Shown here: positions 1 through 64,000 of the stretch, one piece after another | Layout of the letters: every line of letters begins with the position of its first letter | Position numbering within the stretch: the stretch's first letter is position 1 | Source: an uncultured Verrucomicrobiae bacterium | GTDB taxonomy: Bacteria; Verrucomicrobiota; Verrucomicrobiia; Chthoniobacterales; JAFAMB01 | Reading direction: 5' to 3' | NCBI GenBank assembly: GCA_963813025.1 | Contig: CAWEXO010000008.1 | Location: forward strand, 128,001-192,000 | DNA: 64,000 nucleotides | Notes under the pieces: model-generated | The model's database searches: none | What the model was told of the DNA's origin: nothing | Seen by the model: only the letters and a program-made list of their open reading frames with translations | Made by a program: the position numbers and the translations under genes

Positions 1-87
1 CGCCAACTGTCCTCCGCCATTGCAGCTTGAGCACTCATTGCCATTTCGGGTAAATCAACTCACGACCGCGGCAAACCGCCTTTTCTT

Positions 88-1365
88 TCAGACCGTTCTC
101 GCCGTCTTCTCTCGGGGCAGACGAGTACCCCACCAGATGATCGCGCCAGCTCCCAAGACAGAGAGAATCGCTACGACCAAAAGCGCGGTGAAAGAATAGT
201 GAAAATTTTGTACCTTCACTGTCGGCACGACGGATTCACCGGGACCTAACGGCAACTGCTCTCCGGGACCTTGGGTGAACAGAATTTTTACTGGCACCCG
301 CTGGACAACTTTCACGTAGTTACCCGTCGCGTTCTCTGGCGGTAGCAAGCTAAAGCGAGCACCGCTCCCAGCCTGGATGCTATCGAGCTTGCCGCTAAAC
401 TTGTGGCCCGGCAATGCATCGACAGCGATCTCCACGGGTTGACCGGGACGCATCAGGGCAAGCTGGTTCTCCTTAAAATTCCCGGTTACCCAGATGTCCG
501 CTGGAACGAGGCTCAGGATGGTTTGTCCAGCTTGGAGATAGTCGCCCGGTTCCACCGACTTGCGCGTCACCCGACCGTCTGCCGGTGCGCGAACTTCGGT
601 ATAGGATTCGTTGAGCTGGGCGGTCTGCACATCCGCATCGGACTGCCCGACTTTGGCTACCAAACTTTCGTGAAGACCGATGTACGTGTTGACCTGAGCC
701 AACGCTTCCGCTACCTGGGCCCGGTCGCTGGTTACTTTCTTCAGGGCAGCCAAAAGGGTCGCTTGAGAACTCTCGGAGCTCGCCTTGCTGGCGTCCAAGT
801 CCTGCGGCGAAATTACCTTTTCTCGCGCCAGTTCCTGATTGCGCACCAGATCCTTTTGCGCCTTGTCGGCATTTGCCCGGTCAGCGTCGGCGGTAGCCTG
901 ATCCGATTCGATCGTTGCCTGCATAGTGCCGACGTGAGCTTTGGCTTGCTCAATACTGGCAACCACCGCATCCGCCTGCGCACGGGCGCTCTCCTCGGCC
1001 GCCTGTTTCTGCCGCAGGGCTGCCGCAAAGTCACGTTCGTCGAGCTGAACCAGCACATCCCCTTTTTTTACCACTTGGTTGTCCGTGACTAGCACGTGGG
1101 CGACCCGGCCCGCGACCTGTGGTGCGACGTTGATGATATGGCCGTCAACAAAAGCGTCATCGGTCGATTGATAAGACTGGGCTGCGGCAAAAAACTTTAT
1201 TCCGATCAGCACCGCCCCGGTGAACAGGGCGAGGGCTATGATCATGATACGAAAACGCGGCCGACGGTGGGTCCTGCGCCGGGGGACGGGCATTCGCTTC
1301 GTCGTTGCAGATGGCCTTTCTCTCAGCGAGGGCCGGCCTTCCAACGTTGCACTATTTTGCGACAT
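88..1365 (-). CDS. HlyD/EmrA-family efflux membrane fusion protein
   Basis: N-terminal TM, STDDAFV, coiled coil, FSLLPPENATGNYVKVVQRVPV motif; ATG 1365 chosen just after the TetR stop. Confidence 0.9.
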   Translation of the reverse strand: MSQNSATLEGRPSLRERPSATTKRMPVPRRRTHRRPRFRIMIIALALFTGAVLIGIKFFAAAQSYQSTDDAFVDGHIINVAPQVAGRVAHVLVTDNQVVKKGDVLVQLDERDFAAALRQKQAAEESARAQADAVVASIEQAKAHVGTMQATIESDQATADADRANADKAQKDLVRNQELAREKVISPQDLDASKASSESSQATLLAALKKVTSDRAQVAEALAQVNTYIGLHESLVAKVGQSDADVQTAQLNESYTEVRAPADGRVTRKSVEPGDYLQAGQTILSLVPADIWVTGNFKENQLALMRPGQPVEIAVDALPGHKFSGKLDSIQAGSGARFSLLPPENATGNYVKVVQRVPVKILFTQGPGEQLPLGPGESVVPTVKVQNFHYSFTALLVVAILSVLGAGAIIWWGTRLPREKTARTV

Positions 1366-1369
1366 TTCT

Positions 1370-2005
1370 TTATGAGCGGCGGGACTCGATCCCGCGGACA
1401 AAGGTTTCAATTACAGTTTCAAGATATTCATCGACGGAATAGGCCTCCCGTCCCCAGGCGGTACGAGCGAGCATTCCGGAATAGAGCGCGTCGCGCAGAA
1501 TATCCACGGCACAAGCCAGGTTGACGTCCTGCCGGACAAGCCCTGCTTCCTGAGCGGCTCGCAAAAGCGCGATGAGTTTCAGCTTGAGCGGCGCAACGAG
1601 CCCGAGCACCATCTGGCGCACCGAGTCAGGCAAGAGGCGAGCTTCACCGATCAATGCTCGGGAAAGCGCCTCCTTGTTTTCCAATAAAGCGTTATAGGCC
1701 CGAACGTAATTCGCGATCCCGATTCGAAGATCCTCGCTCCAGGAGGGCTGCTGTTCGATGAACCGGCATTCCTCCATCAGGCCGCGTTCGAGAGTCGCCT
1801 TGACCAACTCATCCCGGGAGAGAAAGTGACGAAACAAGGTCACCTCGTTGACGTCAGCTTCTCGCGCAATCTCGCGAGTCGTCGCGCCCTGGAAACCGTC
1901 GCGGGAAAAGACCTTCGCGGCGGCATCAAGCAAGCGCTGACGGGTCTGGTCAACGGAAGCGCTTCGAGAACGCTCCGGCAGAGATCGATCGGCCTTTGGA
2001 GTCAC
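1370..2005 (-). CDS. TetR/AcrR family transcriptional regulator
   Basis: TRQRLLDAAAKVF...TTREIAREADVNEVTLFRHF HTH; start uncertain (GTG 2005 or ATG 2023). Confidence 0.9.
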   Translation of the reverse strand: MTPKADRSLPERSRSASVDQTRQRLLDAAAKVFSRDGFQGATTREIAREADVNEVTLFRHFLSRDELVKATLERGLMEECRFIEQQPSWSEDLRIGIANYVRAYNALLENKEALSRALIGEARLLPDSVRQMVLGLVAPLKLKLIALLRAAQEAGLVRQDVNLACAVDILRDALYSGMLARTAWGREAYSVDEYLETVIETFVRGIESRRS

Positions 2006-2052
2006 GCAAGTATATACTTGCATGAAAGATTGAATGCAAGTACATACTTGCA
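2006..2052. promoter_or_regulatory. Tandem palindromic TetR operators
   Basis: GCAAGTATATACTTGC (2006-2021, perfect palindrome) and TGCAAGTACATACTTGCA (2035-2052), 30 bp apart, at the tetR start. Confidence 0.75.
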
Positions 2053-2201
2053 CGAAGATCGTCGGTGACCAATAACCGATAGCCGATAAACGCGTAGCGC
2101 CGGCGGCCCTCGGTGCGAGGAGCTGGAATCCGGATTCCAGGATCCTAGCTCCTAGCTCCTTAGGCTTGTCGTCGATCCGATCCGGTGCCATGCTCGGCAG
2201 A

Positions 2202-2795
2202 ATGACTGCGCGGTCTGCTTCGCTTAAGCGCGAGACCACCGAGACGGCAATTGCGCTGGAACTTGCCGTGGACGGGACCGGCGTTTCGGAAATCGATACC
2301 GGAATTCCGTTTTTCGATCACATGCTGACACTGCTGAGCCGGCACAGCCTTTTTGATTTGAGAGTAAAAGCCAAAGGAGATCTCAACGTCGATTTTCACC
2401 ACACGGTGGAAGATACCGGTATCGTCCTCGGAAAGTGCCTGGCGGCGGCGCTGGATTCAAAGGCGGGCATCTGCCGGTATGGCTGCTTTCTGCTTCCGAT
2501 GGACGAGGCTCTTGTTCAAGTCGCGGTCGACCTAAGCGGCAGAGCATTTTTCGAATTTCGCGCCCCGGAAAATATCTCCTCGATCGGCGGCTTCGATTTT
2601 TACCTGGTCGAGGAATTTCTGCGCGCTTTTGCTTCGAACGCCGGCTTGAACTTGCATGTTGAAGTCCGTTACGGCCGCAACAATCATCACATCGCGGAGG
2701 CGATATTTAAAGGATTGGCCAAAGCCTTGGACCAGGCGTGCCGGATTGATCCGAGACGGCCCGAAATTCCTAGTTCGAAAGGGACCCTGATCTGA
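2202..2795 (+). CDS. hisB: Imidazoleglycerol-phosphate dehydratase
   Basis: [14 protein letters not shown] and [11 protein letters not shown] motifs. Confidence 0.97.
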
Positions 2796-2808
2796 AATCG
2801 GCAAAAAG

Positions 2809-3423
2809 ATGAAACCGACCCTCGCCTTGATCGACTACGGTTCCGGCAACTTGCGCAGTGTGGCAAGAGCCTTGGAAGCGGTGGGTGCCACGGTCGTGCG
2901 AGTCGCGCAGGGAGCAATCCCGGAGGAGAGCGGAGCAGTGGTTCTGCCCGGAGTAGGCGCTTTCGGCGATTCGGTAAACCAACTTCGAAAGCGTGGCCTA
3001 TTCACCGAGATCAGGCGCTGGCTGGAGGATGGGCGCAAGTTCCTTGGCATCTGTCTTGGCTACCAGCTCCTCTTTGAAGAGAGCGAGGAGTCTCCCGGCG
3101 CGCGAGGACTCGGTCTATTTGCCGGTTCCGTTCGCCGGTTTCGCGGCGACCACTTAAAAGTACCGCAAATTGGTTGGAACCGCATTGAATGGGCTCAGCG
3201 GCTTGTGAAAACCGATTTGCCGCCCGATCCCTTTGTCTATTTTGTGCACTCTTATTATCCCGAACCAAAGGACGACAGTATCGTCGCCGCAACCGCTTGC
3301 TACGGAGGGACGTTCGCGGCCGCGGCGCAGTCTGGAAATATCTTTGCGACTCAATTTCATCCGGAAAAAAGTCAGGAGAGCGGCTTGGCGATCCTGCGGC
3401 ATTTTGTACACTCACTACCATGA
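2809..3423 (+). CDS. hisH: Imidazole glycerol phosphate synthase, glutaminase subunit
   Basis: DYGSGNLRS, GICLGYQ and QFHPEKS motifs. Confidence 0.97.
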   Translation: MKPTLALIDYGSGNLRSVARALEAVGATVVRVAQGAIPEESGAVVLPGVGAFGDSVNQLRKRGLFTEIRRWLEDGRKFLGICLGYQLLFEESEESPGARGLGLFAGSVRRFRGDHLKVPQIGWNRIEWAQRLVKTDLPPDPFVYFVHSYYPEPKDDSIVAATACYGGTFAAAAQSGNIFATQFHPEKSQESGLAILRHFVHSLP

Positions 3424-4163
3424 TCATTTTACCGGCAATCGATCTGCTTGACGGAGAAGTCGTGAGGCTGCGCCAGGGTCGGATCGACCAGAAAACGGTT
3501 TACTCCAACCAGCCCCTGGTTTTCGCACGCCGCTGGGAAGAGGAGGGTGGGAATTACTTGCATGTGGTTGATTTGAACGCTGCTTTAACTGGGGAACAGA
3601 AAAACCTGACCATCGTCGAAAAGCTGGTGTCGAAGTTGAACATTCCGGTCGAAGTTGGGGGCGGCGTTCGGTCTATCGAAGCTGCCCAGCGTCTGCTCGA
3701 CGTGGGGGCGGATCGCGTAGTCGTCGGCACCAAAGGGGTGCAGGAACCCCACTTTCTCACAGAGCTTAGTGAGCGGTTTGGCCGAGATCGAGTCGCGATG
3801 AGCGTCGACGCCAAGGACGGAAAAGTGGCGGTCAAAGGCTGGTCGGAAGTTACCGCAGTTGACGCGCTGGAGTTTATTCGCGAGATCGATCAGGCTGTGG
3901 GGACGATCGTTTTCACCGATATTGCGACGGATGGCATGCTTTCCGGTCCCAACTTCCCGATGTTGGAACAAATCCTGAGCCAAACGCATTGCCAATTGAT
4001 CGCTAGCGGCGGAGTGGCAAACCTCGAGCAGGTGCATCAACTGGCGTCATTACCGGGGCTTTACGGCGCGATCATCGGCAAAGCCATTTTTGACGGCTCG
4101 GTCGATCTTGGTGAAGCCGTCGCGACCGCGAATGCGGGCAAAGCCGCAAGAGGAGCGGTCTGA
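3420..4163 (+). CDS. hisA: ProFAR isomerase
   Basis: MIILPAIDL, VGGGVRS and TDIATDGMLSG motifs; ATGA overlap with hisH. Confidence 0.96.
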   Translation: MIILPAIDLLDGEVVRLRQGRIDQKTVYSNQPLVFARRWEEEGGNYLHVVDLNAALTGEQKNLTIVEKLVSKLNIPVEVGGGVRSIEAAQRLLDVGADRVVVGTKGVQEPHFLTELSERFGRDRVAMSVDAKDGKVAVKGWSEVTAVDALEFIREIDQAVGTIVFTDIATDGMLSGPNFPMLEQILSQTHCQLIASGGVANLEQVHQLASLPGLYGAIIGKAIFDGSVDLGEAVATANAGKAARGAV

Positions 4164-4188
4164 GGCAGCTGAAGAGCTGATCAGATAA

Positions 4189-4388
4189 CAGTCAATCGAG
4201 CGGAGGAAGCGGCGGGAGCGGCTTCAGCGGGATGTAGGGCGAGAGCTAAAAAGCTGACGAAATTGAGCAGCGCTGGTAGGAAGAGCCGGAGGCCCAATTT
4301 GGCATCGGCGATTCCCGCCAGAGTGTCCGCTGGCCAACTGCCGAAACACCTCCCTCCGCTGAAGCCGCTTCCTCCGCTCGATTGACTG
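4189..4388. repeat. 25-bp perfect inverted repeat enclosing ~150 bp (MITE/REPIN-like)
   Basis: CAGTCAATCGAGCGGAGGAAGCGGC (4189-4213) and its reverse complement (4364-4388), between convergent genes. Confidence 0.7.
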
Positions 4389-4419
4389 CATAGCTGGTCC
4401 GCTGTTCAGTTGCCTCCGC

Positions 4420-6622
4420 TCACCTTCCGGCGGTTCGCGGTGCTTTCGAGAGATCAATCAGGTCGGCAAGAATACTGAGGGTCTCTTTCTTTCCCGCGTC
4501 GTACTCGTCACTACCGGTCAGGGCATCGTCGTCAAAAGCGCTGTCCGGATTTTCGTCAGTCGACGGGAGATGCTTTTGTTTAGTCGCGTTTGAGTCGGCT
4601 GTGTTCAGGGACGGCTTCTCGACTGGCTTGAGCTGAGGCTTATCAACATCGGACAGAGGTAGATTGTAGCGTTGGTCGTGATCGGCTTCGATCGCCGCTC
4701 GATCGTCGGCCTTCTCTTTTGCTTTTTCCGCATTCTCTCGGTCGAGTTCGGCTCGTCGGACCTTTTCGTTCAGGGAGATCCGATTGTTCTTCAGGCGGTC
4801 GTTCATTTCCTTCATCTCCTCAACGAGGTCCTGAAATTGCGAATCCGCGCCCACGCGACTGTTGGACCGCCGCCGGAGGTCATCGAGATAGAGTGGTTTG
4901 CGATTGTTTGCCACGTCGATCGGCGCCGGTTCCACCTCGTCATAAGGCAATGGGTGCTCCAAAGCCGCCTCACCAAATTCTGGATTGTCGGTTATCGATG
5001 GCAAAATGATATCCGAGGCGACACCTCGGAGCTGGGTGGAGCCGCCGGCGACCCGATAAAATTTTTGCACCGTGAGTTTCAGAGCACCGGCATCATTCGG
5101 GCGAGGAGCCGAGCATTGGCATAAATCGCCCGAGCTCAAGCATTGTCTGAACGGTGCCTTTGCCAAAACTGGTTGAATCGCCGACGATCACGGCGCGACC
5201 ATAGTCCTGCAGTGCCGCACCGAAAATCTCACTGGCGGAGGCGCTCAGTTTGTTCATGAGGACAATCATCGGGCCTGAATAGGCGACAGACGGGTCGCGA
5301 TCCTTCAGAACGTCGATATCCCCGTTTGCATCTTTGACCTGAACCACCGGGCCTTGGGTGATGAACAAGCCCGCTGTTTTGATTGCCTCGTCGAGGGATC
5401 CGCCGCCGTCTCGGCGCAGGTCAACCACCAATCCTTGGATGTTTTCCTTTTGGAGACGTTTCAATAAGGCGGCCATGTCGCGCGAGGCGCTTTTGCCACC
5501 GCGTCCCTTCTCCATGTCCTGGTAAAAGGATGGGAGGGTGATCCAGCCTAGTTTCTCTGTGGATCCATCCGGCAAATCGCGATTGATGATCTCGGCCTTT
5601 GCTTCCTGCTCTGTCAGCTTGACGTCGTCTCGGACGAGCTCGACGATTTTGCGCTTGGAGGGATCGGTAGCATTTGCGGGAATGATCTGCAAACGAACGA
5701 CCGTTCCCTTCTTTCCGCGGATCATTTCCACCACTTTATCGAGCTTCATATCGACCGCGTCGACAAAGCTTCCATTCGCCTGAGCCACTGCCGCGATCCG
5801 ATCACCCACGCTGACCTTGCCGCTGAGCTGTGCAGGGCCGCCGGTCAAAACACGGGCGACCTTGGCGTATCCTTCGTCCGAACGCAGCTCGGCGCCGATT
5901 CCAGTCAGCGACAGCCGCATATTGATCTCGAAATTTTCGAGATCCGACTTGCCCAGGTATTCCGAGTGCGGATCGTAGGTTTGCGCTACAGCGTTCAGGA
6001 AGATCTGCAGCACATCACTGTCATCACGTTCCTCCAGGTTTTTTAACAGCGTGTCGTAACGGCGCGCGACGATTTTGGGACCCGGTTCAGCGGCGAACTT
6101 ATTTAATTTCTCCTGCAGTAATTCGCCTTCGACGCGGTCTTGCCACAACTGGTCTGCTTCAGCGGCATTGGCCGGCCACGGCTCCTTCCGCCGATCTAGT
6201 GCCACGGTACGGTCACTCTTAAAACTGTAATCCTTCTTGAGAAGAGCGTGGACTTTGGCCACCCGATCTTCGACTCGTTTGCGAAACAGGGCGTAGATAT
6301 CGCGCGCCGGCTGCACATTTCCAACCAGGAGATCCTCGTCGAGAGTCTTCCCGTAGCTCTGACGGATCTGATCGATATCCTGTTGCGTGAAAAAGAGCTT
6401 GTTGTAATCGAGATTTTCCAGGTACGTATCGAGCACTTTGCTGGACATGTCGTCGTCCAGCCGGTGGCGGCTATAGTGGGCCTGCTCGAGAAGCTTGGCG
6501 ACGGTGATCGCAACCTGCCGCGGATCGGCGCTGCCTCTGAGCCCCAGCCTCACCTGCGCGAACAAACAGCCGGCGGACAGTGTTAAACAAATCGCGATCG
6601 CAAAAGTGCGTACCGTTTTCAT
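4420..6622 (-). CDS. prc: Carboxy-terminal processing peptidase (Prc/Tsp), frameshifted near 5100
   Basis: Signal peptide, DPHSEYL, PDZ domain, SASASEI, SFGKGTVQ; continues in another frame as NDAGALKLTVQKFYR; one extra base in a G-run near 5099-5101. Confidence 0.9.
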
Positions 6623-6701
6623 ATATCGATTCAAGTGCAACTGACAAAATCCTTTATGCTAAGAAAAAATTAGATGCCTGCGGCGGCACTCTCTCTTCAG
6701 T

Positions 6702-7319
6702 ATGCTCGAGTTTCAAACATTTATTGGCGGGATCTTCGACACGAACGGCTATTTGCTCCATGCGCCGAGAGGCCAGATTTTGATCGACGCGCCGACCGGA
6801 GTATGCCAGTGGCTCCGGGAAAACCGTTTTGAACCCAGCCTTCTCCTGATTACCCACGGCCACCTGGATCACGTTGATGATGCGGCGAAAGTCAAACATT
6901 CTTTCAACTGCGAAGTCGGTTATCACGAGGCCGGTGTTCCGCTTATCACCAATCCAGATTTCTTTAAGGATCTCGGCTTCTTTTTCGAGGTTCAACCGGT
7001 CGCCGCTGACTTTCTCATAACCGAGACATCCGCCGTCAACTTCGCCGGAATAAATTTCCAGGTGCTGCTTGTGCCCGGTCATTGCCCGGGAAGTCTTTGC
7101 TTTTACGCTCAGGACGACGGCCTCCTGTTTGGCGGAGATGTTCTCTTCGCCGGAAGCATTGGTCGAACCGATCTGCCGGGAGGGGATACCGAGCTCCTGC
7201 TGACCGGCATTCGTTCGAAAATATTCCCGCTTCCCGATGCGACCCGCGTGCTGCCTGGACACGGGCCAGCGACAACGGTGGGAGAGGAAAAGCGATCCAA
7301 TCCGTTCTTCGCTCGCTGA
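6702..7319 (+). CDS. MBL-fold metallo-hydrolase (glyoxalase II-like)
   Basis: THGHLDH, PGHCPGS, GDVLF and PGHG motifs. Confidence 0.93.
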   Translation: MLEFQTFIGGIFDTNGYLLHAPRGQILIDAPTGVCQWLRENRFEPSLLLITHGHLDHVDDAAKVKHSFNCEVGYHEAGVPLITNPDFFKDLGFFFEVQPVAADFLITETSAVNFAGINFQVLLVPGHCPGSLCFYAQDDGLLFGGDVLFAGSIGRTDLPGGDTELLLTGIRSKIFPLPDATRVLPGHGPATTVGEEKRSNPFFAR

Positions 7320-7382
7320 GCGGCTTGACCGGCCTGGGTGGCCTGAGCGGTCCAACATCGAATTCGTGGTCATCAAAACGCG

Positions 7383-7493
7383 GAGAACAAGTATCGGTAG
7401 ATGATTCAAAATCCGGTTCGGCGCGGACTGGTCGAGACGGCTGAAGATTGGCCGTTCCGCGGAGTGATCTTCAACAACCGGGTTCTTTGGTAA
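7383..7493 (+). pseudogene. C-terminal remnant of a REP-associated tyrosine transposase (RAYT)
   Basis: Translates ENKYR*MIQNPVRRGLVETAEDWPF; stop at the expected catalytic Tyr; next to GTAG REP-like repeats. Confidence 0.6.
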
Positions 7494-7527
7494 CAGCCCA
7501 TCCGGGGACGCTGATTGCGTCAGAAAA

Positions 7528-7596
7528 CGGACCGACAGGAGCCGGTCCCTACCGCTCCGCGGCGATTCACCGTAGGGAAGGACCCCGCCTCGTCCG
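7528..7596. repeat. Inverted pair of GTAG-type REP-like elements
   Basis: GGTAGGGACCGGCTCCTGTCGGTCCG on - (7528-7553) and GTAGGGAAGGACCCCGCCTCGTCCG on + (7572-7596). Confidence 0.6.
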
Positions 7597-7608
7597 CATT
7601 TTGCTGAA

Positions 7609-8022
7609 TCACTTTGGGCTAGTGCGCGCCAGCACGATTTCACCCGTCGCGACGGGCACAGACTCGGCCAGGCATTCCACTGCGCACTGGACGAGAGGAC
7701 CAGTGCCAGCCAAACGCCTCGCCTTGAAGCGCAGCATTTCTCCCGGCCCTACCGAGCGCAGAAACTTCATCAACCGAATGGCGCTCAGAAAGTAAGTTTC
7801 GCCTTCACTGCATACCGCAAGCCCAGCTGTCTGAGCCATACCTTCGGCAAGCAGCACTCCCGGCACAATGGGGTTTCCCGGAAAGTGTCCGGCGAAAAAA
7901 GGCTCATCGCCGCGGAAACATTTGAGCGCCTCGGCCGAAACGCCCGGCACCAATTCCGCGACGCAATCGATAAAGATAAATGGAGGCCGATGCGGCAAAC
8001 CAAGGGAAATGGGATCTTGCAT
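7609..8022 (-). CDS. fabZ: FabZ/FabA-family 3-hydroxyacyl-ACP dehydratase
   Basis: LPHRPPF and FFAGHFPGNPIVPGVLLAEGMAQ motifs. Confidence 0.85.
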   Translation of the reverse strand: MQDPISLGLPHRPPFIFIDCVAELVPGVSAEALKCFRGDEPFFAGHFPGNPIVPGVLLAEGMAQTAGLAVCSEGETYFLSAIRLMKFLRSVGPGEMLRFKARRLAGTGPLVQCAVECLAESVPVATGEIVLARTSPK

Positions 8023-8274
8023 GGCTCAATAAGCAGATAACCCCTCTCGACGATCAGCGCATCAGCATTCGATCTTGAATTCTTCAGCGAGGAAGTTCGC
8101 CTCCGGCAACTGACGGTTTGGGGATAGTGACGGTTTGAAGACAGACCCGCTCAAGCCCGCGCATGTACGGACGAGACCCATCCGCGCTACGACCGCTCAC
8201 GCCGCTCAGCCTGCTCAACCCGCTCTCTCCCGCCAGCTCCTTGCAACTACCCCGCCTCGATACGACACTGATCC

Positions 8275-9507
8275 ATGGATGCTCTCTCGGAGGTTGCGAG
8301 GTTTCGAGCGGACTTCCCCATCCTCAATCAACGGGTGCGCGGACATCCTCTGGTTTATCTGGACAATGCGGCTTCTACGCAGCGTCCAGCGTGCGTGATT
8401 GACGAAGTATCGCGGTACTATCGGGAAGATCACGCCAATGTGCATCGCGGTCTGCATGAGTTGAGCGCGCGGGCGACTAATTTATACGAAGGCGCCCGGG
8501 CCCGGGTGGCGCGGTTCCTTAGCGCTCCTTCGCCTGATTCGATTGTCTTCACCAGAGGAACGACTGAAGCGATTAACCTGGTTGCCACCGCCTGGACCGA
8601 GGCGTTTCTGCGATCGGGCGATCGCATTTTGATCACGGAGATGGAACACCATGCCAACCTGCTGCCCTGGCAGGGAGCTGCGCGACGGACCGGAGCGCAC
8701 TTGAGATATCTGCCGGTCGATCCAGTAACCGGTGGCGTCGATTGGTCGCTGCTCGAAAAATCACTGATCGAGCACGAGCCGAAGTTTCTCGCGTTTACTC
8801 AGATTTCAAACTCTCTGGGCTGGATAAACCCTGCCCCAGAGATTTGTCGAACCGCGCGGCAGCACGGCGTGACTACGCTAGTCGACGCGGCGCAGAGCGC
8901 CGGACACATGCCGATCAATGTACAGGAGATGGGCTGCGACTTCCTGGCTTTCTCCGGGCATAAATGCTGCGGACCAACTGGCATTGGGGTGCTCTATGGT
9001 CGTGCGGACCTATTGAACGAGATGCCTCCATATCAGACAGGCGGCGAAATGATTTCGTCAGTGCGCTACGAAGGCGCCGACTGGAAACCGGCTCCTCACC
9101 GTTTTGAGGCGGGCACGCCGCACATCGCCGGAGCGGTCGGGTTAGCCACCGCATTGGACTATCTGGAAAACATTGGCCGGCCAACGATCCACTCAATCGA
9201 CGAGCGGCTGGTTGAGTTGGCTTATCATGAACTCCGCCAAATACCCAACATCAAGGTGCTGGGACCAAGTGCCGAGCGGGCCGGCATTCTCAGCTTTCAG
9301 CTCGGAACCATCCACGCGCACGACCTCGTTGCCTATGCCGACCAGTTCGGTATCGCTCTTCGCGGCGGCCATCATTGCACGCAGCCGCTTATGCGCAAAA
9401 TGGGCTACACCGGAAGCGCTCGAGCGAGCTTCTATTTCTACAACACAGAAGAGGAGATCCACTGTCTGGTTTCCGTGTTACGCTCGGCCGAAAAATATTT
9501 TGGATAA
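8275..9507 (+). CDS. sufS: SufS-family cysteine desulfurase / selenocysteine lyase
   Basis: YLDNAASTQ, SGHK (PLP lysine), RGGHHCTQP. Confidence 0.95.
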   Translation: MDALSEVARFRADFPILNQRVRGHPLVYLDNAASTQRPACVIDEVSRYYREDHANVHRGLHELSARATNLYEGARARVARFLSAPSPDSIVFTRGTTEAINLVATAWTEAFLRSGDRILITEMEHHANLLPWQGAARRTGAHLRYLPVDPVTGGVDWSLLEKSLIEHEPKFLAFTQISNSLGWINPAPEICRTARQHGVTTLVDAAQSAGHMPINVQEMGCDFLAFSGHKCCGPTGIGVLYGRADLLNEMPPYQTGGEMISSVRYEGADWKPAPHRFEAGTPHIAGAVGLATALDYLENIGRPTIHSIDERLVELAYHELRQIPNIKVLGPSAERAGILSFQLGTIHAHDLVAYADQFGIALRGGHHCTQPLMRKMGYTGSARASFYFYNTEEEIHCLVSVLRSAEKYFG

Positions 9508-9515
9508 AGGCGCCT

Positions 9516-9935
9516 GTGGAGATCGACGAGTTATACCAAACCATTATTCTGGACCACTCAAAGCGTCCGCGAAATCTCGGCAAACTACCGGAGCCGGCGG
9601 TCAAGGGTGAAGGTTATAATCCCTCTTGCGGAGATGAGGTTACGGTATTCGCGTTGCTCGATCCAGAGCGCCGGATCGTCGACATCCGTTTTCTGGCTCA
9701 AGCCTGCGCGATCTGCACGGCTTCCACTTCTCTGATGACGCTTGGAGTAAAAGGGAAAACCGTCGCCGAAGCGCTGGATTTGCAACGCGAGTTTTTCGGA
9801 GTGCTCGTGCGTGGAGAGACTGGGTCAGCAAGGCTCGGCAATCTACGAGCTCTGGCAGGCGTGCGAAAGTTTCCGCAACGGCTGAAGTGCGCCACGCTCG
9901 GCTGGCATGCACTGGAAACGGCGCTTGACCGGTAA
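9516..9935 (+). CDS. sufU: SufU (NifU-like) sulfur-transfer protein
   Basis: LYQTIILDHSK, NPSCGD, CAIC and RLKCATL motifs; GTG start. Confidence 0.92.
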   Translation: MEIDELYQTIILDHSKRPRNLGKLPEPAVKGEGYNPSCGDEVTVFALLDPERRIVDIRFLAQACAICTASTSLMTLGVKGKTVAEALDLQREFFGVLVRGETGSARLGNLRALAGVRKFPQRLKCATLGWHALETALDR

Positions 9936-9972
9936 GAGTATCCTGCCAAGTCCCTGCGCTTCTCCAAAACCC

Positions 9973-11028
9973 TCAGATAACCTTGATGCGGCCAACCGGT
10001 TCGCGCACAATCCGGCCGATTTCCGCCGCCTTGATCTTTCGTCGCTTGAGCAGAGCGAGAACCGCGATACGCTTTTTCTCGGGTACGCAGAGCAGAAGAC
10101 CCCCGCTAGTCTGCGCGTCGGTCAAGAGCGCTTGCCGGGCGGAGTCAATGCCGTGCCACTCCGTCCAGGCACCCGCTGCTTCGAAATTGTCCCGGCTTCC
10201 TCCCGGGATACAATCTTTGCGGATAAGCTGGAATACCTCATCGCTGATCGCGGGCACATCCGCGGCGAAGATCTCGGCCCCAACCCGGCTGGCCCGGCAC
10301 AAGGAAACGAGGTGTCCCAGCAAACCGTACCCACTCACGTCGGTGGCTGCTCGCACGAGACGTTGCTCCGCCAGTTCAGCTCCAATTTCGTTCAACTGAG
10401 TCATCACCGTGATCGCCTTTTTCTTCAGGGCAGTCGAACAGAGATCCATTTTCAGGGCGGTTGTCGCGATTCCGGTACCCAGAGGCTTTGTTAAAACGAG
10501 AATGTCGCCGGGTCGCGCTTTCGCATTGGTCAGCATGATTGCCGGATCCACCAAGCCGGTGACCGCCAATCCGTAAATCGGTTCAGGGTTGCGAATCGTG
10601 TGGCCTCCGATGACAGCGCAATGAGCCCGCCTGGCTACGGCCAAACCTCCGCTGAGAATTTCGCTCATGACCTTTTCGGAAAGCACCTCCGGGGGAACAC
10701 CCAGCAGCGCAAGAGCGGTCAGCGGCCGTCCACCCATCGCGTAGATATCGCTCAGCGCGTTGGTCGCGGCGATCCGGCCGAAGCTGAAGGCATCGTCGAC
10801 AATTGGGGTAAAAAAATCCACGGTCTGCACTAGCGCCGTTTTGGTTCGGCCGGGCAGACGATAGACTCCTGCATCATCGGCGGTCCCACTATTCACCAGG
10901 ACGTTAGGATCGCGCGCAAGCAGCGGTAACCGGCGCAAAACTTGCGCCAGAGCCGGTTGGCTCAGTTTTGCCGCTCAACCGGCACACGAAGACAGTGAAG
11001 TCAGTCTTAGAATCTCCTCACGCGACAT
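9973..11028 (-). CDS. selD: Selenide,water dikinase, itself a selenoprotein (Sec18)
   Basis: ATG 11028 with AGGAGG RBS reads MSREEILRLTSLSSCAG-UGA-AAKL in frame with DDAGVY, TVDFFTP, TDVSGYGLLGH and DAQTSGGLL. Confidence 0.95.
10929..10974 (-). promoter_or_regulatory. Bacterial SECIS element of selD
   Basis: Directly 3' of the UGA: GCAAAACT-GAGCC-AACC-GGCTC...AGTTTTGC stem-loop. Confidence 0.7.
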
Positions 11029-11045
11029 CGTTCCTCACCTCCTTT

Positions 11046-11141
11046 CGGAGAGGGCAGGAATCGAACCTGCCTCGCCCAAACGAAGTCGGGCCGACAACGG
11101 TTTTGAAGACCGCGGAGGCCACCAGGCACCCTTCTCTCTCC
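11046..11141 (-). tRNA. selC: tRNA-Sec (anticodon UCA)
   Basis: GGAGAG...CTCTCCG acceptor stem, GCGGT-CT-TCA-AA-ACCGT anticodon arm, long variable arm, GGTTCGATTCC T-loop; 96 nt. Confidence 0.93.
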
Positions 11142-11286
11142 TTTGTTTCTTTACGATGCTTGGCCGAAAAATGATCGGCAATCAATGACTTTCTCGGCAA
11201 CCTTTGATAAGTAGTAAGCAGTGCGGGGGCGACGTGCCAGGGTCCAAACTCCAAACTGGAACGCGATTTTATGAATTTCCGACCTG

Positions 11287-14200
11287 TTGGCCCGCTGGCC
11301 TCTTATCAAACAGATGCGTCATCATTTGAGCGGTACCGGGCTCGAAGCGTGCTCAGCCAAGACCGCGGCGCTCCGGGCGCGGAGCAAAGACACGGAGGTC
11401 GCCCGATCGATCTGCCCCTACTGTGGCGTCGGTTGTGGGCAACTGGTTTATCACAAGGATGGCAAAGTCGTCTCGATCGAAGGCGACCCGGAAAGCCCGA
11501 TCAGCCAAGGCAATCTCTGTCCGAAAGGGTCCGCGTCTTATCAACTCGTGAGTCATCCGAATCGGTTAAGGAAAGTACGCTACCGAGCTCCTGGCGCGAA
11601 GTTCTGGTCCGACCTCGATCTCATGACCGCGATGGACATGGTCGCCGATCGCGTTTGGGCATCCCGAAGCAAACATTGGATAACTGAGGAAAACGGCAGC
11701 CCGGTAAATCACACGACTTACCTGGCGCATCTCGGCGGAGCCACCCTGGACAACGAAGAAAATTACCTGATCAAAAAGCTGTTTACTGCCGGACTTGGGA
11801 TGGTCTGCGTCTCAAACCAGGCGCGCATATGACATACAGCACGGTGCCCGGTCTGGGCACCTCTTTCGGGCGCGGCGGCGCAACGACGGCTCAGCAGGAT
11901 CTGGCCAATGCGGACTGCATCCTGATCGAGGGCTCTTCCATGGCTGAAGCGCACCCGGTCGGCTTCCGCTGGGTCATGGCGGCAAAGGAACGTGGAGCCA
12001 CAATCATCCACGTGGATCCACGGTTCTCCCGTACCAGCGCTGTCGCCGACCTCTGGCTACCGATCCGAGCCGGAAGCGATATCGCGTTCCTCGGCGGACT
12101 GATTCGGTACGTAATTGAGCACGAGAAATTTTTCCGCGAATACCTGGTGCATTTCACGAATGCCCCGGCAATCATTCGCTCTGATTTCAAGCTCCCGCAG
12201 GACGACGGTTTTTTCTCTGGCTGGGATGAAGAGCGCCACCATTACAGCCGCGAGACCTGGATGTATCAGAGCGGTGATCTTGGCCATCCGGACCGGGATC
12301 TTACTCTGCAAAACCCGCGCTGCGTTTTCCAACTCCTCCGGCAGCATTATGCCCAGTACACGCCGGAGATGGTGGAGAAAGTTTGCGGCATTCCGACAGA
12401 TCTGTTCCTGCGTGCCGCCGAGATCTTCACGTCTTCCAGTGGTCCAGCAAAAACCGGCGCGATTGCTTACGCAGTCGGCTGGACCCACCATTCCAAAGGC
12501 GTGCAGATCATCCGGACGGCCAGCGTGCTGCAGTTGATTCTCGGAAACATCGGGCGCCCGGGCGGCGGAATCCTGGCACTGCGCGGACACGCTTCGATCC
12601 AAGGTTCGACGGATATCCCAACCCTGTATGACATTTTGCCGGGATATTTGGCGATGCCTCGGGCCGGCACTGACAATAACCTGCAGGACTACATCCGGAA
12701 TTACCGCACGGAGACCGGGCTTTGGGCCGACTTCGGCAACTATGCAGTCAGTTTGTTGAAGGCATACTACGGAGCGAGGGCCACCGTGGAAAACGAGTTC
12801 GGCTTCCAATGGCTCCCGAAGCTCACCACCAATCACTCGTTTTTCCGTTTCCTCTACGAAATGTTGGAGGGCCGGGTCGAAGGCTTTTTTGTGATGGGGC
12901 AGAATCCGGCGGTCGGAGCGCAAAACGCGCGTTTACAGCGGAAAGCACTAGCCAAGCTCAAGTGGCTCGTGGTGCGCGACCTCGTCGAAGTCGAGACCGC
13001 TAGTTTTTGGCTGAACTCGCCGGAGATCGAGCGAGGCGAACTCCGGACCGAAGACATTCAGACCGAAGTCTTTCTGTTCCCTTGTGCGGCACACACCGAG
13101 AAAGAAGGCGGTTTCACGAACACCCAGCGGATGATCCAGTACCGGGAAAAGGCAGTTGACCCGGTCGAAGACCAGAAAAGCGAAACCTGGTTCATCCATC
13201 AACTGGCTCTCCGCCTGAAAGCCAAGGCCCAGGCTTCGTCTGATCCGGTGCATGAAGCCATCCGGGCTCTGGACTGGTGGTATCCGGAAGATGCGCATGG
13301 TGAGCCCCAGGTCCAAGCGATCCTGGCGGAAATCAATGGATGGAAAACCGAGTCAGCCGCGAATGCCGAGCGATCCGTTTGGATCCGTGATCAAAAAGGA
13401 CAGATCCATCACGGTGAGCAGCTCGATAGCTACAACCGGTTGAAGGATGACGGTTCGACGGCGGCGGGTTGCTGGATTTATACTGGAATCTATGGCCCCG
13501 ACAAGATCAACCGGGCTTTGCACCGCGAGCCAAGAGGTCCTTACGGTCATGGTTGGGGTTGGGCTTGGCCGTCGGATCGCCGGATCCTCTATAACCGGGC
13601 AAGTGCCAGGCCGGATGGCACTCCGTGGAGCGACCGCAAAAAGCTGGTCTGGTGGGATGCTGAACAGAAGAAATGGGTTGGACACGATGTCGCGGATTTT
13701 GTGGCGGACAAACCGCCGGACTATGTCCCGCCGGAAGGTGCCTCGGGGCTCAAAGCGCATCCGGGTGATCGCCCGTTCATTCTTCACGAAGACGGGCTTG
13801 GCTGGATTTTCGTGCCTAAGGGATTAGAAGACGGACCATTCCCGGCCCACTATGAACCGCTGGAGTCGCCGGTTCACAATCAGATCTATCGGCGGGATAC
13901 GAACCCGCCCGTCACCTGGTTTACCCGAGCTGACAACCGTTTCGCGCCGCCGAACGACCCGCGTTTTCCCTACGTTTTGACTACTTATCGACTGACGGAA
14001 CATCATACCGCCGGGGGTATGAGCCGATGGCTGAGTCATCTTAGCGAGTTGATGCCCGCCTTTTTCATCGAGCTGTCACCGGAACTCGCCGGCGAACTTA
14101 AGATCGCGCCCGGGGCAGACGTGATCGTCTTGACAATTCGGGCGGCAGTTCAGGCGAAAGCCCTGGTCACCCGAAGATTGCGCCCGCTCAAGCTCGAGTC

Positions 14201-14507
14201 CGGCCGCGTGGTCCACCAAGTCGGGATGCCATTCCATTGGGGCGGAAACGGATTGTCTAAAGGCGCTATCGCGAATGATCTGCTGGCCATCTCTGGAGAA
14301 CCGAATGTGACTATCATGGAAACGAAGTCGATAACCTGTGCGGTTATTCCCGGCCGGTTACCCGAGGGACCAGCTTACCTGGAATTTATGGCACAGCATG
14401 TTCCACCGGGCGGACCGGAAAATCTTCACCCGGAACAGCCGCCGCCTGGAACGAAACCAGGCGGCAAGTCAATTGTGGGACACGCACAACATGGTAAGTC
14501 GGAATAA
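11287..14507 (+). CDS. fdhA: Selenocysteine formate dehydrogenase, alpha subunit (Mo/W-bisPGD); apparent 1-nt deletion just after the UGA
   Basis: CPYCGVGC...CPKG; NQARI-UGA-H then STVPGLG in a shifted frame; ALRGH; TYRLTEHH; start uncertain. Confidence 0.9.
11843..11861 (+). promoter_or_regulatory. Bacterial SECIS hairpin of fdhA
   Basis: GGTGCCC-GGTCT-GGGCACC, 10 nt after UGA 11830-11832. Confidence 0.8.
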
Positions 14508-14561
14508 CCTGGGTGATCAGGGCTCCCGGGCGAATCAGCGCACCGACGTGCCCGTGACGTT

Positions 14562-15422
14562 ATGATTGGGGAAGGCGTCAACTCGACCAACCAGAGAGAG
14601 CACCGCTACGCGGAGGAGGAGCGACCCGTTGGATTTTATACTGACGCAACGCTCTGCATTGGCTGCAAGGCTTGCGAGGTCGCCTGCAAAGAGTGGAATC
14701 ATGTCCCGGACGACGGCTTTCACTGGAGCGGCAAATCGTATGACAACACCGAGGCACTCGGTGCGTCGACTTGGCGCCATGTTCTTTTTCTGGAGCAGGC
14801 GCTGACCCGCGGTCCACAGGTCGCCGGTTCGATGACTGGCGCGCAGGAGGACCCGTTTCGCTGGCTGTTTTTGTCGGATGTCTGCAAGCATTGCGAAGTG
14901 GCTGGCTGCCTGGAAAGCTGCCCGACCGGGGCAATCATCCGAACCGAAACAAGTACCGTTTTCGTCCAGAACGATATTTGCAATGGGTGCGGCTACTGTG
15001 TCGTCAGTTGTCCTTTCGGAGTCATCGATCGGCGTCCTCAACCTCTGCCCGAGGCCGGTGGCGCCTTCAAATGCACCTTCTGCTATGACCGGCAGCTCAG
15101 CGGCCTGGTCCCGGCTTGCGCAAAGGCCTGCCCGACCGAGAGCATCCTCTTTGGACCGCTGGATGAGCTGAGGGAGCACGCCGCCAAGCGCGTCGCCGCC
15201 CTGCACGGTTTCGGTTATACGGATGCGCAAAACTACGATCCGTGGGAGACCAGTGTCGGAGGACTCCACGCCTTTTTCATGATCCTCGGGCAACCGGAAG
15301 ACTACGGTTTGCCGCCAAAACCGGAAGTGCCGACCGCTTACTTGAGGGAAGCTTGGTCGTCTGCTTTGGCTACGGCTCTCGGCGCGATCGTTTTGCTGAT
15401 CTTTGTCTTTCAGTTTCTTTAA
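14562..15422 (+). CDS. Formate dehydrogenase beta (Fe-S) subunit with C-terminal membrane anchor
   Basis: CIGCKACEVAC, CKHC...CLESCP, CNGCGYCVVSCP, KCTFC...CAKACP. Confidence 0.92.
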   Translation: MIGEGVNSTNQREHRYAEEERPVGFYTDATLCIGCKACEVACKEWNHVPDDGFHWSGKSYDNTEALGASTWRHVLFLEQALTRGPQVAGSMTGAQEDPFRWLFLSDVCKHCEVAGCLESCPTGAIIRTETSTVFVQNDICNGCGYCVVSCPFGVIDRRPQPLPEAGGAFKCTFCYDRQLSGLVPACAKACPTESILFGPLDELREHAAKRVAALHGFGYTDAQNYDPWETSVGGLHAFFMILGQPEDYGLPPKPEVPTAYLREAWSSALATALGAIVLLIFVFQFL

Positions 15423-15444
15423 CGGCTGAATTGTCCTTTGGCAG

Positions 15445-16449
15445 ATGAGCACCAATTTCGAAGACCGGCTTGATCAATTGAGGACTGAGGCTTCCAGCAA
15501 GAGAAACGCTGCCCCGGCTGCGGAAGCTCCGGCCCGGCCCGGAATGAGCCGGAATGGATCAAGAGTGGGCTACTACGGATTGCCGGTAGTTAAACCTCCG
15601 GTCTGGACCTGGGAAATCTCACTTTATTTCTTCGTCGGCGCAATCGGCGGGATGTCGGGAGTGATTGCTCCGATCGCCTGGTTCACCCGGCACCACGATG
15701 TTGCGCGTTCGGCTCTGTGGTTAGCGTCGATCGCCAGCGCGATTTCGCCCGTTCTGTTGATCATGGATCTCGGACGCCCGTGGTTGTTTCTCCATATGCT
15801 TCGGGTGTTCAAATGGCGCTCCCCAATGTCGATGGGCGCCTGGATCCTCACGTTTTTCGGGGCTTGTTCTGTGCCGGGCCTGGTTGCAGCCGAGGCTCTC
15901 AAGCGACTGCCTGCCGGAACCGCGTCGCATATGACGCTTGAAATGATTGCTGCTCTCCTGATGATGGGTGCGGCGGTCTTCGGATCGCTCTTGGCGACTT
16001 ACACGGGGGTGCTTCTGGGGGCAACCGCCATTCCCGCGTGGTTTGCACACCGCCGTCTTTTGCCCGCCCACTTTGGGATCGCCGCGATCGGAGCGGCCGC
16101 GGCGGCGTTGGAATTGCTGGGTCATCGGCTGGCAGCATTGAACATTCTTGGCTATTTCGCGGCGACCGCTGAACTGCTTATCTGGCTGATCCTCGAGAGC
16201 AACACGAAAGGCGCGGTGGACCGCGGCTTGCGGGAGGGCAAAGCTGGCGCATTTCTTCGACTCGGAGGGATTCTCACTGGTCCAGTCGCACTTCTACTGC
16301 GAATCCTCGGGCAGTGGTTTTTTCCGGCCCGATTGGGCGCGAGTGCCGCATTTCTCGTCGGAGCCTTGCTCCAGCGGTTCGGCTGGATTGAGGGTGGACG
16401 AAACTCGGGCCGCGATCCCGAGGCCGTGTTTGCCTCGCAGCGAACGTAG
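15445..16449 (+). CDS. NrfD/PsrC-family membrane anchor subunit
   Basis: PVWTWEISLYFF, DLGRP and SPMSMGAW motifs; multiple TM segments. Confidence 0.9.
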   Translation: MSTNFEDRLDQLRTEASSKRNAAPAAEAPARPGMSRNGSRVGYYGLPVVKPPVWTWEISLYFFVGAIGGMSGVIAPIAWFTRHHDVARSALWLASIASAISPVLLIMDLGRPWLFLHMLRVFKWRSPMSMGAWILTFFGACSVPGLVAAEALKRLPAGTASHMTLEMIAALLMMGAAVFGSLLATYTGVLLGATAIPAWFAHRRLLPAHFGIAAIGAAAAALELLGHRLAALNILGYFAATAELLIWLILESNTKGAVDRGLREGKAGAFLRLGGILTGPVALLLRILGQWFFPARLGASAAFLVGALLQRFGWIEGGRNSGRDPEAVFASQRT

Positions 16450-16568
16450 CCACCGAATTGTCGTGCCTTTAATTCGGCTCCTTGTTATTTGAAGCCGGTT
16501 GCAAAACAAAGCCCGGCAACAAGTTGTTCTAGCCCGGTTTTTCGCAACTATCTTGTTGAGGAAAAACA

Positions 16569-17906
16569 ATGCAAAGACCGAAAAACCCGCTGCTCGGAAT
16601 TTTGTTGATCATAGCTCTGCTGCTTCCCTGGGTGATCTTTTTATCGCGTCCGGGTCGAACCACGATCGCCGGCCACACCCTCTTTTGGTTGGCTATGCTC
16701 TTTTGCTTGTTGCTGATGTGGGGAATCGCTGCATCCCAGCGGCGGATGCAGGCCGCAGCGGCTCCCGATACCGGTCCGCGCATGTTGAGCGAATCGGAGC
16801 AACCGGAAGTAGTCCGTCAGGTCATGGACGTAAAAATTGCTCTCCAGGAACGCGGCGTACAGTTTTTTCGAGGTCCGTTGCGCGACTCCGCTACGGTGGC
16901 CTTTGAAAAGCTGAGTCAAGCTATCCCGAAGGGTTTTCTCCCTCTCGTTCAAGAGGATGAACAGCTCGGGGCGAGGATTGTTATCGTTCCAAATCGACCG
17001 GCTGAACAGGTAGCGCAAAGGCCCGTACGGCCGTGGCTGCACTGGCTTCTTTTCCTTTTGACCGTGATCACGACGACCTGGGCAGGCGCCGCCCACCAAG
17101 GAGTCGATCTGGCGCAGGAACCGGGACGATTCACGGTGGGCTTGCCCTACGCCCTTGGCTTGCTTTTAATTCTCGGTTTCCACGAGTTGGGCCATTTTTA
17201 TATGGCGCGCCGGCATGCCATGGATGTGACGCCTCCGTTCTTCATCCCGGTGCCATTCGGGCTGGGAACTTTCGGAGCGTTCATTCAGATGCGAACGCCC
17301 CCGGCCAACCGGAAAATGCTCTTCGATGTTGCCGTAGCTGGACCGCTCGCCGGGTTGGTTGTTGCCATTCCGGCGCTTCTCATTGGTCTTCAATCCTCAA
17401 CTCTGGCCACAGTGCCGGAGGATGCCGTCGGACCTGGTTTTTTGCATGGGGCAACCGTCGGCTCATCGGCCCTGTTCACGATTTTGGTCCGGCTCTCGAT
17501 GGGAGATGCGGCGCAGTACGGAACGGTTGTGCACCTGAGTCCTTTAGCTTTTGCGGGTTGGTTAGGATTGGTTATCACGGCGCTGAACCTGTTGCCGGTT
17601 GGCCAACTGGACGGTGGCCACATCACCCGCGCGTTGTTCGGTAGTGCCGTTGGTCAAACGATCAGCCGGTTGGCGATGTGGTCACTGATCCTGCTGGCTT
17701 TGTTCGTGTGGCCCGGGCTGATGATGTGGGCGCTTATTATCTTCCTGATCGCCGGCCGCGGCACACCCCCGCTCAACGACATCACGCCGCTGGACCGCGG
17801 CCGGATGGCCGTGGGCTATTTCGCGTTGCTGATCCTGGTTTTGATCCTTGCTCCAGTGCCCCGTTCACTCTTTGACCTCGCGACCGAAGCCTGCCCGTAC
17901 TTATGA
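16569..17906 (+). CDS. Site-2 protease (M50 family)
   Basis: HELGH and NLLPVGQLDGGHI motifs; multiple TM segments. Confidence 0.92.
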   Translation: MQRPKNPLLGILLIIALLLPWVIFLSRPGRTTIAGHTLFWLAMLFCLLLMWGIAASQRRMQAAAAPDTGPRMLSESEQPEVVRQVMDVKIALQERGVQFFRGPLRDSATVAFEKLSQAIPKGFLPLVQEDEQLGARIVIVPNRPAEQVAQRPVRPWLHWLLFLLTVITTTWAGAAHQGVDLAQEPGRFTVGLPYALGLLLILGFHELGHFYMARRHAMDVTPPFFIPVPFGLGTFGAFIQMRTPPANRKMLFDVAVAGPLAGLVVAIPALLIGLQSSTLATVPEDAVGPGFLHGATVGSSALFTILVRLSMGDAAQYGTVVHLSPLAFAGWLGLVITALNLLPVGQLDGGHITRALFGSAVGQTISRLAMWSLILLALFVWPGLMMWALIIFLIAGRGTPPLNDITPLDRGRMAVGYFALLILVLILAPVPRSLFDLATEACPYL

Positions 17907-17928
17907 AATAATTCCGTGCGGCCCCTCT

Positions 17929-18579
17929 ATGTCTCCCCAGCTCAGTTCGGTCGAAGCACGTATCCTCGGTTGCCTGATCGAGAAAGAACGTACAACACCC
18001 GAAGCGTACCCGCTTAGTCTCAATGCTCTGGTGAACGCGTGTAACCAGAGCACAAACCGTTTTCCGGTCGTCAGCTACGATCAGAAGACCGTCGAAGCGG
18101 GCCTTGACGGATTGCGGCAAAAGACGTTGGCCGTTCTCCTGCACAGCAGCGGAGGCCGCGTCCCCAAGTACCGGCACACGTTCCTGGACTCCTTTCAATT
18201 GGACGCGCGATCGACTGCCATCCTTTGCGTCCTGCTGCTGCGCGGCCCGCAGACGCCGGGAGAAATCCGCAGCCGCACCGAGCGTTTGTGCGGTTTCTCC
18301 AGCCTGGCCGAGATCGAAACAACGCTCACGGCCTTGACCGAGGGCGCTGAACCATTGGTTTGCGCTTTGCCGCCGCGCCCCGGGCAAAAGGAAACGCGTT
18401 ATCGTGAACTCCTTTCTGAAGCGGCCGCTCCGGAGGAAGAACCACATTACGTCGCCGAACCTGCCCCCGCCCGACCGATCGAGTCCGATCGCTTGGAAAT
18501 TGAGCTCCGTGAACTTCGTTCTGAGCTGGAAAAGCTCCGAGAAGAATTCCGCGTTTTCCGGGCAAGTCTCGAAGGCTAA
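17929..18579 (+). CDS. YceH/DUF480 family protein
   Basis: EARILGCLIEKERTTPEAYPLSLNAL and LLLRGPQTPGE motifs. Confidence 0.9.
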   Translation: MSPQLSSVEARILGCLIEKERTTPEAYPLSLNALVNACNQSTNRFPVVSYDQKTVEAGLDGLRQKTLAVLLHSSGGRVPKYRHTFLDSFQLDARSTAILCVLLLRGPQTPGEIRSRTERLCGFSSLAEIETTLTALTEGAEPLVCALPPRPGQKETRYRELLSEAAAPEEEPHYVAEPAPARPIESDRLEIELRELRSELEKLREEFRVFRASLEG

Positions 18580-18668
18580 CCTGTATTGCTGAAAATCCTG
18601 AGAAAATCTGTCAGCGATGCAAGGCTCTTGATGTCTTGACATCAATGCCGGCGATGCGACAGCATCTT

Positions 18669-18968
18669 ATGCGTACAACACTCACGCTGGAACCAGATGT
18701 CGTCGCGTTGCTCAAAGCGCGGATGGAACGAGAACGGATTTCGCTCAAGCGTGCGGTAAATGACGCACTGCGACGCGGTCTTTCAAAGAAGTCGATCAGG
18801 AGGGAAAAGGCGGCCAAAGTACACGTGCCGAGCTGGCGGCTTGGGCTGCGGCCCGGCGTTGATCCGACGAAGCTCGGCCAGTTGCTCGATCAGATGGCGA
18901 TTGACGCGTTTGCCGAGCGGCTCGCGTCGTCGGTCCACCTCGACCGCGACAAAAATGCTGGTCATTGA
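18669..18968 (+). CDS. VapB-type antitoxin
   Basis: MRTTLTLEPDV...LKRAVNDALRRGL; overlaps the PIN toxin gene. Confidence 0.85.
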   Translation: MRTTLTLEPDVVALLKARMERERISLKRAVNDALRRGLSKKSIRREKAAKVHVPSWRLGLRPGVDPTKLGQLLDQMAIDAFAERLASSVHLDRDKNAGH

Positions 18969-19398
18969 CGTCAATATTCTTGTCTACGCGGTCGATGCGC
19001 TGAGCCCTTTCCATCGCAATATCAGGCGCTGGTGGGAAATGAGCTTGAATCAGGAACCGGTGATTGGCCTGCCCTGGGCCACTATCCTTGGTTTCATCCG
19101 GGTGACAACGAGTTCGCGCGTCATGATTTCACCCCGTTCGGTTGATGACGTTGTTAACCTAGTCGAGAACTGGTTGTCATTGCCGAACGTGGAAATTCCA
19201 GTACCTGGGCAGAGACATGCTGCTATTATTTTCAACCTCCTTCGTGAGGTTGGCGTCGGCGGAAATTTGACGACCGATGCGCACCTTGCCGCATTGGCCA
19301 TCGAGTATCAGGGACGGCTGGTATCGACCGATCACGATTTCTCTCGTTTTACCGGTCTGCGCTGGTTTGATCCAACTTCCGCTCAAAAGAGACGCTGA
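18955..19398 (+). CDS. vapC: VapC PIN-domain toxin
   Basis: IDVNILVYA, GNLTTDAHLAALAIE and STDHDF motifs. Confidence 0.92.
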   Translation: MLVIDVNILVYAVDALSPFHRNIRRWWEMSLNQEPVIGLPWATILGFIRVTTSSRVMISPRSVDDVVNLVENWLSLPNVEIPVPGQRHAAIIFNLLREVGVGGNLTTDAHLAALAIEYQGRLVSTDHDFSRFTGLRWFDPTSAQKRR

Positions 19399-19399
19399 A

Positions 19400-19910
19400 A
19401 TGGCCAGGCCAGTTTCCATTCCGGATGAGGTAATTCTCGAAGCGGCCAGAACTTCAGCGAGTCCTTGAAGGTCACGATGCCGTTCTGTCCACCTTTGGCC
19501 CGCGTCTGCCCATGTCTCAGACGGACGCTACCCTTCTCCAACGCTGCGCGGCCGCGCTCACCGACGCGATGAGTCAGGACGGAATTCGGCGGGTTGTCAT
19601 TGAGTCGACCGCCTTCCTGTTCAAGGATTCGCTCTTTCCGCCAACCAATCTTTTCGGCCGGCTCTTCTTCCCGGCCATTGTGCGCGATGCCAGCGAAATG
19701 GAAAACATCGTTCAAAACAGCGGCTTTGAATGGACGATCGTTCGCCCACCAAGACTGACGGACAAGCCGCGAACCGCGAAATATCGGGTGAACGAAGGCC
19801 ACCTTCCTCGGTTTGGTCTCAGCATCGCCCGCGCCGACGTAGCCGATTTCATGATCAAGACTGCCGAAAATCACGCCTCGATCCAGAAAATTGTCGGCGT
19901 AGCAAACTAG
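19400..19910 (+). pseudogene. Deletion scar: TetR N-terminal stub joined to the 3' part of an NAD(P)H-binding (flavin reductase-like) gene
   Basis: MARPVSIPDEVILEAART, then from ~19449 LQRVLEGHDAVLS...WTIVRPPRL...IARADVA, lacking the N-terminal GxxGxxG. Confidence 0.65.
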
Positions 19911-20495
19911 TTAAATAGCGCCGGGAATGGCGTCGGTCGCCCGGAAACAAGTCGCATAGTGGTCGTCGACCAGGCCCGTTGCCTGCAGGTAGGAATAGAT
20001 GATGACCGATCCAACGAACTTAAACCCGCGTCGTTGCAAATCCTTGCTGACCCGGTCGGAAAGATCCGTCCGGGCCGGTAACGGTTCTCCTACCGGTCGC
20101 CGGTTGACCACCGGCCGGCCATGCACAAACGCCCAGAGGTATGCGGCAAAACTGCCATACTCGCGCTGGACGATCAGAAAGGCCCGCGCGTTAATAATCG
20201 CCGCCCCGATCTTCAGCCGGTTGCGAATGATCGCCGAATCGGCCATCAATTTTTCCACCTTGGCCGGTTTGAATCCGGCGACTCTTTCCGGATCAAAACC
20301 GGCGAAGGCCTTCCGATAACCTTCCCGTTTTCGCAAAATGGTCGACCAGCTGAGTCCGGCCTGTGCGCCTTCGAGGATCAGCAGCTCGAACAATTTCCGG
20401 TCATCGTGCTGAGGTGTTCCCCATTCGGTGTCGTGGTAGGTCAACTCTGGCTCGCCCCGAGCCCAAGGACAACGCGACAACTCCGCTGCCTTCAT
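19911..20495 (-). CDS. tag: DNA-3-methyladenine glycosylase I
   Basis: RCPW...YHDTEWG, LEGAQAGLSW, IIRNRLKI, DDHYATC. Confidence 0.95.
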   Translation of the reverse strand: MKAAELSRCPWARGEPELTYHDTEWGTPQHDDRKLFELLILEGAQAGLSWSTILRKREGYRKAFAGFDPERVAGFKPAKVEKLMADSAIIRNRLKIGAAIINARAFLIVQREYGSFAAYLWAFVHGRPVVNRRPVGEPLPARTDLSDRVSKDLQRRGFKFVGSVIIYSYLQATGLVDDHYATCFRATDAIPGAI

Positions 20496-20615
20496 TTAGC
20501 GCATTGAGCGACGGATGAATCTATTTGTAAAGGACGCTTTTTGGGCGTCTTTTCACCCTTTTTTGCGCCCTTTGAGGCCGTTTCTGAGAAATATTGCTAA
20601 CGGGCTGGAAGGGCG

Positions 20616-20676
20616 TGCCGGACTTTGGGTAATCTGTAGCGCGCAATCGAGGTATCGTTCGAAAGCGAGGACGAGC
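20616..20676 (+). repeat. Dispersed intergenic repeat copy
   Basis: CGGACTTTGGGTAATCTGTAGCGCGCAATCGAG matches 31730-31765 and, inverted, ~33705-33735. Confidence 0.65.
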
Positions 20677-20773
20677 AGGCCACCTCCGCAAAGCTACGGC
20701 GCCGGCCAAATCGGTGCCGTGCCCCATAGATTGACTACCAGCGGCCACTAAGAGATGCTGAAGCCTGGAGTCC

Positions 20774-21139
20774 ATGAGTTCCAAAAAGAGAACCGACGGC
20801 GATCCCCCGAAGCGCAAAACTCCGGCGCGAAAACGAGCTTCGCAGCGCCGCCAGGCGGAAACGCAAGTTGGGCGAATCGAGGAGACCGCATCGACAGAGT
20901 CTCAACCAGCCGGCCTGGCCGAGGCGGCGGCAGACCGGTTCGCGTCATTTCCTGAGCCCTCGCACAAAGAGGTTACGGGTCTATCCGGAGCTGTAACGAC
21001 TTCCGTTTCTCCGCTACATCCTCTGGAGCTTTGTACCCTGGCCATCGGGATTGGCATTGTTTGCGGGGCGCTTATTCAACGACGTTTGGCTTTCAAAGCG
21101 CGCCGATTGCGATCGGCTCTCGCGCGCAAGATCACCTGA
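20774..21139 (+). CDS. Hypothetical protein with C-terminal TM segment
   Basis: ATG preceded by GGAG; hydrophobic C-terminal stretch; no motif recognised. Confidence 0.4.
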   Translation: MSSKKRTDGDPPKRKTPARKRASQRRQAETQVGRIEETASTESQPAGLAEAAADRFASFPEPSHKEVTGLSGAVTTSVSPLHPLELCTLAIGIGIVCGALIQRRLAFKARRLRSALARKIT

Positions 21140-21287
21140 CTACCAATGACGTCGGGAGGACTCGCTGCCTTCGTGACCGGACGGCGCTTCGGATTTCAGA
21201 CCGAACTTCAGCCACAATTGCGCTGACATAAGCAAAGAGTTGTCGGAATCGTCAGACAGGTGTAATTTGGTCCAGATCGGCAAACCC

Positions 21288-21590
21288 ATGAAAAGCGGCT
21301 TAAGAAGTTTGGTTTTTGCCCTCGCGATGTCTGGCGGGGTGGCAGCGGCTCAAGAATTCACAACGACCCCGCGGCGCGTTCCACCTCAATCGATTCCTTC
21401 CCGTCCACCGATTGAGCAAAATTCAAACTCTGATATCGTGACAAAATTCCGTCGGGCGCACAACAAGCTCCAACTGGTGAATCCCTTTGCACCGGCCGAG
21501 TATGGGAGCGGGCAGCAGGTTTTAGTAGCGGAAGCTCGCGATCCCCAAGAGCGACCGAAGTTCTGGCGATTGTTCAGTATCAATTTCTGA
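21288..21590 (+). CDS. Small secreted hypothetical protein
   Basis: Signal peptide ending AAAQ; LQLVNPFAPAEYGSG; terminal Phe. Confidence 0.65.
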   Translation: MKSGLRSLVFALAMSGGVAAAQEFTTTPRRVPPQSIPSRPPIEQNSNSDIVTKFRRAHNKLQLVNPFAPAEYGSGQQVLVAEARDPQERPKFWRLFSINF

Positions 21591-21833
21591 GTGGCTTGAT
21601 CGATGGTTGCCTAGCGCCAATCTGCAATCCTCGCTGCTGGAGGTCATGAGAAAATCCGGCCGAAGATTGGCGGAAGTGCCCGGCGCGTAAGGCAAGGTCT
21701 ACTTGTTCGAGGAGGCAGACGCTCGAAGGCTTTTATCACGGGCGGCCATTGTCGCGAGCCGCTATGGCGCCGCTGAAGCAAATCCGACGCGCGCCGAAGT
21801 GGAAGCCTTCTTGGCGGAGCGCGGCGCCTTGGT

Positions 21834-22589
21834 CTAAGAGATCCTCAACATTCGACGGCGATACGCTTCGTCTAAGCGGTTCTCCAGACGTTTGACCTCG
21901 GTTTCAGCCAGATGTCGGACAGCACCGAGTGAGTGCGCCCCGACGAAGATCTCCGCTGCTTTTACGGTCATAAACATTGCCGCTCGCACGGCTTCAATCG
22001 AGGAGCCAATCGCAATCACCCCATGATTTTCGAGCAAAAGCACGCGCGGCGGCTCGGCATGCGCGGCCAGATAATCCTCCACGTCGGCCCGAATCCGCCG
22101 AGCGAGAGCAAGTCCGGGGTCTTCATAAGGGATGAGCAACGAAACGGGACCGCAACAGATCACCTCATCCGGACATTGGCGCCGCTTGGCAAATACCTCG
22201 GAGCGCGGTGAACAGACAATTCGGTTGACCGGGATCGGGTGAGCGTGACCCACGACATTCACATCGGGCACCGTCAGCAGGTAGGCATGGAAGAACGTCT
22301 CAACCGACGGCTTCAAAGCGTCTGGTCTGATTTTGCTTTTCTCCAGCGCGTCGTCGATCGCCGCATCGGAGACTTCCTCTTGATCGAACAGCGCAAGGAG
22401 GCCATCAAACCGGCATTGGGTGAGTTGTTCCCGAGTGAGGTGCTGCAAACTACTGCCACTCGCCTTCACCAAAAAAGTGTCCGCATCGCACCGCGCCGAA
22501 GTGTTGCCTTCTCCCAGAATCGCAAGTTGGCCTTGGCCGAACTCGTGCGAGAGATCCAGAAGGCTATCCGCAATTCCCGGTGAACTCAT
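21834..22589 (-). CDS. Class II aldolase/adducin family protein
   Basis: GEGNTS, PSVETFFH, HAHP and LENHG motifs. Confidence 0.88.
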   Translation of the reverse strand: MSSPGIADSLLDLSHEFGQGQLAILGEGNTSARCDADTFLVKASGSSLQHLTREQLTQCRFDGLLALFDQEEVSDAAIDDALEKSKIRPDALKPSVETFFHAYLLTVPDVNVVGHAHPIPVNRIVCSPRSEVFAKRRQCPDEVICCGPVSLLIPYEDPGLALARRIRADVEDYLAAHAEPPRVLLLENHGVIAIGSSIEAVRAAMFMTVKAAEIFVGAHSLGAVRHLAETEVKRLENRLDEAYRRRMLRIS

Positions 22590-22613
22590 CTTTTCCCAGA
22601 TGCGGCTGGCGCG

Positions 22614-24213
22614 CTACGCTTTTCCGCAAAAGCAGACCTTCAGCCCGAGTTCATGCATGGCCGCGGCCTTGGCAAACATGGCCAGCCGGGCACCCGATTT
22701 GTCCGGGGCATAAGCCACCTGGATATGATTCGATTTATGCCGGGCCATCATCTGGTCTCGCGAGATGCCTTGAAGCACCGCGTGCATGATGGGCCATTCG
22801 GGCGTCGTGAGACGAAGGCGTTCCTGCGTTTCCACCTCAGGCAATCCGACCACTTCGGCGAGGCCAGTGTCAAAGCAAAGCTCGGTTCTCTGTAACAAAA
22901 ACGCGGCTCCAGACGACCCAGCCCGGTTTGCTGACACCTGTGCAGGTCCCGCCTCCGAGCCGAAAATACATCGGCGGTTGCCGTTGGCTCGACGCACCGG
23001 CATAACCGCCGGCAAAATGCTCCGGCGGTGCCGCGCCGCTAATCATAAAAACCCAGACAAAAGCGTTCAGGTGACGATCGTGATATTGACGCCCCCAGCG
23101 CAGATCGTGCAGCGTCGTCTCAGGCGGATAGCCTAATTCGCGCCAGATCCGATTCGTGACTAGCGCGTCCAGACCGGCACATTCATCGACCTCATTAAAA
23201 TGAGGAAGCGCCTGCCCCGGAAAAAGTTCCTCGCCGCTGCTCTCATGAAAAACGGGCGGTCGATCGACATTGTTCATGAGTCCCTCGGCCAAATCAGACG
23301 CCGGGGTCAGATCTTTCAACCCCTGCTGATATTGAATACCGACGGCTGCGCAGCCAAACTCGTCGGCTAAGCGCACTGTGGCGATATACATTTTGCACTG
23401 TTGCAGAACCTGGTTTTCGGTCAGATCGGTTTCGTCGTTGCCACCGAAATGGAACTTCATGCCTTTGGACAGGAGCCACTCGTAGACTCGGCGAGCGTCC
23501 TCGTCAGAAACCTGCAACATTTTTGCAAACAGGGTGGATTGGCTGAGTCGTTCCTTGTAAACGCCGGTTGCGGGCAGAAGTTCATCCGGAACGATTGCGT
23601 TGTACATGCCCATACAACCCTCGTCGAAAACCCCGAGGATAGCTTTGTCGGCCCGAAACCGAGCGGCGAATCGTTCAGCCAATTTGCGCGGGGCGCCCGG
23701 TATTTTGACGTCCTTGTATTTCAGGACTTGGGAGCTGTCGTGCTTGATTTTACCGTCGCGGAGCCATTGATGCAGGCGCTTAGTGAAAAACTTGTCTTTA
23801 AAGTCTTCGCTCCAGAGGCTGCTGTATTTGACGCCAGCTTTGGTCAGTGAACCGTTTAAATTCAGCAAACCGACTAAACCCGGCCAAGTGCCGCTCCAGT
23901 TTGCGACGGTCAGGATCGGCCCAGCGTGCGCGATCAAACCTCCGAGGATATGCTGGCTGTATTGCCAAACTGCTTCCGCCACTGCCACCGGGGCGTGTGC
24001 CGGGATCGTCCGAAAAACGTGAAGTCCCATCTTCTGGCTATCGATGAAGCCGTGTTTTTTGCTTTCGTCGAACACATGCGCTCTTTTGACCGAAAATCCT
24101 TCTCGCTGGATCGCTTCAACCAGACTTTTTTCCAACGCGGCCTGCGCCGGCTCACAGTTTTGATTAGCCGAGAGGCGCAGATCGCCGTTCGCGATGAGAT
24201 ACACGGTGTTCAT
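22614..24213 (-). CDS. L-fucose/L-arabinose isomerase-like protein, frameshifted near 22890
   Basis: NWSGTWPGLVG, DEGCMGMYNA and HFNEVDEC motifs; C-terminus (ELCFDTG...NHIQVAY) in another frame. Confidence 0.8.
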
Positions 24214-24312
24214 AGACGATTGTCTGCTATCAGACACAAGCTGGCCCTGAGTCGCGAGAAAATTTCAGCAAAAAGCGTCGGGAATTGTTCGAACTCAGCC
24301 TCATTGCTCAGG

Positions 24313-24864
24313 CTACCAGAACCGGAATTGGGTGAGAATGATGTACACCGCCAGCAAGGTTGTCCCAGCACCGAACAGCAAGACACTACCGAGCACGAAA
24401 CCAACAAAGATCCAGTCGCCACGCGTCACTGGATTGCCCTGTCCGGCATATCGTTTCAGTAACGCGTAGTTCATGTCGTTTGATTTGAAGAAAATGGATA
24501 AGAAATCGCCAATTACCGGCACGGCATCCAGAACCGCGTTGATGGCAATATTCAGGCCCATGCGTACCAGCACAACTTTCGGCAAACGATGCTGCACGCT
24601 TCGAAAGAGCAGAATGCTCGAAATTACCGCGGAGACTTGGCTTCCCAGCACAGGAATCAAGCTCACGATCGGATCCAATCCAAACCGAATCCGCGTACCC
24701 GGCACTCGAAAGATCGAATCCATGAGCCGGCTCAGGAAACCGATCGTCGCGTCGAACTCGGAAGGAGCGGGATTTGGCGCCTCCTGAACCGGCACTTTGC
24801 CGGCAGGGGGTATGACTTCAAAATCGATGAACTCGCCGTCTGCTGGTCGTTTGACTTGGTTCAT
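24313..24864 (-). CDS. DUF4112 membrane protein
   Basis: LMDSIFRVPGTRIRFGLDPIVSLIP and VPVIGD motifs. Confidence 0.88.
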   Translation of the reverse strand: MNQVKRPADGEFIDFEVIPPAGKVPVQEAPNPAPSEFDATIGFLSRLMDSIFRVPGTRIRFGLDPIVSLIPVLGSQVSAVISSILLFRSVQHRLPKVVLVRMGLNIAINAVLDAVPVIGDFLSIFFKSNDMNYALLKRYAGQGNPVTRGDWIFVGFVLGSVLLFGAGTTLLAVYIILTQFRFW

Positions 24865-24976
24865 CGTTTGTTCCGATGAGCTGCACGTCTCAACCCGGCC
24901 CCCGAGGCAGAAACCAGAGAGACATCTCTCGGCTCCAGCGCTAAATTCCCCGCTGAACCGGCTCGCACCGCCGCAC

Positions 24977-26474
24977 CTACCCCGGAATCTCTCGCAACAT
25001 TTGCGCGTTAGTCGGGAACTTTTTCAAAAACGAAAGCAACCGTTCAATCGCTTCCACGGGACGATGCCCGGCCAGGCCTCGCCGGATTGTATTGATCTTG
25101 TCAAGGTCCGATGCAGGGAAAAGCAGCTCTTCCCGCCGAGTGCCGGACTTGAAAATATCGATCGCCGGATAGACCCGCGAGTCGCTGACTTGCCGGTCGA
25201 GCACCATCTCCATGTTTCCAGTGCCTTTAAACTCCTGAAAGATCAGCTCATCCATCCTGGAGCCGGTCTCAATCAAGGCTGTCGCCATAATGGTCAGCGA
25301 CCCCGCTTCTTCGGTGTTGCGCGCCGCCGCAAATAGCTTCCTTGGTATCTCCATCGCCCGTGAATCCATCCCACCACTCATGGTGCGACCGCTGCCAGAC
25401 ATGGCATTGTTGAACGCGCGACCAATCCGCGTCAGCGAATCCATGAGAACAAACACATCTTTGCCCGCTTCGACCAAGCGTTTTGCCCGCTCGATCGCCA
25501 GAATTGCTATCCGGGTATGGCTCTTAATATCACTGTCATTCGAGCTAGCCATGATATCTGCCTGAGGTACGGTTCGCCGGATTTCGGTCACTTCCTCCGG
25601 GCGCTCGTCGACCAGCAGAATAATTAGACTCATTTCTGGGTGATTTTTACCACCGCGCCCGCGATATGCTGGAGCAAGCGTCGTTTTTCCAGTCCGCGGC
25701 GGAGCCACAATCAGCCCTCGCTGTCCTTTGCCGATTGGGGTCATGAGATCCATCACTCTCGTGGTGTACCGATCCGGAACAGTCTCCAGACGGATTCGTT
25801 CCTGCGGATTGATCGAGGTCAACTCCTCGAAAACCGGCAGATTGCGATATTGTCCGGGATCTTCCCCGTTGATGGCCGACAAGCCGAAAGAGCTGCGAGC
25901 CCCGACTGCCCCGCCGAACCTCACCCTTGATCCAAAGTCCGTCGCGCAGGGCGTGCTTTCGCACCACCTCCGGAGTAACAAAAATATCCTGAGGCGATTG
26001 CACGTAATTACTTTTCGGGTCACGCAAAAACCCAAATCCCTTTCCCGAAACTTCGACCAATCCTTCGCCCAGGACCGGTTGGGGTGCCTCGACAGTGGGA
26101 TGGCCCTCATCGGTCGGCAGAGTCAATCGCGTTCCTGGCACCGAAGCGCCGTTCTCCCGACCCGATAAAGCCGGTGGTTCCGTGGACTTCTCGGGTTCGC
26201 GCTCCCGCTCCTCCGCTTGGGGCCGGGCAGCCGTTTCAACGGCTGCTTCTGGTCCCTGATCCGGAGTCCCCTGGGCGGGTGCAGACTCAGCTTGCGCATC
26301 AGAGACCGGGGACGTCGAAAGCCGGTCTTCATCGGCAGGCGGCTTTTTGGGGTGCCGTGCGGTCCTTCGGTCGGAATCACTTTTGGGTCGGGTAACCCGC
26401 TTCGCCCGGCGCGGTTTTGCCGGCGGATCAGCAATTTCGTTTAACAAAGCCGGCTGTTCATTTCCATCTGCCAT
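24977..26474 (-). CDS. rho: Transcription termination factor Rho with long N-terminal extension; three apparent indels
   Basis: GFGFLR, PIGKGQRGLIVAPPRTGKT, DERPEEVTE, FKGTGNME; frame change near 25880 and a compensating pair at ~25645-25680. Confidence 0.93.
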
Positions 26475-26507
26475 AAAACTAAATCAGATCGTGATATTTT
26501 TAAAAAG

Positions 26508-27260
26508 TTAGCTTAAAACCTTGCTTAACAAATCCTCGGCCATATCCAAATTACTGTGGACGCTTTGCACATCGTCGTTCTCTTCGAGGGCGTCGCACAA
26601 CCGCAGCAGCTGGGCGGCCACCGCCTCACTCGTCACCGAGATCGTCGTATCAGGAACAAAAGTTAGCTTCTGCGACTCAACGTCGATCCCTGCTTTCCTC
26701 AAAGCCTCGCCGACATGGTAAAGCTCGTCGTGAGGCGTCGTAATTAAGTAGGTATCATCCTCAAAGGCCAAGTCGTCCGCCCCCGCCTCAAGCGAAACTT
26801 CCAGGAGGCGATCTTCGCTGACCAGTTGCGCCGGACCCGAGATCTGGCCCTTTCGCTTGAACATATAAGAGACTGCGCCGGAGGCCGCAAGGTTACCATG
26901 ATTCTTCGTAAAAATGCTTCGAATATCGGCTGCTGTCCGGTTCTTGTTATCAGTGGCGGCCTCAACAATCAGCGCAACTCCCCCGGGTCCATAGCCTTCG
27001 TACACAATCTCCTCGATCGTCCTGCCGGCTATTTCTCCGGTTCCCTTCTTAATTGCCCGTTCTATCGTGTCGCTCGGCATATTCTGCGCCCGGGCGGCGA
27101 GAACCGCGGAGCGTAGGCGCGGATTGAGTGCTATTTCTCCACCACTCATTCGGGCGGCTACCATGATTTCCTTCGCTAACCGACTGAAAACCTTACCGCG
27201 TTTAGCATCCAAAGCGCCTTTAAAGCGTTTAACTTTTGACCATTTACTGTGACCCGCCAT
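26508..27260 (-). CDS. yebC: YebC/PmpR family protein
   Basis: MAGHSKW, YEGYGPGG and TDNKNRT motifs. Confidence 0.95.
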   Translation of the reverse strand: MAGHSKWSKVKRFKGALDAKRGKVFSRLAKEIMVAARMSGGEIALNPRLRSAVLAARAQNMPSDTIERAIKKGTGEIAGRTIEEIVYEGYGPGGVALIVEAATDNKNRTAADIRSIFTKNHGNLAASGAVSYMFKRKGQISGPAQLVSEDRLLEVSLEAGADDLAFEDDTYLITTPHDELYHVGEALRKAGIDVESQKLTFVPDTTISVTSEAVAAQLLRLCDALEENDDVQSVHSNLDMAEDLLSKVLS

Positions 27261-27455
27261 CGTTCCGGGTATCTGCAAAAAATTCAGAGCACGAAATAAA
27301 TATTTCAACCAGCGATGCAGTCGCGACTGACGAGAAGAGTCTAGAGAACCGCTGATTAGCGCATCAACAGGCGATCCACCACCAAACCCTATCTGGACCG
27401 ATTTGTCAAAGAAAAGAAGCCGAAGAAAACGTTCACCTTTTCTCTGGCTGCTTTT

Positions 27456-29273
27456 CTAGCCGTTATTTACCTTTGAGGCTGATCGCTTGCGCGCAGTCGA
27501 ATCGAGAATCTTCTTCCGCATTCGCAGGTTCTTTGGCGTCGCCTCTACAAACTCATCGAAGGCAATATACTCGAGAGAGCGTTCCAGGCTCATTCTGACC
27601 GGAGGTGCCAATTGAATCCCTTTCCCGTCGCCTTGGCTGCGCATGTTGGTCAGATGCTTGGTCTTACAAGGATTGACCGTGATGTCGTCGGGGCGCGAAT
27701 TCTCGCCGACAATCATTCCCTCATAGACATCTTCTTGGGGACCAATAAAAAGGCGACCGCGCTCCTGCACATTGTTCAGCGCGTATCCGGTGGAGACCCC
27801 CCCTTCCATGGCCACCAGGACACCGCTATTCCGGCTCGGAATCTCACCTTTGGGAGGACCGTATTCCTTAAAAAGATGACTCATGGAGCCAAGGCCGCGG
27901 GTGAGGTTCACCAAATCGCTTTCAAACCCGATCAAACCGCGCGTGGGGATAACGGATTCAACTAGAACGCTCTTCGCCTGGTGATCCATGTTGACAATCT
28001 CCGCCTTGCGTGAAGCGAGCGATTGAAGAACATCCCCCAGCTTCTCCGACGGGACATCAACATAAAGAGTCTCGTATGGCTCCAAAATATTCCCGTGCGC
28101 ATCTCGATGGAAGATCACTTCCGGCCGGGATACCAGCAGTTCAAACCCTTCCCGCCGCATCTGCTCGACCAGAATCGCGATTTGCATCTCGCCCCGGGCG
28201 CTCACGGTGAATATGCCCGCTGTATCGGTCTCTTCGAACTGCAGAGAAACATTCGTGCGACACTCCCGCACCAGGCGTTCTTTGATATGGCGCGCGGTGA
28301 GAAATTTCCCTTCGCGACCAGCTAAAGGCGAATCGTTCACGACGAAGTTCATCTTGATTGTGGGCGGATCGATGTCGACAAACTCCAATGCCGTCCGCTC
28401 CTCGAGATCCGCAATGGTCTCTCCGATCGAGACATTCTCGAATCCAGCCAAGCCGATGATTTCCCCGGCCGAAGCGCGCTCGATCTCAACCCTTTCAAGC
28501 CCCTCGTGCCCAAACAAAGCCATGACATTGGTTCTTTCTCTTCGGCCATCCTTGTGGATCAGCACGACCGAATCGCCCACCTGAACCCTCCCGCTGGTGA
28601 TTCGCCCAAAAGCAAGTCGTCCGAGGTAATCGCTGTAGTCGAGGTTGGACACCAGCATCTGGAAATAGCTTGCCGCGACTTTGGGAGGGGGCGGGATGAA
28701 TTTGATAATCGCCTCGAACAACGGTCCCATATTGTCGCTGGTTTCGTAGATCTCCCGCACCGCGTAGCCTTCCTTAGCGCTCGAGTAGATGACCGGAAAG
28801 TCCAACTGCGCGTCGGTCGCGTTTAGTTCGACAAAAAGATCAAAGACCATGTCGAGCACTTTGTGTGGGCGCGCATTTTCGCGATCAATCTTGTTGATCA
28901 CCACAATTGGACGCACATCGCTCGCCAAAGCCTTTCGCAAAACAAACTTGGTCTGCGCCTGAGGACCATCGTGCGAATCAACCACCAGGAGAACGCCGTC
29001 CACCATTTTCATGATGCGTTCGACTTCTCCTCCAAAGTCCGCGTGCCCCGGAGTGTCGACAATATTGATCTTGTACCCTTGATATTTGAAGGCAGCATTC
29101 TTCGCCCGGATCGTAATGCCCTTTTCCCGTTCCAGATCCATAGAATCCATCATCCGTTCCTCAACCTTTTGGTTTGCCCGGAACGTTCCCGACTGACGCA
29201 ACAACTGGTCGACCAGGGTCGTCTTGCCGTGGTCGACATGCGCGATAATGGCGATATTGCGAATTTTCTCCAT
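27456..29273 (-). CDS. typA: Translational GTPase TypA/BipA
   Basis: [28 protein letters not shown]. Confidence 0.97.
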
Positions 29274-29335
29274 GATCTGACTGCCGGGACGCGAAAGATG
29301 GGCGTGGTTGACGGTCCCGTCAATGGGCGTCACGC

Positions 29336-30214
29336 TCACGGGTCAATCCTCGTGATGGCCTCGGAGTCGCTCTCGAGCAGACAAGCACGAGGTTGACCAT
29401 AGTTCGATCCGATATTAATGCCACGAACCCCCCCCAGATCAACTAGATCGGTTGCGCGATGGGTGTGACCGCAAAAAATACCCCGGAGCCGCGACCCGTG
29501 AACGGCCAGCGATTTGCCCATCAAACGATTGCCCAGATAGGCTCGGAAAAAAGTGTAGACTGACGGCTCGCCGCTCGCCGTTATTTCGAACTTTGGCAAG
29601 CCGAGAAGCTCCTCCCGAGGCGGTGTATGCAGAACTGCCCAGACGCGGGTGCCGTTGGCTTTGGTCAAACGTTCTTCCAATGCCGCTGCTTCCGCCCGAG
29701 CGACTTCAAGCAAATCAATCCCTGACGGCAAACGGTCAAAATCCTGCCAGCGCAAATTGGTCGGTACCGGCGGCCGGCCGGACAGATAATCCTCGCGTTT
29801 GACTTCGCGGCCCGAGTACCGCAATCCAGGGCTGGCGAAACCAAGATCGTAATGGCCGTAAGCGCCGCATATGGTGAACCCGTGCAGCCGAAGATTCTCG
29901 CGATCGAGCAAGGTCACTCCCTCCTGATATGCCGGCTCGGCCCAATACTCGTCGATTACCTCGGCCAGCGAATAACACTGGCGGGCTGGACGCACCCAGA
30001 AATCGTGATTTCCGAGAGCTACGCCGATCGGCTTTTGCGGCAACAGCGAACGGATTGCCTGGAGCGATCGCCTGGCCTCGGCGGGGCTGGAGAGATCACC
30101 GGCGATCAGGAGACCGTCCGGCCGGTAGCGCACTATCCACGAAGCAAGCTCGGCGAGTACTTTCTCGCGGTAATTCGATACCAGGTGCAGATCAGCCGTG
30201 ATCAGTAATCTCAT
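29336..30214 (-). CDS. Metallophosphoesterase
   Basis: DLH, AGD, GNHD and GHTH motifs. Confidence 0.88.
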   Translation of the reverse strand: MRLLITADLHLVSNYREKVLAELASWIVRYRPDGLLIAGDLSSPAEARRSLQAIRSLLPQKPIGVALGNHDFWVRPARQCYSLAEVIDEYWAEPAYQEGVTLLDRENLRLHGFTICGAYGHYDLGFASPGLRYSGREVKREDYLSGRPPVPTNLRWQDFDRLPSGIDLLEVARAEAAALEERLTKANGTRVWAVLHTPPREELLGLPKFEITASGEPSVYTFFRAYLGNRLMGKSLAVHGSRLRGIFCGHTHRATDLVDLGGVRGINIGSNYGQPRACLLESDSEAITRIDP

Positions 30215-30597
30215 CGCTTATAGGTGCCAAAGAGCCAGCTCAAAAAACTTCGGTTTGCCGCGACTAGGGCATAACCGATTTCAACGGCCCAGACAAAGGG
30301 CGGCAGCGCAAGGACTCGCGCAAAACCATTCCACCCGACCTGTTCCAGCAGGAAAAGGGTCGCTCTGCCAGCGCGATAGATCTGCCCATCAGCCGCGATC
30401 ACGTGAAGCGCTTTCGCGCAGGCCTCTCGCAGCTCCGGGGTCATCGGAGGTGAGGGCGCCTCCTGATAGGGGACGAACCGGAATATCCGATGAAAATCGC
30501 GCCGTCGGAACCACGCCACCGCGTGCCCGCAAAAATGGCAGTCGCCATCCCACAAGACGAGATGCTCCGGACCGGACCAAGACTGGCTCTGAGTCAT
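30211..30597 (-). CDS. DCC1-like thiol-disulfide oxidoreductase
   Basis: VLWDGDCHFC and YALVAANR motifs; start uncertain. Confidence 0.85.
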   Translation of the reverse strand: MTQSQSWSGPEHLVLWDGDCHFCGHAVAWFRRRDFHRIFRFVPYQEAPSPPMTPELREACAKALHVIAADGQIYRAGRATLFLLEQVGWNGFARVLALPPFVWAVEIGYALVAANRSFLSWLFGTYKR

Positions 30598-30799
30598 AAG
30601 GATCCCAGGTACCTTCTCATATTCCACGCTGATGTCGCCGGGAACGCGGTCTTTGCTGAAGGTTTCCAACGTTCGGATCGGGCGGGAAGATCCCGCCAAT
30701 TCAATGCGTGTCTTGTCCAGATCGGCCGCGCGCTCGAGCCAAAGGGACGTTCTGTCCTGATTCTGGCGGCTCATTCGTCATACCAAAGAAAGATTAATC

Positions 30800-31534
30800 A
30801 TGATGACAACCAACTTAGAAAATCCGAGAATTGTGTCCCGAGACGAATGGCTTGCGGCTCGTACAGAGTTACTTGCCAAGGAAAAGCAATTGACGCGTCA
30901 GCGCGACGCGCTCAATGCCGAGCGCCGCAAGCTGCCTTGGGTAAAGGTCGAGAAGAATTACGCGTTTGAGGGAGTCAACGGCAAGGAAACGCTCGCCAGC
31001 CTCTTCGCGGGAAGAAGCCAGCTCGTTGTGTATCATTTCATGTTCGGTCCGGACTGGGCCGCCGGCTGTCCCGGCTGCTCCTTTCTGGTCGATCATATCG
31101 ACGGGGCCCTGCCGCACCTGCAACATCATGACGTCACGCTGGTCGTGGTATCGCACGCCCCGCTCGCCAAGATCGAGGCTTACAAGGCACGCATGGGTTG
31201 GCGGTTCCCCTGGGTGTCGGCTTTCGGCAGCGACTTCAACTATGACTATCATGTCTCCTTTACCAAGGACGAACTAGCGTCCGGCAAGGTCTTCTACAAT
31301 TTCCGAGAAACCGACTCCGCCGACGCGAACGACGAGCTGCCGGGTCTCAGCGCCTTCTATAAGAATGAGGCCGGCACCGTCTTTTATACCTATTCCACCT
31401 ATGCCCGCGGCGCCGAGGAGTTGATCGGCACTCTGATGATGCTCGATCGCGCGCCGAAGGGACGCAATGAGACAACGACCATGGATTTCGTCCGCCGCCA
31501 TGACGAATACGAAGAACCTGCCAAAGACGCATAG
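30800..31534 (+). CDS. DUF899 thioredoxin-like protein
   Basis: RRKLPWV, YHFMF...CPGCS, SDFNYD, TYARG. Confidence 0.9.
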   Translation: MMTTNLENPRIVSRDEWLAARTELLAKEKQLTRQRDALNAERRKLPWVKVEKNYAFEGVNGKETLASLFAGRSQLVVYHFMFGPDWAAGCPGCSFLVDHIDGALPHLQHHDVTLVVVSHAPLAKIEAYKARMGWRFPWVSAFGSDFNYDYHVSFTKDELASGKVFYNFRETDSADANDELPGLSAFYKNEAGTVFYTYSTYARGAEELIGTLMMLDRAPKGRNETTTMDFVRRHDEYEEPAKDA

Positions 31535-32078
31535 CTGTTGCCTGGGACGTAGGGCGCGACTGCCTGGTGCGTCAGCTCCCCGATACGGACCTGGCCGGGG
31601 TCGGTCGGACTTCCAAGTAGCGGCTGCATCCCGGCGGTTCAAAAAGGCGACAAGCTGGAAGCTTATTTGTGTGCACGGTTAATTGGGGACAGATCACGCT
31701 TGTAAAACGCGGACGGGGACCCGGTCTGTCGGACTTTGGGCAATCTGTAGCGCGCGCAATCGAGCTACGGTTTGGAAGAGAGGGTCGAGGGATGTCTCAA
31801 GGCGTGTTTGGTCCTGTGGCGGTAGGGCGATCCGCCTTGGCGGACGAGCGCCAGGCGAGAGCTTGTTTGACGTGTCCGCCATATCCTTGGCGAAGGCGGA
31901 GTCATCCTGGAGCGGGTGGCTCATCCAAGCGTCCGGCTCAAATAAATTTTCGTATAGCAAGTCCGGAGTTATTCAGCAAGCTGTGGTCGGAGGCCCTACC
32001 GGTCGGAGCTCCAGCTTGTGAATAACTCCGCCCGGAGAAAAGAAAGCTTTGGAAAAAAGAAAGGGTTTTCTTTGCCAA

Positions 32079-32285
32079 GGGCAGTCGGGCAAAATCCCGC
32101 GCTGCCCACGCGAAGAAGGACGCGCCGGCTGGCTACGAATAGGATTTTCGGGTCCGCGAGATCTTTAGGGCAGAGTTTCGAGCCAGCCGGTCGCGCTTTG
32201 ATTCGTCACAACGAATACTCTAGTTGAGGTCGAGCACTTCACACTTCGACGACTTAACTATACGGATTTCGGACGGCCAAAGCCA
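32079..32285 (+). ncRNA. Candidate IS110 bridge RNA
   Basis: 5' hairpin GGGCAG...CTGCCC, then two stem/internal-loop/stem units sharing ACGAATA and TTTCG; loop 1 carries TAGGGCAG, complementary to the right flank. Confidence 0.65.
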
Positions 32286-32330
32286 AGCGGCTTTTTTCGC
32301 GCTGGGTAAAACCAGAAAAAAGGAGCAAGC

Positions 32331-33605
32331 ATGAACCGATCAAATCCGTTTCCGGTCCCAGATCCCCATTATATGGTCAGCGTGGGAATCGATTGGGCTG
32401 ATAAAGAACACGCTGTCTGTCAACGCTCTGGTCCGGAGGGAGGATGCCGGACATTCCAGCTGGGCGCCGATCCCGTTTCGGTTCGGACCTGGCTCGAAGA
32501 GCTCAAAAGCTTGGCTGGTCCGCAGGGGCGGGTGGCCATTGGTTTTGAACAAAATCGGGGAGCACTCTTTGAAATGCTCCGCACCCAGGGAGACTGGATC
32601 GACCTCTATCCGCTCAATCCTTTGAGTTTAAGCGAATACCGCAAGGTCTTCTTTACTAGTGGCGCCAAGGATGACCCTCGCGACAGCCAATTGATCGAAG
32701 AGCTCGTTGATCACCATCGGGATCGGCTCCGGCTTTATCAACCCCCGGAGCCGGTAGTGCGGGAACTGGATTTGCTCGGTCAGCACCGACGCAAAGCCGT
32801 CGAGGCCTCCGTGGTGTGCGAAAACCAACTCACCAGCTTACTCAAAGTCTACTATCCGCTGGCCCTCGAGCTCCTCGATGATTTGGGCACCACTCTGGCG
32901 CTGCATTTTTTGAAACGCTGGCCGACCCTGCAGAGTTTAAAAAAAGCCAAGCCCCAGACCCTGCGCTCTTTTTTTTATCAGCACCACAGCCGCAGCCAGA
33001 GCTTGATCGAGGAGCGCTTGGAAAAGATTGCTCGGGCCCAAACCGTCACCGAGGATCGTTCTCTGCTGGAGCCCTCCGTGCTGAGTTGCAAGTGTTTGGT
33101 CAGTCAATTGTTGCCGCTGCGAGATTCCATCAAGGCTTTTGACAAAGCCATCCACACTCTGTTTGCCAAACATCCCGATCGGCACATTTTTGAAAGTCTG
33201 CCCGGAGCCGGCCCGCAATTAGCCCCGCGCTTGTTGGTGGCTTTTGGCTCCAATCGGCAGGCTTTTGCCCAAGCCCTGGAGGTACAGAAAAAAAGCGGAA
33301 TCGCTCCGGTCCAAGTGCGCAGCGGCCAAACCAAAAGCGTCCAGCGGCGGCGCTTTCGCTCCAAATTCCTGTGCCAGAGCTTCCACGAATTCGCGGCTCA
33401 TTCCATTCCTTATTCCCAATGGGCCAAGCTCTATTATCAAGAGCAAATGGCCCGCGGTAAGTCCCACCACACTGCCGTGCGCGCCTTGGCCTTTAAATGG
33501 ATCCGCGTCATCTTCCGGCTCTGGCAGGACCGCACCCCTTATGACGAAGAGCGCTACCTCCAAGTCCTCAAAAAACGCCACTCACCAATCGGTGAAAAAC
33601 TTTAA
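32331..33605 (+). CDS. IS110 family DEDD transposase/recombinase
   Basis: VGIDWADKEH, GFEQ, AKDDPRDS, SLPGAG, SGIAPVQVRSG; AGGAG RBS. Confidence 0.95.
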   Translation: MNRSNPFPVPDPHYMVSVGIDWADKEHAVCQRSGPEGGCRTFQLGADPVSVRTWLEELKSLAGPQGRVAIGFEQNRGALFEMLRTQGDWIDLYPLNPLSLSEYRKVFFTSGAKDDPRDSQLIEELVDHHRDRLRLYQPPEPVVRELDLLGQHRRKAVEASVVCENQLTSLLKVYYPLALELLDDLGTTLALHFLKRWPTLQSLKKAKPQTLRSFFYQHHSRSQSLIEERLEKIARAQTVTEDRSLLEPSVLSCKCLVSQLLPLRDSIKAFDKAIHTLFAKHPDRHIFESLPGAGPQLAPRLLVAFGSNRQAFAQALEVQKKSGIAPVQVRSGQTKSVQRRRFRSKFLCQSFHEFAAHSIPYSQWAKLYYQEQMARGKSHHTAVRALAFKWIRVIFRLWQDRTPYDEERYLQVLKKRHSPIGEKL

Positions 33606-33785
33606 CTTTTTCCCTTGCCAGACCTGCTCAGATACTGCCCTACCGCCGCAGGACAGTGCGGCATTCTGAGACGATCTCTGGCGCTCGCGCGACCCAAATT
33701 GGTGGCGTGCTACAGATTTCCCGAGTCCGACAGGCCGGAGGCCGTCCGCGCTACGGCAGGCCTTGCAATCGCCCTTGGCCGCGCT

Positions 33786-36700
33786 TCAGCCGACTGGGCG
33801 GCCAAATCCTCCGCCGCCTGGCGTTTCGATCACGATCGCATCGCCGCTTACCACATCGACCTGAGCGCAACCGGCGAGCTGTTCGGTCTCGCCGGTAGCT
33901 CGGATGACGGAGTTTCGACCGGTCGCCCCCGATTGACCACCATCCACTCCGAACGGTGGGACGATGCGGCTGCCCGACAGGATCGCTGCTTGCATCGGTT
34001 CGCGAAAAACGATTTTGCGGATAACGCCATCTCCTCCGTTCCATTTGCCACAACCTCCGGAACCTTCGCGGATCCGGAACTCCTCGACGACGACAGGATA
34101 GCGCAGCTCCAGGATTTCCAGATCGGTCAGGCGCGAGTTCGTCATGTGCGTATGAACGGCGGAGGCCCCGGGAAAGCCAGGACCCGCGCCGGCCCCGCCG
34201 CAAACCGTTTCATAATACTGGTATTGACTGTTGCCGAAGGTCAGGTTGTTCATCGTACCCTGGCTTCCCGCCATGATCCCGAGCGCACCGACGAGGGCGT
34301 TCGCCAGCGCTTGCGAAGTCTCGACATTCCCGGCGACAACGGCCGCCGGCCAGCGCGGATCCAACATACAGGCGGGTGGGACGATAATCTGGATCGGTTC
34401 GAGACAACCGTCGTTCAAAGGGATGTCCCGGTCGATCAAGGTCCGAAAAACATACAGCACCACCGCGCGCACAATCGCGCGAGGCGCGTTAGTATTATCC
34501 GGTTGTTGGGCGGAGGTGCCGGTAAAATCCACTTTGACGCGCCCGCCTTTTCGATCAACCTGCACGTGAATCTCTGCTCCGGTATCCGTCCGCTGAATGA
34601 ATTTTCCCACATTAAGCCGGGAAACGATCGACTCGACCTCCTTTGCCGCATTGTTGAAAACATGTTTGGTGTACGCTTCGACCGCCGCGACTCCGTAACG
34701 CTCGACGATTAACCGCATTTCGTGTACACCCCGGGCATTGGCGGCGAGCTGCGCCTGAATATCGCCGAGATTTTGCCGGGTGTTCCGCGCGGGAAACGGT
34801 CCTTTCTCGAGAGCTTCGATAAAAGCTTTCTCCTGAAAGACTCCCCGCGCTAGCAGCTGGAGGTCACCGACGAGAACACCTTCTTCCCCAATGGTCTGGC
34901 TGAACGGCGGCATCGAGCCAGGCATGCTTCCACCGATATCGGCGTGATGCCCCCGGCTAGCCACCCAGAAGGCCGGCTTTCGTGTCTGGCAGAACACCGG
35001 GCTGATTACCGTCAGGTCCGGCAAATGCGTGCCGCCGGCGTACGGGTCGTTTGAAAGGTAAGCGTCACCCAGCTCAACCGAACGGCCGTGCTTGGCAATG
35101 ATTGCCTGGACAGCGGCGCTCATCGATCCCAAGTGCACCGGGATATGCGGCGCGTTCGCAATCAGCCGGCCGCCTCGATCGAAAACGGCACAGGAATAAT
35201 CCAGTCGTTCTTTGATGTTCACCGAATAAGCGGTGTTCTGCAGAACTACTCCCATTTGCTCGGCGACAGCGACGAAAAGGTTATTGAACAGTTCGAGCAG
35301 AACCGGATCCACCGCGCTAGTTACGGCGAAGGTAGCTGCTCTTGACCGCAACCGTTCCAGGATCAGGTCACCGTTTCCGGCGATCTCGGCGCCCCAGCCG
35401 GGTTCAACGACAGTGGTTGAATGGTTCTCCGCAATGATCGCCGGTCCCTCAAGCCGGGCTCCCGACATCAGCTCGTCCCGGGGATATATCGGGGTTCGCC
35501 GCTCATGGCCCTGAAACGTCACGTCAGCAAAACGGATCTGCTCCTGGCGGGCCGCCGGATTCCAGGAAGGTACGACCTGGGGTGGTTCGCCGATCATTTC
35601 GACTTCAATCGAATCCAGGATCAGGGCGCGCTCCGGCATCACAAATCCGTACCAGCTCAAATGACGTTGCCGGAAGATTTCCGTTGCTTGATCGACAGTG
35701 CTTGCTTCGACCGCGATCGAACTATCGCTGCCCTCGTATCGCAAATAGACACGGCGCGCGACTCTCGACGAAAAGAGCGCCTCCTGCGAAAGATCCTCCG
35801 CAACAGCTTGTTCGAGGAGAGAAAATTCGCTTGTCAGGGCAGCCCAGTTTGACTCTTCCAAAGCCTTCTCGATCGTCTTTTGACGGAGCGCCCGCACCTC
35901 CGCCGCACCGATGCCGTACGCCGACAAGACACCGGCCAACTGCGGGACCATTACGCGGTTGATTTCCAGCCCGTCAGCAACAGCAGTGGCGTGTTGACCT
36001 GCGGCGCCACCAAATGCGACCAACGTATAGCCCCGGGGATCGCGGCCCTGGGCAAGCGTAATTTTCTTAATGGCGTTTACCATGTTGTCGACCGCCACAC
36101 GCAAAAACCCTTCGGCTACGGCCAGCGGATCCCAACCCGACAGTTCGGCGCATAAACTGCGCAACCGGGTAAACACAGCGTCGCGGTCGATTGGCTGATC
36201 TCCGCTCCGTCCAAAGACCTTCGGGAATAAGTCCGGTTGAAGACGACCGAGCGCCACGTTGCAGTCCGTGACCGTCAGTGGACCGTTTTTGCGATAACAG
36301 GCCGGCCCGGGTTCCGCGCCGGCGCTAGCAGGACCAACCCGAAAACGCGCCCCATCGAAGTGGCAGATCGAGCCGCCGCCCGCCGCCACGGTATGAACTT
36401 GTAACATGGGCGCCCGAATACTGATCCCGGAAATCTCCGTTTCCATCGCTCGCTCATACTCTCCGGCAAAGTGCGACACATCGGTGGACGTACCACCCAT
36501 ATCGAACCCAATGATGCGAGTGATTCCAGCGGCCCGGCCAGTCTTCACTGCACCCACCACGCCTCCAGCCGGACCGGAGAGTATCGCGTTCCTGCCATGA
36601 AACACCGAAGCCTCGGCCAAACCTCCATTGGACTGCATAAATCTCACTCGAACACCCGGAAGCTCCCGGCGCACGTGCTCGATATACCGGCGCAGAATCG

Positions 36701-37349
36701 GCGAAAGGTAAGCATCCACGACAGCCGTCTGACCACGGGGCACGAGCTTAATCAGTCCGCTCGCCTCGTGGCTCTTTGAGATCTGCGCAAAACCAATCTC
36801 ACGCGCGACATCAGCTACCCTGTTCTCGTGCTCCGGGAATCGGAAACTGTGGGCCAACACAATGCTTACGGACCGAAACCCATCTTGAAAAGCCGTTTGG
36901 AGAGTTCGCTTTGCTGCGTTCAGATCGAGCTCAACCAGGACCTCACCGGCAGAAGTTATCCTCCCGGCGATTTCGGCCACCCGGGACCAGAGCTGCTCGG
37001 GCAACTGAATAGCTCGATCAAAAAGCCGGGGCCGCTGCTGAGTGCCGATCCGCAGAATATCCCGCAGACCCTGGTTCACGAGCAACAGAGTGGGTTCGCC
37101 TTTCCGCTCTAGCAGCGCGTTCGTTGCGACTGTCGTGCCGATCCGAACCTCGGCAATCTCCTCCAACGGGATCGGCAATTCAGGGACGAGGCCGAGGATC
37201 GTGCGAATTCCGGGGATCGTGGCGTCCCGGAAACGGCCCGGGTCCTCAGAAAGAAGCTTGGCGGTTTTCAATGTGCCATCAGGCGCGCGGCCGACGATGT
37301 CTGTAAATGTTCCGCCTCGATCGATCCAGAATTGCCACACCCGAAGCAC
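33786..37349 (-). CDS. 5-oxoprolinase / hydantoinase A+B fusion
   Basis: [49 protein letters not shown]. Confidence 0.95.
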
Positions 37350-37697
37350 GTTGAACCTTCAGAGTTCAACGTTCAACGCCGAAGCGCTCCAGAGGAGCAG
37401 AAAGAATCTGAGGTGCGATTTGTCGCTGCTTTAGGATTCGCGCGGAGCGCAACCCTGGCCCCGACGCGCAAAACCGCGAAACTCACTGTTCCCTGGCGAA
37501 AAGACTTCTTTGGTTGGCCGCCGCGCCCCGCGCGGTATCAAAGCGGCCACACGCACTCCATTAACTCTTTGCCGGGAAGTCTCCGCGCGGTAGGGCCACC
37601 TCAGACCGATAGACATCTCACCGGAAACACTCGGGTGCGCGTGCAATCCAAAAAATTGCCTCCTCTGCGACCAGATCCGGGGTGATCTGAGTGGCAA

Positions 37698-38294
37698 TCA
37701 TGAAGTAAAGTCCTCGAGAGATGCGATCACAGCGGCAAGCGCGCGGGATCGGTGGCTCAGACTGTTCTTTATCAGGGAGGACAGTTCACCGAAAGTCTCG
37801 TCGTAGCCTCGGGGCACAAAGATCGGATCGTACCCAAACCCGCCCGTGCCTCGTTCAATCGTCAAGACGGTACCTTCGACCACGTCTGCGAACGAGCCCA
37901 CCATCTCCCCACCGGCGGCCAGGACCATGGCGCAACGGAAACGCCCGGGCGAACCGCTTGCCATGTTCTTTTTCTTTAAGTTGGCGATGACCAGCTGGCG
38001 ATTGCTCGCATCCGTTGCTTCCGGTCCGGCATAGCGTGCCGAGAAAACACCAGGTTCGCCATTCAATCCGTCAACCTCAAGCCCAGAGTCATCGGCCAAC
38101 ACCAAGCCGCGAAAGCAACGCGAAATGCCGAGCGCTTTGAGCGCGGCGTTCGCCTCGAAAGTAGTCCCGGTCTCTTCAATCTTCGGCGTGTCCTTGAGCG
38201 CAGTCAGGTCAGAGACTTCCCACGTTCGCCCAAGCATTTGCGCGATCTCACGTGTCTTATTGGTGTTCCGAGTGGCGAGAATTAACGACGACAT
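37698..38294 (-). CDS. rdgB: Non-canonical purine NTP pyrophosphatase (RdgB/HAM1)
   Basis: ATRNTNK, ADDSGLEV, GFGYDPIF and SHR motifs. Confidence 0.95.
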   Translation of the reverse strand: MSSLILATRNTNKTREIAQMLGRTWEVSDLTALKDTPKIEETGTTFEANAALKALGISRCFRGLVLADDSGLEVDGLNGEPGVFSARYAGPEATDASNRQLVIANLKKKNMASGSPGRFRCAMVLAAGGEMVGSFADVVEGTVLTIERGTGGFGYDPIFVPRGYDETFGELSSLIKNSLSHRSRALAAVIASLEDFTS

Positions 38295-38364
38295 CAAGAT
38301 CCCCCGGCGTTCTTGGACCTCACGGTACTTTGCACCCGTGCGGGTGCGAGTGCCAGTGCAGTGT

Positions 38365-38481
38365 CAGTATCAGTATCAGTATCAGTATCAGTATCAGTAT
38401 CAGTATCAGTATCAGTATCAGTATCAGTATCAGTATCAGTATCAGTATCAGTATCAGTATCAGTATCAGTATCAGTATCAG
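38365..38481 (+). repeat. Perfect hexamer tandem array (CAGTAT)19
   Basis: Direct count: 19 units plus CAG; degenerate xAGTGC units upstream. Confidence 0.97.
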
Positions 38482-38724
38482 CCTTCGGCGCCGGGATTTT
38501 TGCGAGCCTTACTCAAAGTCGGGGCGACGGAAACGGAGCCTGGCGCACGAGACCCTACGTCTTACATAACGCCGACGGCCTCGGGCGCTTCCGGGGTTCA
38601 TCGAGGGCTGCCCGGGGTTCAAGGTTCAACACCGGCACTAGCACTAGCACTGACACTACCTGGCACTGGCACAAACCCGCATCACCGCTATATGTGAGAT
38701 TCTACACCGCAGCGTGTTGTCCTG

Positions 38725-41316
38725 ATGAGCGCACGACGAAAGCAATTCCCATTTGATGAGTTCGAACCGAAATGGCAGCGGTTCTGGGAAGAGAACCGCA
38801 CTTTCCGTGCGCTGAATCCAGGCGAACCCGGGTTCGATCCGCGGCAGCCGAAGATCTACATCCTCGACATGTTTCCTTATCCGAGCGGCGAGGGTTTGCA
38901 TGTGGGACATCCGGAAGGCTATACCGCAACGGATATTCTCGCCCGGTACAGGCGGCTCAAAGGTTTCAACGTACTGCATCCGATCGGCTGGGATGCCTTT
39001 GGTCTTCCGGCCGAGCAGTTTGCTATCAGGACAGGCCAACATCCGTCCGTCGCAACGGCGACGAATATCGCCCGTTTCAGAACGCAGCTCAAACGGATCG
39101 GGTTCAGTTACGACTGGAATAGAGAGATCAATACTACGGACCCGGATTACTACCGCTGGACACAGTGGATTTTTCTCCAGCTGTATAATTCCTGGTACAA
39201 TCCGGAACGCAAGATGGCTGGGCCCATCACTGAACTCGCCGAACAAAAGAAAGCCGCCAGTCCGGGGCTTTCGGCCGACGAACTAGGGAAGTTTTTGGAC
39301 GATCACCGGCTCGCTTATGTTTCCGATGCACCGGTGAATTGGTGCCCGGAACTGGGCACGGTTCTGGCCAACGAAGAAGTCGTCGACGGCAAAAGCGAGG
39401 TGGGCGGTTTCCCGGTCATTCGCCGACCGATGCGGCAATGGATGCTGCGTATCACCGCGTACGCCGACCGGTTGAACGATGAGCTGGAAGGCCTCGATTG
39501 GCCTGAGTCAATCAAGCTGCTTCAGCGCAATTGGATCGGTCGGAGCGAAGGCGCGGAAATTCGCTTCCCGGTCGTCGGGACAGGGGCCGAGCTGACTGTC
39601 TTTACCACTCGGCCGGATACCTTGTACGGCGCGACTTACATGGTGCTTGCCCCGGAACATCCGTTGATCGATGCGGTCACGAGCGCGGAACAACGAAACG
39701 CGGTGCAAGCTTACCAGGAATCGACGAAGGCCAAGTCTGACCTCGAACGAACCGATCTGGCCAAGGAAAAGACTGGCGTTTTCACCGGAGGTTTCGCGCT
39801 CAATCCGGCAACCGAAGAACAGATCCCGATCTGGATCGCTGATTACGTGCTGATCAGCTACGGCACCGGGGCAATTATGGCTGTCCCGGCCCATGACGAG
39901 CGCGACCACGAATTCGCCCGGAAATTCGGGCTGGATATTCGGGAAGTCGTGCAGCCGCCCAAGCCGGTCGAAGGGTGCTTTACTGGAGAAGGAGTATCGA
40001 TCAATTCAGGTTCGTTCAGCGGCCTTCCGACCATGGAAGCCAAAGCACGGATCATTGACCACCTGGAAGCGACCGGGTCTGGGCGTCGGTCGATCAATTA
40101 CAAGCTCAGGGATTGGTTGTTCTCGCGGCAGCGTTACTGGGGCGAACCGTTCCCGATCGTGTGGCGCAACTCGCATCACGAGGCGCTGCCTGAGTCCGCT
40201 CTGCCGGTCGTTCCGCCCCCCTTGGAAGACTATCGGCCTACCGGCACAATCGAACCGCCACTCGCGAAAGCAGCCGATTGGATCGCACTCTCCGATGGCG
40301 CGCGGCGCGAGCTGAACACAATGCCCCAATGGGCGGGTTCTTGCTGGTACTACCTCCGTTTCGCTTCGCCGCATTGCGCCACCCGATTTGTCGATGCCGA
40401 AGCAGAACGTTATTGGATGGGCGGTAACCATTCCGGCGGAGTTGATCTGTATGTCGGAGGTACCGAGCACGCTGTGCTGCACCTTCTGTATGCCCGGTTC
40501 TGGCATAAAGTTCTCTATGATCTGGGATATCTGTCGAAACCGGAACCGTTCCAACGCCTGGTGAACCAAGGAATGATCCTGGGCGAGGACAATCAGAAAA
40601 TGTCCAAAAGCCGGGGCAACGTCGTTACCCCGGACGATATCGAGGCGGAGTACGGAGCCGACTCGCTCCGTCTCTTCGAGATGTTTATGGGCCCTCTGGA
40701 GGCAACCAAACCCTGGAGCATGAGCGGGGTCGAAGGAGTTTATCGTTTTCTGGCGCGCGTCTGGCGTTTGGCAATGGAGGAAAATCAGGAAGGCGAATGG
40801 CGGTTATCGGCCGCCCTGACAAGGCGCGAATTGAACGATCGCGAACAGCGCCTCCTTCATTCGACCATCAAAAAAGTCTCCGAAGATATCGAGTCGCTTT
40901 CCTTCAATACCGCGATCGCTCAATTGATGATTTTCGTGAACGAATTCACCGGGCCGAATCCGCGTCCGCTTGCCGCGCTTGAACCATTTCTGATCCTCCT
41001 GAATCCATTTTCCCCACACCTTTCCGAAGAGCTCTGGCAGCGGCTGGGCGAGAAGTTCGACGAATTCAGCGGTCCGATTTCTCGCCGTACCTGGCCGGTC
41101 TGGGACGACAATCGGCTCGTCCAGACCGAGGTCGAGGTGATTATTCAGATCAACGGCAAGCTGCGCGCGAAGGTCTCGGTCGCGAAAGACCTGCCGGAGG
41201 AGGAAATCAGAAAACTGGCTCTCGCCACGCCCCAGGTCCAAAAAGCGATCCAGGACAGATCAGTTCGGAAAGTGATCGTTGTTCCGAACAAAGTCGTGAA
41301 CGTTGTGGTGAGCTGA
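38725..41316 (+). CDS. leuS: Leucine--tRNA ligase
   Basis: [21 protein letters not shown] and KMSKS motifs. Confidence 0.98.
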
Positions 41317-41373
41317 TTGGAAGGCGTAGCGCAGACGGCCTCGTCCATACTCTAGACCGCCTGAAAGGCCTAA

Positions 41374-42956
41374 CCCGGATATTTCATCATAAGGGCAAAA
41401 AAGTAGCGAAGTTCTTTATGTAACCTGTTAGGATTGAATAGGTTACAAACAAGCCAACAGGGAAACTTCGCTAATGACAGATTGTAGACAGTTTGATTTT
41501 GAATTGCCAGGAGTAAAAGGGAGAAAAATTGAGGGCAATTTCGAGGGTGGAGAGGTGAGCAGCGACGGCGGCTTGGTACTGCTGCGGCAGGCCGACCGCT
41601 GGATTGGGTTAACCAAAGCGTTGGCCAAGCAACTACCCGATAAGCGGGATCCAGACAAGATCGAGCACTCTTTTGAGAGCATGCTCCGGCAACGCATTTA
41701 CGGATTAGCGCTTGGCTATGAAGATCTTAATGATCACGACACTTTGCGCAAAGATCCCTTGTGGCAGACGGCGAGTGAACGGGCTGAGCAATTAGCCAGT
41801 TGCTCGACGCTGTGCCGATTAGAGAGCCGAGCCGGACGCACGGAAGCCCGGCTGATGCATGAAGTGTTGTTCGAACAGTTTGTGGGTAGCTTCGAGTCGG
41901 CGCCCAGCGAATTGATTCTCGATTTTGACTGTACCGACGATCGGGTACACGGCCTACAAGAGGGTCGCCACTTCCACGGCTATTACTACGATTTTTGCTT
42001 TTTGCCGCTCTATGTCTTTTGCGGCGAGCAGCTGCTGGTCAGTTACCTGCGAAAGAGCAACATCGATTCAGCCAAACATGCCTGGGCAATCTTAGCGTTG
42101 TTAGTCAAAGGGCTCCGCCGGCGTTGGCCCAAACTCAAAATTATCCTGCGTGCCGATAGCGGCTTTTGCCGCTGGAAAATGCTGCGGTGGTGCGAGCGTC
42201 ACCAAGTCCAGTATCTCGTTGGATTGGCCAAGAATGAGCGGCTCAATGCCTTATCAGCCAAGCTGCAGAGGCGGGCTAAGCGCAAGCACCAGAAGAGCGG
42301 GCAAAAAGTGCGACTTTTCACGCAGTTCAAGTACAAGGCCAAAACTTGGGACAAGAAACGACGGGTGATCGCCAAGGCCGAACACTCCGTTTATGGGGCT
42401 AATCCGCGCTACGTGCTCACCAACTTGGAGGGTCGTTCCCAAGAGCTCTACGACCAGATCTACTGCGCTCGTGGGGAGATGGAGAATCGTATCAAAGAAC
42501 AACAATTGGGCCTCTTCAGTGATCGCACAAGCTGCCATGCTTGGTGGGCCAATCAGTTCCGGCTTTTGCTCTCCTGGGGCAGCCTACGTGCTCTTAGAAG
42601 CGCTGCGGCGCCTCGGCTTAAACGGAACCCAACTGGCACATGCCCAGGTTGGGACTATCCGCCTGCGCTTACTGAAAGTCGGCGCTCTCATCACCCGAAA
42701 CACACGCCGAATCCGACTGCGCCTAAGCTCAAGCTTCCCACGCCGAGAACTCTTTTGCTCCTGCCTGGTGCGCTTCTACGGCTGACGCCCTTGGTGGTGC
42801 TGACCCCGGCACCCGAAAAACAACGGCGGCTGACCCGCGGTGTCTCCTGATCGTGCTCTCGCGCCATCCAATAGCCCGCTTTCGGCAGACAGTTTCGCCA
42901 TCAACCAAAAACTGATCTCGCCCGTGCGTTAACCATTACATGATGCAAAAAGCGGG
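41374..42956 (+). mobile_element. IS1380-family insertion sequence
   Basis: Imperfect TIRs CCCGGATATTTCATCA / TGATGCAAAAAGCGGG; 4-bp TSD CTAA at 41370-41373 and 42957-42960. Confidence 0.88.
41474..42785 (+). CDS. IS1380 DDE transposase, frameshifted in a G-run near 42576
   Basis: SSDGG, GYEDLNDH, LDFDCTDD, RADSGF, YCARGEMENRIKE; C-terminus AAYVLLEALRR in another frame. Confidence 0.9.
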
Positions 42957-43113
42957 CTAAGCAGCATGCCTGCGCGCCGTAGCTCAGAGCGAAACGAAGG
43001 GCGAAGGAGGGAGCGGTTTGAGCGTGCTGACACTGACATCGGCGCTAGCACTGGCACTTCCTTTCAGCTCCTTGAATTCTCAGCCGGTCGTGCCACACTT
43101 CTCCTCTGCCAGC

Positions 43114-43187
43114 GCACCCGTAGCTCAATTGGATAGAGTATATGACTTCGGATCATAGGGTTGCAGGTTCGAGCCCTGCCGGGTGCA
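43114..43187 (+). tRNA. tRNA-Arg (anticodon UCG)
   Basis: GCACCCG/CGGGTGC acceptor stem, TATGA-CT-TCG-GA-TCATA anticodon arm, GGTTCGAGCC T-loop. Confidence 0.95.
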
Positions 43188-43251
43188 AATCGGCTACCAG
43201 AGCCAATCTCCAAGCAATTCGCGATTCCGAAACATCCGCTTCCAAAATGTC

Positions 43252-43283
43252 TGTTGGCCGTTTGTTGGCCGTTTTTCGTGTTC
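43252..43283 (+). repeat. 32-bp direct repeat, left copy (putative integrase arm site)
   Basis: TGTTGGCCGTTTGTTGGCCGTTTTTCGTGTTC, identical to 59294-59325. Confidence 0.8.
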
Positions 43284-43357
43284 GTCAAAAAGCGGATTTT
43301 CACGGCTTTTGAAGATTGACCTTCGGATGGCGCTCGGATCACCATGACGGTTTCCCC

Positions 43358-43570
43358 ATGAAAACCGCTCCTCCGAACTTCAAACCTTCGGGAACCGTCC
43401 TTTACACCTACCGGTGCCCTGAGCACATCGGATTTGATCTCCAAGTCGTTGCGCATATCGCACAAAGCCGCGCAGTGATCGCGCGCAAAGCAAAGACTGC
43501 TAAACAGTCTCTCGGCGCATTTATCTGGGACGAAATGGCGGCGCTAGTCGCTATGGCCAAGCTGGAATAG
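43358..43570 (+). CDS. Small hypothetical protein
   Basis: First of three closely packed + strand ORFs. Confidence 0.45.
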   Translation: MKTAPPNFKPSGTVLYTYRCPEHIGFDLQVVAHIAQSRAVIARKAKTAKQSLGAFIWDEMAALVAMAKLE

Positions 43571-43576
43571 GCATTT

Positions 43577-43759
43577 ATGAAACAGCGAAAACGTAAGCTC
43601 AAAGCCTCCGAGGTCCAGCATATCGTGATTCCGAGCACTGAACTGGTCAAGGCAATCGAGCAGCGCGGACATTGGATGAAAGCCGAGGATGTGCGTCCTG
43701 TAGTAATGAAGGCGCCGGCAAGATTTGGGAACAAGAGGTCCCACTTTACAAAACACTGA
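43577..43759 (+). CDS. Small basic hypothetical protein
   Basis: Spaced 6 nt and 1 nt from its neighbours. Confidence 0.45.
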   Translation: MKQRKRKLKASEVQHIVIPSTELVKAIEQRGHWMKAEDVRPVVMKAPARFGNKRSHFTKH

Positions 43760-43760
43760 T

Positions 43761-44069
43761 ATGAAAAATTCACACTTCGAGGAACACGAAATAGAGGCTC
43801 AAGAACCTACTGGACACAGTTGCCCTGTTTGCGAAACCCCCATTTACCGGGTGCGCGCCGAGGGCAAAAACTGGATCAGCTGCGAATGTATGGCCGAAGG
43901 AGACTTTGTTGGCAAGGGTGTGTTGGTTGACGATACCGGCTTTCATAACTCCCTCAGTGAGATCTGGGGTCAAGAAGTCCGCTACATGATGGAGACTCGG
44001 AATGAAAAATTTCCGAAGTCTTCGCTCCCCGGACCGGTTGAGGGGCTTGATCTTTCGGAAGAAGAATAA
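43761..44069 (+). CDS. Hypothetical zinc-ribbon protein
   Basis: CPVC...CEC. Confidence 0.5.
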   Translation: MKNSHFEEHEIEAQEPTGHSCPVCETPIYRVRAEGKNWISCECMAEGDFVGKGVLVDDTGFHNSLSEIWGQEVRYMMETRNEKFPKSSLPGPVEGLDLSEEE

Positions 44070-44597
44070 CAGACAACTTCTCTTCCACCGGATCTTTACA
44101 GCGAATCCTGTTTTTCTCCGGCCGGCTCGAAATAGCGGGTCAACACAATACGGGAAACGAAGTATCCGGGGTTGCAGCCCAGCCGTTGACACTCCGCTCT
44201 GATTAATGCAGCTGTCCCACGCGGAATCTGCCAGCCGCAGCATTCGGTATCGGAGCGGGGACGGCCGGGGGGACGAAGGGACTTGGCGATGCTCGATCTC
44301 GTGCCCTCCACCGTAGCAATTTATCCGGGTTTTTGCTAGGACCTTGAACCAGGAGTTTTGTCTGGGGGAAGACGATTTCGTAGTGCTGCCACCTGACCAT
44401 GAGCCAAAACTGCCATTTGACCGTTGGTGCGAAGTCCTGGCCGGCTTGTTGGCAATCGCGATTGCCTGTGTGGATATCTGGAAGATCGGACCGACAGGTG
44501 GTCTTTCCCTTCCTTTGGATGAAATCTTGCTGCTCACCGGAATTGCCTTGGTGGCCGGGATTAACAATCTGTTTGGCCCAAAACCCTAAAGGCTAAC

Positions 44598-44798
44598 ATG
44601 CCAACAAACGCCAAAACCTCTCGGGTAGGACGCCCCCGGCTGGGTGATGAACGCATCGATGTGACTCTGCCGCGATCGGTTGCTAATCAGTTGCGCACCT
44701 TCGAGAATCTAACCGGCAAGTACCGGACCAGGATCGCGGCCAATATCATCACGAACGTCTTGGCCGATCCGGAAGCCACGCAACGCTTCCTCCACTAG
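44598..44798 (+). CDS. Small ribbon-helix-helix-like DNA-binding protein
   Basis: GRPRLG..RIDVTLP..VANQL pattern. Confidence 0.55.
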   Translation: MPTNAKTSRVGRPRLGDERIDVTLPRSVANQLRTFENLTGKYRTRIAANIITNVLADPEATQRFLH

Positions 44799-45512
44799 GA
44801 GCTTGAACACCTCCCGATTGAGCGCATTGCTTCGCGTTATGCCCATAATCTCACCAATCGTTTACGATCTCCCTCGTCGCGCTGGAACTCGGGGTGGACC
44901 AAGCTCGGCAAGAGCGCACCGGAGGATTGCTCAGATCCCTCGTCCTTCCAGGAGCACCGGCACCAGCCACCACCGAATTGAGCTCGTCCATCAAGTCGGC
45001 GAACTAGATGCCGCCGCTCGGAGGATTTGATCGCGCTCGAGCGTCTTAGCCCGATCATTCCTCCTCCTCTACCTCCTCACGCTGGAGCCGCTGGAGCGCT
45101 CCGCAGCCACGAATTGTTTGCGGATGGTGCAGCGCAGCGCTTGGCAGGAACGGGATGATCTCTTAACTAGCACCTCTGATGAATGAGGACGAAGCGCCGA
45201 CCCATGAAACCCACGCCAGAGATGGTCCAAATCCTTATCGAGCGGATAAGAGAAGTTTTAGCCGATCCGGATACGATGGCAGCCCACCCAAAGCGCCTCG
45301 ACTTTATTGCCGAGAGCGAACCGACCTACAAAATCGCAAATCGTTCATGTTGAACGGCTTAAATTCTAGGATCGACCGCTATGCTACCCGCATTGATTCT
45401 GTATTTGCCCTTATCCGAAATGTCGTTTCACTGACCGGAATATGGCGTCTACCGCTGAATCTGATATGATGAGAACGAGAACGTCACCGGAGCCGAGTCA
45501 CCGCAATCAATT

Positions 45513-46322
45513 ATGAATGAAATTCTTGTTGCAATAGGCGGTGGGTTGGCCACCGGTGGGACTCTCGAAAAGTTTCTCGGACCGACTGCGGAGTATCTTG
45601 GCCAGGGTATGTTGACCTTCGCAAAGAGGCGGGGGGAAAATATTCGCCGTATCTTCAGCAAGGCAATAGAAAAACTTGGCAATAGAATCGAATCGCCCGG
45701 ATTTGTCCCTCCGCGAGTTCTTGCCGGGGTTGTCAACGAGGGTTCGTATCGCGAAGACGAACTTGAGGCAGAGTATTTTGGCGGCGTTCTTGCCTCAGCT
45801 CGCACAACAATATCTCGGGACGATCGTGCTGCTTCGATTGTAGCGCTCATAAACCGGTTAACTACTTATCAGTTAAGATCCCATTACATTTTGTATCGGA
45901 CGATCAAGCGTCTCTTTAATGGCACCAATATCGCAATCTCTTCCCCAGCAGAGCGTCTATCTTTAGAAGTCATTATTCCTTTCTCCATATATTCGACTGC
46001 AATGGATTTTTCCGAAGAGGAGGACAATCGGTCACTCTTGCATCATGCTATGAGCGGGCTCGATCACGAAGATCTCATTGAAAAACAAGGACTTTGGAAC
46101 GGCGGGCTGGTCGCCTATTCGATTCAGCCCGAATCGGAAGATATCTCAGTGACGCCCTCTGTTCGAGGAGTCGAGTTGTTTCTCGCCGCCTACGGTTTCG
46201 CACACTTCGGAGTAGATTATTTCCTTTCGTCAAAATGCGAAATTGCCGATTTTGCAGGAATATCTATTCCGGAGGGAGCGCGCAAAGGTCGACCCTCAAC
46301 CCAGACTAGCGGGTTCGAGTGA
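45513..46322 (+). CDS. Cargo protein resembling Abi-alpha/DUF4393 family
   Basis: LGPTAEYLG, PPRVLAGVVNEGSY.EDEL..EYFGGVLASA; AT-richer than host genes. Confidence 0.55.
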   Translation: MNEILVAIGGGLATGGTLEKFLGPTAEYLGQGMLTFAKRRGENIRRIFSKAIEKLGNRIESPGFVPPRVLAGVVNEGSYREDELEAEYFGGVLASARTTISRDDRAASIVALINRLTTYQLRSHYILYRTIKRLFNGTNIAISSPAERLSLEVIIPFSIYSTAMDFSEEEDNRSLLHHAMSGLDHEDLIEKQGLWNGGLVAYSIQPESEDISVTPSVRGVELFLAAYGFAHFGVDYFLSSKCEIADFAGISIPEGARKGRPSTQTSGFE

Positions 46323-46331
46323 GCCATTTTT

Positions 46332-46353
46332 GGCCACAATTTGTGGCCTTTTT
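46332..46353 (+). terminator. Intrinsic terminator (a similar hairpin follows at ~46371-46392)
   Basis: GGCCACA-ATT-TGTGGCC followed by TTTTT, right after the stop codon. Confidence 0.6.
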
Positions 46354-46573
46354 CAGTTGCCTGATTTTGGGCCACGATTCGTGGACATTTTTCCGCTCCT
46401 CTCGTCTATGTTAGACACCTAACATAGTTCTCGTTCACCTAATAACAAAGTTTGGTTTACATGCGGAAAATCACGCGCTCGACCAGTTCCCGAGTCGAAA
46501 TAGAATGTAAAAAGAAGCAGTTCTGGGTCACTGCTTCCTATTGAAATCGCTCAAATCGGACCGGGGTTTCCAT

Positions 46574-48568
46574 CTACCACACAACCGGCCTATTCTGAAC
46601 GCCGTACCGGTGCGGTCTTGAGGTGCTCTCGCCCTCCACACCGATCGGACGCCCAGCCGGCTGGTAAACGATATCTCGCCGCATCGGCTGGGCTCCCCAC
46701 GCCGGTCTATTGGCGGCGGATTGCTCCTGCTGCGAGAGCGGCGTGTGTTCTCCGACGCCCCTCTCATCCAGGTTGATCCGCAGGCTCTCGAGCGACGAGA
46801 GACACATCACCAAACAATCAAGCGCCTCGTTCCGGGCCCGGGTCTGCACCCATTGAAAGCTTTTGACTCCGTTGCGATACCGCGGCTGCCGGGACTCGCT
46901 GGCCAGTTGGGCAAAGAACTCGCTGTCAAAGCCGCTAGCAACGCCGCCCTCGGGTTCTTTCGGAACATGGACAAAGCCACGGCCCGGAGCTTCCACCTTG
47001 AGGAGGCCAGCTACCAAATCTTTGACCTTGTTCACGTCAGATTTGACGATTCGAGCCCGTTCGTTGGTGTCATCCCGGATCGTCCAGATTGCTCCTTGCG
47101 GCAGGCTGGACAAGCCCTGGAAGGCAATCAAGCGCGGGTAACGACGCTTGGTTTCCCGGCAGACGATTCCGTGGAAGTGGCCACCGCAATCCTGCAAAGC
47201 CCGTCGGACCTGCATCGGAGTGCCATCTTGCCTTTTCCAAGTCCGGTTTAAGACTCTCTCCTCGAGCTCGGCATACATGTGTGCCGTGTCCAGGTCGGGT
47301 CGCCCGAGAATCTGACCGTATTCGAGCAACCACGTCTCCCGACCGGGACCGAAGGCGCAGATCAGGTAGGCAAAGTAGGTGTCCTGGGTATCGATCCCGG
47401 CCACGATGAGCTTCGTTTGGTCGGGAAGTTCGCAGTGATAAACCTCACGCCGACCGACCAGATCGTCTTCGACAATCGCTTCCTTGGAAGTGACGAAAGG
47501 CTCGCCCAGCCTCGTGCCTAAGACCGCCCGGAGCGCACTGTGATCGCCGCTCTTGGCCTGGTGGCTGGCTTGCCGCCACTCGGCATGGACCACACGCCAG
47601 TCGATCAATGGCGATGGCCAGCAGGCCAGGTGGAACCCGCGACGGAACGGGTGGGAGGAGTGCGCCCGCCAGATCCCTTCGTTTCCCAACCATTCCAGCT
47701 GGCTGTATTCCCGCTCACAGGTGACGCACCGGCAAGCGCCAGTCTCAAAGTTCATCTCGGCCAGGGCGAGAATCTGGTAATGGCCAGCCGGACACCGGGA
47801 ATAGTAGTGTTCCTGGGTCGAGTCCTCGTAGAGCGCGCTGATCCGGCACGATTCCAATTCGACCGGGCTTGAGCTGTAGATCACTTTTGTGCTCCCCCGG
47901 AAAGTACTTGTTCTGACCTTGCCCAGAGATACGGCATCGCCTTCCGGTGACCGTCCTTTGGCCATCAAGGGCAGCCTTGAAAGCTCTTCAAAGATCAGGT
48001 AGCGGATCGGCCTCATGGAAAGACCGACGGCGCTCAAGCCGGCCACGATCGATACCTGGCAGCCTGGCCCCAAACTTTTGCGAAACATTGAGCTTTCCGG
48101 CCCGACTTCTTCCTTCTCCCATCTGCCGTTCAAATTCAGACTGTCGCGGAGCATCGGGTCAAGCCGGTCCAGGCTCATCGAGCGACATGCCTGCAGAGTC
48201 GGACAGACCAGAAGCGTCGGCGCCGGATCGACCGATGCCCAGTAAAGAATCGGGTTGAGCGTGGCAAGCTCGCTCTTTCCCACCTGGCTGGCGGCCGAGA
48301 TCACGACCTCCCGCATCGAAGGATTGGCGATTGCTCGAGAGATTTCCCGGCCATAGGGAAACCGATCAAAGGACCAGCGGCCAGGCTCAGCACTTGATTC
48401 CGGGGAAAGGCGCCGGTGTTTCTCCAGCCAGGGGACGATATCCAGCCGCTGAGTCGGTCGGGCCATCTGGCTCAGCTCTCGCAAAACTTCTCGGGTGACG
48501 GCGCTCGGTGTCTCCGAGCCGTTCAGGTGTTTCTTACCGCGCTTTTCTTTTCTCTTGAGAGTGACCAT
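46574..48568 (-). CDS. Terminase large subunit, lambda gpA family
   Basis: SPESSAEPGRW, SQVGKSE (Walker A), SSSP, zinc ribbon, AGIDTQD, DCGGH, RNEALDC. Confidence 0.9.
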   Translation of the reverse strand: MVTLKRKEKRGKKHLNGSETPSAVTREVLRELSQMARPTQRLDIVPWLEKHRRLSPESSAEPGRWSFDRFPYGREISRAIANPSMREVVISAASQVGKSELATLNPILYWASVDPAPTLLVCPTLQACRSMSLDRLDPMLRDSLNLNGRWEKEEVGPESSMFRKSLGPGCQVSIVAGLSAVGLSMRPIRYLIFEELSRLPLMAKGRSPEGDAVSLGKVRTSTFRGSTKVIYSSSPVELESCRISALYEDSTQEHYYSRCPAGHYQILALAEMNFETGACRCVTCEREYSQLEWLGNEGIWRAHSSHPFRRGFHLACWPSPLIDWRVVHAEWRQASHQAKSGDHSALRAVLGTRLGEPFVTSKEAIVEDDLVGRREVYHCELPDQTKLIVAGIDTQDTYFAYLICAFGPGRETWLLEYGQILGRPDLDTAHMYAELEERVLNRTWKRQDGTPMQVRRALQDCGGHFHGIVCRETKRRYPRLIAFQGLSSLPQGAIWTIRDDTNERARIVKSDVNKVKDLVAGLLKVEAPGRGFVHVPKEPEGGVASGFDSEFFAQLASESRQPRYRNGVKSFQWVQTRARNEALDCLVMCLSSLESLRINLDERGVGEHTPLSQQEQSAANRPAWGAQPMRRDIVYQPAGRPIGVEGESTSRPHRYGVQNRPVVW

Positions 48569-49079
48569 TAGTACTCGCCCGAGCCAGGATATCGCCCAGC
48601 GAGTCTAACGCATCGGCGCTCTCCGCCTCAAGGATGGCCAGCTGGCTTGCGCGTTCCGTCGTATGGCTTAAGCGCTCAATCACTCGGCTCGAAAAGCTGC
48701 TCATCTTCTGCTGGTAGCTCCGGACCGCTCGGCCAAAGGTCGACAGAAACTCTTCCCGCGGGACCAGGTCGCCACGACTCCGCTCCATGGCCAGCTCAGC
48801 CTTAGCTCGGATCGCCGCCTGAGTCTTGGATTTCTCGGAAAGAAAATCGGTCTGCGCTTTTTCACGTTCCGATCGCTGCAGCTGGGAAAATGAGCGCACA
48901 CAATCAACCAGCGGATAAAGGTACGCCTTCTTGTTTCGCGGATCCTGAATTCGCGAAAACACGCCGCTCCGGGCCAGCCGGGTTGTCACCGTATCAGAGA
49001 GCCCGAGCAGCCGGCTCAGCTCCGCGGCCGGAACGTGGAGCGATTCATCCAACGTCAAAATCTGGACGGAATCTGCCAT
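48534..49079 (-). CDS. Terminase small subunit (Nu1-like)
   Basis: N-terminal wHTH (AAELSRLLGLS...YPLVDCV), coiled coil AKAELAMERSRGDLVP; overlaps terL. Confidence 0.75.
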   Translation of the reverse strand: MADSVQILTLDESLHVPAAELSRLLGLSDTVTTRLARSGVFSRIQDPRNKKAYLYPLVDCVRSFSQLQRSEREKAQTDFLSEKSKTQAAIRAKAELAMERSRGDLVPREEFLSTFGRAVRSYQQKMSSFSSRVIERLSHTTERASQLAILEAESADALDSLGDILARASTNGHSQEKRKAR

Positions 49080-49144
49080 AACAGTTTCGAAGCCCGTTGT
49101 ATCCGCCAATTTAAAAAAGCTCGAGGACTCGCTCGATTTAAAGG

Positions 49145-49186
49145 ATCGCTCGCACCCGTCGAGCGATTAAAGTTCCGACAGGACCC
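49145..49186 (-). other. Putative cos site (cosQ plus cosN-like dyad)
   Basis: GGGTCCT, 20 nt, ACGGG, the latter inside the dyad ATCGCTCG-N7-CGAGCGAT; just upstream of terS. Confidence 0.65.
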
Positions 49187-49250
49187 AGTCCCGGGGATTA
49201 ATTTTTTCGGCGGGAAAGCGCTCGCCTCCCCCGAGTAGATGATTGGATGA

Positions 49251-49991
49251 TCAAGCGAAGTCATACCGTTTGCTTCGCTCGGTTGCGAACCTCTCACGCA
49301 AAGCCAGAACGCGTTTTACTTCCTGCGCCAGTTGTTCTGATCTCAGCTCCGGTGAAGAAGGACGACCTCGAATGAAACTTGAAAAGATCGAGTTACTTTG
49401 GACGAACTCGTTGAGCGCAATGACATCACGAGCACTTTCCGCGACTGGCAGGAGAGCGAAAGCCTGGGGTTCAATTCTTTTGGCCAACATCTCAAGATGA
49501 GCTGCCACACGTTCGGCCCGGAGACCTTGAGCCTGCTGCTCCAGGGAGACCCGAGCATAATCGATTCGGTCGCGAAGCTGCTGCCGAGCTTCCCCTTCCT
49601 GAGATAGCAGGCGGGTATGACGGGCGGCTAGAACTTTGGTCAAAGCCTGAGCCTTTGAGACGCGGTCCACCAACTCGTCTTCCTCGCCCAGGTCATCGGC
49701 CACGAGCTTGACTTCTTGGGCTTTGGCTGCTTCGAGCCGGCACGCGAGCTTGGCCAATTCCTGGCGGAGCTTGTCCGCTCTCGCTTGAACCACAGTCATT
49801 GCTTTCCAAGGATCCGGCTCGGTGGAATCAGGTCCAGGCGGTTTAGGGGAAGGGATTGGCGGCACCACGGGTAGAGCTGCCCACTGAGCAACAGCGTAAT
49901 CCGAGAGAGGCTCCGGCTTCGTACTGACCGGGAGTGCCGGAGTTGATGGAACAATGGGTGGACGGACGGGAGATTCAGTCATCGGGTTCAT
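49251..49991 (-). CDS. Hypothetical protein with Pro-rich N-terminus and coiled coil
   Basis: 246-aa ORF; ATGA overlap with the upstream gene. Confidence 0.7.
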   Translation of the reverse strand: MNPMTESPVRPPIVPSTPALPVSTKPEPLSDYAVAQWAALPVVPPIPSPKPPGPDSTEPDPWKAMTVVQARADKLRQELAKLACRLEAAKAQEVKLVADDLGEEDELVDRVSKAQALTKVLAARHTRLLSQEGEARQQLRDRIDYARVSLEQQAQGLRAERVAAHLEMLAKRIEPQAFALLPVAESARDVIALNEFVQSNSIFSSFIRGRPSSPELRSEQLAQEVKRVLALRERFATERSKRYDFA

Positions 49992-50236
49992 TTGGTTTGA
50001 GCTGCTGCCTTTTTGAGAGAAGTAATAATCGGGGAAGGCTGCTTCGAGTTTCCGGCCCGGGTTGATCTCAGGTACTCGGCTTCGCTTTTGGGAAGCGTAG
50101 CTTTGCTTTTTACTGGGGGGCGGAGGCTAGCGGCGAGAAGCCGCCCGGCGTGATCGGCTGGGGAACGACCGAGCAACTGGGCGCCTTCGCGAAGCCGCTG
50201 GTAAAGCTCGGGGGCGAGTTGGATTTCTAATTTCAT
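49988..50236 (-). CDS. Small RHH/CopG-like protein
   Basis: MKLEIQLAPELYQRLREGAQLLGRS; ATGA-coupled on both sides. Confidence 0.6.
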   Translation of the reverse strand: MKLEIQLAPELYQRLREGAQLLGRSPADHAGRLLAASLRPPVKSKATLPKSEAEYLRSTRAGNSKQPSPIITSLKKAAAQTK

Positions 50237-50448
50237 GATGCTGCAATGCTTTTGGATCGGTGGGTTGACTGCGAAAGCCGAAGAGTTAAAGGCGCACCTG
50301 GCTGCTCGGAATTGAGCCAGACCTGGATTGAAACTGGCTTTCCCTCGATCTGGATTGTGCCGGCATAATTGGGTTGCCAGTCGGCGGTTCGATTTGCTTT
50401 GACGGGCAAGCGGACAGTGAGCGGGCACGCTTGGGTAAGTTCTTTCAT
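50233..50448 (-). CDS. Small beta-rich protein (DUF736/phage SSB-like pattern)
   Basis: QPNYAGTIQIEG..VSIQVW; ATGA-coupled. Confidence 0.55.
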   Translation of the reverse strand: MKELTQACPLTVRLPVKANRTADWQPNYAGTIQIEGKPVSIQVWLNSEQPGAPLTLRLSQSTHRSKSIAAS

Positions 50449-50909
50449 TGTAACGCCTCCGGGAAGGCCGCTCCGAAACAGTGGGAGTAAGCTTCATCAA
50501 AAGTGGCGTAACGCTGAGTGCTGGGTTCGGCGCCGTCACCCTCAAAGATGAGAGCTGCGAAATAAACGGGCTGAGCGGAAGGACTAACCTCGAAGATTCT
50601 TACCCGGCTGGATGGAGCACTCCACCGCTCTCTCCAGATAGCGTTGTTGCGCTGAAAACTAAGCCGACGCGTTCGGGTTCGGGCAATGGCCAGTGCCATG
50701 GTCCGGTTAGTCAAGCCGCTGAAAATTGGACCGCGCTCTGAGGAGAGCAGGCCGGTTATTTCGAAGGAAGAGCAGCCCTCGTAGCCGCCACAGGCCGGGC
50801 CGCGGCATTGGCCGGTAAGCAGATCGTTGGGTTCATCGAACTCCAGATGAATACTCCCGCCACATCGCGGGCAGCGGCGGGTAGTGTCGTAGTGCCAGGC
50901 TTGGGACAT
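50445..50909 (-). CDS. Hypothetical zinc-finger protein
   Basis: CPRCGG...CRGPACG; ATGA-coupled to the next gene. Confidence 0.6.
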   Translation of the reverse strand: MSQAWHYDTTRRCPRCGGSIHLEFDEPNDLLTGQCRGPACGGYEGCSSFEITGLLSSERGPIFSGLTNRTMALAIARTRTRRLSFQRNNAIWRERWSAPSSRVRIFEVSPSAQPVYFAALIFEGDGAEPSTQRYATFDEAYSHCFGAAFPEALQ

Positions 50910-51368
50910 AGATATTTTGTGGGTTTGAAGAACGTTTGGGACGGTCTGTGGAAATTGGTACGGGTTCGGGTTTGGGCAGTCATGACTTTATGATCAGTGC
51001 TCGTCCGCCTCCATAATGCGTTACGAATGGCCTCTGACACATGCTTTGTGCGCAGAGCTCTTCTTCGCGCTCGATGTTTGGCTGGACATAGCCACTAGCC
51101 GCTATGGTCACCGGCTTAGTAAGACCTCTTAAGATAAGGTCCTCAGCTGGCAGTATGTTATGGACACTGAACCGCGAAACCTTTCGGCGGTGCCAAGGCA
51201 ACAGCAGAAAGGCCAGAAGCTGGCCAAGGAAGAGACGACGTTTTACTTGCTCTGTTTTCATTGGGTAGAAACGAGTCTTGAAGTCACCCGACCATTCTTG
51301 GAAAGCCAGCAGCAGCCACCTCAGTGCTGTAGTCCGTTCTGCCTCGGTCCAGCAAGTCCGGTAAGGAA

Positions 51369-52916
51369 TCAGGTTGCCTGATCGCCCACCGAGGCATTTT
51401 TGCTAATGTCAGAAGTCTCGATCGCCCCTTCATAAAATTTCAAGACTCTTTGAATGTAATTCCGAGCTCCTTTCGGAGTTCCTACGTGCTCTAAAGGCCC
51501 AGCGAGCAAACGCGGTCTCCACTCGTCATCAAAAAGTTGGAGAAGTCTTTCTTGTTTCAATTTGCTGTAGATTGGTAGAAACATTTCCATCAATGTTCGC
51601 TTCGGGGCGATTGGCAGATCAAGGTGCGCCAGAAGGTAACCAACAAATGCAGACGTCATGGTATCCCCCGGCCATTCGCTGCTCAAGGCGTAAAGGCACG
51701 GCTTCGGCCAGGAGTTAGCGTTCGCGACATCAATCTCGTGCTGCTGGGATACAAAATGGTAGCCAGCCACGCATACAGCGGTAACAGTTTGAAAAAGGTA
51801 GAGGTACTCTCGAGTGGGGACGACTTCCTTTATCCGCTGAGCAATTGCCATGTCGCTTCTATAGCCTTGTTCAAATGCAAAAATCCCTTGGAATATCGGA
51901 ACAACTTGAGGATGCCGCGCTGTGGCTTCGAATAATATTTCGAGGGCTTCATCGAGCGCATTCGTGTTGAGTTTTGTTTTCACTTCTACAATAGCGCGCA
52001 CCGAATCCCGCGGAACGACGACCACCTCATTTTCTCTGAACAATGGTGCATAGTTGATGGCGTCCCAAACAATGATATCGAGCTGGCGTGCGCAATCCTC
52101 GATAAACCCAGTGCTCACCCGAAACTTTCCGGGAACAACCTTACGCAGAAATCCACGCAACAACTCTTCGCGAAAGCTTCCTGCGGTCCCAGAATGGCGA
52201 ATTAGAAAATCGACTTGCCTGCTTTGGGCAAGAAGCTGGTCTGAAAATCTCGAGAGGTAGTCTATTCTATCGAAAAATCCATGGACGAGCGGAGCCAATC
52301 CATACCAAATCTTATCTCCACTGACGTGTACACTTCCTGAGCCCATAGAGTCCATCATGCGCAGCGTGTCTTCGATGAGGTCTTTCTCGAGCTCTGGGTT
52401 GCCGCGGACGGTTTGAATGAGTTCCGGCAAGAGACGTCGCCGTCCCGTGGAGTCGCGTAAAATGAGCAGAACGGTTTCCTGTATTTTAAGCCACGGTGCC
52501 GGATCAACGGCGATTTTCGACGAACCACTTCTCGCGTTGCATAAAACGTGCTTCCCGATTGCCCGGTGATACTCGCGCAATGGCGAGACTATCCACTGGT
52601 GTCCAAGAATCACAGGAGCTTGGTGAATCCATAGCTCTCCTTCTTTTGAAACTATTAAACCGGTACGAGTGGTTCCCCAATCGGAATCCGGATCGTAAAC
52701 AAACTCTCTATCGGAGAAAAATGTTTCGTCATGGGGAAGTCTTGAAATCAAGCGTTCCTGATCTGTCATTGAAAGACGAATAGTAGCACCGTCATTGCAG
52801 AAACGCTTTCTGGCGATCACATACAAGTGTTCTGGGGGTGTGGTTGGTAAGACAGATACAAACGAGTGAACTGACTGAATAGGTCTTTCATGCTGATGGT
52901 GGTCGAATGTGACCAT
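51369..52916 (-). CDS. DUF6602-like (PD-(D/E)xK nuclease) domain protein
   Basis: HSGTAGSFREELLRGFL..VSTGFI..QLDIIVWD..AIVEVKT; AT-richer than host genes. Confidence 0.75.
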   Translation of the reverse strand: MVTFDHHQHERPIQSVHSFVSVLPTTPPEHLYVIARKRFCNDGATIRLSMTDQERLISRLPHDETFFSDREFVYDPDSDWGTTRTGLIVSKEGELWIHQAPVILGHQWIVSPLREYHRAIGKHVLCNARSGSSKIAVDPAPWLKIQETVLLILRDSTGRRRLLPELIQTVRGNPELEKDLIEDTLRMMDSMGSGSVHVSGDKIWYGLAPLVHGFFDRIDYLSRFSDQLLAQSRQVDFLIRHSGTAGSFREELLRGFLRKVVPGKFRVSTGFIEDCARQLDIIVWDAINYAPLFRENEVVVVPRDSVRAIVEVKTKLNTNALDEALEILFEATARHPQVVPIFQGIFAFEQGYRSDMAIAQRIKEVVPTREYLYLFQTVTAVCVAGYHFVSQQHEIDVANANSWPKPCLYALSSEWPGDTMTSAFVGYLLAHLDLPIAPKRTLMEMFLPIYSKLKQERLLQLFDDEWRPRLLAGPLEHVGTPKGARNYIQRVLKFYEGAIETSDISKNASVGDQAT

Positions 52917-53192
52917 TCAAAAACTGATCCAGCCCGGATTCGAGGGCATCGGAGTTTGGTCGAAACATCAGCCTCGGGGATGTCATGAGGGGTTTAGCAT
53001 TTCTCAATCCAGAGCGCCAGACTTTGGAAAACAAGATGGCGCAACAGGAGCAGCTCCTTAAGTTCAGCGCGGTCCAACGAGCGTTGGAATTTCAGAGTGG
53101 TCAGTTCTTTGAACCGATCGTAGCGCTCCACGAAGGAGCGGGAATCCGCATCACTCCGGGTTCGTAACTCGCTCACGACGGTGGGTTCGGGC

Positions 53193-53400
53193 ATGTTCCA
53201 CAAGAATGTTCCACAAAGAACGCGGTTAGACAAAGAAGAGAAGGAAAGAAGAGATCCTTCCCACTAAAGCTTCTCCACTTTAGTAAATAGTAATAGAAGA
53301 GAAGAATAAGAAGAAGAGAAGAATAAGAAAGAAACAAGGAACGGGGTACGTCTTCCCGAAGCTGGCGGGAAGGTACCTGCACGAAGTTGGCGGGAAGGTA
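53193..53400. other. Putative replication origin (iterons plus purine-rich tract)
   Basis: ATGTTCCACAA x2; long A/G tract; CGAAG(C/T)TGGCGGGAAGGTA at 53357-53375 and 53382-53400. Confidence 0.5.
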
Positions 53401-53709
53401 TCACTCCCAGGGCAGTTTCCAATTCAGGATTATTTTTGGATTTTTGCCATTTGTCCGTTCCCACGTAATGGCTCCGTATTTTTTCAACACCTGCAACGCT
53501 TTTTGTTTTTGATTCTTTGAGATTCTGTAGGAACGCAGGCTTTCTGAGGTGAGAGTGATGGGATTTCTATGTTTCCAGTCCAAGTAACACGTTTCATAGA
53601 GCACCAAGAGGACAGTCAAGGCGGGCATGTAGCCACTCGCAATGATTGTAAGCAGGACCGATTTCGGAAGGGTCAAGCGCTCCAACTTTCGATATTTCGA
53701 GGAACTCAT
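53401..53709 (-). CDS. Small winged-helix protein
   Basis: ISKNQKQKALQVLKKYGAITWER..GKNP; ATGA-coupled to the polA-like gene. Confidence 0.7.
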   Translation of the reverse strand: MSSSKYRKLERLTLPKSVLLTIIASGYMPALTVLLVLYETCYLDWKHRNPITLTSESLRSYRISKNQKQKALQVLKKYGAITWERTNGKNPKIILNWKLPWE

Positions 53710-55418
53710 AATCTCCGCATGATTTCGTCCCACATGGGTTTGCCCTTCTTTTTCATGTAGCGATCCGGATAGCGGACGATGGTCGGCTCTATTCGCAGTT
53801 TATAGCCGTCCAGAACCATGGCGGAGGCTTTTTCCATGCAGGCCTGCAGTGCAGCTACAACCGTCTCAATCTCGGCGGCTGGCGCTACCACGGCCATGGC
53901 GTCATGCATCAAACCGCAGACGGGAAGCCCGGCTTCGGTCGCGAAAATTGCCGCCAGCCGCAGCATGTCGCCAGCGTTGCCCTGGCTGTGATAATTACCG
54001 GCAGCCCGGGCATTGCAGCTGGCGTCGGTGATGCGTTTACGCCAGCCGAAGGTGGTAAATTGAAAGGTGTGAATGAAGGCATGATTCTTGACGTCCTCCA
54101 GCCACTCCCAGTAGCGCGGGAAAATCTCCCGGTGCAGGCGCAACAGACGCCTGGCCACCGTTTGTGGCTGTCCCAATTGGCCGGCGAGGGTTTGGTCGTG
54201 AATCTCGTATTGAGTGCCGAGGATGCAGGGCTTATAACGCTCGCGCAGCTCCTCGTGAGTCTCCTTGGTTGCGCCGGGCGGAGCATCTCCGACCTCCATG
54301 GCAAACCACAGGTAGATATCGGGACTTTCGTAAGCCCGGATCATGTTGGGATCGCCGCAGAGCACTGCGGCAATGCCAAACTCCTGGGCCACCCAGTCCA
54401 GGACAGCGAAGGTTTCGCCCGGCGCCGGTTTAACTAAGCCGCGCAGCCACGAGGGAGCGCCGAGAATGGATTGGGCAGGCGAGGGCATGTTACGGCCCGT
54501 GATTGTCCAGAATGGGTTCATGTACGCGCGATTGCAGCCATCCGAACCGACAGGAAAATCTAAAAGTCGCGTTTTGGAGAGAATGCCTCGCAGGTAGCGC
54601 AACTTCAGAAGCTGGGGATAAACTCGAGCCCGTTCTTCAAAAGCCTCGTCATCCAGGCGAAGTGTGCCGCTTTTAAGAACCGGCCATTCAATACCTTCTC
54701 GCGTCAGGTACTCAACAAATTTGTTCGTGTTAAACGAAGCGCCTTCATAAACTCCGTAGTCTCGATCGACTTCGGCAATCAGCTCGTGTTTAATCCGTGA
54801 CATCTCTTCCCGGAGACGATCGCGCAGCGGTTCATCAAAAGGTACGCCGACCCGCTCAATCCAAGCCAGGCTGTACATGTAGCGTCCGCGCAGAGTGGCT
54901 CGGGGCAGGTCCAACAGAGGCAACATCTTTCTAAAAAGCTCCGCAGTTTCATCCACGTCACTTTCGCAATAATCCAGAATTTCCTGGCGTTCTTCCGAGC
55001 TCCAAGGTCCGCCACGCAAGACCAGATCTCGCTTCGCGGCCTTTTCTTCTTTGGTGATCGCGACAATGCCGAAGTCCACTAGAGCCCGTAACAGGGAAGT
55101 TGGCGTGGGCTTCTTCGTCTGGCCGTTTATGAGCCAGCGATATTCGCTATAGAGATCCAGAATGCACTGCGGTTTGGCCCAGCCAAGCGCCAGGTGACAG
55201 GAAGCTTCGGCGCTTGTCTGGTATGATACAAAGAGGGAACCTGGCCCTATATCGTAGGGTGGACGGTCCTCAAATTCCGTGTACCAAAGTTTGATTTTCC
55301 GGTTCGAGCGCAGTTCGCGCGCGACCAAACAGATCGGCTGCACATTACCGTTGCCTTGCGGAATAAACTCAAAGTCAGCAATGGTAATGTGCCGGAACCG
55401 ATCGAGCAGGAAGGACAC
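53706..55418 (-). CDS. Family A DNA polymerase with 3'-5' exonuclease domain (no 5' nuclease)
   Basis: ExoI DFEF, ExoIII YCESD, TITGR, motif A LDWVAQE, motif B RERYK..ILGTQY, motif C MHDA. Confidence 0.88.
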   Translation of the reverse strand: MSFLLDRFRHITIADFEFIPQGNGNVQPICLVARELRSNRKIKLWYTEFEDRPPYDIGPGSLFVSYQTSAEASCHLALGWAKPQCILDLYSEYRWLINGQTKKPTPTSLLRALVDFGIVAITKEEKAAKRDLVLRGGPWSSEERQEILDYCESDVDETAELFRKMLPLLDLPRATLRGRYMYSLAWIERVGVPFDEPLRDRLREEMSRIKHELIAEVDRDYGVYEGASFNTNKFVEYLTREGIEWPVLKSGTLRLDDEAFEERARVYPQLLKLRYLRGILSKTRLLDFPVGSDGCNRAYMNPFWTITGRNMPSPAQSILGAPSWLRGLVKPAPGETFAVLDWVAQEFGIAAVLCGDPNMIRAYESPDIYLWFAMEVGDAPPGATKETHEELRERYKPCILGTQYEIHDQTLAGQLGQPQTVARRLLRLHREIFPRYWEWLEDVKNHAFIHTFQFTTFGWRKRITDASCNARAAGNYHSQGNAGDMLRLAAIFATEAGLPVCGLMHDAMAVVAPAAEIETVVAALQACMEKASAMVLDGYKLRIEPTIVRYPDRYMKKKGKPMWDEIMRRL

Positions 55419-55425
55419 GCTTGCC

Positions 55426-56127
55426 CTACTCCACGCCAGCCAGGTTCTGCATGATCGGATGTTCCATGGAATCGATCACCCGATTCTTGAAGGCTAGCCG
55501 CAGAATTTCGCCAAAAGATACCTCCGGCCAAATCGGTTCGGGCATCTTTCCGTTAGGCCGGACATAGGCATAACAGCCGCCTTCGGCATAGACACGCAAC
55601 CATTCGGTTTTGCACATATCGGCAATCTCTCTGGCGGTTCTCCAATAATCATTGTCCCTGGCCCCATCCAGGGGGAGGCGTATTTTCCAGACGAAAGGCT
55701 TTTCCGCGTGGCGCTCCAAAGCCAGACAAAGAATGACACTTTTCATGAGCACCTTGTATTCCTCTGCCAGCTCCTGCAAAAAGGGAGGAGAAATCAGGTA
55801 GGTATCCCTTTCCATCCCTGCCTCATCGGTGTCTTCAAAAATGTAAGTCAGGTACTGATAGTCTTCCCCAGGATGCACCCGACAAAAGGAGCCCGGCCGT
55901 GGGACTTTTCTAATGCTGTAGCTGGTGACTAACTTCTTAGCCGGGGCTTTCAGCGTTGCCTGGCTAACCCGCATGTTGAGCGGATCAAATGGATCAAATG
56001 CGGGTTTTGGTTCGTTACGTGAAGCTTCAACCAGCTCGGATTGAGCCGTCGAACTTACTTCGGATATGTGGTTTTGTGTGCCATCCGAGCTGATTGTATC
56101 AAAACTAACTGTCTCGCGTTTTTTCAT
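55426..56127 (-). CDS. Hypothetical protein upstream of PolA (possible ssDNA-binding/accessory factor)
   Basis: 233-aa ORF ending 7 nt before the polA-like gene; FCRVHP, EPIWP..SFGEILRLAF..RVIDS.EHP. Confidence 0.75.
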   Translation of the reverse strand: MKKRETVSFDTISSDGTQNHISEVSSTAQSELVEASRNEPKPAFDPFDPLNMRVSQATLKAPAKKLVTSYSIRKVPRPGSFCRVHPGEDYQYLTYIFEDTDEAGMERDTYLISPPFLQELAEEYKVLMKSVILCLALERHAEKPFVWKIRLPLDGARDNDYWRTAREIADMCKTEWLRVYAEGGCYAYVRPNGKMPEPIWPEVSFGEILRLAFKNRVIDSMEHPIMQNLAGVE

Positions 56128-56158
56128 AAAAAGTTAGATTGCCGGGGTTTTTAATGAT

Positions 56159-56470
56159 TTAGGTTTGAAATTCTAGCTGTCGCGCGTCCCGTTTAGCCTT
56201 GCGCGGCCTCCCGGGCAGCTCGTAAAGGCTAAATACCTCGGGTAGGAGACAAGAGCAGGTCACCGCGGTGGGTATCCACCACCGGGGGTTCTCGTTCGTA
56301 ATTCGGGAGTCTGCTCGCGCCGCAAATAATACGACGAGCGGCTGCTGGCACTTATCGCAGCTAAGTTCCCGGTGCTTGTTCTCTCTCCAGCAGGGAAGAG
56401 AATTAAGCAGCGCAAACTGGGTGCCGCGGACTTCTAAGAATTCTGGTCTTTTGACAGTAACACGTTTCAT
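56159..56470 (-). CDS. Hypothetical Cys-rich protein
   Basis: CDKC...CSC; co-oriented with the island operon. Confidence 0.5.
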   Translation of the reverse strand: MKRVTVKRPEFLEVRGTQFALLNSLPCWRENKHRELSCDKCQQPLVVLFAARADSRITNENPRWWIPTAVTCSCLLPEVFSLYELPGRPRKAKRDARQLEFQT

Positions 56471-56508
56471 AATTATTGGGTTTCTTCCCCCTCTGGGAAC
56501 CCTTCCTC

Positions 56509-56850
56509 TCAAGGGCGCTCACTATCATCTTTTCTGAGACTGTTTAGGATAGGCCCTGTCGTGCGATTAAACCGGGTACCATATGCTCGCTTGCCCGCCC
56601 ATCGCCTTCTGGTGAGTTCCTCGACCTTTGATTTTAGTTCCGCCAAGTCGTCGCTGAACATGCTCCAGACAGGAACGGCCAATTCCGGGAACCTTTTCGG
56701 AACGCCGATAAAGATGCACTGGAAGCGTTCTCCCGATTCACCTGCACTTTCTTTTGTGTAGAACTCGAACAATCCATCCCGCGTTTCGACGGCGGGTTCT
56801 GGCAGTAGCGGACGATAGCCGTCCAAAATAGGGGCGTTAGTAAATCTCAT
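56509..56850 (-). CDS. Hypothetical protein
   Basis: ATG with GGAGAG RBS; co-oriented with the island operon. Confidence 0.5.
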   Translation of the reverse strand: MRFTNAPILDGYRPLLPEPAVETRDGLFEFYTKESAGESGERFQCIFIGVPKRFPELAVPVWSMFSDDLAELKSKVEELTRRRWAGKRAYGTRFNRTTGPILNSLRKDDSERP

Positions 56851-57172
56851 AGGCTCTCTCCGTTCTTTACTTGCCACAATTCTTGATGGGGTTGTGGCCC
56901 TCTTGTTTGGCGGACTTCTCAATGACCGGCGGCCGCCATTAAGCCGGCTGCCGGCAGCGTGCCGGCGAAAATGGGTCAAGGTGTTTTGGGGAGGCTCTGC
57001 GTTTTGCCGTCCGTCATCTGAAGAGAACGTCGGCTCATTGGAACGGCAGAAGACAAAGGCCCCGACGTCGGGACCTTCTATTTACAAACAACAGTTCTGC
57101 AATCGTCCGAAGACAGTGGTTTATTGGGAATAAGAGTGCGTAGTTCTGCTAGTACCACCCAAGATGCGAATT

Positions 57173-57376
57173 TTAGACCGCCTCCGCATACCGGCGATTC
57201 ACGCGCGCCCGGCGCCACGCCAGCACCTCACTCAAACGATAGCGAACAAGGCCGCTGCCAATACTGTGTGCTGGGCATCCCTCGCGCCGATATCGTCGGA
57301 TTGTCGCGGGGTCCACGTCGATCACCCGAGCCACATTGGGCCCGGACATGAGCTGCTCTAAGGGTTGTTTCTTCAT
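57173..57376 (-). CDS. Excisionase/AlpA-like HTH protein
   Basis: VARVIDVDPATIRRYRREGCP....VRYRLSEVLAW. Confidence 0.8.
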   Translation of the reverse strand: MKKQPLEQLMSGPNVARVIDVDPATIRRYRREGCPAHSIGSGLVRYRLSEVLAWRRARVNRRYAEAV

Positions 57377-57473
57377 AGATAGGCGATGGATACTCCATCG
57401 TTGTCCGCTTTTGATCAGCGGAACGCAAGAAAAAAGTTATAGCGATGATATATTTATGCACTATTATCCGCAC

Positions 57474-58031
57474 ATGCCCGCTTCTGTCCGACTACACAAT
57501 CTTGTAAGGCTACGAGAACACCTGAAACTGACCCAAGGCCAACTGGCTGAGCTTGTTCGCTACGCGCCAATCACGATTCGCTCAGTCGAAACCGGCAAAC
57601 TGGGGCTTTCCCGCGAACTCGCTGAGCGGGTTGCTGCGGTAACGGCTTGCGACGCCGCGTGGTTGCTTAATAACGATTTGAAAGCGCCGCTTAGCTTCAA
57701 CCGTCCACAACCGACGGCTAAGAGTGACTGGCAAAAGGTTGCCAAGGGGGATCTGCTCAACGTGACTGCGCGCGCTTTTGAAATTGCAAACCAAATTGAA
57801 GACGAAGCAAGTGCTCGGCTCCTGTCACATTGCGTAGTGCAGTTTCACCAGCATTTAGAGCGCACCGTTGGCTTGTTTGCCGGCCGCCGATCTCAGCCGA
57901 TAAAGCCGACCGAATATCTAATATCCCAACTTGAACAACTGTCTATTTCGACCCCGCGGCAGCGGCTGCAGCAGGAAAAGGATCCACCGAAGCGCCCGAA
58001 AGCACGCTCCCGAACCCGCTCGTCACTTTGA
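57474..58031 (+). CDS. XRE/Cro-CI family repressor
   Basis: LREHLKLTQGQLAELV...TIRSVETG...AAWLL; divergent from xis. Confidence 0.82.
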   Translation: MPASVRLHNLVRLREHLKLTQGQLAELVRYAPITIRSVETGKLGLSRELAERVAAVTACDAAWLLNNDLKAPLSFNRPQPTAKSDWQKVAKGDLLNVTARAFEIANQIEDEASARLLSHCVVQFHQHLERTVGLFAGRRSQPIKPTEYLISQLEQLSISTPRQRLQQEKDPPKRPKARSRTRSSL

Positions 58032-59340
58032 CGCTCCGGTCGGCATAGTACTCGCTTGTGGTTCGGATATCGCTGTGACGCAGCGCGGAGCTCGCCGCGT
58101 GCAATCCATGCCGGTCGGCAATCGCGCTCCCGAAAAGCTTCCGCAGCGCGTGGAAGGGTTTGTTTCCCTGGATACCCTTGGCTCGGAGCCAGCCCAGCAG
58201 CGATCCCCACACCTCTTGCGCCCGGTAACGCTGGTAACGCACATTCTTCGGTGCGCGTTTGCTCTCGATCACAAACGCCCCCCTGGCCGTCACCTTCCAG
58301 CCCCGGAACAACGCCATGATCTCGGGCTCTGCGGGCAGCACAGCCGCGCTTTCGCGGGTTTTAAGCTGGTAGTACCTGGTCGGCATGATTCGCACCGTGC
58401 TGGCGCCGAAATCGAAGCTCTGCCATTCCAAGGTGTCGGCTTCCTTGCGTCTTAACCCCAGCACCAAGGCCAAGATGAAGGCCTTCAGCTCTTCGGGTCG
58501 GTTAGTGGAAAGCTCGGTGAGGGCATCGCGGAAGAGCTGGTTTGGCTCCGTCCCGCAGCCGTAAAACTTGGTATCAGTGCGACGTTCCACGCTGACATCG
58601 TCGAAGGGAAGCACCGCTGGCAACTCAACGCCAGAGAGTTTGCTCAGCACATTGCGTTTCGAGAAGAGCGCCCGCGCCTGGCGCAAGAGCGAGTTACAGG
58701 AATTGGTGTACTGGCGCCGGCGAAGCTCATCCGTCCCAGCTCGGTCGATGAACTTCCTTTTCCAAGCCCGAACCTTGCTCGGTGTCACTTCGGCCAGCGG
58801 GACAGCGTGCACGCTGGCAAGCCATCTCTGGTTTCCGCCGGTCCGGTAATCGAAGCGAGCCTTACCCCCTTTTATCCTGGCAACCTCCGAAACGATGCGC
58901 CGGAAGCTTTTGGCGTAGCCCTCGACTGTTACCGGCGACAGCTCGGTCTGCGTGGCAACTGCGTTTAGGAATTCGCCGACAGTGCCTCCAAGCTCAGAAG
59001 TGCTTATATTATCACTACTTATTTTAGCCTTCTCCGTCTGCCGATCGCGGTACTTCTCCTTGAACTCCACCCAACCGTTGGCGACCAAAAATTGATAGCG
59101 TTCCTTGGCGAGGGCGGCAGCTTCGGCTTGATTGGCCGTCGCCAGACTCATCGTCACCCGGCGGCCGACATGCTGCAGCTTGACACAGTAGACCGGCGAC
59201 ACGTCCACCTTTCCTCCCGCCCGGAAAATCTTAGGTTTGAACACCCGTTTTGACCAGTAGCGGGTGTCATTTTTAGAAATGACAAACCTAGTTTGTTGGC
59301 CGTTTGTTGGCCGTTTTTCGTGTTCATGCATGTCCGGCAT
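57943..59340 (-). CDS. Tyrosine recombinase/integrase
   Basis: LGLRRKE (R), LKT (K), HALR, LRHSDIRTTSEYY; adjacent to the att site; start uncertain. Confidence 0.93.
   Translation of the reverse strand: MPDMHEHEKRPTNGQQTRFVISKNDTRYWSKRVFKPKIFRAGGKVDVSPVYCVKLQHVGRRVTMSLATANQAEAAALAKERYQFLVANGWVEFKEKYRDRQTEKAKISSDNISTSELGGTVGEFLNAVATQTELSPVTVEGYAKSFRRIVSEVARIKGGKARFDYRTGGNQRWLASVHAVPLAEVTPSKVRAWKRKFIDRAGTDELRRRQYTNSCNSLLRQARALFSKRNVLSKLSGVELPAVLPFDDVSVERRTDTKFYGCGTEPNQLFRDALTELSTNRPEELKAFILALVLGLRRKEADTLEWQSFDFGASTVRIMPTRYYQLKTRESAAVLPAEPEIMALFRGWKVTARGAFVIESKRAPKNVRYQRYRAQEVWGSLLGWLRAKGIQGNKPFHALRKLFGSAIADRHGLHAASSALRHSDIRTTSEYYADRSVKVTSGFGSVLSGASVDPFPAAAAAAGSK
59294..59325 (+). repeat. 32-bp direct repeat, right copy (putative integrase arm site)
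   Basis: Identical to 43252-43283. Confidence 0.8.
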
Positions 59341-59446
59341 TGTGCGGATATTGTTTCACACGATCGCCTGGAGATCAAGTGCTGAAGCGGATTTGTAACC
59401 AGCTAAGAGCGGATTCTGCCGAACATTCAAAAACCCCGAAGGATAA

Positions 59447-59490
59447 GACTTCGGATCATAGGGTTGCAGGTTCGAGCCCTGCCGGGTGCA
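59447..59490 (+). repeat. att site: duplicated 3' 44 bp of tRNA-Arg
   Basis: GACTTCGGATCATAGGG...GCCGGGTGCA, identical to 43144-43187. Confidence 0.95.
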
Positions 59491-60279
59491 TGACTCAGCA
59501 TCAATTAGTTACGCGAAGAATCACTAACTGGCCATTCTGCCTTCTTAGCCACTATTAACTTTGTTCTTCGGCCTGTTTTGTGTCAATTCTGTGCGCTAGC
59601 TTGCAGCGTTCGCATGTAGGCGTCAATCGACGACGCCGAAAGCCTAGAACAACCCCGCGGCTTCACCAGCTTGGATAGCTCGCCCAAATCGATTACCCGA
59701 TAAACGGTTCGAACGCAGACCGACGGTCTTCTGGCGGCCTCATAAGCGAACCGAGTTACTCATCATTTCCCTTACCCTCCGCATTGGCCGTCGACTCCCC
59801 TCTAGAGTCCCGCTCGCGCCACTCTTGCATCGCATCAGTCACAGAAACCGAAAATTAGCCGCTGTGAATATCCTTCGTCAGGCGGTCCCGAACCGCCGTC
59901 AACAGGTCAGGATTCTTCCTGATCCGTCTAGCGACTTCACGGTGCAGCGCAAGGCTTCGTTCCTCCAATCTTCTGTGACGCACTACCATCTCTTTCCCGA
60001 ATAATCGCATATTCGTCGACTACGTCCAACCCGAGGGAGTCTCCTGACCTGATACGGTTGCGTTTGACTTGCTCGCGCCAACCAAAAAGCGGCTACAGGT
60101 CCACGTTAAACATTAGGAAAAGGCGGCTTGCAGTTCAAAGTTGATCCTGGTTGGGAGTACCGTGGCAATCTTTGTTCCTTTTATAGCGCCAGGTATAGCT
60201 CCCATTCAGTAGCGCTACGCTTTCTCGACCGGGAAGAGGTCGCCACTTTTCGGCAAGAACAGTACAGGTGTCGTACGAT

Positions 60280-60510
60280 CGCGAGAGCAGCCACCGCTGC
60301 GAATGGTGTGGGCGCGGCAAGTCGACGTTTTGTGAAAATAGCATCGGCACAGGAGTCCAGATGAGTGGCGGACACGCCGAATATATGGTGGCCTATGCCG
60401 ACGCAACTATGCTACTGCCGGAGGGGTTAGACTACGAACAAGCCGCCCCTATTTTCTGCGCCGGCTACACCGTTTGGTCGGGACTGCGCTGGGCTGAGCC
60501 CCAGCCCAAT
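60280..60510 (+). pseudogene. Internal fragment of a Zn-dependent alcohol dehydrogenase
   Basis: CEWC..GKSTFC, GGHAEY, AAPIFCAGYTVWSGL; both ends missing. Confidence 0.75.
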
Positions 60511-60935
60511 TGCTTGCTTGCGCTGGAAGGTGGACTTTGCGGTCCGCGGAATCGCCCCACAGGCTCCTTAAAACGCCGCTCCCTACCATCGCAAGACCTC
60601 GCAGCATTCACGACGTCCATGACACTGGTACTTCCGGAATATTCGGCCCGTACTTTGCCCAACCGGCACCACGCTTGCGGTGCTTCATCCATGATGGTTC
60701 ACGAGGAAAACAGAGCTGTTGCCGTGTTTATTTTCTCTTTTGTGCGGTCACCCCGTTTGGAAAGTTCCCAAACATCATAATAGACAGTCACGTCAAAGAC
60801 GCGATCGGTACATTGTTTCCGGCATCGGGCCGACTGTCATTGATTGACGCCCGAAGAAGCAAAACGCTACTGGAATATCTTCCCGGCCGCGGAGGCCGAA
60901 AACGTGACGCCGATGGCGCAGGCATCGTGAAGGAT

Positions 60936-61524
60936 CTACAGCCCCTTGGCTTTTACGTTGTGAAGAATCGCCCCGTTCTGCCGGCGTACGTCGTCAACTC
61001 CCGATGGAAGAGCGTGTTTGAGAAGACTCGCAACAAGATCAAGGATGTTCAGTTGAGTCGCGGCCGCCAATGCCATCAAGTACACCGGACCGAGCAGACT
61101 GCCATCCGATTTAAATGTAACCTTCCCGCTTTTCGCGTGCTGTTCAGCGTAATGGGCCAATCCCATTGCGGAGACATGCGCGATGTCCCAAAGGATAGAA
61201 TAGAGGGTACTGTGTTCGTAGCCCAAACCGGCTTTCTCTGCTAACTGACGCTTTTGGATCCCATGCGGAATCTGACCTGCTCTGATCCGGGCTAGCTCTC
61301 CATTCACCTGGCGAAAGAACAACAATTTTAAAATGTTCCTTGAGGCTCGGGAGATTGTTTGGGTGAAAAATGGATGTGCCGCCTGCCTTACTCCCTCGGT
61401 TGTTCGTGCAAAAAACGTCGTAACCAAATGCATAGTGCGCAGAAAACGATTCCCCGTCCGCCCATTCAGCAACAGCGTTCGCATACTGACTAGTTGAGAT
61501 TTCGAGCTTCGACTTTTCTCTCAT
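60936..61524 (-). pseudogene. Two joined gene fragments (DUF5677/HEPN-like piece and an unknown piece)
   Basis: LAEKAGL...LYSILWDIAH in one frame; AVAEWADGES..AH...FCT in another. Confidence 0.4.
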
Positions 61525-61628
61525 TACCTGCGATCAAATCCTTTAATGCCCAACATGATCCAATGATTAAGAGGAACAGGCACGCCGCCGGCCAGTGCCG
61601 CAGGGCTGTTTCCGCCCGCTCCAGTGCC

Positions 61629-62732
61629 ATGCCCCACCAGAGAGACACCCGCATGGCGGCCTCACTTGCCACGGACGATGTCGCCCCCCGGCTCACGGGC
61701 AGGCGGTACCCCCATCGCCGCAGACCGATCGCCAGCCGCCAAGGGAGCCGTAAAGAGTCCAACCGGGAGAGCGGCCGGGTTCGCACCAGCGACCTCGAAC
61801 CACAGGCCGAGCCATCCCATCCCGGAAGGGTCTGCCTCAAAGTTGCTATTCTTCTCTGCGGCCTCGTGGTCCTGACAACGTTCTCTAGCATCGGATTGGC
61901 CGGCTCAGCGCGTGATTACCTCAACGCACCAATCGACACCTGGCTCACATTCTATAATGTTGGCTACTCCACGTCAGTGACGCCCGAAGACGGCATGGAC
62001 GTGACGTTAAGTATTCGCGCCAATGTCCTTTCGCAGTCGGTCGTCATTACCCGGACCATGGATTACTGGGGGCGAACTGGAGGGATCTCGGTAATTGTTC
62101 CCTATCGCTACTTGGAGGCAAGTTCCGATGCTTTTAGCTCCTCGAATCAAGGGTTTTCGGATATAGGTCTCCTCTGGCAGATTAACATATTCGGTGGACC
62201 TGCGCTAACGAAGGAACAGTTCCGGTCCTTTGTTCCCCAGACCTTTGCGAGCTTCCATTTATTCGTGGGTACACCACTCGGGAAATACAATCCAGAGAGC
62301 ACACTGAATCCCAGTTCTAACCGCTGGACGTTTTTTCCCACAATCAACTACAGCTACACGCCTGATCAGGGCTGGACATGGCTCGAAACTTATCTCTCGA
62401 CCAAGGTATTCACGGCCAATCACGATTACCGCGTAGGCAACGCTTCCAAGCTTACCCAAGAACCGTTGCTCTTGTTGGAGGGACATGCGAGCCGCAATAT
62501 TACTCCAGCGTTGTGGATGTCGGCAGATGCCTATTACAACGTCGGCGGTGAGACCAGTATCGATAGTGTCGGCCAGCGTGATGCCGCCAATACGCTCAGG
62601 TTAGGCGCAGGCATGGGCCTAAGGCTCTGGCCTGGAGCTGATGTCATTCTCAATTACGAGCGAGTGGTCGCCAAACCCGCTGGCCAACCAGACGCCCAAA
62701 CTATCCGATTGACCCTCAGACAGGTCTGGTGA
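61629..62732 (+). CDS. Putative outer-membrane beta-barrel transporter (MetA-pathway/phenol-degradation-like family)
   Basis: Hydrophobic signal ending GLA, PLGKYNPE..LNPSSNRW, terminal LRQVW; true start probably further downstream. Confidence 0.75.
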   Translation: MPHQRDTRMAASLATDDVAPRLTGRRYPHRRRPIASRQGSRKESNRESGRVRTSDLEPQAEPSHPGRVCLKVAILLCGLVVLTTFSSIGLAGSARDYLNAPIDTWLTFYNVGYSTSVTPEDGMDVTLSIRANVLSQSVVITRTMDYWGRTGGISVIVPYRYLEASSDAFSSSNQGFSDIGLLWQINIFGGPALTKEQFRSFVPQTFASFHLFVGTPLGKYNPESTLNPSSNRWTFFPTINYSYTPDQGWTWLETYLSTKVFTANHDYRVGNASKLTQEPLLLLEGHASRNITPALWMSADAYYNVGGETSIDSVGQRDAANTLRLGAGMGLRLWPGADVILNYERVVAKPAGQPDAQTIRLTLRQVW

Positions 62733-62813
62733 GCGTCGCCAGCGAATGACGCCTCGGGATGTGGATGTAACATCTTTGCTGTTTTTTTCCACAAGCAATG
62801 CTATGTAACTGAC

Positions 62814-64000
62814 ATGCAACGACGTGCGTTTTTAAAAAGTGCAGCAGCGTTAGGATTGGCTGCAGGAACATCAACGGCGAGTGCCGTAGCAGCCCTACGG
62901 CAAACGGCTTCTGAAGGAACCCCTTTACCAGACAACATTGCCGCGGCCCTGGCACGTTTTCGCGAGACAATCCCCCCCAATTTTGATTCCACCTATGTTG
63001 AGAACGCGGTTGTTCCTTTTTTCCTAACCAGCTTCTACGAAGGGGAAAGACCGCTTCTACCGATGATCGATCTTAACCTCAGTAAGGAAAACGCCCTGCC
63101 CCACGATCTTTGGGGCTTGATTTACAAGGAGTGGAAACCGACGCCTGAGGAAGGTGTCACCGTCTTTTTGCAGGGACTGGAGAACCGTGGCGATAATAAT
63201 CTCCGCAAACGAATCTACTTCTCCGCTGTCAGTCCAGATCTATACCATCCGATGTATGGCGATAAGGTTGTTGCTTTCTTCGATCAGCTCATGGCCCCGG
63301 AATTTGCTGGTAAACCCTTCATGCGGCACTATCTCGACTATTATTTCGACATCTATTGGGATCTGCATCTTGGCGTCAAGGGTGAGGCTATCCCAAAGGA
63401 GGTCCGAGAGATTGGAGAGGCCTTTAACACTGTTCTGGCCTATCGCGACCCGCTGCTACCCATCGTCTATGAGAACTACATGGCGGTGCGCAACCTCCTC
63501 GACTTCCTCAAGCAGTGGATCGATGAACGTCTTGAGGATCTCGCTACCGGACGCACCGCTAATCCTGAAAAGACCATGGCCTGGTACTGGCTGAAAAACG
63601 CCGGGGATGGTAAGCATTTTAGCAAGAAGGATATCGTTTTTGAATGTTTCCACAATTTTGTAGCGTTCAGTCAGTGGGGTAATAGTATTTTTGGTATTAT
63701 GTCGCGCCTGAGTGAAAGCGGCGGTGATGCAGAAGTCCGCGAAGCATTCCAAAAGACGATGGCCGGTGATTTCGATAACGCCAATGGTGAGCCGTATACT
63801 CCCTTGGAACTGTTCGTAATGGAACTGTTCCGCACCATTTCGCCCAATGGTGGTAGCATCTCGGCTATCCAGGATGCCCGGGAAAAAACATTCTTTGGTC
63901 AATCACCGCACACCCGCTTCGGCCTGCCGTTTGAACGGAGTAGCTATATCAGCACCCCGCACACCAGCACCAGTTTCAGCCCAATACATTGGAAGAATCC
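62814..64000 (+). CDS. Tat-signal cytochrome P450-like protein (runs off the window)
   Basis: MQRRAFLK Tat motif; open to the window end; FVMELFR (ExxR) and HWKNP meander-like motif; heme Cys not within the window. Confidence 0.7.
   Translation, partial: MQRRAFLKSAAALGLAAGTSTASAVAALRQTASEGTPLPDNIAAALARFRETIPPNFDSTYVENAVVPFFLTSFYEGERPLLPMIDLNLSKENALPHDLWGLIYKEWKPTPEEGVTVFLQGLENRGDNNLRKRIYFSAVSPDLYHPMYGDKVVAFFDQLMAPEFAGKPFMRHYLDYYFDIYWDLHLGVKGEAIPKEVREIGEAFNTVLAYRDPLLPIVYENYMAVRNLLDFLKQWIDERLEDLATGRTANPEKTMAWYWLKNAGDGKHFSKKDIVFECFHNFVAFSQWGNSIFGIMSRLSESGGDAEVREAFQKTMAGDFDNANGEPYTPLELFVMELFRTISPNGGSISAIQDAREKTFFGQSPHTRFGLPFERSSYISTPHTSTSFSPIHWKN

Follow-up and report, generated by a model that had tools for sequence, protein, structure and literature searches.

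A predicted bridge RNA and a single shared base at the crossover point of an IS110-family element from an uncultured Verrucomicrobiae bacterium

What directs an IS110-family element to the genomic repeat in which it sits, and what do its junctions suggest about the way in which strands are exchanged? These questions are raised by a locus within a 64,000-nt stretch of DNA from an uncultured Verrucomicrobiae bacterium (the window), in which a recombinase gene follows a long, structured non-coding region. Our analysis makes it very probable that this locus is an intact IS110 element encoding a DEDD/Ser recombinase, that its left end folds as a bridge RNA whose guides match both the target and the ends of the insertion sequence (IS), and that it would, by analogy, move in an IS621-like manner, through a circle, a putative rebuilt promoter and strand exchange. 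It is an RNA-guided element of an already known type, with the crossover point as its unusual detail. Feature coordinates are collected in Table 1.

Table 1. Features of the IS110-family element and its flanks, numbered from the first nucleotide of the window
Feature	Position	Strand	Remarks
Target repeat, left half	31907-31952	+	last 8 nt (31945-31952, AATTTTCG) the same at 10/10 insertion sites
Left target (LT), ATTTTCG	31946-31952	+	within left half of target repeat
IS110-family insertion sequence	31953-33637	+	1685 bp with the shared G (33637) on the right; equally 31952-33636
Start of left end (right donor, RD), TATAGC	31953-31958	+	read from sequence; also a -10-like hexamer
Long 5' hairpin	31964-32030	+	predicted fold; also in L022 and L023; loop holds GCCCTACCGG
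Two more hairpins	32034-32107	+	32034-32076 and 32079-32107; prediction only
Predicted bridge RNA core	32110-32300	+	about 190 nt; closing helix P1 (32110-32123 with 32287-32300) encloses both arms
Target-binding arm	32124-32191	+	predicted; outer helix 32124-32134 with 32181-32191; CGA 32136-32138 with TCG 32178-32180
Left target guide, ATTTTCG	32144-32150	+	same sense as left flank 31946-31952
Right target guide, TAGGGCAG	32166-32173	+	reverse complement of CTGCCCTA
Donor-binding arm	32195-32283	+	predicted; outer helices 32195-32207 with 32272-32283; CGAA 32212-32215 with TTCG 32268-32271
Candidate left donor guide, ATACT	32215-32219	+	same sense as right end 33632-33636
Donor-arm inner hairpin	32221-32260	+	predicted; TAGTTGAG 32221-32228 with CTTAACTA 32253-32260
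Right donor guide, CTATACG	32258-32264	+	reverse complement of left junction CGTATAG 31951-31957
IS110-family recombinase gene	32331-33605	+	424 aa; profile matches; catalytic candidates D21, E73, D115, D118, S331
Candidate -35-like hexamer, TTGCCA	33615-33620	+	in right end; with the ends joined through one G, it would be 17 nt from TATAGC
Right end (left donor, LD), CTCAGATACT	33627-33636	+	CTCAG motif kept in relatives
Target repeat, right half	33638-33694	+	CCCTACC at 33638-33644 the same at 10/10 sites

Profile searches placed the gene product in the IS110 family, in agreement with the initial annotation. PF01548, the N-terminal DEDD RuvC-like domain, matched residues 18-176 with 74.2 bits (Pfam cut-off 29 bits); PF02371, the C-terminal Tnp domain with the catalytic serine, scored 35.8 bits (cut-off 21.3 bits); and the NCBIfam model NF033542, "IS110 family RNA-guided transposase", has a cut-off of 140 bits, which the protein passed with 148.4. 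The five catalytic candidates are invariant in all 11 aligned relatives, and S331-G332 aligns, in weak matches, with the ESG motif of the solved IS621 and ISCro4 chains. From their spacing, we infer that D21, E73, D115 and D118 are the counterparts of the IS621 catalytic residues. The likeness to the IS621 protein itself is only distant and confined to the C-terminal domain (E 8.7e-6). The protein is longer than the 328-residue solved IS621 chain, as had been pointed out; such a size is nothing out of the ordinary, since an alignment over 425 columns includes 10 relatives about as long.

To place the ends of the element, we carried out the comparison of copies and empty sites that the initial annotation had called for. 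The genome holds 10 near-identical copies (98-100% identity), all of them inserted at the same point of the repeat, TTTTCG^CCCTACC. The left junction, TTTTCG followed by TATAGC, is common to all 10, and the right boundary reads ATACTG followed by CCCTACC, with G as the junction base in nine copies and A in the remaining one (C4). The uninterrupted 13-mer occurs exactly 143 times in the genome against 0.135 expected, which bears out the suggested insertion into an abundant genomic repeat and gives this short repeat the abundance of a REP; larger inverted modules are also visible in it. A metagenome contig joins 31951 directly to 33637, skipping exactly 1685 bases.

The 10 copies and the uninterrupted repeat thus set the boundaries; with all 143 empty sites, these copies fix the guides and the target logo as well as the two ends. 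Of the span proposed at first, 32026 to 33642, the match at the right junction stood, and the left end had to be moved 73 nt further out, to 31953 (or 31952); with the ends set by the copies, the donor junction GATA-CT-CCG that had been put forward does not exist. Copies and uninterrupted repeats reveal a target duplication of one G at most and no multi-base duplication, and among the 21 inverted-repeat pairs listed none joins both IS ends, which read TATAGC... and ...GATACT. Judged by its sequence, the element is an intact and recently active insertion sequence of the IS110 group. The circle junction has 0 occurrences in the assembly, as expected for a transient form, and neither this junction nor a tandem form was found in the metagenome contigs, which cannot show rare forms. 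A second metagenome sample yielded a single 151-nt contig, spanning 32028-32178. Of four sequencing runs listed, two contain part of this region, and no RNA run is listed as containing it.

At the crossover point, donor and target share one G only, the target reading TC-G and the donor CT-G. The CT core of IS621 type, which had been assumed for this element, was looked for at both boundaries in the 10 copies and the empty repeats and is absent. Readings of the window element with CT as the shared core were rejected, each predicting a junction that is not observed. It is very unlikely that we are dealing with an ordinary IS621-like member with a two-base core, whose target was misinferred because insertion took place in a rare repeat variant or whose junctions mutated later. 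Rare variants do exist in the genome (TTTTCACCCTACC three times, TTTTTGCCCTACC four times and TTTTCGTCCTACC twice), and copy C4 departs from the others at the right junction; however, the variant with the extra base, TTTTCTGCCCTACC, has 0 occurrences in the genome, the left junctions are uniform in all 10 copies, and two elements in other assemblies (L022 and L023) have the same junction letters. Moreover, the empty site reads TTTTCGCCCTACC, and long paralogous repeats run through this sequence without interruption.

The 378-nt non-coding left end (31953-32330), located 5' of the gene, is predicted to fold into three 5' hairpins followed by a closing helix with two internal-loop arms, with a fold z-score of -5.29. 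This predicted fold, together with stems that covary in relatives, upholds the two-loop bridge-RNA layout proposed for the left end. The open reading frame was recovered as annotated, as were the stems, including the target-arm stem of GCGCCGGCTGGCT (32122-32134) with AGCCAGCCGGTCGC (32181-32194), and the motifs ACGAATA (at 32135 and 32211) and TTTCG (at 32176 and 32267). A U-run at 32292-32297 in the bridge RNA core could serve as a weak terminator.

Covariance folding, likewise suggested at the outset, was performed with RNAalifold and yielded 15 pairs in the outer helix of the target arm, 12 of them with compensatory changes. Since bulges shift the register between sequences, pair counts for the donor arm and P1 on MAFFT alignments were dropped, and energies of cognate versus non-cognate duplexes were used instead. 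The target-arm helix has a cognate energy of -21.8 kcal/mol versus -8.2 kcal/mol for non-cognate pairings, and the donor-arm helix -13.6 versus -6.2 kcal/mol (n = 12). In minimum-free-energy (MFE) folds of 14 aligned bridge-RNA regions, visual reading finds the target arm followed by the donor arm in most; a scripted parse of the arms misassigned 3-4 of the 14 and was used as a rough count of closing helices only.

Both strands of the target arm carry sequences that match the target. The left target guide is identical to the left flank over exactly 7 nt; this match had been described as weak, and became exact because the left end was moved from 32026 to 31953. Following the guide strand scheme given for the IS621 bridge RNA in PMC11208160, this 5' strand, ATTTTCG, would pair with the left target's bottom strand. 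The right target guide preserves the 8-nt match reported at the right junction, now anchored by the 10 copies and the empty repeat: it is the exact reverse complement of 33635-33642, a segment made up of CT from the end of the IS, the shared G (33637) and five bases of flank, CCCTA. Six of its nucleotides fit the empty target (GCCCTA) and all eight fit the post-insertion junction.

The donor arm is matched in the same manner to the ends of the element. The top strand of the true left end is complementary to the right donor guide, CTATACG, which takes the place of the CGGA initially named as donor guide; the match extends over 7 nt with the exchanged target C and 6 nt without it. Of the four guides, the candidate left donor guide has the weakest match, with an identity that extends over 5 nt in the window element and over 4 nt in L023. 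More distant relatives show an 8-9-nt identity with the right end (CTCAGATG and variants), which stops 3 nt short of the core and runs into the predicted inner stem of the donor arm. We estimate that about 0.06 8-mer matches would be expected by chance between a 300-nt arm and a 20-nt junction window, and a single 8-mer match taken alone is only suggestive. The guide matches go beyond chance because the same structural positions track the own flanks of each relative.

To follow these positions among relatives, we compared the RNA regions of related loci, the closest of which come from Verrucomicrobiota, Planctomycetota and Acidobacteriota assemblies. Of 25 loci, 12 were left out: L021 (truncated, same as L022), L026 (same RNA as L025), L042 (truncated RNA), L036, L040 and L043-L045 (partial genes), and L037-L039 and L041 (32-36% identity, the ACGAA/TTCG motifs being missing from their left ends). 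Thirteen loci outside this genome, among them loci in other phyla, have the same RNA layout, with compensatory stems and with guides that track their own flanks. The ACGAA and TTCG motifs are fixed among relatives while the guide positions vary with the flanks.

For the left guide, the longest run identical to the own flank was at least 5 nt in 8 of 11 relatives, with a mean of 6.1 for cognate versus 2.4 for non-cognate flanks; L024, L028 and L034 failed this test. The right guide gave 7/7 identities in seven of the 11, 6/7 in two, 5/7 in one and 1/7 in one, with a non-cognate mean of 3.1 identities; here L028 failed. The right donor guide reads a dinucleotide that changes with the left junction of each element (CG, TT, AA or CT), a covariation that is partly circular, because the left junctions of relatives, whose left ends start TATAG, TACAG or TATTG, were located with that guide; the exceptions are the window element and L029, whose junctions were fixed independently. 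The genome that carries L029 also contains an empty site, which shows an IS621-like CT common to donor and target; L029 itself is inserted in a GTCCC/GGGAC palindrome, within its loop. L024 is present as a single copy, no empty site was found in its own genome, and its left and right dinucleotides differ (TT, AT).

These comparisons also bear on whether the left end might be a mere structured 5' leader or regulatory region, its short matches reflecting coincidence or protein-binding sites. The weak left donor guide would fit such a leader, as would an Rfam scan of 31500-34000 that returned no curated family and three sub-threshold chance matches (mir-223, MAT2A_D and Histone3). Against it, guides change with the flanks in relatives while ACGAA and TTCG stay put, the stems covary, and the strand sense of every guide fits the scheme published in PMC11208160, making this explanation even less likely than an ordinary two-base core. 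Least likely of all is a captured fragment of the target repeat, with the matches as DNA homology from past recombination instead of RNA guides: the 5' hairpin loop does hold a 10-nt copy, GCCCTACCGG (31990-31999), with the same letters as the right target, and at 32136-32150 the element reads CGAATAGGATTTTCG, which is similar to CGAATAAATTTTCG, the consensus of the repeat, but the guides are not collinear with the target (one in the same sense, the other reverse-complemented, with a hairpin between), the same arrangement occurs in relatives with unrelated targets, and neither L022 nor L023 has the loop copy.

For the bridge-RNA element that we favor, analogy with IS621 suggests how it would move. 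The element would leave as a circle, and its joined ends would rebuild a promoter, TTGCCA, 17 nt, TATAGC, to drive both recombinase and RNA. Protein and RNA, as a complex, would pair this circle with the target and then exchange strands. All 11 right ends compared have a TTG-type hexamer at a distance of 5-7 nt ahead of CTCAG. By the same analogy, TATAGC, which lacks the usual final T, would be the -10 of the candidate junction promoter. A promoter scan of the linear left end found no sigma-70 site on the + strand and one match, on the - strand.

How the shared G would be read by the guides can be considered against IS621, for which PMC13626964 describes a CT core common to donor and target as invariant, and PMC11208158 a handshake in which core-adjacent guide bases pair with non-cognate DNA. 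The handshake feature is present here, in that the right target guide gains the donor CT and the right donor guide gains the target C. The guide bases next to the G would pair with the exchanged, non-cognate top strands, and such pairing should push the reaction toward insertion. As a tentative proposal, which we hold to be possible rather than probable, the window element, L022 and L023 may lack a common core dinucleotide, the core bases of their right guides pairing only with the exchanged top strands; the handshake of IS621 positions 6-7 would then reach the core, and only top-strand information would be inherited.

The junction letters are those expected from the top strands at 10 of 10 left and 9 of 10 right junctions (with the one A variant) and in the two foreign copies; no swapped letters occur among these 10 copies and two foreign copies. 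If double strands were exchanged with a two-base stagger and then replicated, approximately half of insertions should carry swapped letters. If true, the proposal would lend support, from junctions in a genome, to the contested view that IS110 elements transpose by a copy-out route that inserts the top strand only. If one-base sharing holds experimentally, it would relax the common-core design rule for bridge recombinases and provide a built-in strand marker to choose between single-strand and double-strand exchange models.

Among known systems, the IS1111 group has its seekRNA downstream of the recombinase gene, and its members possess subterminal inverted repeats. The window element resembles this group in its recombinase superfamily and in its predicted RNA-guided targeting of repeats; however, its RNA lies upstream of the gene, and its right end extends only 32 nt past the stop codon. 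Another parallel in targeting is ISPpu10, an IS110 element of Pseudomonas putida: according to 10.64898/2026.03.19.712850, all its insertions lie at copies of one conserved intergenic repeat, as those of the window element all lie in copies of one repeat, and a target-encoded stem-loop acts as a second specificity determinant. Copy-out, top-strand-only insertion is proposed for CazIS110-1 (10.1101/2025.10.25.684509) and in single-strand work on IS621 (10.64898/2026.08.31.748434); judging from the junction sequences, such a route would leave uniform junction letters like those seen here.

The element can also be set beside IS621 of E. coli, as described by Durrant et al. 2024 (PMC11208160) and Hiraizumi et al. 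2024 (PMC11208158). Both elements combine a DEDD/Ser recombinase with a left-end RNA (predicted in the window element) upstream of the gene that has two internal loops. The 5' strand of a loop supplies a guide with the same sense as the left half-site (in the donor loop of the window element, a candidate), and the 3' strand one that is complementary to the right half-site. In both, core-adjacent guide bases match non-cognate DNA and an abundant repeat serves as target; the -35-like hexamer of the window element's right end and the -10-like hexamer of its left end could, as in IS621, be brought together by circularization. Unlike IS621, and compared by layout, the window element has a 378-nt left end in which three additional 5' hairpins are predicted, along with a helix that closes round both arms, and each loop is shut by a CGAA/UUCG helix that is conserved; a single G, not a CT core, is common to its donor and target. 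As a well-delimited and recently active member from a soil bacterium, it enlarges the set of bridge-RNA elements. Its clade shows that the RNA scaffold can exceed that of IS621 in size, and its donor and target need only one common base at the crossover.

The window contains a genuine IS110-group element with a predicted bridge RNA, of known kind, as the initial annotation had proposed. The 424-aa product of the ORF at 32331-33605 (+) matched PF01548 (DEDD_Tnp_IS110; 74.2 bits versus a cut-off of 29) and PF02371 (35.8 versus 21.3), and passed the NCBI model NF033542, "IS110 family RNA-guided transposase" (148.4 versus 140). A search of solved structures with the recombinase retrieved only ISCro4 (E 2e-6) and IS621 (E 8.7e-6), both through the C-terminal domain only, with S331-G332 aligned on the ESG motif of their recombinases. 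Alignment with 10 relatives (29-69% identity) revealed that D21, E73, D115, D118 and S331 are invariant. The four acidic residues are spaced 52, 42 and 3, close to the spacing of D11, E60, D102 and D105 named for the IS621 recombinase in PMC11208158, and we infer that they are the equivalent residues.

The element ends were fixed by comparing other copies and empty sites, the check that the initial annotation had suggested. The window's own genome (G000; 16 contigs, 4.42 Mb) carries 10 full copies at 98-100% identity. In 10/10 copies the left junction reads ...AATTTTCG then TATAGCAAG..., and the right junction reads ...CTCAGATACT, followed by G (9 copies) or A (one copy, on contig C4) and then CCCTACC; the copy on contig C16 lacks one A within its right end. 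The letters invariant at all 10 insertion sites are AATTTTCG and CCCTACC. The flanks are copies of a repeat whose uninterrupted form, TTTTCGCCCTACC, occurs 143 times in G000 against 0.135 expected and is embedded in a longer conserved unit. In a soil-metagenome contig, 31951 is joined directly to 33637 and the intervening 1685 bases are absent. The copies' junctions, the uninterrupted repeat and this joint therefore define the ends listed in the table, with two equal placements because a single G is ambiguous. The right end first proposed, 33642, was essentially correct, and the left, 32026, lies 73 nt inside the element, as the 10 copies and the empty repeat demonstrate.

Several further observations concern the copies and their surroundings. 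In two of the 10 copies (contigs C11 and C13) a 13-nt segment at the start of the left end is tandemly duplicated (GTATAGCAAGTCC twice; compare window 31952-31964), and the duplicated unit ends in TCCG, resembling TTCG of the target; as a guess at its origin, an element could have inserted into a resident copy, after which the two recombined. A solitary fragment (L011; G000:C1:207767-207986) is limited to the outermost ~217 nt of the left end (98% identity) and, since it includes the left junction, brings the count of that junction to 11. Imperfect inverted repeats span the two sides of the element (31700-31830 versus 33637-33760; for example, 31811-31828 is 94% complementary to 33637-33654), so the target repeat here is an inverted pair of modules. 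The repeat is flanked by two long ORFs, 33786-37349 (-; 1187 aa) and 30800-31534 (+; 244 aa), which look like ordinary chromosomal genes. The 13-nt target motif occurs seven times in G003 (control, 1) and not at all in G004, the genomes of the sister loci L023 and L022, respectively.

No circle junction was seen in the assembly or in metagenome contigs mapped to the element, and a promoter scan of the linear left end gave no match on the + strand. If the ends were joined, 17 nt would separate TTGCCA (33615-33620) from TATAGC, making a rebuilt promoter plausible from these motifs, with a candidate -10 that lacks the final T. A TTG-type hexamer lies 5-7 nt before CTCAG in 11/11 right ends.

The left end (31960-32300) gave a fold z-score of -5.29. 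Each predicted arm comprises, from outside in, an outer helix with a conserved CGAA/UUCG pairing, an internal loop and an inner hairpin; the ACGAATA and TTTCG motifs earlier noted in both arms correspond to this pairing. Positions 32113-32300 are free of variation among the 10 copies.

The IS110-group element and features of its left-end RNA (window positions)
Feature	Position	Strand	Remarks
IS110-group element	31953-33637, or equally 31952-33636	+	10 copies, uninterrupted repeat, contig joint
Long 5' hairpin	31964-32030	+	predicted
Two smaller hairpins	32034-32076, 32079-32107	+	predicted
Closing helix	32110-32123 with 32287-32300	+	predicted; encloses both arms
First (target) arm	32124-32191	+	predicted
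Left target guide, ATTTTCG	32144-32150	+	identical to flank 31946-31952
Right target guide, TAGGGCAG	32166-32173	+	reverse complement of 33635-33642
Second (donor) arm	32195-32283	+	predicted
Left donor guide (candidate), ATACT	32215-32219	+	identical to 33632-33636; short
Right donor guide, CTATACG	32258-32264	+	reverse complement of 31951-31957

A protein-guided scan (one genome per species) yielded 25 loci, mostly in Planctomycetota, Acidobacteriota and Verrucomicrobiota assemblies; the RNA comparison used the window and 13 of these, 12 being left out. RNAalifold on a plain MAFFT alignment recovered the first-arm outer helix with 15 pairs, 12 of them showing compensatory changes, including a G-C for A-U swap within the CGAA/UUCG pairing. 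MFE folds read by eye placed a target arm before a donor arm in most of the 14 sequences, a crude script parse failing for 3-4 of the 14. Duplex energies strongly favoured the native partner strand of each outer helix over the strands taken from other relatives (-21.8 versus -8.2 kcal/mol for the first arm, -13.6 versus -6.2 for the second; n=12 after dropping two near-duplicates).

Two resemblances within the RNA are possibly due to chance. The 5' hairpin loop (31990-31999) holds GCCCTACCGG, a 10-nt same-sense copy of the right target that is absent from both sisters, and at 32136-32150 the conserved CGAAT closing the target loop plus the left guide resemble the repeat consensus on the left side of the target, CGAATAAATTTTCG (13/14 positions, one extra base), which is not seen in L023.

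The key 8-nt match reported initially holds up and falls on the junction. The right donor guide, previously read as CGGA, is instead CTATACG, which complements the true left end. In the published scheme (PMC11208160, section 7), left guides carry the top-strand sense of left half-sites. Among relatives, the target-guide segment at the same structural place tracks each element's own flanks. For the left guide, the longest run identical to the element's own flank is 5-10 nt in 8/11 elements, with no such match in L024, L028 and L034, versus a mean of 2.4 and a maximum of 5 for non-cognate pairs (n=102, close relatives left out). With the right junction set, by our choice, 4 nt beyond the conserved CTCAG (3 nt for the window and L023), right guides gave 7/7 identities in 7/11 elements, 6/7 in two, 5/7 in one and 1/7 in L028, against a non-cognate mean of 3.1. 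At one left-guide position the sisters have G where the window has A, and their flanks show the same difference. In more distant relatives, the second-arm 5' strand and the right end have 8-9 nt in common, CTCAGATG, with variants on both sides (GGTG in L024, GGGC in L028); the shared letters lie partly within the predicted inner stem, and 3 nt separate their end from the core. L028, from a Burkholderiales MAG, has AA at both junctions (~924 and 2471) and in both top-strand guides; its flanks fit neither target guide (3-nt run, 1/7 identities), which looks like insertion at a non-cognate site.

The main point of interest is the unshared core. The empty site reads TTTTCG then CCCTACC, the left junction TTTTCG then TATAGC, and the right junction ATACTG then CCCTACC; therefore only G is common to donor and target. 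Ahead of this G, the target carries TC and the donor CT, which overturns the shared CT core of the initial annotation, and the true ends, TATAGC (left) and ATACT (right), replace its donor junction GATA-CT-CCG. The right target guide pairs over 6 nt with the intact target and 8 nt with the exchanged strand. For the right donor guide the corresponding lengths are 6 nt (donor, to which a G-T wobble may add) and 7 nt (exchanged strand). This pairing matches the handshake principle described for positions 6-7 (Hiraizumi et al., PMC11208158, sections 11-12; PMC13626964, section 11).

All junctions of the window element show the letters expected from top strands. This pattern fits the proposal, made in preprints 10.1101/2025.10.25.684509 and 10.64898/2026.08.31.748434, that IS110 insertion or excision is mainly one-stranded; one-base or blunt exchange, or biased repair, could also be its source. 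L024, from a Pyrinomonadaceae MAG whose genome holds no empty site for it, has TT at its left junction (905) and AT at its right (2481), with TT in the right donor guide and AT in the right target guide, and possibly represents another lineage in which donor and target differ in their crossover bases. A limited literature search returned no description of a natural unshared core of this kind, and we do not claim its absence from print.

Like IS621, the relative L029 has CT at both junctions, its empty site in its own genome reading ...GCCGTCC CT CCGGGAC.... Its target makes up the loop between the two halves of a short palindrome, GTCCC ... GGGAC, within a repeat on many contigs of that genome (G001; L047-L055), recalling the reported stem-loop targets of ISPpu10. 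Compared with IS621, the handshake in the window element is shifted into what PMC11208158 and PMC13626964 call the invariant core.

Follow-up and report, generated by a model that had tools for sequence, protein, structure and literature searches.

In the SatelliteFinder model, PICIs rely on the TerL of their helper phage (PMC10085698). The cf-PICIs are defined by additionally carrying a major capsid protein, a protease, a portal and a head-tail adaptor or connector, with 9-11 core components (PMC10085698, PMC10690885), and P4 is packaged by the terminase of its helper (PMC10690885). Marine VEIMEs and the PICI-like tycheposons are described as helper-packaged elements with modular integration and replication, some of which carry terS and DNA polymerase genes (PMC9618062; bioRxiv 10.1101/2020.12.28.424599). 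A satellite family with TerS and TerL only was not found among those described in the literature. Herein, we describe a 16.3-kb island in a soil Verrucomicrobiae genome, delimited by att cores at a tRNA-Arg(TCG) gene within a 64,000-nt stretch of DNA (the window). With a probability of roughly 60%, this island is a satellite in the broad sense, which integrates, replicates itself, depends on a helper and has its own cos-type terminase and packaging site and no capsid, portal or tail genes; we infer its satellite behaviour from the sequence.

The island resembles the classical PICIs (SaPIs and EcCICFT073-type islands), as these are published, in being integrase-bounded, in the size range of about 10-18 kb, in its repressor/Xis-AlpA-type switch and own replication module, in a late operon with terS near the end, and in having defence-like accessory genes but lacking those for structure and lysis. 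Unlike them, it has a full terL, replicates through a family-A polymerase and its 233-aa partner instead of a primase-replicase, lacks a recognised capsid-morphogenesis gene and resides in the phylum Verrucomicrobiota. With the cf-PICIs as published it shares terS and terL within a small integrative element of satellite size, but none of their head components was detected, and whereas a cf-PICI borrows tails only, the island would need whole proheads. Like the island, P4, the satellite of P2, is of the cos type, amounts to roughly a third of a typical phage genome, brings replication genes of its own and lacks a capsid gene. The best but non-significant structural match of the late protein o246 is Psu, a decoration protein of P4. 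The cysteine pattern of a second late protein, o154, presumably recalls the Ogr/Delta zinc-finger activators. At the sequence level, the island proteins showed no similarity to Psu, Sid or Delta. In contrast to P4, which is described as using the helper's terminase, the island brings its own. VEIMEs and tycheposons are also small, tRNA-integrating and without major capsid genes, but their descriptions mention either a capsid gene or a terminase small subunit and no terS-terL pair. VEIMEs are defined by presence in virions (PMC9618062). Thus, the distinct satellite class proposed in the first-pass annotation holds insofar as the island matches none of the PICI, cfPICI and P4-like types as published, but PolA is not class-defining.

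The island has the following parts. First, the tRNA-Arg(TCG) gene (43114..43187, plus strand; ARAGORN) contributes its 3' 44 nt (43144-43187) as the attL core, and a perfect copy forms the attR core (59447..59490, plus strand), as had been claimed; the full direct repeat is 51 nt long with 96% identity, and the cores correspond to contig positions 171144-171187 and 187447-187490. Directly inside the cores are two copies of a 35-nt repeat with 97% identity (43249..43283, including the tandem TGTTGGCCGTT, and 59291..59325, both plus strand), which may be integrase arm sites and which also score as terminator-like hairpins. The predicted integrase was confirmed as a tyrosine integrase of 465 aa (57943..59340, minus strand; PF00589 6.6e-13, phrog_1 2.2e-19), and the predicted divergent repressor/Xis pair was also recovered. 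The cI/Cro-type HTH repressor-like gene (57336..58031, plus strand; PF13560/PF01381, that is HTH_31/HTH_3; phrog_8/2328/3) probably starts downstream of the called TTG, because its HTH lies at residues 58-110. Its partner, a 67-aa Xis/AlpA-like HTH_17 protein (57173..57376, minus strand; phrog_66 2.3e-8; PF12728 2.9e-5, sub-threshold at 24.7 bits against the Pfam cut-off of 27 bits), heads the leftward early operon.

Second, the expected replication block is present as a 233-aa ORF and PolA. Two small conserved ORFs, o156 and o117 (56159..56979, minus strand; 86-95% identical to the copies in the sibling island C13), are followed by o233 (55426..56127, minus strand), which has homologues upstream of PolA in four other islands, some of them terminase-less, and is presumably a replication initiator. 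The family-A DNA polymerase PolA (570 aa; 53706..55418, minus strand; PF00476 3.5e-19, phrog_17 9.5e-46) has a bifunctional 3'-5' exonuclease/polymerase as its best NCBIfam match (NF011540, 1.7e-19). The dN/dS values are 0.16 for o117, 0.18 for o233 and 0.07 for PolA. The small conserved ORF o110 on the 3' side of PolA (53401..53733, minus strand) is 94.5% identical in C13; its earlier label as a wHTH protein was not supported by any family match in Pfam, PHROGs, PADLOC or NCBIfam. Two tandem 24-nt repeats adjoining an AT-rich, pyrimidine-rich stretch (53352..53400) are candidate iterons or a candidate origin. The block is 95.7% identical to that of C13 at the nucleotide level, against only 55% protein identity for terL. 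In sister islands that share this late operon, a helicase/primase module takes the place of PolA, the late block being common to the islands of genome G001, which replicate with helicase/primase genes, and the pair of 233-aa ORF and PolA is also found in small islands without any terminase. Replication modules are therefore swapped between members, a modularity known from other satellites, and PolA does not define the family; of the gene order int-xis-[233aa]-polA-wHTH-terS-terL suggested as a signature, the late operon recurs in sister islands but the polymerase is exchanged.

Third, the late operon ends in the two terminase genes. It begins with o93 (50980..51261, minus strand; its copies in C13 and G001 are 87-89% identical), followed by the conserved Cys-rich (CxxC...CxxxxC) protein o154 (50445..50909, minus strand), which is possibly a zinc-finger regulator, its alignment giving 54-77% identity with invariant cysteines and its dN/dS being 0.21. 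An 82-aa ORF (49988..50236, minus strand) is the conserved part of a called 185-aa ORF, the tblastn match to G001 being limited to residues 104-185, and looks ribbon-helix-helix-like by eye. The next gene product, o246 (49251..49991, minus strand), has a disordered Pro-rich N-terminus and then a long helical hairpin in the AF2 model (pLDDT 66; helices 61-98 and 104-172), and its top PDB match, P4 Psu, was non-significant (E 0.2-0.4; Atlas: Psu 0.88). On this model, o246 is a candidate scaffold, size-determination or decoration factor. As to hidden head proteins, which had been considered beforehand, the all-helical hairpin of o246 is not an HK97 fold, and no usable model of o233 was obtained (pLDDT 39). 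The operon is completed by a Nu1-like TerS of 191 aa (48534..49109, minus strand; phrog_57 5.5e-13, phrog_141 9.8e-8), overlapping by 35 nt a gpA-type TerL of 664 aa (46574..48568, minus strand; PF05876 1e-42, PF20454 9.2e-55, phrog_15 3.9e-133) with ATPase and nuclease domains both of full length, so that both terminase calls of the first-pass annotation were correct. The TerL ends in a distinctive C-terminal tail, ...RYGVQNRPVVW; the motif (R/K)YGVQN(R/K)P(V/M)xW is found in four island TerLs (C8, C13, C5a and G001a), with the variant KWGAQNTPVQW in C5b, and was seen neither in genome G011 nor among the phage TerLs listed.

A cos-like site had been claimed without a location, and a conserved non-coding element was found just upstream of terS (about 49130..49215, minus strand; about 75 nt in the alignment of six elements). 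It consists of CCCC..GGG, GGNTCYTT and an invariant CGGGTGC (49158-49152) inside a palindrome (49166-49146). In each of the six elements, the motif occurs at a distance of 31-73 nt upstream of terS, whereas its genome-wide frequency is 0.081 per kb per strand, and the element is conserved although the TerS proteins are only about 30% identical. This element is a candidate for cos or a packaging site; alternatively, it could serve as a late promoter, or as promoter or operator instead of cos. One might propose that the terminase serves another end, namely blocking or competing for procapsids, cutting phage DNA or producing linear DNA for export, and that the locus is mainly a defence island. 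The cargo of the island, with a nuclease of the PD-(D/E)xK/NucC-like type and a protein resembling Abi_alpha, is defence-like, and satellite terminase subunits are reported to interfere with helper packaging (PMC9618062, PMC10085698); both are consistent with such a role, as are the islands with o233-PolA but no terminase, which indicate that such elements can persist without packaging genes. However, the cis element in all six elements, the overlapping terS-terL and the conserved TerL tail are what self-packaging needs, and interference alone needs no recognition site kept in the element, so we regard this explanation as unlikely.

The absence of head genes was supported by several searches. 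No portal, capsid, protease or tail family was detected among the 21 island ORFs with Pfam and PHROGs (E<=0.01), and no portal ORF in the eight island loci with Pfam or a portal HMM trained on these and related loci; the PHROGs portal search covered the loci of the own genome, and the scan of G001 and G011 used Pfam on ORFs of at least 80 aa. The earlier statement that nothing between the att sites resembles these proteins thus agrees with Pfam, PHROGs and the locus-trained HMMs. As predicted, only a spacer and a convergent gene follow terL, with convergent terminator-like hairpins (46332..46539) closing the terL operon directly 3' of terL (46539-46512, minus strand) and the opposing gene o269 (46332-46348, plus strand). 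Lambda-like cos prophages have the same two TerL Pfam domains and a Nu1-like TerS directly upstream and overlapping; in lambda, cos lies upstream of terS, where the island has its candidate cos. In such phages, gpW and the portal follow gpA, whereas the island operon stops at terL: L050, a true prophage from the same taxonomic order as the host, reads Nu1-gpA-W-portal, and a lambda-type portal starts within 3 kb downstream on the same strand in 60 of the 63 IMG/VR contigs with a related TerL and at least 2.5 kb of downstream sequence. No family was assigned to o84, o93, o96, o114, o117, o156 or o233, and small head-completion or adaptor proteins may be among the small ORFs. The several ORFs without a detectable family in Pfam, PHROGs, PADLOC and NCBIfam would also fit a complete minimal virus with structural proteins too divergent to recognise. 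This is very improbable, for only three unassigned ORFs exceed 200 aa, namely the all-helical hairpin protein o246, o269, which is Abi_alpha-like and unique to this copy, and o233, which travels with PolA in terminase-less islands; portals are typically longer than 400 aa, and no unassigned ORF is long enough for one.

The same architecture was observed in related loci. In the own genome, a gpA-type TerL is encoded at five loci; four of these are in tRNA islands bounded by att repeats, with lengths of 16.3, 17.8, 10.0 and 18.6 kb. G001 and G011, one a sister species and the other from the same family, add three loci, among which are an island of 17.0 kb and a second one, with att repeats, that spans at least 13.9 kb. 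Together these are eight portal-less TerS/TerL loci in three genomes and at different tRNAs, with both att repeats found in six of the eight, and the islands differ between sister species. In a TerL tree from a quick search with midpoint rooting, in which the phage set was the best IMG/VR matches only, the island TerLs of the host genus and three metagenomic proteins form one deep clade (SH-aLRT 99) separate from 64 portal-linked phage TerLs, most members being 36-56% identical to each other; judged from this tree, the island TerLs are an old lineage. The island genes are under purifying selection, with dN/dS of 0.12 for TerL and 0.19 for TerS.

A lambda-like temperate phage that lost everything downstream of terL, and whose remaining genes are being lost, would fit with the portal that otherwise follows gpA-type terminases (60/63) and with the frameshifted or stop-broken terL of some members. 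The gene is broken in C1 and G001b and degraded in the metagenome contigs L140-L145, and decay therefore does occur in the lineage. The sibling island C5a, moreover, has a capsid gene of the E type and a gene with weak decoration-like similarity, which could be the remnant of a lambda-type head module; the family is therefore not uniformly capsid-less. Nevertheless, the same truncation would need to have recurred or been inherited at eight loci at different tRNAs in three genomes; selection on the genes is purifying, the TerLs belong to a separate clade of old origin, and the att cores are perfect. In addition, a terminator-like hairpin ends terL and conserved accessory genes follow it, and in C5a there is no space for head genes downstream because about 150 bp separate the end of terL from the tRNA. 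A decayed prophage is thus similarly unlikely, and the results support the original argument against simple decay and the view that the lack of head genes is an inherited family architecture rather than a one-off deletion. The island is a member of a small, old family that most likely moves in the capsids of another phage.

A resident helper was sought in the same assembly. Searches of the assembled 4.4 Mb for portals of PF05136, PF04860, PF05133 and PF06074 and for a TerL of PF03354 were negative, the Portal_Mu search being without a positive control; the assembly is 80% complete, and a resident helper or head locus could therefore sit in the missing part. This incompleteness leaves room for a distributed, GTA-like system with head, portal and tail genes elsewhere in the chromosome and several islands feeding one particle factory. 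The stray structural genes outside any full prophage (the C5a capsid, and an HK97 capsid and tape-measure cluster at C5:317-322 kb) and the TerL tail motif common to co-resident islands might be explained in this way. Such a system is nonetheless quite improbable, since neither a portal of the four families nor another TerL was detected in the assembled sequence, the stray capsid genes also sit in small clusters resembling islands, and own integrases, att sites and differences between sister species are typical of mobile elements.

Herein, we propose the following cycle for the island as a helper-dependent satellite. Integrated in the 3' end of tRNA-Arg(TCG), the island is flanked by the perfect 44-bp att cores and has a tyrosine integrase as well as arm-like repeats. 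The cI-like repressor would silence it, and derepression would come from a helper phage, either infecting or induced; judging from gene content, Int and Xis would then excise the island and o233-PolA would replicate the circle. The late operon o93-o154-RHH-o246-terS-terL might subsequently be switched on, with TerS binding the element just upstream of terS and TerL cutting there. The C-terminal end of phage lambda gpA is its prohead-binding part, and TerL may likewise dock on the portal of the helper procapsid through its lineage-specific C-terminal tail. For packaging, the coiled-coil o246 could help to resize the capsids, or multimers of the DNA could fill heads of full size; the DNA would exit with helper tails and lysis.

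The island also carries two defence-like cargo genes, as is common in satellites; cargo had also been noted in the first-pass annotation. The first encodes a DUF6602/PD-(D/E)xK (NucC-like) nuclease of 515 aa (51369..52916, minus strand; PF20247 1.1e-18, PADLOC PD_DExK 8.5e-26 and NucC 4.3e-13); the segment 51277-52856 is missing from the C13 and G001 islands, and by these blastn breakpoints the gene is accessory cargo, an insertion that separates the replication module from the late one. The second, o269, which is like the abortive-infection protein Abi_alpha (45513..46322, plus strand; local GC about 0.49), had no Pfam match and no paralogue was found, and it is unique to this island; its assignment comes from Atlas (0.97), where 233 of 256 features are shared with clusters having PF14337 in 17-41% of members. 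At the tRNA end, a conserved accessory block (44128..45028, plus strand; 85% nucleotide identity to G001) contains the hydrophobic o81 (44344-44589, plus strand), o66 (44598-44798, plus strand), which is RHH-like by eye, and a 75-aa ORF, with dN/dS of 0.10 (o66) and 0.19. Homologues of o66 also lie near terL in C13, C5b, C1, G001 and G011.

The island under study (C8, 43144-59490) spans 16.3 kb and begins within the tRNA-Arg(tcg) gene (43114-43187, ARAGORN). Its borders are formed by a direct repeat of 51 nt with 96% identity (43137-43187 and 59440-59490, repeat finder), which contains a perfect att core of 44 bp (43144-43187 = 59447-59490, exact k-mer walk), and a second repeat of 35 nt, 97% identical, is located just inside both ends (43249-43283 and 59291-59325). 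The GC content between the att cores is 0.544, compared with 0.567 in the remaining window. Annotation of 21 candidate ORFs against Pfam and PHROGs revealed an integrase at one end (PF00589, 6.6e-13), a cI-type HTH gene and, in divergent orientation to it, an HTH_17/excisionase-like gene (HTH_17 at 24.7 bits, below the Pfam cut-off of 27; phrog_66, 2.3e-8), a family-A polymerase (PolA), which together with an unassigned 233-aa protein (o233) accounts for the replication genes, a DUF6602 protein (Pfam), TerS (phrog_57, 5.5e-13) and a gpA-type TerL, both domains of which were matched end to end by Pfam. No primase or replicase family was matched by C8 ORFs in Pfam, PHROGs or NCBIfam. The 3' end of terL is followed by a terminator-like hairpin and then by a convergent gene with a hairpin of its own. 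Portal, capsid, protease, tail and lysis families were not matched by any of the 21 ORFs in Pfam or PHROGs, and neither were head-tail adaptor or connector families, several ORFs of less than 160 aa matching no family. The E-type MCP HMM also had no match in C8, and the portal HMM gave 0 matches in the island versus 66 portal ORFs in other loci; no C8 ORF without an assignment reaches portal size. Thus, the island as described in the first-pass annotation, with att repeats, integrase, a repressor/Xis-like pair, PolA and TerS/TerL and with no head genes, was borne out by the repeat analysis, Pfam, PHROGs and the HMMs.

Three C8 ORFs of more than 200 aa without a family assignment (o246, o269 and o233, named by length) were checked for hidden head proteins. 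The AF2 model of o246 (pLDDT 66, 47 residues at >=90) consists of a disordered proline-rich N-terminus and a long helical hairpin, and the protein as modelled is all-helical and not of the HK97 fold. The best PDB match by Foldseek was the P4 decoration protein Psu (E 0.2-0.4, none at E<=0.001), the Psu score in the Atlas was 0.88, and the closest unnamed clusters are phage-associated. Profile searches of o246 and of a second late-block ORF, o154, against the PDB gave chance-level matches only, and no relatives of either were found in IMG/VR; the Psu likeness of the o246 model is a lead only. The o269 protein resembles Abi_alpha clusters (Atlas 0.97) and is restricted to the C8 copy, and the AF2 model of o233, which accompanies PolA, is too low in confidence to use (pLDDT 39). 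Among these three ORFs, the one usable structure model, that of o246, showed no capsid fold.

The behaviour of true phages provided the control. In a real prophage of the same order (L050, TerL 29% identical), Nu1 and gpA are accompanied by a small ORF of W size, a portal of the lambda family (3.1e-78) and genes for the baseplate. Among 80 IMG/VR loci with a related TerL, 17 were excluded as too short, and in 60 of the 63 kept, which extend 2.5 kb or more past terL, a portal ORF starts on the same strand within 3 kb downstream of the gene; of the remaining three, one has a portal at 3.1 kb and two have none. The portal HMM used here was trained on ORFs from this analysis. Two IMG/VR contigs in which no portal comes after terL (L064 and L115) were considered as relatives of the island and rejected, as one has the look of a remnant left by truncation and the other that of a phage fragment with rearrangements.

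A search with TerL recovered five loci in the assembly itself (4.42 Mb, 16 contigs, 80% complete). Four of these adjoin a tRNA whose 3' end recurs 10-18.6 kb away, namely C8 (tRNA-Arg, 16.3 kb), C13 (tRNA-Tyr, 17.8 kb), C5a (tRNA-Leu, 10.0 kb) and C1 (tRNA-Met, 18.6 kb, terL frameshifted), and the fifth, C5b, has no tRNA nearby. In each case, the long operon has terS-terL as its last genes, located at the tRNA end or close to it, and in C5a only about 150 bp separate the end of terL from the start of the tRNA. Any TerL match at all was obtained in 10 of the 61 related genomes searched; the sister species (G001) carries an intact 17.0-kb island at tRNA-Arg(acg) and one island with stops in terL, and in a genome of the same family (G011), tRNA-Ser is the site of an island measuring 13.9 kb or more. 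Pfam was applied to 108 + 131 ORFs of the family loci and PHROGs to 84 ORFs from the loci of the own genome only; the ORFs taken from G001 and G011 had 80 aa or more. No portal was found in any of the eight family loci (Pfam for all, PHROGs for the own-genome loci, and the same portal HMM as in the controls). The sole capsid gene among them is that of C5a (Phage_cap_E 3e-30; phrog_29, 2.3e-42), followed by a weak decoration-like match. The alternative that the relatives are full prophages with portal and capsid after terL found no support as to the portal in these searches of the eight loci; one of them, C5a, does carry a capsid gene.

The C5a island (G000:C5:89810-99835) encodes integrase, repressor, AAA_25 helicase, TerS and gpA TerL, together with the E-type capsid protein (370 aa, PF03864 3e-30) and the decoration-like ORF (phrog_49, 1.8e-4); it combines a capsid with a motor and has neither portal nor protease, nor space for either. 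In C1 (G000:C1:31311-49870), terL is split into three frames, replication is represented by a Sak4/DUF669/primase-helicase module, and the cargo comprises a 971-aa fusion of an alpha-amylase with a solute-binding domain; an SDH/ClpP-like protease is also encoded (phrog_11747, 8.6e-87). Beyond these genomes, single-protein TerL searches of genome contigs and of viral contigs returned no relatives, a TerL-alignment search of genome contigs returned already known loci only, and a metagenome search for TerL returned short contigs or degraded terL with no usable gene context. One degraded terL, which lacks its N-terminus and is spread over three frames, recurs on six metagenome contigs (L140-L145, several records), with 38-51% identity to the query over its three pieces (43-51% in L145), and is a fixed pseudogene in some uncultured organism.

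Several results concern the age and maintenance of this family. Pairwise Nei-Gojobori dN/dS between island copies was 0.12 for terL and 0.19 for terS (C13 vs G001), 0.07 for polA and 0.18 for o233 (C8 vs C13), and 0.21 for o154, 0.10 for o66 of the tRNA-end block and 0.35 for o246 (C8 vs G001); o110 gave 0.87 with very few changes (C8 vs C13). Pairwise identity between island TerLs is 36-56%, with the exception of the pair from C13 and the sister-species island G001a (89%), and falls to 29-33% for G011. A quick maximum-likelihood search placed the five TerLs of this genus and three metagenomic proteins in one clade (SH-aLRT 99), separate from 64 portal-linked phage TerLs (98), with the G011 TerL alone on a long branch; in a search of 5.8 billion protein clusters, only five proteins exceeded 40% identity to the C8 TerL. 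On these sequence comparisons, we regard the island genes as maintained and the lineage as old. The earlier argument against simple prophage decay is thus upheld by eight portal-less loci, low dN/dS and a separate TerL clade.

The remainder of the island is mosaic. C8 and C13 share 95.7% identity in the replication block (52857-56876, blastn), while the TerL proteins of the two islands are just 55% identical. The late block (o93, o154, an 82-aa ORF and o246) and a tRNA-proximal block (44128-45028) are common to the C8 and G001 islands (blastn, tblastn); in place of PolA, which they lack, the G001 islands have replication genes of the ResIII-helicase/DUF5906 type. The DUF6602 gene (51277-52856), the product of which matches PADLOC PD-(D/E)xK and NucC nuclease models, is an insertion missing in both the C13 and G001 islands. 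In 401 genomes of the phylum, a PolA search gave matches at E<=1e-10 in 9 genomes, and clear orthologues in three genomes besides the present one, where they lie in small integrase islands with an o233-like gene directly upstream and no terminase. In these distant Verrucomicrobiota (G352, G139 and G123; loci L044-L048), the family-A polymerase has 570-640 aa. The o233-like gene and PolA constitute a portable two-gene replication module, and PolA, being absent from the G001 islands and present in islands without terminase, is an exchangeable module and not a hallmark of the terminase-bearing family. In other words, of the proposed satellite with its own motor and its own polymerase, the motor recurs across the family, but the polymerase, which is swapped among islands, does not stand as a class feature.

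With respect to packaging, alignment of the regions upstream of terS in six elements revealed a conserved block with an invariant CGGGTGC at its end (the cos-like element, 49130-49215 on the minus strand in C8). Genome-wide, this heptamer occurs at 0.081 per kb per strand, yet 6/6 elements have it on the coding strand, 31-73 nt upstream of terS, with flanks conserved over about 75 nt, and in C8 it forms the loop and stem of a palindrome (49166-49146). The independent lineages with the element number nearer four or five than six, because C13 and G001a are close kin. Apart from the islands, the only place in the own genome where the composite pattern recurs is an IS-truncated duplicate on contig C6. 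The C6 region (G000:C6:12100-13992) duplicates, at 95% identity, the sequence upstream of C5b terS, cos-like element included, and is truncated by an IS with 98.6% identity to one on contig C4; the match was considered as a helper phage and ruled out on that basis. Over roughly the last 130 nt of terL, identity between islands is about 80%, compared with about 65% elsewhere in the gene (blastn), and this part encodes a tail, (R/K)YGVQN(R/K)P(V/M)xW, common to C8, C13, C5a and G001a, with the variant KWGAQNTPVQW in C5b. The motif was found neither in the phage TerLs listed for comparison nor in G011, and a degenerate DNA pattern of it gave nothing in IMG/VR. In lambda, gpA binds the prohead through its C-terminus. 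From this analogy and the shared tail, we infer that the islands sharing it may use a common helper portal. Within the assembly (80% complete), searches for four Pfam portal families, of which Portal_Mu lacked a positive control, and for other TerL families gave no match. The helper may be a virulent phage, or be encoded in the missing 20% of the genome. The sole capsid gene outside C5a is HK97-type and belongs to a small cluster (L051, G000:C5:317800-327700), comprising the capsid gene (378 aa), two small ORFs, a tape-measure gene (704 aa, PF20155), endonuclease VII, HNH and a 685-aa AAA_25 helicase, without portal or terminase; its capsid and tape-measure content recalls the mycobacterial EPIP satellites, as presented in the part of PMC12822802 consulted.

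Taken together, the best explanation of C8 is an element that depends on a helper but supplies the packaging motor itself, a reading to which, on comparative genomics, we assign a probability of roughly 0.6. In the passages of the sources consulted, PICIs have terS and usually lack other structural genes (PMC10085698); cf-PICIs are distinguished by terL, capsid and head-tail genes and by 9-11 core components (PMC10085698) and have genes for capsid, protease, portal and connectors as well as for the two terminase subunits (PMC10690885); P4 is packaged by the P2 terminase (PMC10690885); VEIMEs have no major capsid genes, some having terS and DNA polymerase (PMC9618062), and 8% encode terminases (PMC12822802, figure legend); and PICI-like tycheposons have terS or a capsid gene (bioRxiv 10.1101/2020.12.28.424599). 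A satellite family defined by terS and terL without capsid or portal was not found described in the passages of full-text literature retrieved. C8 resembles the PICI model of SatelliteFinder in having its integrase at one end, but has a family-A polymerase and o233 in place of the primase-replicase module, and a full gpA-type TerL where the model has TerS without other packaging or structural genes; its candidates for the regulation module of the model (an AlpA, MerR or Stl homologue) are the HTH_17 match below the Pfam cut-off and the cI-like HTH. It shares terS and terL with cf-PICIs, but neither a major capsid protein nor a protease for head maturation nor a portal was found in it. P4-like elements (Psu, Sid, Delta, alpha primase-helicase) use the helper's terminase at a helper-type cos, whereas C8 has its own TerS and TerL and no primase was found, Psu being the top Foldseek match of o246 at the E-values mentioned. 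Unlike an intact lambda-like prophage, the C8 operon stops at terL, within 16.3 kb, with no portal, protease, scaffold, capsid, tail or lysis genes after gpA. VEIMEs are defined by recovery as concatemers from virus particles; for C8, neither the TerL tail pattern nor relatives of o154 and o246 turned up in IMG/VR. C8 would thus be placed within the phage satellites but outside PICI, cf-PICI and P4-like elements, because it departs from each of these in at least one tested defining feature.

More tentatively, and at somewhat less than even odds, we hypothesize that the islands form a distinct, old satellite class that hijacks only empty proheads, with a full cos-type terminase holoenzyme, its own cos site and a TerL C-terminal tail tuned to the helper portal, out-competing the helper there and not through capsid remodelling or a borrowed motor; diverged members, five here, would co-reside, swap replication modules and carry defence cargo. 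On this view, one sibling (C5a) would have gained a capsid gene of its own, pointing to a gradation from PICI-like to cf-PICI-like strategies. Satellites are now sorted by what is stolen, motor and capsids by PICIs and P4 and tails only by cf-PICIs; if this hypothesis is true, an element bringing the whole motor and stealing only proheads would fill a gap in the series, competition at the portal would be a new mode of helper interference, and the range of satellites would come to include Verrucomicrobiota, a soil phylum from which very few phages are known. Annotation pipelines should not score terL plus terS without portal or capsid as "defective prophage".

Finally, some observations concern the insertion site and the window. 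In G001, the tRNA-Arg(tcg) is without this island after it, and homology ends exactly at window position 43188; no clean empty attB was demonstrable, the flanks not being syntenic. The C8 left flank is not syntenic between the two species because of a 458-aa gene left of the tRNA (41474-42850), which is probably a mobile or repeated gene, as several copies of 74-86% identity occur in G001. An orphan 46-nt copy of the tRNA-Arg(tcg) 3' end, 98% identical, was also observed in G001 (G001:C1:160197-160242), the tRNA gene itself being on a different contig, and may mark the distal att site of some other element. Elsewhere in the window, a tRNA-SeC (tca) is encoded on the minus strand (11046-11141), and hence the organism uses selenocysteine.
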